The notes below the pieces were generated by a model. The model was not told the DNA's origin. It searched no databases and saw only the letters and a list, made by a program, of their open reading frames with translations. From the NCBI RefSeq assembly GCF_004010195.1, contig NC_057731.1, forward strand, positions 43,616,623 through 43,680,622: DNA of 64,000 nucleotides, written 5' to 3'. Source of the stretch: Chiloscyllium plagiosum (Eukaryota). Shown here piece by piece: positions 1 to 64,000 of the stretch. Numbering within the stretch: position 1 is the first letter of the stretch; each line of letters starts with the position of its first letter. The position numbers and the translations under genes are program-made.

Positions 1-1166
1 TGTTTCTTGGGAAACTTCAAGTGCTGAATTAAGTGGAGTGATTGGGAGGGTTGAAAAAAAAAGACGTTTGTAAGTTTCATAGTTGCAGCATTTCAACGGG
101 GATGAAGTTGTCAGCGTGTTCAACAAGCTGAAGTATTATCAAAGGATGACTGGTTTGTGTTGGGATTATTGGAGTGCCAGGTACACTCAATCCTCATGCT
201 GAAAGACTCGCTTTTACCAGAGATTCAACAGAAGTGGTAATATTCTGAAGAGGTTCTCTTTGTTTTCTGATTCCACTACACATGATACTCCAGTTGTGTG
301 TTTAAAATGTCAGGGCAGCGGAGTAATTTGATTTGTGTTGTACATGGAGTGTAGCGTGTTTGGGAGTAACAGCCAAACTTCGAATCGATCATTCCTGAAG
401 CTCTCCCCTGCTGGGGAATTTCCTCAAATCAGGTCTGGTTCTTTTAGAAATTAAAAGAGAGTGACTGATCACTGAGATTAGTCAATAATTTCAATATTGC
501 CAGGTCATACAACCCTCAGCATGTCAGAGGTTACATCAATCCAATATCAAAGCATTGCACAAACAGCAATGTGATAATTACCAGACCATCTGTTTTAGAT
601 ATACTAAAGGATAAGTTTTAGTAATGGGCACCAGGAGGATGATAACAAAGTGTTAGAAAAGCTCAGCAGGTCTGGCAGCATCTGCACAGAGAGAAAAACA
701 GAGTTCCATAACCCTCCTATTCTTTTATGACAACGACACCAGGACAAGGTTCAAATAATGCCATTGGATCTTTCATGTCCACCTAGAAAAGGCAAACAGG
801 GCCTTAGTTAAATCTCTCATGAGTGGTTTGAGTCTGGAAGGTATTGCCTGGAAGTGTGGAGGAAGCATGAGGCACTCAAGAGGGCAATGGATGACTACTT
901 GAGTAGAAACATTGAATAAGGATATGGGAGAAAGGCAGGAGATCGGCACCAAGTTACAATCCTCAGATCAGAAACAGTGAGTCAACTGCCCACTTTCTAT
1001 GCTGTAACCATTCTGTGATTCCATGAAAACACATTCTTGGTTTGACACTGGGAATGTCGGTATGAATTATGGGATGTCAAATGAGACATGAACCAATGAC
1101 CCTCTGATCCAGGCAGCCAGGCTGATTTTTTTGAGATCATGACTTGTACCACAGTAGGAGACTTAC

Positions 1167-1256
1167 CTTGACTTTTTGAGACATCAGCAGCAGCTCTACA
1201 CTTCCAGAAATGACAGGAGTGACTTCAACAACCAGACATTTTCTGGTATGGTTGTA
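1167..1256 (-). CDS. PDCD11: PDCD11 coding exon 23 (YNHTRK...SQKVK)
   Basis: tttcag| acceptor, |gtaagt donor, 90 nt, phase 0/0. Confidence 0.9.
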
Positions 1257-4200
1257 CTGAAAATAGGAGGAGGAGGAGGGGTTAAGAGATGGTGAGACAG
1301 AAACAGGATGCAAGAGCAGGTGGTACGGCAAAACACATGCGAGAGTTGGTCATGACTAGAACTGGAATTCAGAGCAACAGGATGTCACAGTAGTGACATT
1401 CAAACTGGGCAAGTTCTTGCATTACTGAAGTTAAATTGCTCAAAGAACCCCCTCTCCCCAAAAGCACCCTTCACCCACTGAAAAACAGCACAGGGTCAGT
1501 CAGCCTGCTCCAAGTCCCACGTTCCAAATTGATGCCACTGCTATGACCCACACTCAATGACAGAGATAGAACATACCACACGCTATCACCCATCTCCCTG
1601 AGGCCACCCAGCTCAATATATTCCATCATTCACACCTGGAAACTGAAAACACCCAGTTGGTAAATGTCAAGTGACAATAGGAACCGATATATGAACTGCA
1701 CACATCAATCCCATTCAAATCAGAATTCAAATCAGAATCATTCACCTTCCTTGCCCCAGGGTCTCCTCAGTGACCACACCCTACTCCCATGTTGATTCCC
1801 TACACCCAGTACGGAATGAGCTGCTGTACCTTCGACACATAGCACGTTAACACTTGGCCGGGTTTGTAGGATTTCAGCTGGTCTGCTAAGTCCTCGCTCT
1901 GGAACATGAGCTCACTGTCTCCTGACAGCTTGCTGTGGAAGGAAAAGGAGAGTCAGCAGGAAGAAAAATATTCACTGGTTCATGGTTAAGTAAACATCCA
2001 GGAAAATCTCCCTAGGTGAGTTCAGACACTTGAAGGGTTTAAAAATTGATAAGGTGGTGGTCATAGTCAAATTTCTACAGTAAAAGTGATAAGGTACCAA
2101 ACCGGGATAAGAAGCATCCATGAAAATTGGTGGAAGAGACTGTAGAAATTGTGGAGGCCCTAGGAATAATTTTCCAAAGCTCCTTGGATGCAGGTGTGGT
2201 GCCAGAGGATAGAGGAATTGTAAATATGTGGCACCCTTGTCAAAAAAAAAGCATAAAGGTTAGTCAACCAAATACAGATGAGTCACTAAGTTCGACAATG
2301 GGGGAAGTTTCTAAAAGTGACATATTGGGACAAAGTCAACAATTACTTGGGTAAATATGGGTCAATGAAGGAAAGCCAGAACAAAGTGGCTAAAAGGCAA
2401 ATTGCGTTTAATTAGCTTACTGGCAATTTTTTTTTAAAAAAGTTGAGAGGGTTGATGAGGTGCAAATGGATTCCCAAAAGATATTTGATAAACTGCCACA
2501 CAACAGACTTGCCAGCAAAATTAGACCTCATGGAATAAGAGGAACAGTAGCAACATGAATACAAATTGGCTGTGTGACAGGAAACAGGAGTGTTTAACTA
2601 ATATCTTTCAGATGGTGGAAATTTTATAAGCGAGCTCCCAAGGTTCAGTATTAGGAACTTCTTTCTTCTTAACATATAGTAACCCAGACTTTGGTATACA
2701 GGTCACAATTTTAAAGTCTGTGGATAAAACAAAATTTGGAAACATTGTGTACTGAGGAGGATACTACAGAACTTCAAAAGAACATTAGCACGTTGGTGGA
2801 GTGGATGGACAACTGGCAGATGAAATGCAATATTGACTCATTTTGACAGGAAGAATGTAGCGAGACAGTTTAAAGAAACTAATTCTAAAGAGAACACAGG
2901 ATCTGAACACATTTTTGAAGGTGGTAGACAGGTTGAGAGAACAGTTAATGAAGCATATGCCATTCTGACGTTTCATCAATATGGGTATGAAATACAAAAG
3001 CAAGGAAGTGATGTTAAACTGTATAAAACATTAGTTTCAATACTACAACCAGTATGCTGGGCATGCACCACAGGAGGATGTGAAGGTAAAAGAGAGTGCA
3101 GAAAAGATTTCAAAGAATGGCTCTGTGAATGGGAAACTTCTGATATATGGATAAACCAGGGTTGTTTTCAGTGAAGAACAGAATGTTGAGATGATTTTCA
3201 ATATCTTGAAGAAATCACGAGACGTCTGCACAGAGTACAGGGGAAGAAATGTTTCCATTGAGTGATGGAGAACCAAATTGACAGAAAAAGCAATAACATG
3301 AAGATGATTTTTCATGTCGTGAAATGTGGGATATGGAATACACTGCCTGATAGTGTGATGGAGACCTATTCCATACAGGCATTCAATAAGGATTCCATTA
3401 TCCGAAGGGGAAGAATGTGCAAGGCTGTGTGGAAAAGTCAAGGGAATAGCACTAGGTAAGTAAATCCTACAGAGAGACAGGTGTAAAGGGCTAAATGATC
3501 TCCTTCTGTACTGTATTCATTCTGTCACTGAGTGAACACAGAACATGAACGCATGGATCTGCTCCTGGAGTTTTATGATTTGATATCAGTACCTCATTCT
3601 GATCAGTTTACTCCCAGCTCCCTATTCATTCATGCGCTCCAACCGAAAAAAAAATGGACTCGAAGCCTGGATCCTGTCTCACTATAAACTTTTTTTAAAA
3701 GAGCAAGACTTCACAGCGAGTGCTGACAAACTGTTCAATCCGAGGTATCGCAGCCAAGTCCAATCCAATCCCCATCTCTCATTTCCTCCTACGAATGACT
3801 CTCCGTGTTTGCAAAGCTTCAGTTATTTGCTCAAAATCTCACTGAGCCAATCAGTGTCAAGGCCATTCATCTACATTGTAATTACAGGACAGGTCAAATT
3901 GCCCATCTGATCCTTACTGGTGCTTCTGCTCCATACAACCCTTTCTACCTTCCTTGGTATAGCTTCACCTCAGTGTCGTCTGCCTCAACTGCTCCCTGCA
4001 GTACAGAGTACCACATTTTCACCACTCTGCAGATAGAGTTCTAACAGGACTTGTTATATATTACCTGATACTGATAGCCTGTAGTTTTGATCTTACCTAC
4101 ATATTGCAACATCGGTTTACCCAAATTAAATCTTTCATTATTTTAAAGATCTCTGCAATCTCTTCTTCATGTTTATTCCCTTCTGTAATAGAATTGCCAG

Positions 4201-7200
4201 GTTAACTTCCCCAGATAGTTATAACTTCTCAGCTCTTGTGAATCCCTTCTGTACCTTCACCATAACTCTATTACTTCAGATGGATACTGGCATTCTGCAC
4301 ACACTCCAAGTTTGGTCAAACCAAACCAGAACAGTGGACAGCAAGCTAAACTTCCTGTGACCTGTAGTTGATTCTCCAACAACCGTCACGGTATCTTGAC
4401 TTACCTTGGTCGCAGTGTTAACACTGGTATAGTCATCGAAAAGTTCGGGTGCGTGATTGGCAAAAATCTAAAATGTGGGAAGACAAAAATAATATCAATT
4501 ACTGCCAGAAAATAGACTTTTTTTAAAGATTAGATTAGATTCCCTACAGTGTGGAAACTGGCCCTTCAGTCCAACAAGTCCACACCGACTCTCCAAAGAG
4601 TACCCCACCCAGACCCATTTCTCTCTGACTATTGCACCTAAAATTATGGGCAATTTAGTATGGCCAATTCGCCTAACCTACACATCTTTGGACTGTGGGA
4701 GGAAACCAGAGCATCCGGAGGAAACCCACACTGACACAGGGAGAATGTGTAAATTTCACACATACAGTCGCCCAAGGCTAAAATCGAACCTGGGTCCCTG
4801 GTGCTGTGAGGCAGCAGTGCTAACACTGAGCCACCGTGCCGCCTGCAACTAGACACTAGTGCAATAATAATGCTTGCGCTATCATAATCAATTACAATGA
4901 AAGGCTAATTCTAGTTTCAGTACAATCACTACCGGACATGGTTTCCTCACACATTGAATGTCACACTCCAACTCTTTGCAATCTGCACGATGAAATGGCA
5001 AGGTGGCTCAGTGGTTAGCGCTGTGCTGCACAGCGCCAGGGACCTGGTTCGATTCCATCCTGGGGAGACTGTGTGGAGTTTGCATATTCTCCCAATGTCT
5101 GCGTGGGTTTCCTGTCACAGTCCAAAGATGCGCAGGTTAGACAGATTTGCCATGGGTAGTACAGGGTTACAGGGATGGGATGTCTGGGTGGGATGTTCTT
5201 TGGAAGGTCAGGGTGGACTCGATGGACCAAATGGCGTTTTTCCAAGACTGTAGGGATTCTACGGATTTTGATTCTAACTGCAGGACTTAACCTTACGTGG
5301 TAACGCTGTGCACAAACCTTGTACCCCTGAAATTAATAAGCTTTTAGGAGTGGATTCCAGAAGTCGAGTTTAAACTATATCAAAGCAATTTGCAAGAGTG
5401 AATTAATTAAATCTGCCATTGTGAGATGGGAAACCAGCAAAATAATTCACATTAAATGACTCTCAACAGAGTCACTTCTGGGTCAGCTCTGCACAGTCGG
5501 AGGGTCAGCGGCGAAGGGAGGCCACGCTGTTGAGGGGCTATTGCTGAAGATGAGATGTTAAACTTGGGTCCTCCTGTCCAAACTGGTTGCTACAACGTAA
5601 TCCATGGCAATAACTTTGAAGAGATCAACAGTTAACGTTGCGTCTTAAATTATCCCTGTAGCATCACTGAAACTGATTTGGTCATTCTATTTGCTTAAAC
5701 AACGTAGGTATGGTTGGTAAGATCAGCTTTTACTATCCTTTTATTTTTGAACCAGTATCTTCTTTTGTCATATCAGAGGGTAGTTATGCATTAATCACAT
5801 TGCTAAGAATCTGGAGTCAGGCATAGCCAGATCAGGCAAGAACGGCAAATATCCTTCTCGAAAGGACATCAGTGAGCAGTTTGAGTTTTCACAATAATTT
5901 GGTGTCCTTATTAAGAGTGAAACTAGCAATGCAGTGTAAATTTATTAACTAGATTTAAATCCCTCCCCATTGGCATGGTGGGGATTGAAGCCATGTCTCT
6001 GGGGCTGTTAACGTATTACTGGTATTTCACTGCTCTGTTTGAGATCTTATTTTGTGTAACTTGGCTGTCTTGATTCCTACAATACAGCTATGACTATATT
6101 TCAAAGCATTTAACTGCTGCAAGGTGACATAACTGCGAATGGCAATATAGAAATGAGAGACTTTCCTTAATGCTTCTTAGTAGGATAACCTGTCAGATGG
6201 TCTCAGTCTAAGCCATGTGACACCAGGTACTCACTATCCAATGAGGCTTAGTGCCAGAATAGTGAAGCAACGCCAATGCATGCCACTTTGCCTGTGTCCA
6301 GATTAGAACAAAAACCCTCAGCAACACTTGTTAACTCAAAAGGACTTGGTGACATTGTAAAGCTGCACTAGAACAGTGACTGCCGGCTTTCCATTTAGTA
6401 TTCCCACCAAACTTCAGGGCTAGCCCACAGGATTAAGGTCAAACCAAAAACATTCAGAAACCAGCAGAGCACCTACCTGTGAGACTTGACTTCTCTACCT
6501 CCAATGACCTTTGCTGTTTCGACATTGCCAACTTTTTGTTTCGTCGTTGGAAAGGAGCCGTCAGGAACGTAGTCATCGATTTCTGAAACGTGAACAAATC
6601 CAGTCACGCCGCCTTCTAACTTGATCAGCAGGCAGTTTGGCTGCACGGATTTCACAGTTCCACTTACTACATTCCCGACATACAGTGCATGCTGAACCAC
6701 AGGTGTCAAATCCTCTTCTTCTGACATTTGGCGCTCTCGCTTGACCCTCCTGTGTTTCTTGCGTCCTCGGGCAGCGAGCGGGATCCCATGATGTTCTACT
6801 CCAGCTGTGTGCAGCGACACAGAGATGGTCTGTCCCACAAAGAGTTTCTCAGAGTCGAAGTGAAAGGTGTCGTTTAGATGGAATGTGACTGGAACGAGAA
6901 GCAGCTTCGAAGTGCCAGCCAGTGAAACAACGGCAACATCCTGTGTCACAAATTGCACCACAGCAGGATGCTGGGAAATTCCTTTCAACTGCAACACAAA
7001 ATTGTCCATTCGGTTCATCAGCTCATCATTTACTGACTCAATTATACCATCTTGTTAGCTTTTCACATCTACATAATGCAAACTCAAGACTGTCTCTATC
7101 CCTTGCACCAGATTTCCTGACAAACACCTCAAGACCAGGTACAGCAAGGGATTTAGAAACAGTAAAGCTTCCTCGACACTGTCCCATCAACCACTCCCAG

Positions 7201-10200
7201 GGCAAGGGGAGCATGGGCTTAGACACAGAGTAAAGCTTCAACTACTCTTTTTAAAACCAAAAAGTAAACTAAAAGTAAACTCCTCTGACACATCCCAATC
7301 AAATACTCCAGCGCAGGTACAGCATGGGGACAGATATAGAGTAAAGCTTCCTCTACATTGTCCTCATCAAACACTCCCAGGACAGGGACAGCACGTGGAT
7401 TGATACAAAGTAATGCTCTCACTACTCTTTTAAACTGAAGGTAAAATCTCCTCTACTCTTTTAAACTGAAATTAAAGCTCCCTCTACACTCTCCACATCA
7501 AACACTCCCAGGACAGGGACAACACAGGGTTAGCTACTGAGTAAAACTCTTGTCTACTCTTTTAAATTGCAAGTAAAGCTACCTCAACACTGTCAACATC
7601 AAACATTTTCAGGACAGGGTCAGCAGGGAGTCAGACACAGGGTAAAGCTTCCTCAACTGTGTCTCTACAACCCTCTCAGGATAGGGAGAATATGGGGTTA
7701 GTTACAGAGTAAAGCCTTCTCTATACTTGCTGAGCTCACTGCTTATCAATTTCAGTCAGACATTACGGTCTGTAGCAAATTCTAAGCAGATTAGTTCTTG
7801 ATCGTTAAGGGTCAACAGGAATCTTTGAGAAGTGGTGGAAAACTCCTTTCTTCTATCCACCTGAATCTCAAGCCTGACATGAAGAAACTCACTGACACAC
7901 TCAGTTTCACTTTTCTCTGAAATAGCACTGGAATCCCATTTTCGTTCTAAAATTAGGATTCTTGCTCAGTGTCACTGGAGTAGATGCTGATTGTGTTTTT
8001 CTTTGTCACAGCTCAACCCAGCACCACTGTACCTTTTTCACATTAGCATTTAGCAGCTCCTGACGGACAGACACATGAACAATGGATGAGAGGAGATCTA
8101 CAAACATCACGACTGCTGTGCACTGTTGTCCTGGGCTCAGAGACACCCCTACAAAAAAGAACAGTGACAAATCCGGCATCAGATATTTGCTGTTTCATGT
8201 AAAACATTCCATCGTCCCTGGCTCCTGAAGTAGTGAGTTCATTCTACCACACTGATCCATGAGATCTCAACTGTGATCACAACAGTATCATGTTTTGGTG
8301 TATCTATGACTGGTTTTCCTGCATCAGCTATTCACACGCTCTATGCTCACATTGCTTCAGCAAGCTCCTTAAATGATACTGAGCTGTTAAAAAGCCAGTC
8401 TCATAGTAAAACCTCAATGCTTTAAAGCCACCAAGTTTCACTGGTTTTACAAATGAATTCACATCTGCAGGATGTGGTCAGAATCAATATTTCATCAATA
8501 GTAGATCCAGTCAGGCTTTTGTTTATAGTCAGTTACACTGGATGCAGGGATGAGGAGGTGATTTGTTATGCAGTGAGAGAGCTGGTTTAACATCTGCAGA
8601 GAAACACTAACACAGGCCGCTGTGGGGAAAAGGAATTACTGAATAACAATGAGGGGGAATCTGGATTAAAAGTAAATGGCAAACAAGGCACCAAATCATG
8701 CTTGACAAATGTATTTATTTGAGAGGTCTTTAAAGATATAGTAAGCAGAGTGGATAAAGGGGAACCATAGATGGTGAGCATTTAAATTGCTAAAAGGCAT
8801 TCGATAATGTGTCACATAATAAGTTAGACACAGGCTAAGATCTTATGGTATTGGGGGTGATACATTAGCATGGATTAGCTGTCAACCGGGGGAAAAAAAA
8901 AGTCAGGATAATTGGGTTAGCAAACTGAATGCTGCAGTCCAGTGGGGATTGGGTATCCCTGTATATGAACCACAAAATATCAGCAAGAAGGTACAAAGAA
9001 GGAGGCAAACAGAATGCTAGCCTTCATTTCAGGAGGGATGGAATATAAAAGTAAGAAAGTCTTAGTGCATTTGGACAGGGCGGTTGGGAGATGCTACCTG
9101 GAAACTGTGCTGAGTTTTGGTTATCTTACCTATGGAATTATATATTTGCATTGGAGGGATTTCACAGTAGGTTCACTTGGCTGATTCCTGGAATAAAGAG
9201 GTTGTCTTTTGAGGAACAGCTTAGCCTGCATTCATTGGTGTTTAGAAGAATGAGCAAAGATCTTGTTGGATATATAAGCTATAAACAGGATAGATGCTGG
9301 GAGAATGTTTCTTCTCATTATAGGGGGTGTAATCTATATCTAGTGACACAGTTCAAAACAGATAGATGCGCATTTAAGGCAGGGATGAAGAGGGATTTCT
9401 TCTCTGAGGATCGTCAATCTTTGGAATTCACTCCTGAGAGCACACGGGCGTCCTTGAAATTATGTAAGGTCAAGTCAGACAGAATTTTGATTTAAATTAT
9501 CATCAGGTGAGCCACTCACCAAATGTCAATGCCAGACATGCACTTACCTTCCTGGTGATAGCGACTGGCTGTAACAGTGTGCTTGGTAACCTGTGTACCC
9601 GTGAAATATATTGTGCCATCATCCTCCACTCTGCTAACTACCAGCTGGAGTCTCTGCCCTGTAGCCAGGCGACTTAAACTGACAGCAACTGGAGAATCTG
9701 AAACAGTAAACATTCATGAAGAATTCAACATCAACCTGCCCTGCAAGTATCGCTTGATTGGATTTCAGCCTATAACTCATTCCCAAATACCTGCTGTTCT
9801 ACATATAAACTCTTGTAAAACGGAGATGCAAAGCAATGTCATCTCCCACAGGGTCGTGAATGCCTAGAATTCTCTACCCCAGAGAGTTATGGAGACTAGG
9901 TCACTGAGCGTATTTAAAGAGAAGATAAACAGGTTTCTGAAATACTAGGGAGCAGAGGGCTGAGAGGAGCCAGCTGAAAGAAGAATTGAGGTGCCTGGGG
10001 CAGATTAGCCTTCATCTTGTTGAATGGCAGAAAGGCGGAATGACCCATTTTCAATCCTATTTCTTATGTTCTTAAGATCAAGCTATGTCTGGGCATGATG
10101 GCGAAAATTGCACCTCTGATATTCTACACTCATGACTGAATGGCAGAAAGAGGTGGACACAAAACTGGTATCTCCAAAATGGGAGTGGAAGTGTGGAAAC

Positions 10201-13200
10201 TGCTGCCCGAGAAAGCTGCTGAGGCAGGATCTCAATTGAAAATATCATAACTACAACTGGGAAAGAATAATCAGGGTTATGGAACTGACTGTGGTCAACA
10301 GAGTTACTTAGAGATCAGACATGACCTAATTGACTTGTGAAACAGACTCAAGGGGCTGAATGGTTTCCCTTGTACTTATGATCAATTTTAAAATATTCCC
10401 TTTCTGAAGGCCCTCTAAATTGTGGATTTCAGACACAAGATTCAGACATTACCTCTGCTGCTCATCAAGGTCCTGACAAATTCCAGTTCCCCACAGTACT
10501 GGCTCAGGAGTGCAAGACTTTCATCATCCTCTTCCCCAGACCCACATTCAGACACTTTCAGAGTCAGTAATACTCGCTTCTTTTCCTCATCCAGGTTTGT
10601 AACCTTGGCAACCACTGTCTGGCCCACCACAAAATGATCTTCGATGTTTGTGACAAACTTATCAGACATAGCCTGGAGGAGAAGAAACATTAACCAGCAA
10701 AATTAATACACACGTAAACCATTCTTGGGTATCGATTATTCAACATATAAACCCCTGGACTAGAATCCAGTCTGTTTAGATAGCTTACATACGAACACCA
10801 CTGGCAAGTCTGTAATTTATTGCCCACCCCTAGCTGCCCTTAGTTTGCTGCATTAAGTGGTTTGCTAAGCCATTTCAGAGTTATGTTAAGAATCAACCAC
10901 AATGCTATAGGACTGGAGTCGCTTTCAGGCCAGACGGGGTCAGGAAGATTTCCTTCCTTGAAGGACATTAGTTAACTAGGTGGGGTTTCTGCGACAATTG
11001 TTCCCTGGCCATCTTCCCCAAGACCAGCTTTTTACTTCCAGCTTTTAATGTTTCAGTAATGAGAATTCAAATGCGCATCTCCCAATCATTAGCTACAAAT
11101 ACTACAATAATATGAGCACCACACCATCATTACAGGACCATGTAAATCATTTAATAAGATTCAGCAAATCTGTTGCTGTGTTGGTCAGAACAAATCAATA
11201 GGTGTAGACTGGATATTGGACTCACAGCTTTGGGAGCCAGGCCATACAGTCCATGTGGGAATTCGACAAACACTCCATATGTCATAATGTTCTTCACAAA
11301 ACCCGGCATCTGCATTCCCACCTAAAGAAAATAGAGAGACAGGTAAAGCACTGTGGTTTCTAGAGGCCAGAGCTCCTTCCCCAAGGAAGATGATACTTCT
11401 CTCAGAGGCAATGTAACGAAGTCGCACTAGATTCTGGGGATAGAGGACCAAAGCTAGGAGGACAGGTCAAGTAGAATGAGACTAAAATAGTTACCACTTA
11501 GAAGGATTTCATTTAGTTGGATAAAATTCTTTACTATTCTAATCCAGATTCTTTATCTCAGTTGCATTGGTTTAAAAGGTGCAACATTCCACATAAGTTT
11601 CCAAAGTCTTTATGTCCTCCTGAGAGCAATGAGGTTCTTGACCCTGTCTATTCCATTTCCCACCCTTCTACCCTCATCCCTTTTCCTCCCTCCCAGAACC
11701 ACAAACAGGTTCTGCTTGCTTCGACGTTCTATCCCACCAGCCTCTGCATTCAACATCATCATTGCCTGTCATTTTCACCAGCTCCAGTATGATGCTGCCA
11801 CCACATCCATCCTCTCATAACCTCTCCTTTCAGGATTTTGAATAGTCATAGAGATGTACAGCATGGAAATAGACCCTTCGGTCCAACCTGTCCATGCCGA
11901 CCAGATATCCCAACCCAATCTAGTCCTACCTGAGCACCCGGCCCATATCTCTCCAAACCATTCCTATTCATATACCCATCCAAATGCCTCTTAAATGTTG
12001 CAATTGTACCAGCCTCCACCAAAGAGACCACTTCTTTTCTGAAATTCTAGTCCAGTCTGGAGCATCTCCGAACACATTCTTCCTTTCCAATAGGATCTGT
12101 TGATGTCAGCACAGGTTATGCAATACCTGCCCTTTCACCTCCTTTGTTTTCACTGTTCAAGGCTCCAAGCATGAATTCAGGCCTCTTAATTTGGTATTTG
12201 CTGTTAACAATGCAATCGCCTCTGTACTGAAGAGACCAAATGCAGACCAGACACCACCTTGTAAAATACATCTATTCAGTTCGCGAGCAATGGCCTTCTT
12301 GTCATTTGTTGTTTTATATCTTCACCACACAGCCCTCTGACCTTAGTATGCTGCAGCTCAAACCAAGCCTGAGTGCTACACGTTTTGATAATATAATTTC
12401 AAGCAACTGGACTTGACATGAAGTTGACCAATTTTAAAAGAGTGCATTTATTTAATTTTGTTTTGCTTCTAAATCTGGTTTCTCGATTAATTCTTTTGTT
12501 TTCCAATGGATGTTATTCACTATCCTGTCAATCACACCACGTCTAGACACATCCTCTGAGTTTTTTTTTAAAAACATGTCCATTGCCACCATCTCTGGCT
12601 TCATATCATGAAACCTTTTGGCTTTTAAACTCCCCTTTAATTTATCACAGATCTTCCTTTTTTGTTATTCTTCTTCCTACCTTCTCCCCTTTACCTTGCT
12701 CAAAACCTACTGCTTTACCTTATTCCAGTTCTGATGAAAGGTCAAAGGATTGAATCACACACAATTCTCTCCACTGATGGTAGCTAACTTTGAGCATTTC
12801 CAGTATTTGCTGTTTCTATTTCAGATTTCTAGTATTTTACCATTCCAAAATTCCTATACTGTTTGACAGGGCAGATGCTGAGAAGTTGCTTCATTTGGGT
12901 GGAGAGACTAGAACTGGACATCACAGGATAAGAAGTCAGCCATTTAGCGCTGACAGGAGAACTTCGGCATTCAGAATATAGTACAGTGAATCTTTGGATT
13001 TCTCGATCCTAGTGAGTTGGTCATTGAGATTATTTAAAACTGAGGAAGATAGAGTTTTGAACACTAAGAGAATTAAGGGATATATGGACGAGGCAGAAAA
13101 TTTAAAAAGTCTTCTTAAAAGATCAGTCACAATCGCAATGAATGACAAAGCAGACACAAGGGGCAACACAGCTCCTAGTTCTTTTATTTGCAACATAGGA

Positions 13201-16200
13201 TTATGTCGGCAAGCACATTATGAATCAGCGCAATACCAATGAGCTTGTTCATCCCAATGATGATTCACTATCAAAGTCGAACTCTTTGGTCGTTCTGCTA
13301 TAACACGCGTTTCATTAATCCAAATTCACGACAACGTGATTCATGAATTGGGGACACTGTTTCTATAGTGTGAACTTTTAAAGTGTGTATTGGCTATGAC
13401 GCAGTTCTAGTCCCATTAGTTTAAGTGGTGATGCTATTATGCAATTTTCTTATAACACAGGATTGCACAAGAACCGAACTACCACATTACAGCAGAACTG
13501 ACTGTACATCTAAAGAAAGCACATCAGAGGGACTCAAGCTTCGAGAAGCAAGTTACAGCTCACCTGGAGTTCCAATACGTCCTTTGGCAGTGGCGCTTGT
13601 TTAGCAAAAGCTATCACTGCAGCTTTTCTGCAAAGAATCTGAGCAACGTAGTTAAGGGCAGGCAACACTGTGACAATAGAGGAAACTAGCTTGGTTACGG
13701 AGTAACCCAATTTACAAAAAAGCACTCCTGATAGTGGATCTGATGCAATCCTCAATCATGTAGCAATACCATCATGTAGCAAATCCTTCTGAACTAGCTC
13801 GAGAATTCATAAAAGCTGATACCGGCCACATAACATAGGAGACTGTTCAGCATATCTGGTTTCTCCTGGCTCTCTCCAAACTGACTCACCTTGCCCCAGT
13901 CCCTTGCCTATTCCTGTCTCCCTGCTAACTATCCCAACTTATTTATTGACAATAGCTAAAAAGAGACAAAGTTGACTATCAGCAATCAGATGACAACTAG
14001 CTCAACTGTTAAATTTTAAAAACTCACAAAGTATTGGAAACAAGATTAAAAGTAAAGCCGAGGAACCAACCCAGCCTATACTTAAAATGGAAGATTCAGG
14101 AACTGGTCACCGCTCTGCTGCTGAGGGATCTGTTAGGGAGCAGTGACACTCACAGTAAGAACCTAGTGATATTAATATGACTAATCCACTCCCCCATCGC
14201 ATTTTTAATTACTCGTGTAACAGTATATTGGTCTCCATGATTATTATGAAACTCTTTCTGTTGAAAACATACTTGATAATAACGAAGACCTTTGTTCGGC
14301 TAAAGTTTAGTCAGAAAAAGGATACAATCTGGCCTTGGGCTTGGCTTAAACACATAACATTGGAGAGGATGTCACCCTTCTGCAGCCTCTCAGCAAGAAG
14401 CTGACAATTTGAGACATAGTCCGAGAGTTGTACCGTTGGGAGAAAGGCAGGTGCACGCTGTGGGAGAATGGAGACCTTCAGCCCATTCTCCACCTTCGCC
14501 AAGACTTCCACATCGACAATCTGAAACACATTTACCACAGTGAAAGCACATCAGCAGCAAAAGGAGCAAGGAAATGCATTCAGAAATAGGATACCAGAGA
14601 CAGAAGGAGGCCATTCATCACACACAACCCTCCCCGCATCCCCCCCCAAGCATAATGCTGCTCAATAATACAATCAAATGATGGCTGAGCTTAACTTCAT
14701 TTAATTCTTAGTTAAAAATCACACAACAACAGGTTATAGTCCAACAGGTTTAATTGGAAGCACACTAGCTTTTGGAGCGACGCTCCTTCATCAGGTGATT
14801 GTGTTGGACCTGTTGGACTATAACCTGGTGTTGTGTGATTTTTTACTTTGTACACCCCAGTCCAACACCGGCATCTCCAAATCATTTAATTCTGTAATTT
14901 TTAACCTCCTTGCTCAACAAAAAATTCTCAGCTTTGACAACCACCTGACGAAGGAGCGGTGCTCTGAAAGCCAATGCTTCCAATTAAACCTGTTGGACTA
15001 TAACACAACACAACCTGGTGTTGCGTGACTTTTAACTTTGTACATCCCAGTCCAACACCGGCATCTCCAAATCTTGACATTTGGAGACAGAGAGCATGAA
15101 AGGGGGAGGAAGAGTTTTGTTTTGACGATAAATCCTTAAACACATTGGTTAAGAAATCTGACTGATAAATCTTTTTATTTAAAACTGATACACAGGATTT
15201 AACTGGCTTCTCAATAACTGGAAAAACTAATTAGTTCTGAGGAAGGGTAATCAGACCTGAAACGTTAACTCTGATTTGCCTTCACAGATGCTGTCAGAAC
15301 CCGCTGAGCTGTTCCAGCAACTTCTGTTTTTGTCTCTGATTTACAGCATCTGCAGTTCTTTCAGTTTTTACAAAAATACAAACCTGGTTTCAAATGAATG
15401 CTTTTATTTTTGGGTTCATTCTGGTAAATGTACACTGCTACCTCATTAGCCTGTAACTACTGTTTTGTAGCTGGTATTCTAAGCTCCCAGGCCGAGATAG
15501 TATTTCAGTTACATCTATCAAAGCCCAATAATTGTTTGGTGAAACAAATTTCACTGTTCATTTGACAAGCCCATTGACATTTTTCCTACAGTCTACATTT
15601 TCTTCCTCATTATTAATCAAAGTTGCTGTAAATAGATAAATACCTTTCCAGTTGGGTACATTGAAGACTCATCAGCGTCAGTTCCCACCTTCTGTGTGGT
15701 TTTCATGGATAACAGCAGCTTCTCCTGAGTTGGGTCACACTTTAGGACAATGACCTTGACAACCTGGGAAGGGGGCAAGTCCAATGGTAAGCATGAGGCC
15801 AAAAGATCTTGGTACAGCATCCAAAACATCACAGGAACTGCTGCTCCACCCCTTCCATTCTGCCTCCCCAAGGCATGGAGAGTAGTCCCAACATGACATT
15901 ATCCCTTCTCATTGGCCATTATCATCCGAATCTATGCAGCCTCCTACTGACCACCTCCAGTCAGAAAGTTCCCCATCTGCAAACCCTAACATGGTCCCCT
16001 CTGAATAGACCTATCTAAACACTCAAAACACCTCCCTCACCCACCCCTACTCTGAACTATCCCAAACTCTGCAATGACTGCTGTCACTCTGAATCCATCC
16101 AAAACCAGCCTCCTTACTGAAGCACCTTTGCACCAATATGGTGACCTCCCACTTTGACTCCACCCAGTCTCCCCCGCAGACCGCCCTCACTCAGACCTAT

Positions 16201-19200
16201 CGGTCTCCCCACCGGTGACCGCCCTCACTCCGACTCTGCCTGGCCTCCCCCGCTAACTGCCCTCAGTCTGACTCTACCCAGTCGCCCCTGCTGACCGCCC
16301 TCAGTCTGACTCTACCCAGTCTCTCCTGCTGACCGCGCTCTCACCTGACCAACATAGAAGACCTTCTCCGGAAAGGGGATGGGCTGGGTACTCAGCTCCT
16401 GCTGAGGGACGAGCCCTCGCACATCACCATAGAAGCTGACGATGCAGCCATAGGGCTTCACAGAGACGATGTAACCGTGGGCCAGTTGCTTTGGAACAGC
16501 CTCCTTGTACTGGGTAATAACAGAAAGCTTTGAACCAACCAGCGTCTTCTTCAGAGTCAGGGTCAGTTTCTTGGTGCCACTGTTTACCATCAGTACCTGA
16601 GAAAGAAACAAATGTTTAATCCAAGAGGAACACTTCAGCTGAGTCATTCAGAAATATAGACATTTATCTTTGAGGAGTGATGATACTGCTGATTCCTCAA
16701 GGACTACACCCTCAGGGAAAAGAGCGGAGTCACATTCAGGCTGGACTGATCTGGGGGACTAGGCTCCTTCTTGGATCATAAACACACTGCACATTCAGCC
16801 TGTCCTGCACAGAGAACATATTGCACACTCACCCTGCACTTCACCAGATTTCCCACACTGTACAGCTTTTCTGGGTGTTTCAGGGGAATGTCTGACAGAT
16901 GTGTATGAGGCACCAGCCCCTGAATGTGGTCAGTTAGCTTCACGTGCATTCCATAACTCTCCAGAGAGGTCACTTTACCCTGAAAAGTAGCAAAATGAAG
17001 AATGTAGTCATTGGCAAATCTGTTGGAAAGATCCTAGCTAGATTCCATTCAACTCTCCAAAAATAGCTAGTTCCTGTTTACACACAAGACAGCAAATGCT
17101 GTCAAATCTCCGCAAGATGGGTTTTATTGAAAGGTCACTACATAATGGTCACTGGGTAAAGAGGTATCGGAATACCCAGATCAGACACTACTGAATATTA
17201 AGGCAAAGTAGGTCGGGGACCAAGGGATAGGTGAATAACATAGGTCATTGACTGTTGTATAGGCAGAGAGTTGTTCCCTCAGCATAGGCAGGTAAGTTCA
17301 GATATACTGAGATGAGGCAGATGCGCTGGAGTGGTAGGAAGGAACAGTTCACAGGAACCTTCTCAGCAATTCTCAGTTACACTGACCAAGTTTTCACAAT
17401 TTGTTCAGATCTGAAATGAGGATGGAGACACTTCAACAAGGTTGACGAGAGAGCGAGAGTGAGTGTGAGAGCAGCCAGGCTGGGTTAGCTGAGGGACTGA
17501 AAAGAGGAGAGCAGAGGAGAAAGAACGCTATTTTTGTTATTCTCAATTTGCAGCAACAAGATTCTCCTGGCAAAACCGAAGTCGTGAGCAAAGTCATGGC
17601 GGATTAGGAGGAACTCTAACCAATACCCAATTAGGAAAGACAGAAGGAATAAATGGAAGAGTGGTTAGTTAAGCAGCAGCTGGAGATAGCCCTGAGGCAA
17701 GAGAGCAGGACACTTTGGCACATGCCACTCGTTCATCCAGTCCTGCTGGAGGCTGCTTTGGGAATCTATATTTTCCAAAGACTGTACTGTTTATAAAGCT
17801 CTGGCTGTGAAGACTTACCTCAACCAGCTGTCCCAGCTGAATGTCCTGGTACTTCAAAAATTGGGCATCAAGAATGCTCCTAAAAATGAGAAACTCAAAA
17901 TCAAGGAAGGGCTGTGTGTTTATTACAGGAGTCAAGACATTATTCTTCAGTCTTTGCTATCAGAAACTGTTCTCGATTGAATTTGGTTTGTGCCATTTCT
18001 GTCCCTCTTGTTTGGGCTAACCACAAAGTGGAAAGCTAACTTGTTTTTAATTAAGAACACAATGGAAATGTCACATCACTAGAACAAACTATTGAAAATG
18101 GAACAAAACAGATTGCCTGTATGTAACCCAATGGCTTACCTGTCCTGGCAATGTTTGATTGAGACAATGTAGAGGGGTTTTACTCTGTATCTAACCCAGT
18201 GGTGTAGATGTGCTCCCTTTCCTAATCATTGTTGCTCAGTAAATGCCTTTGGGTATTGCTGACTCATGGTCTATGCCACCTGTTACCCTCTATTGAACAC
18301 AACGTCTCAGTATTGATGACCCTTCACACTCACTTTCTCAGAGACACCAGAGCCATCTGTTCCATTGGGCTGTGGTCAATGACCCTGCACCTGTGCCTGG
18401 AACCTTCACTGAAGTCTTTTGGGTCAAAGGGCATCGCAGTGCTCGACAGATGAGATTTCTGCAATGTTAGAAATTAACAATCAGTGATCTTGTGGAAGGA
18501 GGCAAAGTCACATGACAACAATACATGCCTACAATTGAAGAGGCAGGCTAATGAAACAGCACTTTTACACCAGACAGACCATCATATAAACTAAACCAGG
18601 TCATAATAAAACCAGCTTTACTTCATCTGCTGTCAGTGCTTAATCTGCAACACTTAGTGAAGAGTACAAGACTTTAACAACAAAGTGTAATTTGCAATGA
18701 AATCAGAAATGCTGGAAACACTTCGCAGATCAGGCAGGATCTGTGGAGAGAAAAAACAGAATTGATGTTTCTGTTCAATGCATTCTCACTAAGGCGCATG
18801 GAAAATCGGTCTTCCAGCAGAGCACAGGGTCTCAACCACAAAGGCAGCAATCATTCTCTGGGCTACAGCGTCGAAATAAGCTAGGGGAGATGTGGAAGAA
18901 GGTAGCACAGGTCAGCATTTTCTCACTAATCAGATCTCTCATTGTGCACCAGTTCAGAGATTTGAGAGAGAGGCCACAGACTGGTACTTCAATGTAGCAG
19001 CATCGCAACACCCCATTGTGGGAGGACAGCAAGGTAGCATCCCGCCTTTGGCAGGTGATTGGTGAGAAGACGACGCACTGTCAGCAGGACCCTCTTCCGA
19101 AGGTGACTTCCAACCAAGAGCCAGTCAGCTCTCACGTTGCAACATTTTAAAAATCAGGGGCTTAGCTCAATTCGCTATCCTATATCCATCTCTGAACCAA

Positions 19201-22200
19201 TGTTATTTTTAAAAATTCCAATGACTTCCTAAAAAAAACTATTCTATCTTATTTGTACAATTTTGCCATGCTCAAATTGGCTACCTTTTAAAAAATGTAT
19301 TCACAGGTCGTGGGCATTGCTGGCTGGACTAGCATTTATCGCCCATCCCTAACTGCTTTGTAGTGTTACATTATAGTTGTACTTCAAAAGTGCTGAACTT
19401 GCTGCAAAGCCCAGACGACATGAAAGGAGATATACAAATGCAAAACTGTTAACAGATTGAAATATCATTAGTGTTGACGCTCAATCCACGGACACAACTG
19501 AAGGGAGTTACTCACAGGTGAATAGGCAACGGTCCCATCATCCAGCTGAAAGATGACACCAGCTCCTTTGTAGTAACTCCGCACAGTGCATTGCTCGAAA
19601 ATCTTCCCAATCCCATGGGGGCTTGACTCCTGCAACATTGCCCCCGGATGTAGGAAGGCAGGCCGCAATGTCAGGTGTACAGCCTTTGTTTCCGGCTGCA
19701 CATACAGAACACAAGCTTTCACCTGGAACAGAGACACAATCCTGGTGATTTACTCTCAATGAGTTCTGTCTAATGGAGACAGCCAAGTTGATCAGCAACT
19801 ACGTGTCATAGGTAACCCGGTGTAAACTCCCACACTTGAAAAGGCAACTTTGGCTGCAGAACCCACACTTGGGGACCATGGAGCTGATGAGTGTGTGAAA
19901 GTGAAGGCAAGCTTTTAAGTGAAATCCATTGCTGGGGTCCTGGTCCCTGGTCAGCAACACCATTCCCATCACAACATTCACATCATGCAAGAATGTTTGG
20001 CTGCAGCATTCTGCACCTTCGATTCTCTGTCCTGAATTCAGTTTACAGCAATGTGGACCCTTGACAGAACGCTGTGGCACTCTCTAAGAGACTGCTGCAT
20101 GAGCACCAGTGTTTCCTGAAGTAACCTGCATCGCCCTTTGGGTCAGAGAATGAATTTCCCTGAATCAATCTAATTCTTTTGTTCCACTTCTCACAGAGAT
20201 TATGAAGTTGCTGGCGGTGAGCAAAACTAGAGGTGGTGCCAAATCAAAAGGGACAGAATCAACAGAGCAGCTGCTTCACGACAATTAACTTCTCTCTGCT
20301 GGCCAGGTGTAAATGGAATGAAATGTTTGAGGGTTTGATATGGTTCATCATCACCTCCTTATACTCATTCTCTCACTGTTCTGCTTCGTTGAGGTGGTGT
20401 ACAAATAGTTTCATCAAACTAACCTGCTGCCCGGGGCGGTAGGTCCTGACTCGCCGTGGATCCAGATGCATGAAATCGACTGTCCCACTCAAACCAGAGT
20501 TAAACTGCAGAATCAAACCGCAGGTATCCACCTGCAATCAATCAGCATAAGGTCTAGAACACAGGAGCTCAGAGCAAATCACTGTTACCAGAGGTGGATA
20601 GGCATGAGACAGACAGATCAAATGAGCCGATAAAAAGGGAGTGATACAGACAAAGAGAAAGNNNNNNNNNNNNNNNNNNNNNNNNNNNNNNNNNNNNNNN
20701 NNNNNNNNNNNNNNNNNNNNNNNNNNNNNNNNNNNNNNNNNNNNNNNNNNNNNNNNNNNNNNNNNNNNNNNNNNNNNNNNNNNNNNNNNNNNNNNNNNNN
20801 NNNNNNNNNNNNNCACAGGCAGACAGAGAGAGTGAGTGCGCCATCTCTGATCTAACATGACAAGATTATTAAGTATCCCCATTTATCATTAATGTTTACT
20901 TGACCAGGCTCTGGAATTTGAAGTTCTTTGGGATACTGTACACACCGAAACAAAAACTCTTAATGGCTCAAATGTGAAACTAAAACCAAAAGTGCATGGA
21001 ACTCAGAGGACAGATATCACCCAAGAGAGCAAAGGCTGATTGACATCATAACTACAGCCCTTCCCTGAATCTCTGCTCCTAGATAAGAGGTCACTTCTTT
21101 TATCTACGTCCAACTGGATCAACTTGAGGGGCTGATGTACAGTTTGAATTGAAGTTTGTGTACATATCCAGAGGACGTTACAGTTCCAGCACAGAAACAT
21201 TCGGTTTACAGCAATGTGGACATCCCACATGAGCTTGCTCCAATCCTATCAACATATTGCTCGATTTCTGTGTCCTTGGAAGCATTCACCTCAACCACTC
21301 GCTCCATTGGTGACCTCAATATTCTCACCACTCTGAGTAAGTAAACTCCATCTGAAACCCCAGTTGAAGCTATTACCATTTTGTTTTTATTGTCCTGAGC
21401 TTGGCCTCCCCCAGATGTCTCTCCTCTATAAATGACAGAAGTTCGATTAGGTATTCAAAGACCTCAAACAGCTCACCCCACATCTTATTTCTTTCTCTGG
21501 GGACAGGAATGGGGGACAACACACGTCCTAAAATCTGCACCTTTTGAATTTCAGCCCTGATTATCAGCCCAGGGAGCAGATTGGAGAGACTCCATTTCTG
21601 ATCTTCGGTTGCTGTTGCTGCAGCAACGTCAGTACGACGGACCGAGAGCTGGGCAATGCGGCCATCATTCTTCACTGACTCCACCAGTGTGGTTAGATAT
21701 TGACCAACACGGAGAGGCATGCCTAAGTGGGAGCAAATACATCAGGGCTTTGGTTACAAGATAAATTCAGAAATATCACAGCAAAGCACACAGCAAAGAG
21801 TACAGGTCAACACCCCAGTCAGAACCTCACCACTGCAATATAAACAGCTAGCTAGGTCTGGTTATCGAGCTATTAAGATGCATGCAGAGACATGAAAGGG
21901 TAATAAACAGACAGAATTTTTCAATTACAAACCAAATCCTCAGATTTCCTAGGTTTTTCAAACAAGTTAAAGTCTCTAGTCATCAACACAAGTGCACATG
22001 AATCACAAACAAGTTACAGAAACATTAGAGAGCTCTTGACTAGGTACAGTCAGCAGCTCCCAACAGCTGGACGCTAGACCACAGGAAACTGGTGCCATGG
22101 ATCAAGTTGGCTCTATTATATGTTTGACTGGTGTGCTGAATGAGGAGCGCAACATATCAGAGAGGGTTCACCTCACGGATTATCGGTGGAGACTCACCTC

Positions 22201-25200
22201 GATTTCTACTCTTTATGAACTCCTGGGTTTTCATGTGTGAGAGGAAAGCTTTGGTGGCTTTGACTCCAATGTCGACCAGATAGCCATGTTCCTCAACACT
22301 GGATACACAGCCTGAGAGTAGCTGCAATAAGATAGAGAAGCATGGCACTCAGAACACAATATTAGTAGTTGGTACAACTGAAACAAAGACAGATTGAATA
22401 TCTATCTTTCTGCCCTTCATTCCTGCTACTGAATATCAGTGGAACAATTCCCAGTAACTCCTACACCCTCACACTCATATTTGTGGGAAAGAAGGTTTAA
22501 ATAAAACAGGTCTCCACGCTGACATTTTGAAATGATTCTCAGAATTGATAGCATATACAGAACCAAAGATGAGGAATTGAGTGCATTTTTAAAAACAATA
22601 TTTAGCAAAAGCAGGTGTTTAAATGAATGCTAAAATAATTTGCAAATTAGCACAACTTTGTTTCCAGCCTAACTTTAACGGGAGATAAACATCACTATAG
22701 CAGCAGACAGAAAATACTCCAAATATTACTCCACCAATTTAACACAGGATTACCTCCTGGTCACAGTAAACATCATCCTCCTCTAATACCCCAGTCTCAA
22801 CCTGCGCTGCCACAGGACCCTGGGCTCATGAACAAATGACAATTTACGTGAATAAATTGAGTTTCTTTCAGTTGTGAAGAACAATAGAAAATAGACAATA
22901 GGTGCAGGAGTAGGCCATTCTGCCCTTCGAGCCTGCACCACCATTCAATATGATCATCGCTGATCATCCTTAATCAGTATCCTGTTCCTGCCTTATCTCC
23001 ATAACCCTTGATTCCACAATCCCTGAGAGCTCTATCCAACTCTTACTTAAATGAATCCAGAGACTGGGCCTCCACTGTCCTCTGGGGCAGAGCATTCCAC
23101 ACAGCCGCCACTCTCTGGGTGAAGAAGTTTCTCCTCCTCTCTGTCCTAAGTGGTCTACCCCGTATTTTTAAGCTGTGTCCTCTGGTTCGGCACTCACCCA
23201 TCAGCGGAAACATGTTTCCTGCCTCCAGAGTGTCCAATCCTTTAATAATCTTATATGTCTCAATCAGATCCCCTCTCAGTCTTCTAAACTCAAGGGTATA
23301 CAAGGCCCTGAACTGCTGTGCTCTTCCAGCACCACTAATCCAGAATCTGGTTTCCAGCATCTGCAGTCATTGTTTTTACCTCAAGGGTATACAAGCCCAG
23401 TCGCTCCAGTCTTTCAGTGTAAGGTAATCCCGCCATTCCAGGAATTGACCTCGTGAACCCATGCTGCACTCCCTCAATAGCCAGAATGTCTTTTCTCAAA
23501 TTTGGAGACCAGAACTGCACACAGTACTCCAGGTATGGTCTCGCCAGGGCCCTGTACGGCTGCAGAAGAACCTATTTGCTTCTATACTCAATCCCTCTTG
23601 TTATGAACGGCAGCATGCTATTAGCCTTCTTCACTACCTGCTGTACCTGCATGCTTACTGGTGTACAAGAACACCCAGATCTCTCTGTACTGCCCCTTTA
23701 CCTAAATTGATTCCATTTAGGTAGTAATTTGCCTTCCTGTTTTTGCCACCAAAGTGAATAATCATACATTTATCCGCATTAAACTGCATCTGCCATGCAT
23801 CTGACCACTCACCTAACTTGTCCAGGTCACCCTGTAATCTCCTAACATCCTCATCACATTTCATCCTGCCACCCAGCTTAGTATCATCGGCAAATTTGCT
23901 AATGTTATTGCTAATATCAGCTTCTATATCATTAACATATATTGTAAAAAGCTGCGGTCCTTGTACTGATCCCTGCGGTACCCCACTGGTCACTGCCTGC
24001 CATTCCGAAATGGAGCTGTTTATCACTACTCTTTGTTTCCTATCAGCCAACCAACTTTCAATCCAAGTTAGTACTTTGCCCCCAATACCATGCGCCCTAA
24101 TTTCGCACACTAACCTCCTATGTGGGACTTTATCAAAAGTTTTCTGAAAATCCAGGTACACCACATCTACTGGATCTCCCTCGTCCATCTTCAGAATTAC
24201 ATCCTCAAAAAATTCCAGAAGATTAGTCAAGCATGATTTTCCTTTCATAAATCCATGCTGACTCTGACCTATCCTGTTACTACTATCCAGATGTGTCGTA
24301 ATTTCATCCTTTATAATAGACTCCAGCATCTTTCCCACCACTGAGGTCAGACTAACTGGCCTGTAATTTCCTGCTTTCTCTCTCCCACCTTTCTTAAAAA
24401 GTGGTACAACATAAGCCACCCTCCAATGCACAGGAACTGATCCCGAATCTATCGAACTCTGAAAAATAATCACCAACGCATCCATGATTTCTCGAGCCAC
24501 CTCCTTCAGTACCCTGGGATGTAGACCATCAGGCCCCGGGGACTTATCAACCTTCAGACCTAACAGTGTCTCCAACACCAATTCCTGACAAATATAAATT
24601 CCCTTAAGTTCAGGTCCTTCAGCCACTGTTACCTCAGGGAGATTGCTTATGTCTTCCCCAGTGAACACAGATCTGAAGTACCAATTCAATTCTTCTGCTA
24701 TTTCTTTGTTCTCCGTAATATATTCCCCAGTTTCTGTCTTCAAGGGCCCAATTTTAGTCTTCACCATTTTTTTTGCTTTTTACATACCTAAAAAAGCTTT
24801 TACTATCCTCCTTTATATTATAGGCCAGTTTACCTTCGTACCTCATTTTTTCTCTCCGTATTTCCTTCTTAGTAATCCTCTGTTGTTCTTTAAAAGCTTC
24901 CCAGTCCTCCGTTTTCCCACTTATCTTTGCTATGTTATACTTTTTCTCTTTTAACTTTATACGTTTCTTAACTTCCCTCGTCAGCCACGGCCACCCATGC
25001 CTCCTCCTAGGATCTTTCTTCCTTTTTGGAGTGAACTGATTCTGCATCTTCTGCATTATACACAGAAATATCCGCCATTGTACCTCCACTGTCATCCCTG
25101 CTAAGGTATTACACCATTGAATTTGGCCAACTCCTCCCTCATAGCTCCTTAGTTCCCTTTATTCAACAGAAATATTGTCATTTCCGACTGTAGCCTCTCC

Positions 25201-28200
25201 CTCTCAAATTGCAGATTGAAGCTTATTGTATTATGGTCACTACTTCCCAATGGCTCCTTCACTTCGAGGTCCCTGACCAATTCTGGTTTGTTGCACAATA
25301 CCAGATCCAGAATTGCCTTCTCCCTGGTAGGCTCCAGCACCAGCTGTTCTAAGAATCCATCTCTGAAGATAGAGAGAGACTTCAGGACAACAGAGCCAGC
25401 TCGAGGAACAGTTTAACACAGAGATGTGAAGTGATTCATTTTGGGTGGAAGAACTTAGAGAAACAACAAAAACAGAACATGCAGAACTAAAGGGGTGCAG
25501 GAGCAGAGGAACCTTGGGATATACATGGATAGATTATTGAAGATGGCATACAGAATTCTGGGCTTTATAGATCAGAGTAAGAAAATTATGAAGAACATTT
25601 ATTAAGCACTGGCTTGCCCTCAGCTGGAGTACGTGTCCAGTCTGAGCAAGACACTTTAGGAAGGATAAGAAGGTTTTAAAAAGGGTTCAGAAAAGATACA
25701 TAGGAATGGTTTCAGGAACAAGGGACTTTGGTAACATGAGTGGACTGGGGAAGCATAAAGGTCAGGAGACCTGATAGAAGTTTTCAAAATGAATGAGGGC
25801 TCTTCACAGGAAAGCTAGGGAGAGACTGTTCCCATTGGTGGATGAATCGAGAACCATAGGTCACAGATTTGACGTAACTGAAAATAGAACAAAATGCAGC
25901 ACAAGGAAATAAACTCTTAAGTGCAGTGAGTGGTTATGATCTGGAATGCACAGCCTGAAAGTTTGGAGGATGCATGGTCAATGGCAGCTTTCATAAGGGA
26001 ATTGGATCATTATCTACAGAGAGAGATTTTAGAGCTCCAGGAAAAGGTGGAGGAGTGTGACTAGTTGAGATAGGCATCATGGGATAAAACGCCTCTTTCA
26101 GTGCTGCACCATTCAATGAAACATTCACTCCTACTAATTTTGGAATACTTTCCTTATTTTGCTGTATTGGGAGCTGGTTTTATTGATGGTTGACAGGAAA
26201 GGTTTGTGTCAGAAAGTGGCTCAGCCACTTTCAGTGATCAGTAAAAAAAAAGAGAAGATTCAAAATCAAAACTCAGAGCTAGGAAGTGTTCTTGAGGGTA
26301 ACAGAGTGGTTTGAAGTGAACTAAAATAATGTCAATCCATGGCTTGTATGAATAGTGGGGCATTCAGTTCAAATCAGATTGTTAGACCTGAGATAAACTC
26401 GGGATAATGAGCATACTCTTGAACAAGAAACTGGGGCCATTTGTGGGTGTGACTCAATGAACTCACGAAGCGCCCTCTATTTTTGTGACAGACATATTAT
26501 TGGTTCTGGAAATGTCAAACTTGAGGATGTTCTTCATTAAACTGTTTCCCTTGGATCAGATTAGTAAAGCTGGATCTGGGAATTCCAGACTATATCGATA
26601 TACTCACCATGCCAGCTTGCAGTGCTTCAGGAGACAATGCCTTGTTTACATCCTTCGGGTTAATGGAGAGTTTCAAGCTGTGGTAGTTGGAATTTGTCTT
26701 TCCGAGCTCGTACACAGCACATCGTATAACCATACCAGGGCTGTACAGATCTGACAGGACTACCAGATCCTGGGGTTTGTTGGGAATGAAACATACCAGA
26801 CCAGGGATGAGAAGCACAACATCAGAAAGGAGTGCAAATACACAAGCCAAAACTCAGCAGCACTTATAGATGTATGGTAGAAACAGTCTATTGATTATGC
26901 CTGGCCCAGTAAACATCACTAGTTACTTTTTGCTTACAATGATCATTTGCAATTTCAAAATCCCTCACTAATTTTTCCACAATGAAAGAAAGCTTTCTTG
27001 AAGCTTAACAAGAAATTACCTCAAAAGCCTCTAGAATCCCCTGTCACTACTGTACATCCCTCTGTAGAAATCATAGTATAGAAACAAGTCCATCTGCCAT
27101 CGGATCTGTATAAATCTTAGAGCCATAGAGTTATACACCTTGGAAACAGACCCTTCGTCCAACCAGTCCATGCTGACCATAATTCCAAACTAAACTAGTA
27201 CCATTTGCCTCTGCTTCATCCAAATCCTTCCAAATATTTCTTATCCATATAACCTCTCCCTCACATCTTCTCTACGTCCATCCTCCTGCAACCTTTCAGG
27301 ACTTTACAAATCTTTAACAAAAACAAACATTACTGGAGAAACTCAGCAGGTCTGGTAGAAGGTGTGGAGAGAAAGCAGAGTCAATGCTTTAGGTATAGTG
27401 ACCCTTGATAAGAACAGTTCTGCTGAAGGGTCACTGGACCCGAAACAATGACTCTGCTTTCTCTCCGCAGATCCTGCCGAACCTGCTGAATTTCTCCAAC
27501 AATTTCTGTTTTTGTTTCAGATTTCTAGCACCTTCAGATCTTTGTTTTATTTTTTAAAATTGTATCAGGTCCCCCTCATCCTTCTAAGAGAAAGTGAGGA
27601 CTGCAGATGATGGAGATCAGAGTTGAGAGTGTGGTGCTGGAAAAGCACAGGTCAGGCAGCATCCAAGGAGCAGGAGAATTGACACTTTGGGCATAAGCCC
27701 TTTATCAGGAATCTGATGGGACATTCCCCACTTGCTGGAATGGGTGCAGCTTCAGCAACACTCAAGAAGCTTGACACCATCCAGGTGATTGGCTCCTCAT
27801 CCACCATATTCAACATTCACTTCCTTGAGCACTGACACATAATGGCAGCAGTGTGTACCATCCCCAAGATAGAGTGCAACAATTCATCAACGCCTCTTTA
27901 CTAGTGTTAGAGCATAGAACAGTATAGCACAGGACAGGCCCTTCAGCTCTTGATGTTGTGCCAGCCTTTTATCCTACTCCAAGATCAGACTAACGTACAC
28001 ACCCTTCATTGTACTATTTTCCATGTGCCTATGGAAGAGTTGCTTAAATGAGTGGCAAATTCTGCAGCACAGATCTGAGTGCTATGGCTGGAATGTTGTT
28101 AAGGCCTATAATTCGCAGTATCTAGCGCCTCCAACCATTTCACGTGGAGTAAATCTGATTGGTTGGAGACCATGAGCCTGGGAACCTCAGGAAGAAGTCG

Positions 28201-31200
28201 ATTTTCCTGAAAATCCCAACTTCCAACCCAGTTTTTCAAATTAATTATTGAGGGTGCATCTATCTGCAGGAAGATGCTTTCATAAGTTACTGGCTGCTGC
28301 TTTTGTTCAGGTTTTGACATCTGGCAAGCAACTGGGCTCGACTCTCAATCTGTACACCAGCAACAGACACCCACAACACAAGGTGGGACTGAAAAGTGAG
28401 GGCAGCAGAATGATGAACAAGCACCTGTAGCCTTTACAGTTTTAGAGTTTACAACAATGTTGCAGATCATCATCTTTTGAGTCAGATGTTTGCCACCACT
28501 ATTAACCATAATGTTGTTAGGCCAGCCTCTGCGATAGTTTTGTTTTTATTTAAACCTGGAAGGCTTCCCCCACATCACCCAAGAAACAAAGATAATTCTG
28601 ACATAAGACGGGCTTGAAGTAGCCCAGATCCTGATCCCCAAAGCCCTGCATCACAACAGGATGTGGTGCACAAGAGGAAACCCACAGATACAATAAGAGA
28701 AGGATAACAGACTCACCTCTGACAGTTCCTCATCAATCTGTTCCCTTAGGGATTTGGTATATGCATCACAGATGTTGGTGAGACTGACATAACCAGTGAG
28801 CCCATGGGGCAACCCAATGACGAGTTCAAAATCAGTCACTTCCTTCACACAGCCAAGCAAGAGCACCCCAACATTCAGTTCCTGGTGGCAAAGGGAGGAA
28901 TAAATCAACCAACAACATTCAAATCAGACACAGCATTGTCATGGAGTTCACATGTAGAATCTGAAATAAATCAACTTGAGATCCTCAATGATCGCTGTGA
29001 ACCTGATGTTGGCATTTCTTTTACATTATATTTATTCACGTTCCTAGCTAGACCAACATTTATTGCCTATTCCTGACTTTCCACAGGGCAGTTATAAGTC
29101 AACCACTTTACTGTGGGTCTCGAGTCACATGTAGGCCAGACCAAGTAAGGATAGCCATTTCTCTCCATAAAGGACATTAGAGACCAGATGGCCACCGAGC
29201 AAAGTAGGTGAGGGTCACAACAAAATCTGCATTAAAAAGAGGGGAATGACAGTCAATCTCACTGACGTACATGTATAACACCTAAACACTCTGTTCTAAA
29301 GCACAGCAGGCAGAGGAAAATGAGAAAATTCAAGGTTAGGGCAGTGTCAGGAAACTTTATCACACACTTGAGGTTATAATATTAATGGTTTACATACAAG
29401 TCTACTGATTGAGACTGTAACCCAGTCATGAAACTTCTCTACTCTCAAAGAGATGCACACTAACAAAACAAATAGGTATTATGGACAGGGGGAAGGACCC
29501 AGGATAGTTGTTCAATAGCCCCTATTCACAGGGTTCACTGAGATAATCCTTTTGGTTTGTCACGACCAGCTACGTCTTGATTTTTAGTTGAAGTGTGAGG
29601 TGCTGGAAAAGTACAGCTGGTCAGGCAGCATCCGAGGAGCAGGAGAATCGACGTTTCAAGCACAAGCTCTTTATCAGGAATTCTTGCTCCTCGGATGCTG
29701 CCTGAACAGCTGTGCTTTCCCAGCACCTCACACTTCAACTCTGATCTCCAGCATCTGCAGTCCTCACTTTCACCTACTCCTTGATTTTAAGTCAGTTTTT
29801 TCTCCACAAACGCCACCAGACTTGAGTGTCCAGCTATTTCTGTTTTTGTTTGTTTCATATCTCTGGCATCCGCAATTCTTAGTTTTAGTTTATTACTCTT
29901 TGATCTTCCTTCTCATGGTATTTTCATTTACCTGCAGGAGGCGCAGAACAAATTATTCACAACTTATGAAGTATCTGATTTATTGCTTTGGAGCCGCAGC
30001 TCACAGCATCCGAAAAAGGAAAATAAACTGGCTTTCTACAGGCTTGATGTATTTTATTTACTGCAGAGAAAATGACAGTTTTTCCTTTTTGAAGGTTCAA
30101 TGGATTCTGCCTACTATTCACACCCATAAGGTGTTCAGCTATCTAGGAGTGAAACACAATTGTTAACTGACAGACGAGCTCGGTCATCGACACTCCACAC
30201 ACCAAATAACTACATCCAGTCAGCTGAATCTCCCTTCGTATATATGGCCAGGCTCCGCCTCGTCTACACTGCACTGCTATCACAAACAGTAGTGCAAACA
30301 GCCCTTACAACATGTGGCAGGGAACTCACTTTTACAAAGCGTAGCTATCCTTCAACAACGTTTGGCTTTTCTCAATTCAGTCCATAATCAAAAAATAAAA
30401 AGATATGGTCTTCATACAATTATGAGGGCCTGAAAACAGAGATGGCTGAAGTGAACTGGCAAGTTCAAGGACAGATCAACAGAGATACAGCGGAGGGATT
30501 CATCATCTGAGGGTAAATAAACAAGTTAAAAGGTATCGTCAACTGTAAAGACAAATCATAATTACACAAGGATGAGTGTCAGGATAGAAAATTGGACAGA
30601 ATATAAAACCACAGCAAAAAAAAACTGAAAGAAAAAATAAATGAGGAGGAAAAATTAGAGTATGAGAGAAAGCCATCCAGAAATATGAAGACAGTTAGTA
30701 GGTGCTCCCAAAGACATTGAAAAATGTTAACAATGTGAGCGCTGATCCTACAGAAAACAAATCTGGAGAAGTAATAACGTAAAAATATAGGAGATGTGGG
30801 GAAATGAACTGAGCAGGCATTTTGTATCTGTCTTTGCTATACTGAATACAAGTTACATGCCAGAAAAAGAAATATTCAGGAAATGGAAAGGAGGGAGGAA
30901 CGCAAGAAGTTAGATATTTAGCATGGAGGAAATGGTTACAAACTGCAGGCTGACAATTCCCAAGTCCTGACCTACTTCATCCTTGGGTCTTCTGAGTCGC
31001 TCACGACACAAATGGTGCAAAATCCCCTAAATTTGGTTAAGATTCTATTCGACTGGAAAATAGTGTAGTAACCCCTTTTCTAAAAAAAACGGGGTTAAAT
31101 GAAAGTGGGAAACCATAGGTCTGTTAACATGTTTCATAGGGAAAATGTTAGAAGTTAATGTTTATACACTCTATTAAAGGAAGAAAAAAAACTGGTCAAA

Positions 31201-34200
31201 AGGCAAAATGAACGGCACTTAAATTTGCACAGATTTCAAAACAAAATATGTGAATTAATGGCAAAAATGGAAGTTAATGGGTTTGAGCTACAAGAGATCA
31301 AAGCTGGAAATGAAATATTCAGTGACTTTTCATAATGACATGCAGGAAGGAAAGGATGTTGAGGTAGTGTCATTAGTACGAGATGTAGTGAGTACATAGC
31401 AAGAAATTATCTAGGATCAGATGGATCCACATTGGCAGAGATAAGAAATAAGGGAAAGATGGCACATTTGGGAATAATCTACAGACCTCTTAACAGAAAC
31501 TGTGATTTTGTTCAGTGGCATACTGAGAGACCGGCTCGCACTCCGTATTCATGTTTGCTTTTATGATCATTCTCGGTAGTGCAATGTTTAGTTACTAAGT
31601 TGAAAGTGAGGACTGCAGATGCTGGAGATCATTGCTGAAAAATGTGTTGCTGGAAAAGCGCAGCAGGTCAGGCAGCATCCAAAGAGCAGGAGAGTCAACG
31701 TTTCGGGCATAAGCCCTCCTTCAGGAATGAGGAAGGTGTGCCAAGCAGGCTAAGATAAAAGGTAGGGAGGAGGGACTTGGGGCAGGGGCGTTGGGAATGC
31801 GATAGGGTGGAAGGAAGTTAAGGTGAGGGTGATTGGCCAGAAAGGGGGTGGGGTGGAGAGGACGGGAAGAAGATTGCAGGTCAAGAAGGCGGTGCTGAGT
31901 CCGAGGGTTGNNNNNNNNNNNNCACAAGTAGGCGGCCTGTCTCCCCAATGTAGAGGAGGCCACATCGGGTGCAGCGGATACAGTAAATGATGTGTGTGGA
32001 GGTGCAGGTGAATTTGTGACGGATATGGAACGATCCCTTGGGGCCTTGGAGGGAAGTGAGAGGGAAGGTGTGGGCGCGAGTTTTGCATTTCTTGCGGTTG
32101 CAGGGGAAGGTGCCGGGAGTGGAGGTTGGGTTGGTGGGTGGTGTGGACCTAATGAGGGAGTCGCGGAGGGAGTGGTCTTTCTGGAACGCTGATAGGGGAG
32201 GAGAGGGAAATATATCCTTGGTGGCGGAAATTACGAAGGATGATACGATGTATCTGGAGGTTGGTGGGGTGGTAGGTGAGGACCAGTGGGTTCTGTCCTG
32301 GTGGCGAATGGAGGGGCGGGGTTCAAGTTCAGAGGAGCGGGAAGTGGAGGAGATGCGGTGGAGAGCATCGTCAACCACGTCTGAGGGGAAATTGCGGTCT
32401 TTGAAGAAGGACGCCATCTGGGTTGCTCGGTATTGGAATTGGTCCTCCTGGGAGCAGATGCGGTGGAGGCGAAGGAATTGGGAATAACGGATGGCATTTT
32501 TACAGGGACAAGGTGGGAGGAGGTGTAATCTAGGTAGCTGTGGGAGTCGGTCGGTTTATAGTAAATGTCCCCCACGCCCAAAATTCTATACAGTACTCCA
32601 GAAGAGGCCTACTAATGTCCTTTACTACCTCAACACCTATACTCAAAAGTCTGAGCAATGAAGGTAAGTGTGCTAAATGCCTTGTTATCCGCTGTGTGTG
32701 TGGCACAAACTTCAAAGAATTATGGACTTGAATTCTTAGGTCTCTCTGTGCTACCACACTACCCAAAGCCCTACTTTTAATTATACAAGTCCTGCCCTTG
32801 TTTGTTTCACTGAAATGCAATATCTTGCATTTAACCAAATTAAACTCCCTCTGCCACTCTTCAGCGCACTGACCCAGTTATCAAGATCTCTTCGTAATCT
32901 TAAATAACCTTCTTCACTGTGCAGTGTACCACCAATCTTGGGGTCATCTGCAAACCTACTAACCATGCATTCTCATCTAAATCATTGACACAAATGATAA
33001 ACAAAAGTGGACCCAGCACTGTGTTAATGATCATCACATACTCCTAGACCCAGCTGCATTTACGTACCTTGAGGGAGAGACACTGTGCCTTGATCCTTTG
33101 ATTTGTTTGTAATGTACCACCATTCTTTGTCTTCTGTTTCTTTGCTTCTACAGGGATCGATTTTTTCTTGTTTTTCTGTTTCTTTTTTACATTATCATGA
33201 TGCATCTGGAAGCAGAACAGGTACAGCATGTATGTGAGATATAAACTAAAGCTCCATTCAAACTGCCCCCATCAAACACTCATAGGATAGTACAGCATGG
33301 GGTTAGATAGAGAGTAAAGTTCCCTCCATACTGATCCCATCAAATATTCCCATACAGGTATAGCATGAGATTAGATACAGATAATAAGAAGTTAGCTAGA
33401 ATCATTAAAGTGGATAGCAAGAGTTTTTACACATTTTTTAAAAAAGAAAAGATTGAGTGTTGGTCCACTAGAAAGTGAGAATGGGAAGTTAACAGTCAAC
33501 AATGAGGAAATGACAGATGAAATGATTGAATATCTTAGATTAGATTAGATTACTTACAGTGTGGAAACAGGCCCTTCGGCCCAACAAGTCCACACTGACC
33601 CGCTGAAGCGTAACCCACCCTTCTGTCTTCACCAAATACTATACAAAAAATGTTCCACATTAGTAGTAAGTCAGAAAGGGAAGATGGTGGAAGAACTTAG
33701 AAAAATTACAATTACGAGGGAAGTAGTATTAAAACCAATGAAGCTGCAGCTGACAAGTTTTCAGGTCCTGATGGATTTCACCTTTGAACCTTAAAAGAGG
33801 TAGCTAATCAGCTACTGGATGCCTTGGTGTTAATTTTCCAAACTTCCCTCGATTCAAAAATGCAAACTGGCAAATGTAACTCATCTGTTTAACAGGAGAG
33901 GGAGTAAGAAAACAGGAAAGTATAGGCTAGTGATCTTGATGTCTGTCATGGAGAAAGTGTTGGAATCAATCATTAAAGCAATTATAGTTTCACACTCAGA
34001 AAATCTCTTGTTAATTGGGAAGAGCCAACATGGTGCTGTCAAAAGGAAATCATGTTTAACCAATTTATTGGAGTTATTTGAACAAGTACCACACGCCATA
34101 GATAAAGGAAATTCTGTAGACATGCTAGATTTGGAATTCCAGAACGCATTTCATAAGGTGTAAGGTCATAGAATCATACAGATGTACAGTACGGAAGCAG

Positions 34201-36821
34201 ACCCTTCAGTCCAACTCATCCATGCCGACCAGATATCCTAAACTAATCTAGTCCCATTTGCCAGCACTTGGCCCATATCCATCTAAACTCTTCCTATTCA
34301 TATACACATCCAGATGCCTCTTAAGTGTTGTAATTGAACCAGCCTCCACTTCCTCTGGCAGCTCATTCCAAACAACACCACCCTCTTGTGTGAAACAAGT
34401 TGCGCCTTCAGTCCCTTTTAAATTTTTCCTATGCCCTCCAGTTCTGGACTCCCCCATCCCAGGGAAAGACCTTGTCCATTTACCCTATCCATGCCTCTCA
34501 TGATTTTATAAATCATTGTAAGGTCACCCCTCAACCTCCCAACACTCCAGGGAAAACAGCCCCAACTCTATTTAACCTCTCTCTATAGCTCAAATCCTCC
34601 AACCCTGGCAAACATCCTTATAAATCTTTTCTGAACCCTTTCAAGTTTCACAACATCTTTCCGATAGGAAGGAGACCAGAACTGCAATATTCCAAAAGTG
34701 ACCTAACTACAGCCGCAACATGACCTCCCAACTCCTGTACTTAATACTCTGACCAATAAAAGGAAAGCATACCAAACACCTTCTTCACTATCCAATCTAC
34801 CTGTGACTCCTGCTAAGACTTGCTTTCCCTAAAATGCAGCACCTCACATTTATCTGAATTAAACTCCATCTGCCGGTTCTCAGCCCATTGGCCCATCTGA
34901 TCAAGGTCCCGTTGTAATCTGAGGTAACCCTCTTCACTGTCCACTACACAACCCTTTCAAATTTCACAACACCCTTCTGAAGGGAAGACCAGAATTATAC
35001 AAAATGCTCCAACTCCTATACTCAATGCTCTGACCAATAAAGGAAAGCACACAGAATGCCTTCTTCACTATCCTAGCTACCTTGTCATTGTGGAAAAATG
35101 TTCATGGCGTAGAGAATAACATAATAATTTTAACAGAAGATTCTGGCTAGCAGAAAACAGTATTCATAAATTGTTTTTGTCTGATTGGTAGGATGTGACT
35201 GGAGTACTGCAGGGATCTGAGCTGCAACCTCAACCTTTTACAGTTTAAATCAATAATTAACATGAGCAGAATGAAGGTATGGTGACAAAATTTGCAAAAG
35301 GCAATAAGATAGGTAGGAAGATAAGGAAGTTGCAGACGGATATAGATAGGGCAAAATCTGCCCATGGGGTATAATGTGGAAAAAAAGTGACTTTGTTCAC
35401 TTCAACAGGAAGAACGAAAAAGCAGTTTATTATTTAAATGGAAAGCAAGGACACAATTTTGAATTGCAGAGGGATTTATTATTTTGCTGCACAAGTCACA
35501 AAAACATTTGTATGCAGATACAACACAATCAAGGCGGCAAATGGAGTGGTATTATTTATTATAAGGTGAATTGCACACAAGAATAAAGATGTTATATTTC
35601 AGTTTTACAGGGCATTAGTCAGACCTCATCTCAAATACTCTGTGCAGTATTGTTCACCTTATTTAACGAAGTTTTGTAAATGCATTGGAATTGGTTCAGA
35701 GGAGGTTTACTAGATTTATAACTGGAATGAGAATATATGGATAGTCTGGGCTTGCTTCCACTGGCATTCAGAGGAGGAAGGGGTGACTTGATTGAAGTGT
35801 ATAACATCCTGAATTGTCTTGAAAGGGTGAACACTGAAAATATGCTTCTTTTTGTAGCTTAATCCAGATCTAGGAGGTTGCCATTTCAGGAGAAATGAGG
35901 AAAATTCTTTCCTTTCAGAAGGTGGCCAGGGTGGGTCAATGAATATTTTTAAGACGGAGATGGATAGATTCATGTTAGGCAGGGAACTCCTTGGAGATGA
36001 TGAGATTTGGAATTTAAAATGCAAACAGACCAGTTATTTGATTGAATGATGGAGCAGATTCAAGGAACCAAATGGTCTATTTTTGCTCCTATTTCATATG
36101 GTGGTATACACATTACCCATCAAACACACCTACTGCAGCAAGAGCATGGGTAAAGCTCCATTTATACGGCCTGCACACTTCATGCTCTCTATAAGAAGGG
36201 AAGCAGTTTCTTAATTGTTGATGTTTTGAACATTTGTAACTGAAAGATTGGTCTGAATAAAGTTATCTAGAATTCAAAGTATTTACTGATTCAATGGCTT
36301 GGCCACAAGGCCACAAGGGCACATACCCAGGCATTTTCAAATAGCCAGATTCTGGATTAGTGGTGCTGGAAGAGCACAGCAGTTCAGGCAGCATCCAAGG
36401 AGCAGCGAAATCGACGTTTCGGGCAAAAGCCCTTCATTTATTCCTGATGAAGGGCTTTTGCCCGAAAGGTCGATTTCACTGCTCCTTGGATGCTGCCTGA
36501 ACTGCTGTGCTCTTCCAGCACCACTAATCCAGAATCTGGTTTCCAGCATCTGCAGTCATTGTTTTTACCCCATTTTCAAATAGCCAACACCTGAAGGCAA
36601 CATATGACAGACATCAGAAACAACCCGAGTTATTTGATCTTCATTTTGCCGCAAACAGCAAAATACTTCCTGTAATCTGGAATTTTGCTGTTAACTTCTA
36701 ACCACAACTGTGTGACACTTACCTGAAACAGGTTTTCATCTTCCACGCTCCTCTTCACCTTTTCCCTAGTGGGATTTCTCTGCACCCCTCCACGAGGGAA
36801 ATCCTCATCCATTGCAGCCAT
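1167..36821 (-). CDS. PDCD11: PDCD11 / RRP5 homolog (S1-domain rRNA biogenesis protein), 23 coding exons in window, 3' part lies beyond window start
   Basis: N-terminus [12 protein letters not shown] and repeated S1-like domains (e.g. [37 protein letters not shown]). All traced exons join in frame with GT-AG boundaries. Synteny with ATP5MK and TAF5. Confidence 0.96.
1830..1932 (-). CDS. PDCD11: PDCD11 coding exon 22 (KLSGD...TCYVSK)
   Basis: ccacag| acceptor, |gtacag donor, 103 nt, phase 2/0. Confidence 0.88.
2030..3525 (+). mobile_element. Decayed CR1 LINE (RT region to 3' end)
   Basis: Frameshifted CR1 ORF2 peptides ([27 protein letters not shown]). Confidence 0.8.
4405..4467 (-). CDS. 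PDCD11: PDCD11 coding exon 21 ([20 protein letters not shown])
   Basis: ttttag| acceptor, |gtaagt donor, 63 nt; resembles the RRP5 LPISHP motif. Confidence 0.9.
4529..4842 (-). mobile_element. HE1/V-SINE
   Basis: tRNA-like head, V-domain GGGTTTCCTCCGG, (TCTAA)n tail on the minus strand. Confidence 0.85.
4995..5278 (+). mobile_element. HE1/V-SINE (internally deleted)
   Basis: ggtggctcagtggttagc A-box, ggttcgatt B-box, tgtgtggagtttgca V-domain. Confidence 0.8.
5470..6170 (+). mobile_element. DeuSINE (SacSINE1/AmnSINE1-like), interrupted by another repeat at about 5700-6010
   Basis: Deu-domain-like gagggtcagc...gatgagatgttaaac and 3' tail ttggctg...ttcctacaatacag...tatagaaatg. Confidence 0.55.
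6477..6988 (-). CDS. PDCD11: PDCD11 coding exon 20 (LKGISQH...GGREVKSH)
   Basis: Within ORF 6473..7018; ttgcag| acceptor, |gtaggt donor, 512 nt. Confidence 0.92.
7085..7730. repeat. Tandem array of a ~70-bp satellite-like unit (catcaaacactcccaggacagg...gttagatacagagtaaagctccctctacact)
   Basis: About 7 degenerate units; related copies at 18140-18200, 33240-33380, 36115-36165, 45355-45520, 57160-57260. Confidence 0.8.
8033..8148 (-). CDS. PDCD11: PDCD11 coding exon 19 (VSLSPGQQ...NVKK)
   Basis: ttgtag| acceptor, |gtacag donor, 116 nt, phase 1/0. Confidence 0.88.
8590..9495 (+). mobile_element. CR1 LINE fragments
   Basis: aaatcatgcttgacaaat RT segment; ORF 9091..9495 resembles the CR1 ORF2 C-terminus. 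Confidence 0.75.
9548..9697 (-). CDS. PDCD11: PDCD11 coding exon 18
   Basis: Within ORF 9516..9713; tttcag| acceptor, |gtaagt donor, 150 nt, phase 1/1. Confidence 0.9.
10453..10672 (-). CDS. PDCD11: PDCD11 coding exon 17 (AMSDKFV...LMSSR)
   Basis: Within ORF 10442..10690; ctccag| acceptor, |gtaatg donor, 220 nt. Confidence 0.93.
11226..11321 (-). CDS. PDCD11: PDCD11 coding exon 16 ([10 protein letters not shown]...LAPKA)
   Basis: ctttag| acceptor, |gtgagt donor, 96 nt; S1 motif. Confidence 0.93.
11600..12830 (+). mobile_element. Decayed Penelope-like element with terminal repeat, interrupted by a CR1 3' end (11844-12020, minus)
   Basis: Similar to the Penelope fragment at 31.9-32.5 kb; ends in cagttCTGATGAaaggtca. 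Confidence 0.6.
13286..13506. mobile_element. Tc1/mariner (Tigger-like) MITE
   Basis: Imperfect terminal inverted repeats gtcgttctgctataa / ttacagcagaactgactgTA. Confidence 0.5.
13564..13638 (-). CDS. PDCD11: PDCD11 coding exon 15 (ILCRKAA...LELQ)
   Basis: U12-type branch point CCCTTAAC then gctcag| acceptor, |gtgagc donor, 75 nt. Confidence 0.88.
13639..14325 (-). other. PDCD11: U12-type (minor spliceosome) GT-AG intron of PDCD11
   Basis: Donor GTATCCTTT (14325-14317); branch site CCCTTAAC (13658-13651) about 13 nt before the AG; no long pyrimidine tract. Confidence 0.88.
14326..14520 (-). CDS. PDCD11: PDCD11 coding exon 14
   Basis: Within ORF 14311..14538; tttcag| acceptor, |gtatcc donor, 195 nt. 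Confidence 0.92.
14709..14881. mobile_element. Palindromic Penelope-derived mini-element (family C) with 12-bp TSD
   Basis: TSD tcatttaattct at 14697-14708 and 14882-14893; inverted arms; minus-strand CTGATGA-GGAGC/GCTCC core. Confidence 0.8.
14940..15073 (+). mobile_element. Family C mini-element, second copy
   Basis: cacCTGACGAaggagcggtgctctGAAAg followed by aaacctgttggactataac...catctccaaat. Confidence 0.75.
15233..15270 (+). ncRNA. Minimal type I hammerhead ribozyme motif (family B mini-element 15231-15370)
   Basis: agtt-CTGAGGA-a-gggt(aatcag)acct-GAAAC-GTT-aact: stem I agtt/aact, stem II, palindromic AACGTT stem III. Confidence 0.65.
15644..15763 (-). CDS. PDCD11: PDCD11 coding exon 13 ([10 protein letters not shown]...PTGK)
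   Basis: tcccag| acceptor, |gtattt donor, 120 nt. Confidence 0.9.
16150..16344. repeat. ~38-bp minisatellite abutting a PDCD11 donor site
   Basis: About 5 units of gaccgccctcagtctgactctacccagtc(g/t)c(c/t)cctgct. Confidence 0.8.
16345..16596 (-). CDS. PDCD11: PDCD11 coding exon 12
   Basis: Within ORF 16312..16647; tctcag| acceptor, |gtgaga donor, 252 nt; S1 motif. Confidence 0.94.
16833..16979 (-). CDS. PDCD11: PDCD11 coding exon 11
   Basis: tttcag| acceptor, |gtgagt donor, 147 nt. Confidence 0.93.
17819..17879 (-). CDS. PDCD11: PDCD11 coding exon 10
   Basis: ttttag| acceptor, |gtaagt donor, 61 nt, phase 2/0. Confidence 0.88.
18334..18458 (-). CDS. PDCD11: PDCD11 coding exon 9 (KSHLSS...ALVSLR)
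   Basis: ttgcag| acceptor, |gtgagt donor, 125 nt. Confidence 0.9.
19516..19722 (-). CDS. PDCD11: PDCD11 coding exon 8
   Basis: Within ORF 19468..19737; ttccag| acceptor, |gtgagt donor, 207 nt. Confidence 0.92.
20424..20531 (-). CDS. PDCD11: PDCD11 coding exon 7 (VDTCGL...RPGQQ)
   Basis: ttgcag| acceptor, |gttagt donor, 108 nt. Confidence 0.9.
20662..20813. other. Assembly gap
   Basis: Run of N flanked by AG-rich simple repeat. Confidence 1.
21541..21722 (-). CDS. PDCD11: PDCD11 coding exon 6
   Basis: acttag| acceptor, weak AAG|gtgcag donor, 182 nt; phase fits both neighbours. Confidence 0.87.
22198..22321 (-). CDS. PDCD11: PDCD11 coding exon 5 ([19 protein letters not shown]...)
   Basis: ttgcag| acceptor, |gtgagt donor, 124 nt. 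Confidence 0.93.
22881..25363 (-). mobile_element. Young 5'-truncated CR1 LINE (ORF2 RT)
   Basis: 370-aa ORF with [33 protein letters not shown]; short repeat tail at 22881-22900; possible TSD tgaaga. Confidence 0.95.
23305..23379 (+). mobile_element. 75-bp family A mini-element nested in CR1, 16-bp TSD
   Basis: ctcaagggtatacaag at 23289-23304 and 23380-23395. Confidence 0.88.
25410..26110 (+). mobile_element. Decayed CR1 3' fragment
   Basis: cagctggagtacgtgtccagt and atctggaatgcac CR1 tail motifs. Confidence 0.7.
26608..26769 (-). CDS. PDCD11: PDCD11 coding exon 4
   Basis: ccccag| acceptor, |gtgagt donor, 162 nt; contains LKLSINP. Confidence 0.92.
27315..27555. mobile_element. Palindromic family B mini-element
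   Basis: Inverted arms around cagttCTGcTGAagggtcactggacccGAAAc. Confidence 0.7.
28717..28881 (-). CDS. PDCD11: PDCD11 coding exon 3
   Basis: caccag| acceptor, |gtgagt donor, 165 nt; first S1 domain. Confidence 0.93.
29589..29779. mobile_element. Palindromic family A mini-element, ~13-bp imperfect TSD
   Basis: cttgatttttagt at 29576 and cttgattttaagt at 29780; inverted arms. Confidence 0.75.
31603..32570 (-). mobile_element. Penelope-like retroelement 3' fragment (GIY-YIG endonuclease) with hammerhead-bearing terminal repeat
   Basis: ORF 31881..32417 has [28 protein letters not shown]; [11 protein letters not shown] upstream; family A repeat at 31603-31730; N gap 31911-31922. Confidence 0.9.
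32575..33020 (-). mobile_element. CR1 RT fragment
   Basis: [11 protein letters not shown]; LLEYCIEFW. Confidence 0.8.
33068..33205 (-). CDS. PDCD11: PDCD11 coding exon 2 (Lys-rich)
   Basis: ttccag| acceptor, |gtacgt donor, 138 nt. Confidence 0.85.
33395..36100 (+). mobile_element. Decayed CR1 LINE interrupted by an HE1 tail (33535-33620) and an opposite-strand CR1 3' end (34165-35080)
   Basis: [25 protein letters not shown] breaks at about 34163 and resumes at about 35085. Confidence 0.75.
36348..36570. mobile_element. Palindromic family A mini-element, 16-bp TSD
   Basis: cattttcaaatagcca at 36332-36347 and 36571-36586; ~90-bp near-perfect inverted arms; CTGATGA at 36444. Confidence 0.9.
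36723..36821 (-). CDS. PDCD11: PDCD11 coding exon 1 (exon spans 36723-36830, including 9 nt of 5'UTR)
   Basis: ATG at 36821; EDFPRGG motif; ctgcag| acceptor at 36831, |gtaagt donor. Confidence 0.93.
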
Positions 36822-36974
36822 TCTTGCAACCTGCAGAAAGAAGTAAGAATATCTTATAGTAGTAACAGTTCAGTGGGAAAGGATATTTCCGAGGAAGGTT
36901 GAAGGCTTTTTAAATGGGGTGGAGGGTTTGCTATGAGACAAGGCCCACAGGTGAGGTGAGGAGCAGGTTAATAT

Positions 36975-37890
36975 CAAAACAGAGATTGCTGCAGATCTAA
37001 CTACATCTGTGGATAGAAAGCAGAGTTAAAATTTTGAGTCCAATTATCATTCAGAACAGATAATAACTAGGAAAAGGACAAGGAGTGAGAGGACAAATTG
37101 TTTTGGAGCCCAGAGAGAGGGGGAGAAGAACAAATAGGAGGACTAAAGGATTAGTAATAGCATGCTCAAGATAAAGAAAAGTTGATATTGGGGACAATAA
37201 GTGGACGAAAGTGTATTGGCTGTGCTAAAAGCAGTCCCTATCATGATAGGGTCTGGGATGTAGGGATGGGTAAAGGATGACATTGAGTTTCAAACACTGT
37301 AGGGGACCCACATGGAAAATGAGATATTGTTCTTCCAACTTGTGCTAAGTCTTGCAGGAGCAGTGCAGCAGGCTGAGGCAGAAGTTTTGGCCACAGTATA
37401 TGTAGTGGTAGGCAATTGGAAGTTCAGGGTCAGTTTTGCGAACAGTAAGTAGGCATTCTGTAAAGCTGTCATCCAGTCTCCCAAAGTAGGGGAGAACACA
37501 GATTGAGTGAAGTGCTGGTAAGTCACTGCTACACCTGGAAAGTGTGTCTGGAGCCTTGGATATGAAGGAGGGTGGAGGTAAACAGGTAGGTGTTACAACC
37601 TTCTGTAATTGCATGGGAAGATGCCATGGGGGTGTTGGAAGTGGAGGAGGAATGGATCAAGGTATCCTGGAGGTAACAAGTTATACAAAATACTGACAGG
37701 GAGGACAAAACAGGCTTGGTGGAGGCATCCTGCTGGAGGTTGCGGAAATGGCAGCTTTTGGTGCTTATGATACAGATGCTGGTGGATTAGAAAGTGAGAA
37801 AGTAGGGGAGAGAAGGGATGAGGGCAGAAGTGTAGTAAATAGCTAAAGGCCATAGTGATGGGGAATGCTCAAGACATTTCTAAGCTGATC
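36975..37890 (-). mobile_element. Decayed Penelope-like element
   Basis: Degenerate similarity to the 31.9-32.5 kb element, with a family B-like end near 36980-37050. Confidence 0.5.
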
Positions 37891-37904
37891 ACCCACTGAC
37901 TCCA

Positions 37905-38057
37905 GATGATAGTCCAACAAGTTTATTTGGAAGTACTAGCTTTCAGAGCGCTGCTCCTTTATCAGGTGACGAAGGAGCGGCGCTTTGAAAGCTAGTGCTT
38001 CCAAATAAACCTGTTGGACGATAACCTGATGTTGTGTGATTCTTAACTTTGTCCAAC
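37905..38057. mobile_element. Palindromic family C mini-element next to the promoter
   Basis: gtccaacaagtttatttggaagtactagctttc...gaaagctagtgcttccaaataaacctgttggac. Confidence 0.8.
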
Positions 38058-38230
38058 ACTGGCCCCTCCACATCACTGACTCCATCAGACGAAGACTATA
38101 GGAAACAGAACAACTGGAGGAGGGGGTGATCATATGAACGACATCACTAACAATGTTTGATAATGTGAACGTTACCGAGGAGATCGTCAGTGACTCTGAA
38201 TCTGCTGAAACCGAACCCACGATCATTCAC

Positions 38231-38295
38231 ATGGCCATCGCCATGACACTAGCCTCCGGAAACGTTCACTGCCTCCAAACAACTACTTCCGGCGA
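38231..38295 (-). other. PDCD11: Putative non-coding first exon of PDCD11
   Basis: Lies in the CpG-rich region with a candidate donor |gtgaat at 38230. An upstream exon is required because the ATG exon has an acceptor. TSS position is inferred. Confidence 0.45.
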
Positions 38296-38660
38296 CACCC
38301 GTTGGTCAATCAATTCTTCCCCCCCCAATAGACAACCATCTTGGATGCGGCTCTTGCATATGACGTCACGGGGCGGTATGATAACAGACAGCCAATAACA
38401 ACCGAGTCTCTCCGGTGACGTTAGGGATTGACACTTGTGTTGCCCAACCGTCACTGTGGGAAGGCGGGTGCACATTTGCGGTTGACGTCTATATTATCCA
38501 ATGGCAGTGTAGTCTCTATGACGTAACGTCCGCTGGTGTTTATCCGGTTGAGTGGTGGTTGTTTACACCAATAAGAGTGGGGTTTGGGTGGTTATTTCCG
38601 GCGGAGGGAGGTTTAGTGGCTGGGGCCTGTGAAGGGCACGGGAAGTGACTGAGTGAAGGT
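38280..38660. promoter_or_regulatory. CpG-rich bidirectional promoter, PDCD11/ATP5MK
   Basis: ETS-like ACTTCCGG 38285 and GGGAAGTG about 38640; CCAAT at 38325, 38392, 38498, 38568; CRE TGACGTCA 38361 and variants at 38416, 38483, 38519; GC box GGGCGG 38371. Confidence 0.8.
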
Positions 38661-38850
38661 GAGAGTTGGTCGTGAGGTGTATGTGAAGCTGTTTCCTGGC
38701 CCCGGTGAGAGTGTAGCCTGACACCGCATTTGGGGAGTCTTTCCAGGAGTGAGGGTAAGACAGAATCATGCCCTGGGCTTGGTGCCCCCCGATCTGATCT
38801 GGGAGTCCTGAGATCAATTCCAGTTGTGCCCCAGAGACTGGCACGGCCCA

Positions 38851-38904
38851 CTGGCTGGGGCTGGGGCTGGGGCTGGGGCTGGGGCTGGGGCTGGGTCTGG
38901 GTCT
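38851..38904 (+). repeat. (GGGGCT)n hexamer tandem repeat, G-quadruplex-capable
   Basis: ctggctggggctggggctggggctggggctggggctggggctgggtctgggtct. Confidence 0.9.
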
Positions 38905-39487
38905 GCAGTGACAAAGATTCCTGTAACACGCCCGGTCGCTGTCTCCAGTGAGACAACGGGATTGTCAATGTAAACTGTCACGCTGTAGTTCCACCCTCCT
39001 ACATGAAGTGGCGCTATTAAAGGTGGTCTGCATTATAAATGTAAAGTAGCCAGTGTATGGAAGTAAAAGATAAGACATAGGAGCAGAACTTAGGCCATTC
39101 AGCCTATTGAGTCTGCTCTGCCATTCAATCATGGCTGATATCCTATAAGCTTCTCAACCCCATTCTCCAGCTTTCTCCCTGAAACCTTTCATACTCAAAA
39201 ACCTACCTATTCCAGTTTTAAATATACTCAATCGCCTAGATTCCATATCCTCTTGTGGCAATGAATTCCATAGATCCACCACTCACTGGCTGAAGATATT
39301 TCTCCTTATCTCTGTTCTAAAAGGCCTTCCCTTCACTCAAGATGTTGGAAAGTGTGTAGAGATTTCAGGGGAGTTGGTGCAATTCTCAGGAGAAATCTAA
39401 TATCAAAGTTTCTTGAGAATCTTCTGTTCACCCTTCACTCTGAATCACCACTTTAAACAGTCCAGAGGTTGACTTTAAGATGTGAAA

Positions 39488-39646
39488 TCTTTGAGGAGAA
39501 AGTGAGGTCTGCAGATGCTGGAGATCAGAGCTGGAAATGTGTTGCTGGAATGTGTTCCTGAAGAAGGGCTTATGCCCGAAACGTCGATTCTCCTGTTCCC
39601 TGGATGCTGCCTGACTTGCTGCGCTTTTCCAGCAACACATTTCCAG
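39488..39646. mobile_element. Family A mini-element with 14-bp TSD
   Basis: tttaagatgtgaaa at 39474-39487 and 39647-39660. Confidence 0.85.
39558..39585 (+). ncRNA. Minimal hammerhead ribozyme core (intact catalytic boxes)
   Basis: CTGAAGA-a-GGGC(ttat)GCCC-GAAAC-GTC; stem I is weak. Confidence 0.6.
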
Positions 39647-39817
39647 TTTAAGATGTGAAACTACAACTGATTCTGAGCCAAACTTGTAAAGCCTGAAAGG
39701 AGATGAAAAAGTTTTTCTGTCTTATTTGAAAATGATATGCACTGTGTATTTGGCACTGAGATACCTGATCATTTTAAATGATTCTGTTTCCCTCCACAGT
39801 TTGAGTGAGGAGAAAGG

Positions 39818-39904
39818 ATGGCAGGTCATGATGCTGGTAGCCAGCACCAGTTCACTGGTTTCCAGAAGTATTTCAATTCTTACACCATCACTGGGAGGAG
39901 GAAT
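39818..39904 (+). CDS. ATP5MK: ATP5MK coding exon 1 (exon starts 39800)
   Basis: ccacag| acceptor at 39799, ATG 39818, |gtaagt donor at 39905. Confidence 0.95.
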
Positions 39905-42900
39905 GTAAGTACAATTAAAGAGGGGACAGTTTTATTCACTTGTGGAACTTGTTAGTCACTGGCTGGTTTGCATTTATTAGATTAGATTAGATTAGATTAG
40001 ATTCCCTATAGTGTGGAAACGAGCCCACTCTGACCCTCTGAAGAATAACCCACCCAGTCCAATTTCCCTCTAACTAATGCACCTAACACCATGGGCAATT
40101 TAGCATGGCCAGTTCACCTGACCTGAACTGCGCATCTTTGAACTGTGGGTGGAAACTGGAGCACCTGGAGAAAACCTACGCATACATGGGGAGAATGTGC
40201 AAACTCCACGTAGTCACCTGAGGCTGGAATCTGGGATCCTGGTGGTGTGAGCCCCTGTGATGCCCCTTTGTTGCCTGTTCCTAGTTGTCCTGGAGAAGGT
40301 GGTGGTGAGCAGCCTGCTTGAACTGCTATAGTCCTTGGGCTGCAGGTAAACTCTCAATGACATTAGGGAGGGAATTCCAGGATTTTGGGCCAATGACAGT
40401 GAAGGAATGGCAAAATATTTCCAAGTCAGGATGGTGCCACCTGAGGGGAACTTGCAAGTGTGGTATTTCCATCTATTTGCTTGCCCTTTGAGATGAAGTG
40501 GTTATTGGTTTGGAAGGTTCTGTCTAAGGATCTATGGATTACTGCAATACATCTTGTAGATAGCACACGCTGCTGTTGCTGGTGGAAGAGAGGATGTGGT
40601 CCTGATCACACTCCTGACTTCTACCTTGTAGATGTGGACAGGCTTTGGGGAGTCAAGGGTGAATTATTTGTTGCAATATTCTGAGCTCTAAACTGGTCTT
40701 GTAGACACTATATGGCATATCCGATTGAGCTTCTGCTCCATGGTAATCCCAAGAATGATGTTAGTGGGGGATACAGTTATCATAATATCACAATGTCAAG
40801 TTGGGGGTAGTTTGATCATCTCCTATTAGAGATGATTACTGCCTGGCATCTGTGTGGTGCACATTTACTTGTCTTTTGTCAGCTCGAGCTTGGATGTTGT
40901 CCAGATCTTGTTTCATTTGAACACTGACTGCTTCTGTATCTGAGGAGTTGCAAATGGTGCTAAACATTGGCAATTATCGGTGGACTTGCCCACTTCTGAC
41001 CATATGATGGAGGGTGTCATTGATGAAGATGGTTGGGCCTAGGACACTACCCAGTAAAAACCCCCATGGAGATGTCCTGGAGTTGAGATGACTGACCTCC
41101 AACGAATGCAAACATCTTCCTCTGTGCCAGTTATGACTCCAACCAGCAGGGTTGTTCCCTGATACACATTGGTTCCAGTTTTGCCAGGGCTCTGTAGTAC
41201 TACACTTGGTTGAATGCAACCTTGATGTCAAGGGCTGCTGCTCTCTCCTTACCTCTGGACTTCAGTAGTTTTGAACCAAGGCTGTAATGATGTTAGGAGC
41301 TGAGTGACCCTGAGCAGGTTATTGCTGAGTAGGTAATGCTGAAAAGCACTGTTGATTATACTGTCTGTCACTTTTAATGATGATCGAGAGTAGACTGTGG
41401 CAGTAATGTTTGGATTTGATTTGTACCGCTTTTTTGTGTACAGGACATGCTTGGGCAATTTTGTGTTACGTTTTCAGTACTATTGCCGGAATGTTATCGG
41501 GACCCATAGCCTTTGCATTATCCAGTGTCTCTACCTGTTTTTTATTTGATTTATGAAATGGAGTTAATCAAATTGGCCGAAGACTGATATGTGTAATGCT
41601 GGGGTGTACTGGAGGTGACTGAGATGGATTATCTACTGAGCACTTCTGATTGAAGATTGCAGTGAATGCTTTAGCCTTTTTTCACTGATGTATTGGGCTT
41701 CCCCATCATTTGAGGAGGGATATTAGTGGTGCCTCCTTGTCCTGTGAGTTGTTGTTCTCTTGTCCATCACCATTTACAATTAGACTTGACTTAGATCTGA
41801 TCTGTTTGTTAGCTTTGTTGCTTGCTGCTTACATTGTTTGACATGCAAGTTGTCCTATTTTGTAGCCTTACTAGGTGAAAACCTTTGAATGTCTGTCTGG
41901 TACTGCTCAAGGCATGCCCTCCTGCACTCTATTGAACCAGGGTTGATCCTTTGCTTGATTAGTAATTGTGGGGGTTATGCCAGGCCATGAGATTGCAGGT
42001 TCTGCTGCAGTACAATTCTGCCGTTCATGGTCGACAGCACTTCATGGATGCCTCGTCCAGTTGCTAGATCTGTTTCAAGTCTGTCCAATGTAGCACAGTG
42101 ATAGTACACCACCACAATTTGGAAAGTGTTCTGAACATGAAGGCAGGACTTTATCTCCATGGTCTGTGAAATGCTTCTGCAGCTGACAAATTAGCAAGGG
42201 TAAGGTGAAGTGTGTTTTTCCCTCTGGTTCATTCTCTCACCCCTATCGCAGACCCAGTCATGTTCTTTAGCACCTGACCAGCTCAATCTGCAGTGCAGCT
42301 GCCGAGACATTCTTGGCAGTGGACTTTGAAATCCCCCACCTAGAGTACATTTTGTGCCCTTGCCACCCTCCGTACTACCTGGGGTGGGCGGCACAGTGGT
42401 TAGCACTGCTGCCTCACAGCGCCAGAGACCCGGGTTCAATTCCCGCCTCAGGCGACTGACTGTGTGGAGTTTGCACGTTCTCCCCGTGTCTGCGTGGGTT
42501 TCCTCCGGGTGCTCCGGTTTCCTCCCACCATCCAAAGATGTGCAGGGTCAGGTGAATTGGCCATACTAAATTGCCTGTAGTGTTAGGTAAGGGGTAAATG
42601 TAGGGGTATGGGTGGGTTTCGCTTCGGCGGGTCGGTGTGGACTTGTTGGGTCAAAGGGCCTGTTTCCTTACTGTAATCTAATCTAATCTAATCTACCTCC
42701 AGTTGTTATTCAACATGGAGGAGTACTGATTCGTAAGCAAATCGAGGACAGTATGTGATAATCAGCAGGTTTGCTTGCCCATGTTTGACCTTAAGGCCCA
42801 AGACTTCATGAGGTCTGGAGACAATGTTGAGGACTCCTTCCTGACTTTATACTACTGTAATGCTGGTGAACAGGATATATCCAGGGTGGTTGTGGTGATG

Positions 42901-45321
42901 TCTGGGACATCGTCTTTAAGGTATGATTCTGTGAGTATGACTAGCAGGCTATTGCTTGACTAGTCTGAGACAACTCAATTTTGGCAGTAGCCCACCGATG
43001 TTAGTAAGGAGGACTTTACAGGATCAACAAGACTATTTTTACTGTTGTCTTTTCCAGTGTGTAGGTCAATGCCAGGTGTCTGGTTTGATTTCTTGGTCAA
43101 GGCTTCATAGTGATTGATACAACTGAGTGACTTGCTAGGCTGCTTTGGAGGGGAGTTGGTCTGCTATGGCCAGACCCGGTGAGGATTGCAGATTTCCTTC
43201 CCTAAAGGACATTAGTGAGCCAGATGGCTTTTTCCAACAATCAACTATGATTTCATTGTCATCGTTAGCTGCTTAATTCCAGATTGTTTTATTGAATTCA
43301 GATTCCACCATCTGCCATGGCTGGATTTGATCATTAGTGAAGTTTCTGGATTAAGGGCTGATGAAGGGCTTTTGCCCGAAACATCGATTTTCCTGCTCCT
43401 TGGATGCTGCCTGGTGTGCTGTGCTTTTCCAGAACCACTCTAATCTTGTTTCTGGATTAATAATCTCATGATTAATATCAATAAGCATCACCTCCCCATT
43501 AAGGAAAACTGAGGAGCTCTCCTAAAGAAATCTATGATAATGCTGACTTCTGTAAGCCAAGGATGTGATCTGAAAGCAAAACAGGTTGAAGAAATAGAAT
43601 AGGGTCAGCCATGATTTAATTAAATGGCCTTCTCCTGTCTATTAAGTGTGGGTGGAAATGCTTGCTTCTGTGTTCAGCTTTATCCTATTCTTTGTGATAC
43701 CTGGAAATATTTCACAGCCAAATAATGACTTTTGAAATGTTGTCACTGTTGGATTAAATATCCAGTAGAAAGTGCTCCTTTGCTGACTCTCTCCTACGGG
43801 AATTTACATTTCTTCTTGTTTGGTGTGAATTGTCTGGACATTGAGGTTTGGATAAGGCTGATCTGAGCACTGTTATCTCCGTAATGGAACGGACAATCAA
43901 ATCATCCCGAAATGAATCAGCAACCTGAGATTTTTGGAAATTACTACTGGGAGCAGTGATCTGAATGTGGTAGGTGACCTCAGAGTCTGGATAATGAAAC
44001 CATTGGATATACCTGGATTACAGTCTCTCACTAATTGATAAATGCAGCTCAAGAAGGATGCAGTCTGACCAATGATGGTGGTGTCCCTCAGTCCATTAAT
44101 AATTATCCTGTCATTCATACTGTAGGCAGTACTCTTATTGGCCTTACTGTAATTGTGAATCGCTGTAAACTGTCCTCCCAACACTAGTTCCACTCTATTG
44201 TCTGTGAAAACCTTTTTTGAGAATGCGATCAAGTCAGGTTGATTATTGTAATGTAAAACTTCTTGTAGCAATTTGTGCACAGTGAGATTAAGTAAAATGC
44301 AATAGATACATTGCACAAGAGGCTGTTTAGTGATTGGGAAAGAAGATGGGCAGATAGATGATCATGTGGGGGATATGGAAATTTTCACTTCAGGAAGGAA
44401 AGACAAGCAGAATATTTGTTTAAAAAGTGAGTAATTAAGTTTGTGATTCACTTTTAAAAAGAGACCTAAGATGGATTTACAGCAAGCAATTAGGGAGGTT
44501 ACCAGTAAAAGGGGTGTTGGATTATTAAGTGCACAGATGTCTTTTTACAGTTAAACTGAGACCATCTCGTGAATACTGTGCACAATTTTGATGTAAGGGT
44601 GTGGTAAACTTGAGACTGACTGACTGTGATGAAAGTTTACTGATTTCATAAGGTTGTTCTGAGGAGTGATGGAATCAAATTGATATCCACCTTCTGGACT
44701 TTAAAAGACTGAGTGGTGATCTCATTCAACATTTCATTGTTGCAATGTAAATACTGAGAAGCTATTTCCTTTGGCTGTGGTCTCTAATTCCTGAGGTCAT
44801 GCCCATCAGATAAAGGGATCTGCCATCTGGACAGAGATGAAAGGCAATTTCTTCAGAGAATTATACGTCTTTTTTAATTCCGTGCTTTGGATTGCTTCAA
44901 TACTGAGCGTGTTCAGGATCAAGATCAATTAACATTTCCATACTGAGGTGAGGTAGCAGATCAGCCACAATCTTATTGAATGCAATATCAGGTTTAAAGA
45001 ACTGAGGCCGCCTCTTGCTTTTTTTAAACCGCCTCCCAGTATCTATTCTATCTTCCTCTAAGAATTTTATTTTTCATAACGAGAGTACATCATTGTTGTA
45101 AACTGTGGTGAATACAAGTCCATTTCACACTGTTCTCCCTTTGAGTATGATCCCTGTCTGACTAGTATGAACTTTCCTTTTTTAAAGCAGGTTCATTGTT
45201 AACACATGGTCTCTGTTCACAGTATGTCTTAGCAACATACACTGGGATCGCAGCGATTTGTTTATTCTTCAAATTAAGATCAAAAAAGAAGACACCACCA
45301 GCGATCATGGAACAAAAATGA
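39818..45321 (+). CDS. ATP5MK: ATP synthase membrane subunit k (USMG5/DAPIT), 61 aa, two coding exons
   Basis: Spliced translation MAGHDAGSQHQFTGFQKYFNSYTITGRRN-YVLATYTGIAAICLFFKLRSKKKTPPAIMEQK*, with the family motif FTG.KYFNSYT.TGR.N.VLATY. Confidence 0.96.
39976..40250 (-). mobile_element. HE1/V-SINE
   Basis: (TTAGA)5 tail; V-domain on the minus strand. Confidence 0.8.
40255..43110 (-). mobile_element. Long decayed non-LTR retrotransposon
   Basis: RT-like remnant GSVLGPTIF; the same 3' sequence recurs at 53480-53760 and 63180-63945. Confidence 0.6.
42381..42692 (+). mobile_element. Young full-length HE1/V-SINE
   Basis: A-box ggcacagtggttagc, B-box gggttcaattccc, intact V-domain, (CTAAT)n tail, CpGs retained, possible TSD ctacct. 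Confidence 0.92.
43355..43447 (+). mobile_element. Family A mini-element with 13-bp TSD
   Basis: gtttctggattaa at 43342-43354 and 43448-43460; CTGATGA-a-GGGC(tttt)GCCC-GAAAC-ATC. Confidence 0.85.
45223..45321 (+). CDS. ATP5MK: ATP5MK coding exon 2 (TM helix and basic tail)
   Basis: tcacag| acceptor, TGA 45319-45321, donor gtgagg at 45326. Confidence 0.95.
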   Translation, partial: YVLATYTGIAAICLFFKLRSKKKTPPAIMEQK

Positions 45322-45732
45322 TGTGGTGAGGAATTTTTTTGTTTTGTTTTACTCAGTGCTGTCCCTGCCCTCTGTGCATTTGATGGGGAGTATGGAGGAA
45401 GCTTTACTTTGTATCTAACCCTATGCTGGACCTGTCCTGAGGGGGTTTGATGGGGGGCACGATTGAAGGAGCTTCACTTTTAGTTTAAAAGAATAGTATG
45501 CTTTATTCTGCATCTAACGATGTTTGTTACAGACCGTATGGGGAAGTTTTATTTTCGGTCTGGAAAAACAAGCACTTTTTACTGACTCTAATTCCCCTAC
45601 AGAAAACTGTAACTATTATTTCAGAGTAATAGTATGAACATTGGGATATGTTTAGTCAGTGTTATTGACTTAATTGGAATTAGAATTATTTATAAAAATA
45701 TCAATATGAAATTATATTTTGATTCATTTCAG

Positions 45733-45870
45733 ATTCTCCGTAAGACAGTGCTAGTGGAGTTTAAGGACCATTGTGTGGGATCTGGGAGAATGCTTGAAAC
45801 GCCCATAAATCATGTCAGTGATGTTATAAGTTATCAGCCTTCACAAATAAAACTTGTGGGACTCCACAGT
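45733..45870 (+). other. ATP5MK: Putative non-coding terminal exon of ATP5MK with polyA signal
   Basis: catttcag| acceptor at 45732, AATAAA at 45846, followed by GT-rich sequence. Confidence 0.6.
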
Positions 45871-46714
45871 TGCAGTGTTTACTTTTGAGTGAAATGGTTT
45901 TGTGTAGTACTTGTATCTTGGAGCAATGGGATGGCTGACTAGACTCATTCCATGCTCAACCACATTTTGTTTGTTCTTGTTAGCAACTCTAAGTTTGTGT
46001 TTTTTAAATATAATTATAGGTACATTGCACTCCACACCTTTCATTTTCAGGTTAACATTTAACAAAAATAAAAATTTGGTTTCACTAGTTGCCACTGTAA
46101 CAAAAAGCAACTCCCAGTGCAGGCCACTTATTCTTCCTCGAAGCTCTATAGAAAAGTGAGTATTGGCTAATACAGAGCACAACTGCAAGCCAGACTATAC
46201 ACTGGTATTATTCAGCTATTAGCCATGATGAAACATAGCTTTGCTGTTTAAGGGATGCAAAGGTAATAATGTTCAAGGTCAATACTTCAAACTGATGCAA
46301 ATAGCCAGTGACTGAAATTCAACTTTGCATCAGTGTTTTTTTTTAAATAGAAAGCTAGGCTGGGATTTTATTAAATCATGGTAAAGCAGTATATGGCCAC
46401 GTGTTTAATGAGCTCAAGGTTGATTGATGCAGGATTTAGGATGAGCTTGGAGACTGAGACGAAGACATGGACCAGTGCAACTGTACCTATGTAAACCTAC
46501 AGCAGTCTGGGCTGATTCAGAAATACTGGTTTACCTGTTGTTGTATACCAGCACAATGCTCTTCTAGCATTTGACTGGTTAGCTTTCTGCAGAACATCAG
46601 AATCTTACAGTAGATGGTAGCACACTATGCTAGCTGCTGATATTTAAACATAGCCTGACCTGGAGAGCCTTTCTCTTCCCCCTGCTGCAGATAAGCAATA
46701 ATAGATTTCAGTAT

Positions 46715-46720
46715 TTTATT
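46715..46720 (-). terminator. TAF5: Candidate TAF5 polyadenylation signal (alternative at 46367-46372)
   Basis: AATAAA on the minus strand about 225 nt after the stop codon. Confidence 0.4.
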
Positions 46721-46943
46721 GTAAACTTCATTCAGACTTTTTAAAAAAAAAACACCGTTCAATGTAATGCAAAACGTCCCTGCACGGCAATATGTCGTAA
46801 ATGACTATGGGGTGTTACTAAGATTTTGGGTGGGAAGGGAACACAAAACGAGAATTTCACAGATACTGTGAAAATATCTACATCCTCCATCCAATTTAGG
46901 AACGAGGATGGGAAAGGTTGGACTAGACTTGGGGTTTTGCCAA

Positions 46944-47161
46944 TCACTGTGGGTTATATGCCCCTGCAGCCAGTAGTAGGTTACGGCGAGTAAAGTGCAG
47001 GCCAATGACTGGGGTGGATTTGGTCATGTAGGAGCCAAGTAACAGCTCCTGCGAGTTGTCAGGTAAGTTAATATGCCCAGTGGCAGTGCTGAAATCATCT
47101 GTCTCCAGGTCCTCAAATGCTTTGACAGTGTCCCACATTTTCACTGTATTATCCATAGAAC
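46944..47161 (-). CDS. TAF5: TAF5 exon 10
   Basis: tttcag| acceptor; stop TGA ending at 46944. Confidence 0.94.
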
Positions 47162-50100
47162 CTGAAACAACAATTCAGAAGATTCACATCAGCACAGTGG
47201 TGAAGTCATTTGGCAATGCAGAATTGGAGTATTATTAAAAACATATACTCTACCAAAACTACTTCATGCAGTCTGGACAATTCTCACAAAATATGCACAT
47301 AAAAGGAAAATGTTACTGAATAAAAGAACACTGCTGTTGATTGACAAATGGACTAAGATGGAGTATTGCCATAGAGATCACAGCAGTGTGATGATGGCTG
47401 CCAGTTAATTGCTGAACTTAATTTTTAACCTGAAAGATGGTCAAGGTACTACCCTGAGAAATGAACCTGTAAGTATGTGCATGTTGAGTTAAAGCAAACA
47501 TAACGTGCACATGTTCTCTCTTCAAAGGACAGGGTCCTGTGTATTAATATGTTTTGATTGTCAGGGTAATTCCTCACACTCAGGATTATGTAGCAAATAT
47601 TGTCCAATAGGCAAATTACATCTAATTGCAAACTGACCTGATGACGAAGATATTAAGCTTCAACTGCATCCCCATCACCCCACAGTAATGCAGTGGGAAA
47701 TGTTTAACAGAGATAGTTTACAGCTGGGATCTTACTACACTCCTTGCACCACCTGTGTTAGTTCACCGGGAGTACAGTGGAACCTGTCACCAGTGAAGGA
47801 GTAACAACTTCCAAGGGATTTCCCAACTGACATGGTTAGTGACTCCCATGCCCCATAATAGGGGAGAGTTGAGCATATTCAGAATTGATTCCTACATTTG
47901 TTAGACAGGAAATAAAACTGACCCAGGACCCATGTTGACATCGGGGAGACAGGGTCAAGATGTCCAACTGATATAAAGAAACAAAATCAACAACCCTGGC
48001 AGGATAATGAATTGGATAGCTAACAACAAGGTAGAGGACTGATATACTGGTTCTTTGACTATATTAATAAGCCAGGGAATTGGAACTCAAGTCTTGCTGG
48101 ACAAGTTTGGGATTAAAAGTTTGATTTTGAAAATCCCTGAAAAGCTATTCTCTGTTATGAAGGTGTTGAATTATTATAATAACCAACTGGGTCATTCATG
48201 TCCTTTTGGGAAGGATAGCTGTCATCCTTACTGGGTCTGAGCCTACAGGTGATTCTAAGTACCTATGAACAGGTCATGAAACCACCAATAATGGTTGAAT
48301 GAGGATTGTCACTGTCTTCTAAGGTGGTTTGGAGACAGCAGTCAAACAATGCTGGCTATGCCAGCAATGAGAATGATGGATTTTTAAACTCTGCCTTTGA
48401 CCCATTCTCCAAAGACAAATTCTCACCTGAGGCTAGAATCTCCCCATCGCGGCTGAACTTCAGTGCGTAGATTGTGTCGGTGTGACCTTTTAACTCGCCT
48501 ACAAGTAACCCGTGCCCGATATCCCACAGTAGAATCCGGCCATCTGTAGCTCCAGAGGCCAAGTATCTACCATTTGGAGAGAACACCAATGAGTGGATCG
48601 GTCCCTGGGAGAAATACAGAAAAGGAACATTAACAAGGGTGTCTGTTTCAGCAGGCACACGAGAAAGTGTTTGCACACTCACCAACAGCTTCCATGTCAG
48701 CATTTCATACCTTGTGTCCAGTGAGGATTCGAACACAGTTGCCATTTAGAACGTCCCACAGTCGAATGGTCCTGTCTGCAGATCCTGTCACTACATAATT
48801 TGAGTTGGGATGAAATCTCGTGCAGGTGACATCAGAGAGGTGACCAGAGAATATTCGCAGCGGTTGATAATGGTCAGTCACCCAAAGCCTGAGGAACAGA
48901 ATGTCCCAAACTATTAACTAATACAGCTCCATCATACTAACACCCACGGCCGATGTCATTCACATTGTGTCCCCCTAGAGCCAGGAATACAATGCTGCTG
49001 TATTAAAATACATTTATGCAAAGGTCAGTCCTGACTGTCAGAAGTGAATGCAGATGCCTTGGAAGGGCTCAAATACTCATGACTAGACAGACACTCAGCT
49101 AATGAAGAAAGACTCAAGCAACGGAATTGCTTTTCCACTGGGGAAAGATTGAAGGAGCACATGGTCTGTAAATTCTGGAAGATGTGAAGTGAAAATAAAT
49201 AAACAATTGAACCAAAGTAAGGAATTAATGATTGGCGAATACGTGCAAAACAGGCAGAATCCTGCAGCAGGGTTACTGGGTGCTGGATATAGATCAAGCC
49301 TCCCGAGAAGGGAGTTGATGCAGGGTTAATTGGCTCCCATCTTTAAAACAAGCGGGATTGACATCTGCTGATATTCAACAGTTTGGGTAGGTCTGAGGTG
49401 AAGTAGTCAGGCACTGAATTTGGGCAGATGGATTGAATAACTGTCTCATCCCAGACTTTGATCTTGTCCCACATCGTAGTAGACTATTAGTTTATTGGAC
49501 TTCATTCAAAGAACACTATAAATTACATATACAGTTAAAAAGCTTGTTTGAAAACACTGATTCCCTTCACATGTCCACATCAGTAACAATGGGATACTCC
49601 TTCAAAAGTAACAGTGTCGACTTAATATCGCAATCCTGCACGCATTTGCAAACTTGTCATGCCACTTAATCATGACCTTGTACACGCATCATGCCACTTG
49701 ATTGGAATCCTGCACTCACCGCATTGTGACCCTATGCTCACACACACACCATGTCACTCAGTCGTGACTGTGACATTACACTAACTGTGTTCCTCAATTG
49801 TGGCTATTCCAGGAACCATCTTTTTCTTTTCTCTTATAAACCAAATAAATATGGACGTTAGATGGTTAAAAGTACCAGGAAAGTTTCTGTAACTTAAAGA
49901 CCAAGTGGAATTGATTGATGTATGATTCAGTTGCTCAAGATTATTACTTCTAGTAGTGAGGAGGATACTTTACAAAGCACAGTGGCACCAGGAATCCTCA
50001 AATTAAGGAGAAGCTTCCTAAAAGCTGCCTTAATATTTCTTCAGCAATCGTTTGTTAGAGACCTGTCAGGATGTTCAGAGACATCCAGAAGCCTGCAAAC

Positions 50101-53100
50101 AGAGAACATAGTTCTCTCCCTCTCTAAGTGAAAGGGAGATGTGAAGTCTCTGAAAAGAAAGAGTTCCAACGCAAAAGATCTAATCCAGCCAATCAGCAAT
50201 TGAATTGAAGACAATCGCGCTGCAGACAACGTCATGTCACCATCTCACAAAAAGAAAACTCGCCCCACCCTTGTGGTGTGGGCTCAAAATGCAAAATTTG
50301 TATTTTTTCCCCTATTTTTCCATCATTAGTATTTTTGCCAAACTGTCCGTTTCAGTGTCTTATTTGTGAATAACTGCCTGTGTTTGACATTTTGATAGTT
50401 CAGCTCAAGTTGTAAAAGAGCAATTAGTAATCCATTTTTGTATGTCATTTAATAAATAATATGTTTATAATAAATAGGGTTATTGTCCTGTTACTAATGA
50501 AATGTGATGCAGTCTGGCAGACAAATTCATTACTCTCTTAGTTTACTTTGGTGGTTACACATCTGTATCAGATCGTGATATAGTGAAGCTTGATTATTGG
50601 TGCAATTGAGTCATGACAGTCCACACTGGCACTCAATCGTGACTCCACGTTCATACTCACCGTGCCACCCGATCGTGGCCCCCTGAAATGAAGTAGTAGC
50701 CATACGGGGAAAACTGCGTATCCCACACTGGATAGTTATGTCCTTTGTAGCCCACGAGACAGGTGAAGGTTTGCAGACTCCAGAGTCTGACTGTGCCATC
50801 CTCAGAACTGGACAGCAGATAGTTCCTGGACAAGAGAGAGTGCAGAAAAATAATAGATTGTGAGCTTTCCCCCTCTAAAGCAATTATCAGTCAAGAGGAA
50901 AGATCCTCTAAATTACTCTCACACTAGACAATGAACTCTGTAATGGCCACACCTTCACCATCTTGTAAATAGAATTGCTAAAAGAGCACTCACTGTCACA
51001 GTGTAGGGTACAACACCCTCCAGCAAAATAGAAATAGAAAGAGCTGCGGACGTTGTAAATCAGAAACAAAAATAGAACTTGCTCAGAACGCAGGAAGGGT
51101 CACTTGACCTGAAATGTTAACTCCGATTTTTCTCCACCAGACCTGCTGAGTTTTTCCAGCAATTTCTATTTTTGTCTCCAGCAAAATAGACTGGTTAGAG
51201 AAGAGGGATAGGCATTAATGTGCCCAGCCAGCCCAAGATTACAGATACTCAGCTGCATCAAACAGTACCAGTTCCTGACGGTACAGCTGCCTGAATGGAC
51301 ATATGCATACTGCCCTTCACAGTCCATCCAACAGATCCCAAGGCACTGTATTGAAAACGTTCTCCTCTGTGGCACATCAAATTAACAATCATGAAATCAT
51401 AGAAAAATGACAGCACCAAACAGGCCACATGGCCCAGATGAAAACTAAACCACCCAGTGGGATTCCACTTTCCAGCATTTGGCTCATATCCCTGCAGGTT
51501 ACACATTAGAGGTAAATATCCAGATGCTTCTTAAATGAGCCAAGGGTTTCTGTCTCTACTGCTCTTTATGGCAGTGAGTTCCAAACCTTTACTATATAAA
51601 AGGTTACCTAGGCATTAATTTCATTGTCATTTACAGGAGTTGTGTATGTAAAACTGGCTGCCATGCTTCCAATATTACAAGTCATTACAATTAATAAGCA
51701 CTACATTGACTGTGGAGCACATGAACATCCCCACATCACAAAAGGCTTTAAAGAAACAGAGGTTTTTTTTCTGACTAGTGCCAGCCCTGGGTCTGTTAAT
51801 TTACAGTTCTAAAAGAAGCCTTTCCTTACCTGTCAGGACTGAAACTTGTCCCATAAACTGGGCCCCCATGTCCCAGCAGCATTTTAAACTCACAGGCAGT
51901 CTTCTCGTCCATTATTCGCTCCAGCACATCATCGGACTCTTTGTCAATTAAACTGAGATCTAGTGGGGGAAAGACAAAGCAGTTATCGAGCCTGCTGCCT
52001 CTGGATTTACTGTACCCAAAGGCCAACACATCTTCTGTATTTCAGCCATTCTTTGGACAAGACCAGAATCTTCCTGCAGATTTATACATAAGAACCAAAA
52101 TCAATCACAGCATGTCATGAGCAGTCAAGATCCCCAATGACCACCCTCGGCTACAATATTAAACTGGTCATGTGTGCTGAGACCTATGAGGCTGTGAAGC
52201 ACAAATACACTGCAGCTTCCTCAAATTTGTTCAAGATGCACATTTGTAGGAATGGAAGGGGAATTACAGGATGGCAGGAGAAGGATCTACAGTTGCAATC
52301 ACAAGCATCGAGCTTTTGATTTCAGTGCTGACACTGAGGCTACTGGCATTTCATCAACAGCACTATAGCCACTACCAACATTAAAACACTTCAGCCCATT
52401 AATTGGGCCATAAGCCCTTTCATTTGCTGCACTCCACTAGCTTCTTTTGCTGCTCACGGAGCAATGCTGAATTCTAGGTTAGTTGGTTATTGTAATGACA
52501 ACTTATTTCACGTGCAGTTCAGATGACAATTGTTGCACTGCCGTAAAGGTCAAGGGAATCTATTCCAAATGAGGTCACCCATTGGGTAACTGGACATATA
52601 CCCAAAGGAAACTAACTTGCAAGGTTACTGGGAAACAGACAGAGTGTGAAACTAAACTGAAAAGCTCTTCAAGAGTGGCCACAGTGCCGATGGGCCGAAC
52701 AGCTTCCTTTCATTCTGCAAGATTCTATTCCAAACAGCCTGAAAGTGAAAGCACTGAGGCTGACAAGGCAAGAGGGCTGTAAAGTTCTATAGGAGACTGG
52801 TTTAACAAAATGTCTGATTCCCTAAATTCCCTTTGCTGTCTACACCCAACACTGAAGACTTTATTTGCCTGAGGTTAGTGGGGGTAGAGCCCTAATGAGA
52901 AGGCTGCTGGCTGATTTTACCTGTAGCCCCTTTGACACTGCGCAACTTCTTGGGCGTGACACTCCATACTCTGACAGTGGAATCAGCAAAACCTCCTGCT
53001 ATCAGACTAGAATCATCTGTGAAGTCAACTGCAGTGAGTCCCTGTGCCGGTACAGGAAAGGGAGATTATAAATTAGAAAACAGATATAACAGGACAGACA

Positions 53101-56100
53101 TTTCTGAAGAACTTGCTGTTGTTAAAACAATGGCAGTGTATCCAGTACCAATACAATGAGAGAATAGTTACAGCATAGGAAATAGCCATTCAGTCAATCA
53201 TGTCTGTGCTAGCTTTCTGCAAGAACAATTCCCTCCTGCCCTAAATAATCAACCTCCTATACAGTATCATTATCTTCTTGGTTCTACTTTCAACAACTCC
53301 ACTTAAAGACATCAATCCCATTTAGCATGTTTATCACCTTATTTACCTGTGCTATTCCCCCTTTACCAAGGCCGCCCCAACCTCTCCCGGTCCCTACACG
53401 ATGTTGAAGAGATATGTTCCAGAATACATTCGCTCACATTTCAACTGATTTTTGTATGTTCTTGGAATGCCGGCATCATTGGCTAGGCCAGCATTTGTTG
53501 ATCATCAGTAATGGACCTGGAACAAGTACTGGTGAGCTGCCATCCTGAAATGCTGCAGTCTTTGCGTGTAGGAACACTCACAGTGCCATTGGGAAAGACA
53601 TCCCAATAATTTGACCCCATGGAAGTGAGGGAATGATGATACAGCTCCAAGACTAGGTGATGTGTGGTTTGGAGAAGAACTTGCATGTGGTGATGTTCCC
53701 AGGCATCTGCTTCTCTTGGTCTCCTACATGGTGAAGGTCGTGGGTTTGGAAGATGCTTCAGAATCCAAAGGTCACTGGACCCAAAATGTTAACTTGGCTT
53801 TATCTCCACAGATGCTGCCAGACCGGCTGAGTTTATCCAGCAATTTCTGTTTATGAGAGCTTTAAGTCATTGCTTTTAGTCAGCAAGTCAGACTTTATAA
53901 TTTGTGAACTAGTCACTCTGTGCCTCCTGCAAGGAAGTGAACTATGGGAATGAAAAGTACCTGGAGAAGAGAAGCAAGTCCAGACAAGCAAAAAGATCAC
54001 CTCAGCAAACCCTGTGGACTTCTTACTGCCTTCCCAGTTTTCCCCTTCCACATAACACCAATGTTTCTCTTTGGCTGTGTGTGTAGGGTGCTTTACAAGG
54101 GAATTACAACAGTTATATTATCTACCTGTCGCTAGAATCTATTTTGTTGATAATAAATAGTAACTCTAGTTAAGCACAGATACCTGGTTTTGTTTTCTGT
54201 TAACCTGCATTTAAAAAGGCAGGTAAATCAGGGAATTTTGGGTACTTCGATAAAATGTGTAACCTTTGTGACAACTCTGGGAATAACAGGGCTTAATTTC
54301 CAGCGCACTACCCTAGTGAGGCATAACAATATGCAGACAGACAGCAGAAATTCACAACCAAATATATATCATCCTGGAATTGAGGGATAGCCAACAACAA
54401 TTCCATGAGTAAACATTTTCTGTTTAGTACCAAGGAAGGAAGGAAGGAAGCCATAACAATTGAAAAAAAATACTTGCACTCAGATTCTTGTCTACTTCAT
54501 CAACATAAACCAAGGTTCAAATGCTCAATGTGAACAGGTTTTGAGATCTCACATCTGATAGTGATGTTGATTCCTCACGTATTACACAAAAAGCAGAACA
54601 ATTTATCACATTTGGATTTTGAATGAGCCACATGTAACTAGTAGCAAACATACTAAACAATAACAAGACTGAAATTATTCGGCCATCTCCAGCCAACTAC
54701 TACTCTTCAGGTATTCAGGGAATCATCATCCCAGTGGTCTATCTGCTCCTAACCTAGTGTCTAACCAACAGTCTGATCAGTATTGGCTATTTCCTGCATT
54801 TGAGAAGTTCCTGGATATGGTGAGGAACAGGAAATCACACAGCAGGTCTAGCACCTTCCCAATGACATCAGGAAGGAGGTCCTTGACCAGGGAGTGGTCC
54901 TTCGCAGGAAGAGGAGAGATTGCAACATATCCCTGTGTAGCAAACCACTCACCTGGTAAGCATTCAGGAAAGTGTAAAAGCATATGGAGGGCAGACAGTC
55001 CGGCCCCAGCTTCACCCGTTTTGTGGCTTCCTTCATTATCATTATCTTGTCCAGTTTGTCAGAATCTTTTAGTTCAGGAAGTGGAATTCTGAAGGTGGTA
55101 AATAAAGACTATTAAAGATATAATCCTTATCACATTCAGAATCCAATTGTGTCTAAATATAAAGTCAGTTCGATACAGGAGGCCATTTGGCCATTTGATC
55201 GACGCTAGCTTTCTGCAGAGCTACAGCTCAACCCTATTCCTCTGTTTTTATTTAAATATTCTTTAATGGGATGTGGACATCTCTGGCTAGGCTACCATTT
55301 ATTGCCCATTCCCATTTGCCCAGAAAGTAGATAATATTTCACCACATTGCTGTCGAATCACATATACAACAGACAAGGTGGATGTCCCTCCTGAAAAGAC
55401 ATTACTGAACCAGATGACTTTTTGACAAGTTACACTGTAGCCAATTTCATCATCTAGCAAGGTGGGACTTGACCTAACATCCCCAGATGCTCTCCACCTT
55501 TGTGGCTCTGCATATTTTCTCCCCCTTAAGTGTAATTCTAATTTGGTTTTAAGTCACGAATCATCTCTGATTCATCCAGCTTCGTAGGCTGTAGGGGTGC
55601 TTGGATAACAGTTCAAAACAGCTTCCAACTTGGCAATCTCACACAGAAGAGATGCAGGTGAAAGTCACAAATGAGGTGCTGGAAAATTGGAGGTTGGCTA
55701 ACATGGTTCCACTATTTAAGAAAGGTGGTAAGGAAAAGCCAGGGAACTATAGACCAGTGAGCCTGACATTGGTGATGGGCAAGTTGAAGGGAATCCTGAG
55801 GGACAGGATTTACATGTATTTGGAAAGGCAAAGACTAATTAGGGATAGTCAACATGGCTTTGTGCGTGGGTAATCATATCGCACTAACTCGATTGTGCTT
55901 TTTGAAGTAGTAACAAAAAGGATAGATGAGGGCAAAGTGGTGGATGTGATCTATATGGACTTCAGTAAGGCATTCAACAAGGTTCCTCATGGTAAACTGG
56001 CTAGCAAGGTTAGATCTCATGAAATACGGGAAGAACTAGCCATTTGGATGCAGAACTAGCTTGAAGGTAGAAGACAGAGGGTGGTGATGGAGGGTTGCCT

Positions 56101-59100
56101 TTCAGACTGGAGGCCTGTGACCAGTGGTATGCTACAAGGATTGGTGCTGGGTCCACTGCTTTTCATCATTTATATAAATGATTTGGATGTGAACATAGGT
56201 GGTGTTAGTAACCTTGCAAATGACATCAAAATTGGAGGTGTAGTGGACAGCAAAGAGGGTTAACTCAGCGTAACCAATGGGCCAAGGAGTGGCAGATGGA
56301 GTTTAATTTAGATAAATGTGAGGTACTGCCTTTTGGAAAGGCCAATCAGGACAGGACTTATTCACTTAATGGTAAGGTTCTGGGGAGTGTTGCTTAAAAA
56401 AAAGACCTTGGAGCGCAGGCTCATAGTTCCTTGAAAATCGAGTCGCAGGTAGATAGGGCAGTGAAGGTGGCATTTGGTATGCTTTTCTTCATTGGTCAGA
56501 GCATTGCGCATAGGAGTTAGGAGGTCATGTTGCAGCTGTACAGGACATTGGTTAAGCCACTCTTGGAATATCATGTGCAATTTTGGTCTCCCTCCTATCG
56601 GAAGGATGTTGTGAAACTTGAAAGGGTTCAGAAAAGATTTACAAGGATGTTGCCAGGGTTGGAGGATTTGAGCTATAGGGAGAGGCTGAATAGGCTAGGG
56701 CTGTTTTCCTGGGAACGTCAGAGGCTGAGGGGTGACCTAATAGAGGTTTATAAAATCATGAGGGATATGAATAGGGTAAATAGACAAGATCTTTTCCCTG
56801 TGGTGGGGGAGTCCAGAACTAGAGGGCATAGATTTAGGGTGAAGGGAAAAATTTAAAAGGAACCAAAGGGGCAACTTTTTCATACAAAGGGTGATGCGTG
56901 TATGGAATGAGCTGCCAGAGGAAGAGGTGCAGACTGGTACAATTACAACATTTAAAAGACATCTTGATAGGTATATGAATAAGAGGGGTTTAGAGGGATA
57001 TGGGCTAAGTGCTGGCAAATGGCACTAGATTAAATTAGGATATCTGGTCAGCATGGACGAGTTGGAGTGAAGGGTTCGGTTTCCGTGCTGAACATCTCTA
57101 TGACTCGAGCTGAAATGGGCCAGGGTTACACTACTAGAGGGTTGAGTGGTCTTAATCCACACTGTATCTGTCCTGGGACAGCTGATGTGTACAGCACAGA
57201 AGAATCGTTACTCTGTATCTAACTCTGTGCTGTACCTGTCCTCCCTCTGTTTGGGACCATGTCGAGGTAGTATCAGCCTACATTCATCAAGACACCAAAT
57301 ATTCTCCCACCCCACCAAGGACTCATTTTGAGATTCTCTTTGGGGCTATTTTCCTTGTTTTTCAGGGCTTCTTGCACATTCTCACTAACTCATTTATTAG
57401 GTGATGCAGTCAAAAGTAACAATAACTCCAATATTTGTGTTGAGACATGGCGAATTAGACTCTTACAGGAGCAGAATTAGAAGAACTTTTCAATGTCCTC
57501 TAATTGCAAGTTTCCATGAAGCATAAAGCCAGAGCAAACCAATGAAAGCATTAATTTCTCACACACCAGTGTATTTAAACTGGCAGAAGGCAATAGGCAC
57601 AAGTCAAAGTTTTGATTTCCAAAATGACTACACACCGTGATAAATAAAAACCATCATCCTAAATACACTTTCCGCATACTGATAAGGTCATGGCTAATGC
57701 ATTTCTATCATATATACACAAAGTTGGAAGAAGTTACTAATCTTTTAAATGCATCTCAGACCTAACTTGCAGATTTAAAAACTGATTGTGTTCATTAGAA
57801 TAGCAAAGACACAATTTTCCCACTCAGTAGTTCCTGATCATATGCAGCCTAAAGCTAGAGACATCACAGTCATTACCATACAATTCACCACACTACTGAT
57901 TTCATTGCTCTTAGTTAGCTGAGTATTCCTTTGTTGACAAGTTTGAAACTATCTTGTTTCTTATTGCAGCCACTCTTTCCTTCCCCATTTGCAGACTGCA
58001 CACACTTCACTCACCCCCAACCCATTTTTTCCAGGCTCTGTGAAAGTGCCTTGCAGCAGTTACGACGAGATTCAGCTGTCTGATACCATGGTGAGAAAGA
58101 TTAAATAATATTCTCCAAAAACAAAGAATGAGCGGTCTTATTGGAAGACAACCAAGGGATGGCACTAGATGAAATGTTCGCTTGGAGAGTCAGTGCAGAC
58201 ATGATAGGCCAAATCGCTTCCAACTGTGTGGTACAGTTGTGAGATAAAGGGGCATACTGTTTAAACATGATTACTATCGCTTTGATTCAAGATTCAGAAA
58301 TGATTTCACTGAGATGTTTATAATGGATGCATACACTACTGTTTCTGCTGGAACAAATCAAGAACAAAGGAACAAAATCTTAAATTTCGAGCCGGATTGT
58401 TCAGAAGCAAAATGGGGGGAAAATAACCATACAGTATAGATCTGGAACGTGCTCCCTTCTGTTAAAGACTGTGAATGCAGCAGTCGACTGAGGCCTTCAA
58501 AACTGAATGATCAATTTTTGTTTGGTAAGATGATTAAATAATACAGAGCAAAAGCAAATGAATGATGTGGAGATCCACAACAGCCATGAGCTAACCAAAC
58601 GATGCTCAAGAGGCTAGATGATGTCCCACTGTTCCCACTATTCACACTCTCTCAAAATTGACTCTACTAGCAACAATCAAGCAGCTCAGCTCTGTATCCA
58701 ATGAAAAGAATAGAAATGATCCAACAGCTGAACAGGATTGAGACTCTATGTAGGTTCACAGAGAGCCAGGAGCTGCAGGAACATATCTCTGTGATTTGTT
58801 GACCCACTCACCTGTTCTGAGGGGGGGCATTGGGGTCCTGCTTCTTGCTCTTTGCACCCAGGCTGTCCTTCTTTGGCTTTTTCTTCTTTGGTTTCCCCTC
58901 CTCGTTCTCTCCTTCTTCATCCTCATCGTCAAGCGGAAGCTCAATCTCTGGCTCCTTCAACAACCCAAAGAACACCTGCCAAGATTTTGACAAGTTAACT
59001 GAGCCCAGTGACCACATGCACCCATCCAGAAATTAAAACTTGGAGCGCAGGGCATTACACTTCAGCAACTAAACATTCCACAGCAAAATCTGGAACACTT

Positions 59101-62099
59101 TATTTGGGGATATTAATCTGTGGAGTATGGGGTTTGGTGTCCTGGGAAAAAGATGCTTGAAGATTAGGATATAGGGTTGCACAGATACTGAACCTGTAGG
59201 AATGTGGTTAGCATCCACATGTTAATGACCCTTTAATGAATGGGGTCTGGGGTCCCAAGATAAAGATCTTGTAAAGACCAGGGCAGGGATCCCAGGATGA
59301 TGATCCTATAGAGAATGGGGTCAGGGATCCCAGGACAAAGATCCTGTAGAGAACGGAGTAGGGATTCCAGGACAATGATCTATAGCGATTCTGTTGAAAG
59401 AGATTATTCCTTACCTTGGTTTTGTTTGCCTCCCTCTTTGCTTCTCCGGCCATTCCCCCAGAAGTCACCTCAATCTGTTGCTTACTCCTCGGCATCCCAT
59501 CAAACACGTCGATGAACAGTTGCTCCTGCACAATGTTCCAGATCTGGTTATTATGCCTCTCCTGTAAGTGACGTTTCAGGCACTGGTATGAGTCCCGTGA
59601 AATCCGTAGCACAAACTTACTGGTCCGAAAATCGAGCACTGTCTCATTCCCCTGCATGTGTTCCTTCTTCGACAGGCCAGCGAGTACTCGCAGGTCGTCA
59701 TGGTAATATCCTTCTTGATCCCCATGATACCTGCAAACAACCAGAAAACAGGTTCAGACAGATTGCAAGAAATGTCAACCATATTCTCAAAGTAGCTCTC
59801 CCAAGATAAACCCATGGAACATAACCCAGACCCATGAACCTGAATTCCAGCAAATTCTTTGTTAACAGCGGCTCCCTGACCCCCATTTTCAACTTTGACC
59901 CATCATCAGGGATTTCTCCTGTTTAAAAGCAAATTAAGTTTACAAGCACAGGAGTTGATCATAAAAGGCTGACGTTTCCAGGAGCTGTCATGTGCAAAGA
60001 GAAACATGCCCTCCTTCACTGAACACAACATATGCACAAGGGGCCTGACCCACAACCGCTAACTTTGCTTCAAGGGAGCTGTGGCCGAGAATAACGTCTG
60101 GGATGCAGATGATAAGAATCCGTCTTCAAGAGAAAGGGTGGGAAGGAGGTTTCTTCTTAGCATGATGCAGGGGAGAGGGCAAATGTAATGGGATGCAGAC
60201 AAGGAAAATGCCCTTGCAGGCTGGAATTCAAAGTGGAAATTAGCTGGCATATTGGAGGGGGAGGTGAGGAAAAACTGGAGAGTTCCATTGTTGAAGCACT
60301 GGAACAGGGCAGCTCATCTCCAAGTCTATTCCACTGTCATTCAATGTGATCATGGCTGATCTCCAACTTAACTCCACACGCCCCACCTTTGCCCCTTAGG
60401 CCATAATATCCTTCTGTAGCAAACAAATCTTATCAACCAAGATTTAACATCAACAGCACTTGTGAAAGAGAACTCCAAACGCCATATATAGCTCTCTTTT
60501 AGATTCAAAGAATCAAACGTTACTTCCATCTCTCCTTGACAAATGCTGCCAGACTTACTGAATCTCTCCAGAAATTTGTTTTTACTCCACGTGTCCAGCA
60601 GTATTGCTTTTACTTAATTCCACTCCTGACAAGTTAGGCTTTTTTGCAAGACTCTGCTACATACTAGACTCCCTAGAACACTTAGTATCCGAGATTCCCC
60701 AGTCAGCAAGAATAGTCTGCTGATCCCAAACCACGTTAAAAACTTGTTTCCAGGGAGTAGATTAGATTAGATTCCTAGAAGTGTGGAAATAGGCCCTTCG
60801 GCCCAACAAGTCCACACCAACCCTCCGAAGAGCAACGCACCCAGTCCCATTTCCCTCTGACTAATGCACCTAACACTATGGGCAATTTAGCATGGCCAAT
60901 TCAGCATGGCCAATTCACCTGACCTGCACATCTTTGGACTGGTGAGAATGTGGAAACTCCACACAGTCGCCAGAGGCTGGAATCGAATCTGGGACCCTGG
61001 TGCTGTGAGGTAGCAGTGCTAACCACCCGAGCCACCTGGATTACAACACCAGATACATAACCTGTTACTGTACAAAGTTAAAAATCACACAACACCAGGT
61101 TATAGTCCAACAGGTTTAATTGGAAGCACACAAACCTGTTGGACTATAACCTGGTGTTGTGTGATTTTTAACTTTGTACACTCCAGTCCAACACCGGCAT
61201 CTCCAAATCTGTTACTGTATTTAACCAAGACAATCCAGATAGGATTCTGCAGAATCTACAGTGCACTCTTCTACGATGTCTGCGCAATATATTCAGCTCA
61301 AGTTCAATACAAATCGTAACCATAAGGATGAACTATTAAGGATACTACAGCCATTATTATATTGATGATATTCCAAATATTGAGAATAATTTGATGGTAT
61401 TGGGGCCCCTCACTTGTGGAAGAAATGCCGAGCTTCCCTCTCATGCTCGTTGTAAACCAGCTCCAGGTAAAGATGCACGAAGACGGGGTACAGGAGAGTG
61501 GACAGCTCGGCTTTGAAGGCGTCCAGCGCCGTCTCGATGAAGCCCTTGAGGCCGGTGTAGTATTCCTCGTACAGGCTCGGGTCGCCCTCATTGCTGTAGG
61601 CCGAAAGCACCGAGCTGACGTCGGGCTGATGAACCGAGTCCGATCCCCTGTGGCCGGCCGTCCTCAGCAGCGACTCGTCCAGACTCTCCTGCAGGTTGGC
61701 CTCCTTCCTCAGGATCTCCTCGGCCTCTTTGAAGTGGTTCTTCTTCAGGAACTGCAGCACAGCCAGCAGCGTCTGTTTGTCGGGCAGCTCAGGCGCTGGG
61801 CCCGGGACTGGAGCCGGGCCTGCAGCGGGAGCGGGGCCCGGGACTGGGACTGGGGCCGGGGCCGGGGCTGGAGCTGGGCCTGCGGCCGGACCCGGCTTGT
61901 GGTTTTCGGCCGGACTTTCACTCGGCTCCAGTTTGGGGACCAGGGTGGGAGAGGGGGTGGGGGACGGTGAAGGAGCGGGAGAAGGTGTCGGGGCTGGGGT
62001 TGGGCCTGGGGAAGGGGAGGGAGCAGGGCCTGGGCCCGGAGTTGAGGCCGACGCCGGGGCCTCACTTTGTGCCGCCGCCGGCTCTGACACCGCCGCCAT
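46944..62099 (-). CDS. TAF5: TFIID subunit 5 (LisH/NTD2 + WD40 repeats), complete, 10 coding exons, 763 aa
   Basis: [10 protein letters not shown] LisH-like segment, [16 protein letters not shown]2, WD40 repeats ([31 protein letters not shown]), C-terminal NLLLAAGAY; exons total 2292 nt in frame. Confidence 0.97.
48427..48604 (-). CDS. TAF5: TAF5 exon 9
   Basis: tcccag| acceptor, |gtgaga donor, 178 nt. Confidence 0.94.
48711..48888 (-). CDS. TAF5: TAF5 exon 8
   Basis: cctcag| acceptor, |gtatga donor, 178 nt; [13 protein letters not shown]. Confidence 0.94.
50661..50825 (-). CDS. TAF5: TAF5 exon 7
   Basis: gtccag| acceptor, |gtgagt donor, 165 nt; [17 protein letters not shown]. Confidence 0.94.
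51033..51175. mobile_element. Family B mini-element with 15-bp TSD
   Basis: ctccagcaaaataga at 51018-51032 and 51176-51190; gggtcacttgacctGAAAtgttaactc. Confidence 0.82.
51830..51959 (-). CDS. TAF5: TAF5 exon 6
   Basis: cactag| acceptor, |gtaagg donor, 130 nt. Confidence 0.93.
52921..53041 (-). CDS. TAF5: TAF5 exon 5
   Basis: gcacag| acceptor, |gtaaaa donor, 121 nt; [21 protein letters not shown]. Confidence 0.93.
53850..54328 (+). mobile_element. Possible solo LTR
   Basis: Ends tg(t)ttatg...cataaca; internal AATAAA near 54151. Confidence 0.35.
54953..55088 (-). CDS. TAF5: TAF5 exon 4
   Basis: cttcag| acceptor, |gtgagt donor, 136 nt; IPLPELKD...PSICFYT. Confidence 0.93.
55660..57105 (+). 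mobile_element. CR1 (HER1-like) LINE 3' half
   Basis: [45 protein letters not shown]. Confidence 0.92.
58812..58975 (-). CDS. TAF5: TAF5 exon 3
   Basis: tggcag| acceptor, |gtgagt donor, 164 nt. Confidence 0.93.
59230..59385. repeat. ~35-bp minisatellite just downstream of the TAF5 exon 2 donor
   Basis: About 4 units of gggatcccaggacaaagatcctgtagagaatgggg. Confidence 0.75.
59415..59730 (-). CDS. TAF5: TAF5 exon 2
   Basis: ttgcag| acceptor, |gtaagg donor, 316 nt. Confidence 0.94.
60759..61036 (-). mobile_element. HE1/V-SINE
   Basis: tagattagattagattc tail; tRNA-like head on the minus strand. Confidence 0.82.
61073..61208. mobile_element. Palindromic family C mini-element with 11-bp TSD
   Basis: ctgttactgta at 61062-61072 and 61209-61219; perfect inverted arms. 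Confidence 0.88.
61414..62099 (-). CDS. TAF5: TAF5 exon 1 (CpG island)
   Basis: ATG in CAAAATGGCGGCGG context; |gtgagg donor at 61413. Confidence 0.93.
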
Positions 62100-62145
62100 T
62101 TTGACAGCGTTTGAGCGTTTCACGACACCACCTCTCTTTATAAAG
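62091..62145 (-). promoter_or_regulatory. TAF5 core promoter: TATA-like box plus YY1/TISU-like start context
   Basis: TATAAAG at 62142-62136; CAAAATGGCGGC spanning the ATG. Confidence 0.5.
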
Positions 62146-62340
62146 TGGACGCCTCGTTTTACGGCAGTTTGGGCAAGTCGCTGCTCATCATTGTGTATGA
62201 CAGTTTGGGCAAATTGGAAATCGCTTTACGGATGAACGGGTGTGCCATTTTGAAGACAATGCTAAATACTAAGGCAAAACAAAACCTTAAATCCTGTGAC
62301 TCAGATTTCAACACGACTGATGTCAGATTTCACTATCAAC

Positions 62341-62405
62341 TGAAAGCTAGTGTGCTTCCAATTAAACCTGTTGGACTATAACCTGGTGTTGTGTGATTTT
62401 TAACT
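62341..62405 (+). mobile_element. Family C fragment in the TAF5 promoter region
   Basis: gaaagctagtgtgcttccaattaaacctgttggactataacctgg; aactgaaa on both sides. Confidence 0.75.
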
Positions 62406-63951
62406 GAAAAACAAAACAGGGACAAGTTTAACAGTATTATGAAAGCTTTTACAAAAAAATTAGTTACATTCTCACTGTACAAATACAACTTTAAAACTCA
62501 AAGCAACCCATGATCATCAACATGGGCCAAACTGGTCAAAGTTGGGAGCCATACGAATCCTCAGTGTGGCTCTGGTGGCAAAAGTTGTAGGACAGGCCCT
62601 TTCTTTGTATACAGTCAGCAGAACAGTAAGCCCAGGGGTGTTGGCCCTCGAGTGCATTTTTCTTCCTTTCAGAACAATCCTAATGTAATCTTTGTGACCC
62701 ATCACTTGTATCTTTGCAAAGAATCCAAAGCAACAGAGAAGCCAAAAAGCATCTCATGAAACACAGGGAATTCTGTTACCCTGCAAGTCACCCACATCAT
62801 ACCCTGCTTGAATCGTCAACATGCATTCCACTGTGAGAAAAATTGATCAGCTTTAGTGTCAGAATTTTGTGAAACAGAAAATTCAGTGTAATTTACAAAG
62901 TATCAGCATTTTTATTTATCTCAAGGTTACTTATGCTGCTTAGTGATAACTGGAAAATTAAGGCATGTCACCAAGGAAAGAAAAATGTGTTCATATAGTG
63001 ATAACTGGAAAATGTTACTCAATATAATTAATTGGTATTAATTATTAACTCATTCGCTTAATATTGGAACAAATTTCCCTGCCAACCTTTAGCACAATCT
63101 TGATCCCCGGCCAGTGCCTCAACTTGATCAGACTGTTCTGAACATTTCCACTTCATTCAATTGTGGGACATAAGCAATTTTTGTCAATCCCTAGTTACTC
63201 TTGAGAAAGTGGTGGTGAGCTGTCTTCTTGAACAGTTACATTCCATCTCTCATAGGAACTCCCCATGTCATTAGTGAGAGAGTTTCAGAATTTTGATCCG
63301 CGACACTGAAGGAATGGTGATATATTTCCAAGTCAGGATGATGTGTAGGTCGGAGATGAACTTGCAGGTAGTAGTGTTCCCATGTATCTGCTACCCTTGT
63401 CTTTTTAGGCAGTAGAGACGTCAAAATTTGAAAGTGCTATCAAAGGAGCCATGGTAAGTTGGTGCAGGGCATCTTGTACATTGTATACACTTCTGCCATT
63501 GTGCATCAGTGGTGAAGGGAGTGAATGTTGAAGCTGGTGGATGGGGTGCCAACCAAGTGTGCTGGATGATGTTGAGGTTCTTGAGTTTTGTAGGAGCTGT
63601 ACTCAAACAGGCAAGTGCAGAGTATTTCATTACACTCCTATTTTGTGCTCTATAGATGGTGAACAGGTATTCCAGAGACTGGAGGTGAGTTGCTCACCAC
63701 AGAATTCCCAGCCTTGAAACTGCTGTTGTAGCCACAGTATTTATATTGCTAGTCTAGTTCAATTTTTGTTCAATGGTAACTCCAGGATGTTGACATTGTG
63801 GAATTCAGCAATGGTTCTGCCATTGGCCATCAAGGGGTGATGGTTAGATTCTCTCTTTTTGAAGATAGGTATTGTCTGGCACTTGTGTGGCAAGACTGTT
63901 GTTTGCTACTTATTACACCAGACTTTGATATTGTCAAGGTCTTGCTCTTTA

Positions 63952-64000
63952 TGTTAAAAATCACACAACACCAGGTTATAGTCCAACAGGTTTAATTGGA
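63952..64000 (-). mobile_element. Family C element, truncated by window end
   Basis: gttaaaaatcacacaacaccaggttatagtccaacaggtttaattgga. Confidence 0.8.

Follow-up and report, generated by a model that had tools for sequence, protein, structure and literature searches.

Minimal hammerhead ribozymes (min-HHRs) occur in the pLTRs of Penelope-like elements (PLEs) of metazoans, and a 2014 survey (Cervera and de la Pena, PMC4209133) reported solo min-HHRs by the thousand, which it considered probable relatives of truncated PLEs. The repeats analyzed here agree with that account in the core boxes, the extra nucleotide between 9 and 10.1, the G10.1-C11.1 pair, the palindromic 15.2-16.2 segment, the short helix I, and the pLTR location, as well as in the presence of several covarying families per genome, mainly solo, with some close opposite-strand pairs. 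They differ from it in number (more than 28,000 exact pattern matches here, compared with the 4,000-9,000 reported for coelacanth and Xenopus) and in stem II, which here is 4-5 bp; cartilaginous fish are not named in the portions of that paper cited here. With such solo min-HHRs published in 2014, the premise of novelty in the original prediction for this locus is weak.

The architecture of EN+ PLEs of the Neptune clade, as outlined by Craig et al. 2021 (PMC8557442) and Arkhipova et al. 2013 (PMC3846280), is also recognizable here: RT, a CX2-5CxxC linker, and GIY-YIG at the C-terminus; heavy 5' truncation; an adjoining head-to-head inverted copy; a 30-40-bp tail at one end; TSDs; a pLTR with TATA and an Inr-like motif; and a tail that overlaps the 5' body of the element. 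Relative to those descriptions, the present analysis quantifies a single 5' stop position for most copies and places a poly(A) site inside the family C pLTR. For the Poseidon element PAc of Anolis carolinensis, RT priming at two internal sites was demonstrated in vitro, with uncleaved RNA serving as the main substrate and reads that stop at the cut being absent (Frangieh et al. 2024, PMC11167929). Our repeats resemble PAc in a tail delimited by two internal RT start sites, here putative, in the proposed nicking and extension of both strands, and in the hammerhead at the 5' end, whereas the clade is different, the ATG of the family A ORF lies 38 nt past the tail (at stem II in PAc), and the fate of the short cDNA is addressed here by a proposal but not in the portions of that paper cited here. 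Non-LTR retrozymes (Li et al. 2026, 10.64898/2026.07.22.740005) resemble our repeats in being pLTR-derived, hammerhead-bearing, and non-coding and in occurring as solo monomers, but they are defined as head-to-tail tandems, whereas the stubs described here are single or inverted, with TSDs.

Hammerhead repeats in the window

The window, that is, the whole 64-kb stretch of Chiloscyllium plagiosum DNA that was analyzed, contains 23 insertions (22 listed, plus 31600-31910), five of them weak B-type matches (40-56 bits). All A, B, and C sites named in the original prediction carry copies of the named family. The features are the following, with copy positions numbered relative to hammerhead C3.

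647-705, 29787-29886, 36991-37040, 60529-60600: weak B-type matches
12726..12837, + strand: family B stub, old and degenerate, -5..+113, 72.5% to the best natural reference copy
14710..14883: inverted pair of family C with a 12-bp TSD; the (-) arm on the left (14710-14803) is tail-less and covers -9..+84, the (+) arm on the right is tailed and covers +43..+118
14937..15073, + strand: single family C stub that spans the inferred start site (-8) through the end of the tail and has an ATTAAA slot; its hammerhead (14945) has an altered core
15230..15370, + strand: tailed single stub of family B, its hammerhead at 15237
18689..18771, - strand: weak old B-type fragment
23307..23380, + strand: family A1 fragment, +52..+125, without hammerhead; 19-bp TSD
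27308..27541: family B inverted pair, each arm beginning at the hammerhead edge; B copy at 27416
27588..27712, - strand: family A2 single stub, -4..+123, tailed
29601..29774: family A2 inverted pair, (-) arm 29601-29681; ~13-bp TSD
31600..32555, - strand: 5'-truncated Neptune-type PLE with Cys-motif linker, GIY-YIG-type fragment, 3' UTR, hammerhead at 31724, and tail; family A copy at 31600-31724; short N run inside
36345..36569: inverted A1 pair whose arms are 98% complementary; hammerhead at 36444; 16-bp TSD
37899..38075: family C inverted pair, its center being two hammerhead edges
39495..39646: family A2 inverted pair; hammerhead at 39558; 14-16-bp TSD
43358..43442, + strand: family A single stub, tail-less; 13-bp TSD
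51026..51175: family B inverted pair, CTGA box lost; B copy at 51092; 14-bp TSD
53767..53852, + strand: family B stub, +6..+91
61069..61209: inverted pair of family C that lacks the hammerhead core and lies between two TAF5 exons; its arms match at 49/49 positions; 14-bp TSD
62342..62405, + strand: family C fragment, +21..+84, ~240 bp upstream of the TAF5 start codon
63953..64000, - strand: 3' end of an inverted family C pair running past the window, both arms reaching the promoter-side region (neighboring stretch); 12-bp TSD

The elements do not stand alone: the copy at 31724 (-), directly behind the GIY-YIG-type ORF fragment, ties family A to a coding element. The copies at 51095 and 53770 are without the CTGA box and that at 12731 is degenerate (72%). 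The strict descriptor is satisfied by only two window copies (15237 and 39558).

The strict min-HHR descriptor yielded 66 matches in 1.264 Mb, compared with 0, 0, 0, 0, and 2 in five third-order Markov simulations, and exact 32-35-nt patterns matched the genome 16,270 (A), 12,463 (C), and 172 (B) times, whereas the reversed patterns gave 0 matches. Given these two excesses, the repeats are not a product of chance. The Rfam check suggested earlier gave no hammerhead match: at E<=1, the 9 matches included no hammerhead family and were only of the miRNA type, on the palindromes.

Hammerhead motif and covarying stems

Nearly all descriptor matches (65/66) carry an extra nucleotide after A9 in the context of the CUGANGA and GAAA..UH core with G10.1-C11.1, and II.1 is paired in 76 of the 78 intact-core copies. 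The 15.2-16.2 segment is palindromic and leaves no loop 3, a dimer architecture, with C-G in families A, B, and D and G-C in C. Helix I is short (3-4 bp) and its letters differ by family; in family A, it comprises 4 bp with a U-U mismatch, located at I.3 in A1/A2, and is perfect in one subfamily. Stem pairs were counted from the core boxes; a MAFFT cross-family alignment set C one column off and was unused for these counts. Across A1, A2, A3, C, and D, with the family assigned from downstream sequence only, the commonest stem pairs were pairing in 41 of 45 cases; family B contributed no rows to this count, and its stems were read from a search whose pattern included them. By this sequence comparison, the stems appear to covary between families, as originally proposed, but the limitation of a changing stem I to B and C does not hold, family A having a stem I too. 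Within the family A core, mismatches amount to 3.7% at non-CpG and 19% at CpG positions, and the free N7 position varies in 42%.

Folding z-scores for eight window copies ranged from -2.7 to +0.3, one alone falling below -2. Alignment folds of A1, B, and C had in common a putative long stem in which the tail would base-pair with the segment just past the hammerhead. Dimer cofolding by MFE gave no double hammerhead, and in the RNA data covered, a poly(A) 3'-end run and contigs, no read pile was present at the predicted cut; neither result decides the matter. Cleavage is predicted, and for dimers only.

Link to coding PLEs

The stubs are the pLTR end, plus an optional ~35-nt tail, of three RT + GIY-YIG (Neptune-type) PLEs located elsewhere in the genome. 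In A and C, the hammerhead lies at the 3' end of an ORF consisting of RT, Cys-linker, and GIY-YIG; for B, only an upstream EN fragment was detected, 47-51% to the A EN (at -783..-448 and -696..-574). The family A ORF has RVT_1 and GIY-YIG profile matches, the latter just under the cut-off, and the family C ORF, for which there was no Pfam match, has an RT-linker-EN arrangement (32% to A over 373 aa). The CX2-5CxxC linker between RT and EN was read in the A and C ORFs and in one B copy, with the first Cys changed. The family A tail continues into the ORF start (616 exact junction matches), which, at a distance of 38 nt from the tail, is common to 11 of 12 fetched loci. Neither B nor C yielded a tail-to-ORF junction. 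The sequence used to look for the C 5' body consisted largely of another SINE. No uninterrupted full-length element was recovered, and many long copies run into N; a candidate full-length C element at one locus was rejected as separate insertions. We infer the clade to be Neptune rather than Nematis, given that in vertebrates only Neptune and Poseidon PLEs are reported by Li et al. 2026 (10.64898/2026.07.22.740005).

These extensions, upstream into the EN/RT ORF and, for A, downstream into the ORF start, speak against the proposal that the families are separate non-autonomous SINE- or retrozyme-like derivatives. The broader claim of Penelope-derived minimal type I hammerhead motifs, with palindromic stem III and insertion by PLE RT/EN, holds, the TSDs supporting the insertion.

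Insertion ends and inverted pairs

End statistics were obtained from an unbiased 1.224-Mb sample (351 segments). The 3' ends are bimodal, at two fixed sites ~35 nt apart, and the stub repeat length is 90-130 bases. TSDs are typically 11-16 bp, with a TSD score of at least 9 in 57/284 compared with 0.2% of shuffled flanks. Among 78 adjacent pairs, 75 are inverted head-to-head, and 68 of these 75 have a single tail, that is, one tailed and one tail-less arm (p about 6e-14). Subfamily tags agree between arms in 15/15 A and 5/6 C pairs, which does not settle a two-RNA origin.

The 5' ends cluster not at the cleavage site but in a zone of ~13 nt; a conserved hexamer at the TATA position, located outside the stub, precedes this zone by 29-32 nt. 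Most copies reaching +2 stop in this zone (A 83/100, B 27/34, C 23/33), where the per-base stop rate is ~5-10x that at +11..+44 (A and C; bins set after viewing the data). The hexamers, picked by eye, are at -34/-36 in 31/35 long A copies, -33..-30 in 4/6 B copies, and -36..-40 in 35/43 C copies; family A has no canonical TATAAA. An untemplated cap-G was not found at the 5' junction (1/31 single A, 4/24 B, 4/15 C), so the start site is placed by position only, and the 3'-end RNA library gave no RNA 5' ends. A sigma-70 promoter scan was disregarded for this vertebrate DNA.

The absence of the cap-G would also fit ordinary 5' truncation, in which long cDNAs are cut short at random because RT stalls or folds back when it meets the hammerhead structure, no RNA 5' end being involved, as would the ~40% of A copies that end earlier, within the stub (66/166), and the stem I microhomology at some inverted junctions. 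However, an RT moving 3' to 5' meets the 3' side of the hairpin first, yet the stop lies beyond the 5' side, and the C pile-up is centered at -8/-9, as TATA spacing predicts, rather than at the stem edge (-3). Furthermore, a fourth hammerhead family, D (Poseidon-type), with a longer stem II, consists mostly of long copies (28 rows), so the hammerhead fold alone does not force the stop. We therefore consider such truncation unlikely.

The same data make a retrozyme-like cycle, in which cleavage and circularization make the template and stubs are circle monomers, highly improbable, although this model was put forward in PMC4209133 and short internally deleted partial tandems exist, with 2/12 such loci extending upstream past the start site. 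The layout is inverted, not head-to-tail tandem: same-strand adjacent pairs account for only 3/78, and no head-to-tail hammerhead arrays were among 12 TRF rows. An amplified internally deleted subfamily was rejected, the three inspected deletion junctions being all different. The 5' ends lie ~31 nt upstream of the predicted cut. Six sample copies begin exactly at the cut, but there is no sharp genome-wide peak at this position (+28: 67; controls +26: 52, +30: 68; normalized 755, 413, and 540, respectively), and among the 20 loci inspected at +28 are intact motifs carrying a 1-nt insertion as well as fold-back junctions. With the inspected loci so confounded, the reading of cut-site starts as fossils of in vivo cleavage was rejected.

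Relationship of stubs and long copies

Extrapolation to the whole genome gives ~0.85 million insertions, and this number, together with the uniform 5' and 3' ends, could be expected of independent non-autonomous SINE-like families with an internal promoter and self-reamplification through PLE proteins. An internal promoter is described in Drosophila Penelope (PMC2377424), and pLTRs are described as able to mobilize other sequence in trans (PMC3846280); the TATA-position motif of our families lies outside the stub, but the stub may still hold an internal element. In the family A tree, the short/long labels are mildly clustered (11 changes vs 14.7 +/- 1.1; 1/300 shuffles as low), a pattern for which a bias in how long copies were sampled, or subfamilies that yield mainly stubs, may account. 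Against such families, all four main A subfamilies contain both short and upstream-extended copies, and in family C, short and long copies interleave (25 changes vs 26.8 +/- 2.3 in shuffles). A long copy is the nearest neighbor of 28 of the 54 A stubs, though long copies make up only 16/70. Tailed copies (111 A, 27 B, 45 C) have no common downstream flank, no A-tail was seen at inspected 3' ends, and, the mild A clustering aside, stub lineages with diagnostics absent from the autonomous partner were not found. An independent SINE-like origin thus seems improbable.

A proposed model for stub formation

The reading that we favor, with a probability of about 0.78, is that the TSD-flanked stubs correspond to the initial ~90 or ~125-135 bases of three PLEs of Neptune type and likely are short dead-end cDNAs from the elements' own RT/EN, not self-amplifying mini-elements. 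Under this model, Pol II would initiate at the 5' strand of stem I of the hammerhead, EN would nick both target strands 11-16 bp apart, and RT would prime at two internal sites, one per strand, copying to the RNA 5' end. Microhomology would seal in most cDNAs, as single stubs or inverted pairs; a minority would continue into the 3' UTR and ORF, either by transfer to a terminally redundant RNA 3' end or through a read-through tandem RNA. For inverted junctions, Arkhipova et al. 2013 (PMC3846280) favored antisense self-priming, which counts against the proposed two-strand route. The hammerhead would be under selection in source elements, while genomic copies decay, chiefly at CpG.

Family C poly(A) site and a possible retrovirus-like terminal repeat

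One RNA run shows polyadenylation of family C RNA at +55/+57 (487 and 601 reads, respectively), downstream of the hammerhead but ahead of the two inferred RT start sites. In the retroviral LTR, the U3-R-U5 order runs from the promoter region through the start site and the poly(A) site to the RT start, and the LTR is associated with minus-strand strong-stop DNA. Family C has counterparts, in part putative, in the same order, a likeness of working only; unlike the retroviral case, PLEs are target-primed, without tRNA primer or integrase, and strand transfer is here only proposed. The arrangement suggests that the family C terminal repeat is U3-R-U5-like and that the stubs are its strong-stop-like cDNAs. 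In a look for strand transfer through the redundant R region, 4 of 28 classifiable long C copies were discordant between upstream type and R indel.

A more general and distinctly tentative idea is that Neptune PLEs replicate like target-primed retroviruses. The pLTR would be the U3-R-U5 analogue, and RT would start in U5 near the RNA 5' end, so that the strong-stop cDNA must jump to the redundant 3' R; in C, R would end at the poly(A) site, whereas families that have no signal there might use the hammerhead cut, and the approximately one million stubs and fold-backs would be failed jumps. If the C poly(A) site marks the element mRNA, both RT start sites would be present only at the RNA 5' end, and strand transfer would follow as a direct prediction open to testing.

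Implications

The motif and the insertion architecture are already published (2013, 2014, 2021, 2024), and the present repeats are more PLE families with a known minimal hammerhead, at very high copy number. Their value is as a natural data set on PLE replication and the role of the hammerhead: the end statistics fit the two-start-site result obtained in vitro for Anolis and speak against cleaved or circular templates, and the family C poly(A) site, seen in one RNA run, is an addition to the known picture. C copies may also provide host transcripts with poly(A) signals. If true, the failed-jump reading would give the PLE hammerhead a function and would account jointly for the pLTR, the tail, and the inversion.

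Genomic setting and abundance

Conserved-domain matches in the window mark exons of two genes:

6473-7054, minus strand: PDCD11/RRP5-type exon (S1_RRP5)
59208-59753 and 61410-62225, minus strand: two TAF5-type exons (TFIID_NTD2)

The window contains 23 insertions (5 of them weak), including one at 31600-31910, of the 65-240-bp hammerhead-bearing repeats of families A (subfamilies A1, A2, and A3), B, and C. Each site to which the original prediction assigned a family carries a copy of that family. Across the 3.56-Gb genome, exact-pattern searches returned 16,270 matches for A, 12,463 for C, and 172 for B, and none for reversed control patterns. In a sample of six blocks (1.264 Mb in total, 1.224 Mb non-N), consisting of the window with its downstream neighbor and five blocks picked regardless of content, we identified 351 segments representing 293 insertions, which extrapolates to ~0.85 million insertions genome-wide. 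The repeats are real, very abundant, and of an already known kind. Median identity to the best reference was 80% for B versus 88-89% for the other families; judged by sequence, B is the older family.

The window also harbors an abundant tRNA-headed SINE at 4552-5244 (an inverted pair) and 60950-61033, found also at another locus, L266, and presumably of the shark HE1/V-SINE type, as well as a LINE RT ORF fragment at 23655-24779 (minus strand; RVT_1, E = 3e-34), which we take to be CR1-like.

Link to Penelope-like coding elements

At 31724 (minus strand), the A motif comes after a GIY-YIG-type fragment, for which 88,690 first-look candidates were detected genome-wide, and a 3' UTR. Longer A copies match RVT_1 and GIY-YIG; in two B copies, L086 and L076, an EN 47-51% identical to that of A lies upstream on the same strand; and C copies are continuous with an RT-linker-EN ORF 32% identical to that of A. 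The proposed Penelope derivation holds for all three families. The CX2-5CxxC linker, which marks Neptune and Nematis (PMC8557442), was found in the A and C ORFs, and we infer that A and C elements belong to the Neptune clade.

The A tail runs into the 5' body of the element in 616 exact junction matches, and a common ORF start lies 38 nt beyond the tail in 11 of 12 loci. Given this continuity, the stub, a short copy comprising the pLTR end of the Penelope-like element (PLE) and an optional ~35-nt tail, is the leader of the element. Short partial tandems at L006, L023/L253, L133, and L254-L264 join the tail and ORF start to the 3' UTR at varying points, which suggests frequent RT template jumps. 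The partial tandem at L261 begins at the inferred RNA start site at hammerhead stem I.

Hammerhead motif and covariation

A strict descriptor of the intact minimal hammerhead (min-HHR) recovered 66 motifs in 1.264 Mb, compared with 0-2 in five simulations of third-order Markov DNA. Only 2 of the 66 lie in the window, where the Rfam search suggested as a check gave no hammerhead match. Compensatory stem changes between families, as originally claimed, are apparent: with families assigned from downstream sequence only, 41 of the 45 commonest position pairs can pair, a comparison that spans four related families rather than many independent events. The commonest pair at I.1 is C-G in A and C and A-U in D, a fourth hammerhead family. 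Across families, the commonest pairs are U-A, A-U, or C-G at I.2; G-C, A-U, or U-A at II.3; C-G, G-C, or A-U at II.4; and C-G or G-C at 15.2-16.2. Pairing is lost only at I.3 of A1 and A2 and at I.4 of C and D. The B copies, selected by pattern search, have stem I pairs U-A, U-A, G-C, and A-U.

In A copies spanning the motif, 3.7% of non-CpG core cells differ, versus 42% at the free N7 and 19% at CpG, so the core was apparently conserved between source subfamilies, with copies decaying later. A fully intact core was found in 61 of the 103 A copies, 17 of the 35 C copies, and 8 of the 33 B copies. In subfamily A3 (L105:7601, L113:2790), unlike A1/A2, the 4-bp stem I is perfect and AATAAA occurs near +76 (positions relative to hammerhead C3 = 0). 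Alignment folds of A1, B, and C from about +43 to +112 predict a long stem in which the tail would fold back onto the post-hammerhead region and enclose the first 3' end; the C sequence differs, with the same layout. The motif of A-D is, by its sequence features, the min-HHR described by Cervera and de la Pena (2014; PMC4209133), matching the extra nucleotide, palindrome, and covarying families reported there. The same paper describes solo motifs in thousands, “probably related to truncated PLEs,” and min-HHR cleavage as a dimer (see also PMC6765202).

Family D is represented at L247:5356 (plus strand), L140:431 and L231:3476 (both minus), and L032. Its stem II is 7 bp long and its extra nucleotide is U. 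The motif follows an EN C-terminus unlike that of the other families and presumably Poseidon-type. Family D has two 3' ends (+74 and +114) and an AC-rich tail; the 1.264-Mb sample holds 26 segments, none of them in the window, and the copies of this family are mostly long.

Insertion anatomy

The 3' ends fall into two clusters, near +83-91 and +118-135. Adjacent same-family copies are head-to-head inverted in 75 of 78 pairs, 68 of these 75 combining one tailed and one tail-less arm; single copies include 87 tailed and 119 tail-less. TSDs, mostly 11-16 bp, score at least 9 in 57 of 284 insertions versus 0.2% of shuffled flank pairs, and reach that score in 31 of the 44 short A pairs when the search may extend 6 nt inside the ends. 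The inverted pairs, tails, and TSDs agree with the published PLE insertion pattern (PMC8557442, PMC3846280), and the anatomy fits Anolis Poseidon, for which two internal RT start sites and extension on two strands have been demonstrated (PMC11167929).

Among copies reaching +2, 83 of 100 A and 27 of 34 B stop at -10..+2, and 23 of 33 C at -14..+2, in bins set after inspection of the data and with ends from local alignments accurate to within a few bases. A hexamer is conserved 29-32 nt upstream of this pile-up, as TATAAA in both B and C and as TTATCT in A. The pile-up could reflect a structural stall or an RNA start; the latter is more likely because the C pile-up is centered on -8/-9, off the stem edge, and D copies are mostly long. 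Counting against an RNA start, no cap-derived G was found at the 5' junctions. Ends show no sharp peak at the predicted cut.

The suggestion that the repeats are separate SINE- or retrozyme-like families is not borne out. Stubs and long copies, which extend upstream, coexist in all four main A subfamilies, and no downstream flanks common to stubs were found. The trees cover 70 A and 80 C copies of at least 84% identity, drawn from the 182 A and 102 C copies that were classed as short or long. In the C tree, stubs are intermixed with long copies (25 changes versus 26.8 +/- 2.3); the A tree shows mild label clustering (11 versus 14.7 +/- 1.1), possibly because long copies were sampled via protein and pattern searches.

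RNA evidence and proposed mechanism

RNA data from four runs, two of them contigs, were aligned to L004:340-1700, a region containing long copies of both C and A1. X21, one sample from a raw poly(A) single-cell run, perhaps of a relative and about 2% read, yielded 4,779 aligned reads; X22 yielded 0. The largest loose ends in X21 are poly(T) at L004:417 (601 reads) and 419 (487 reads), equivalent to sense poly(A) at C +57 and +55. Of 23 copies, 14 have ATTAAA and 6 have AATAAA in a hexamer slot 12-14 nt before the site, and immediately after the site comes a GU-rich, non-A-rich tract, making internal priming unlikely. In this one run, the poly(A) signal of C is in use. The reads represent both C indel types, with depth extending upstream of the start site; they may stem from any copy of at least 88% identity, and reads of host transcripts that terminate within C copies are indistinguishable from those of element mRNA. 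The X21 ends listed include no pile of read starts or ends at the cut, and the best 6, with 1,117 more unlisted, include no poly(T) end at A.

The features observed directly are the stub's identity as the leader, two 3' ends, a single 5' pile-up, inverted pairs with one tail, TSDs, and the C poly(A) site. We further propose a mechanism in which RNA would start at hammerhead stem I, target-primed RT would proceed from two internal sites, one for each strand, and cDNA would run off at the RNA 5' end and be sealed in through microhomology. Should C mRNA end at +55, its 5' end would be the sole location of both RT start sites, and a long copy would then require a jump to a redundant 3' end or a read-through tandem RNA. 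In a chimera test, 4 of 28 classifiable long C copies were discordant between upstream type and R indel. In the open-access literature, we found no strong-stop, strand-transfer, or pLTR poly(A)-signal reading for PLEs. Li et al. 2026 (10.64898/2026.07.22.740005) sampled one chondrichthyan, and the families described here may be listed in its supplements.

C copies in the window include those at 14937, 61069, and 62342. The minus arm at 61069-61129 is a sense-orientation copy between the TAF5 exons, and the fragment at 62342-62405 lies on the strand opposite to TAF5, ~240 bp before its start codon. Sense C copies within genes could serve as intronic polyadenylation sites.
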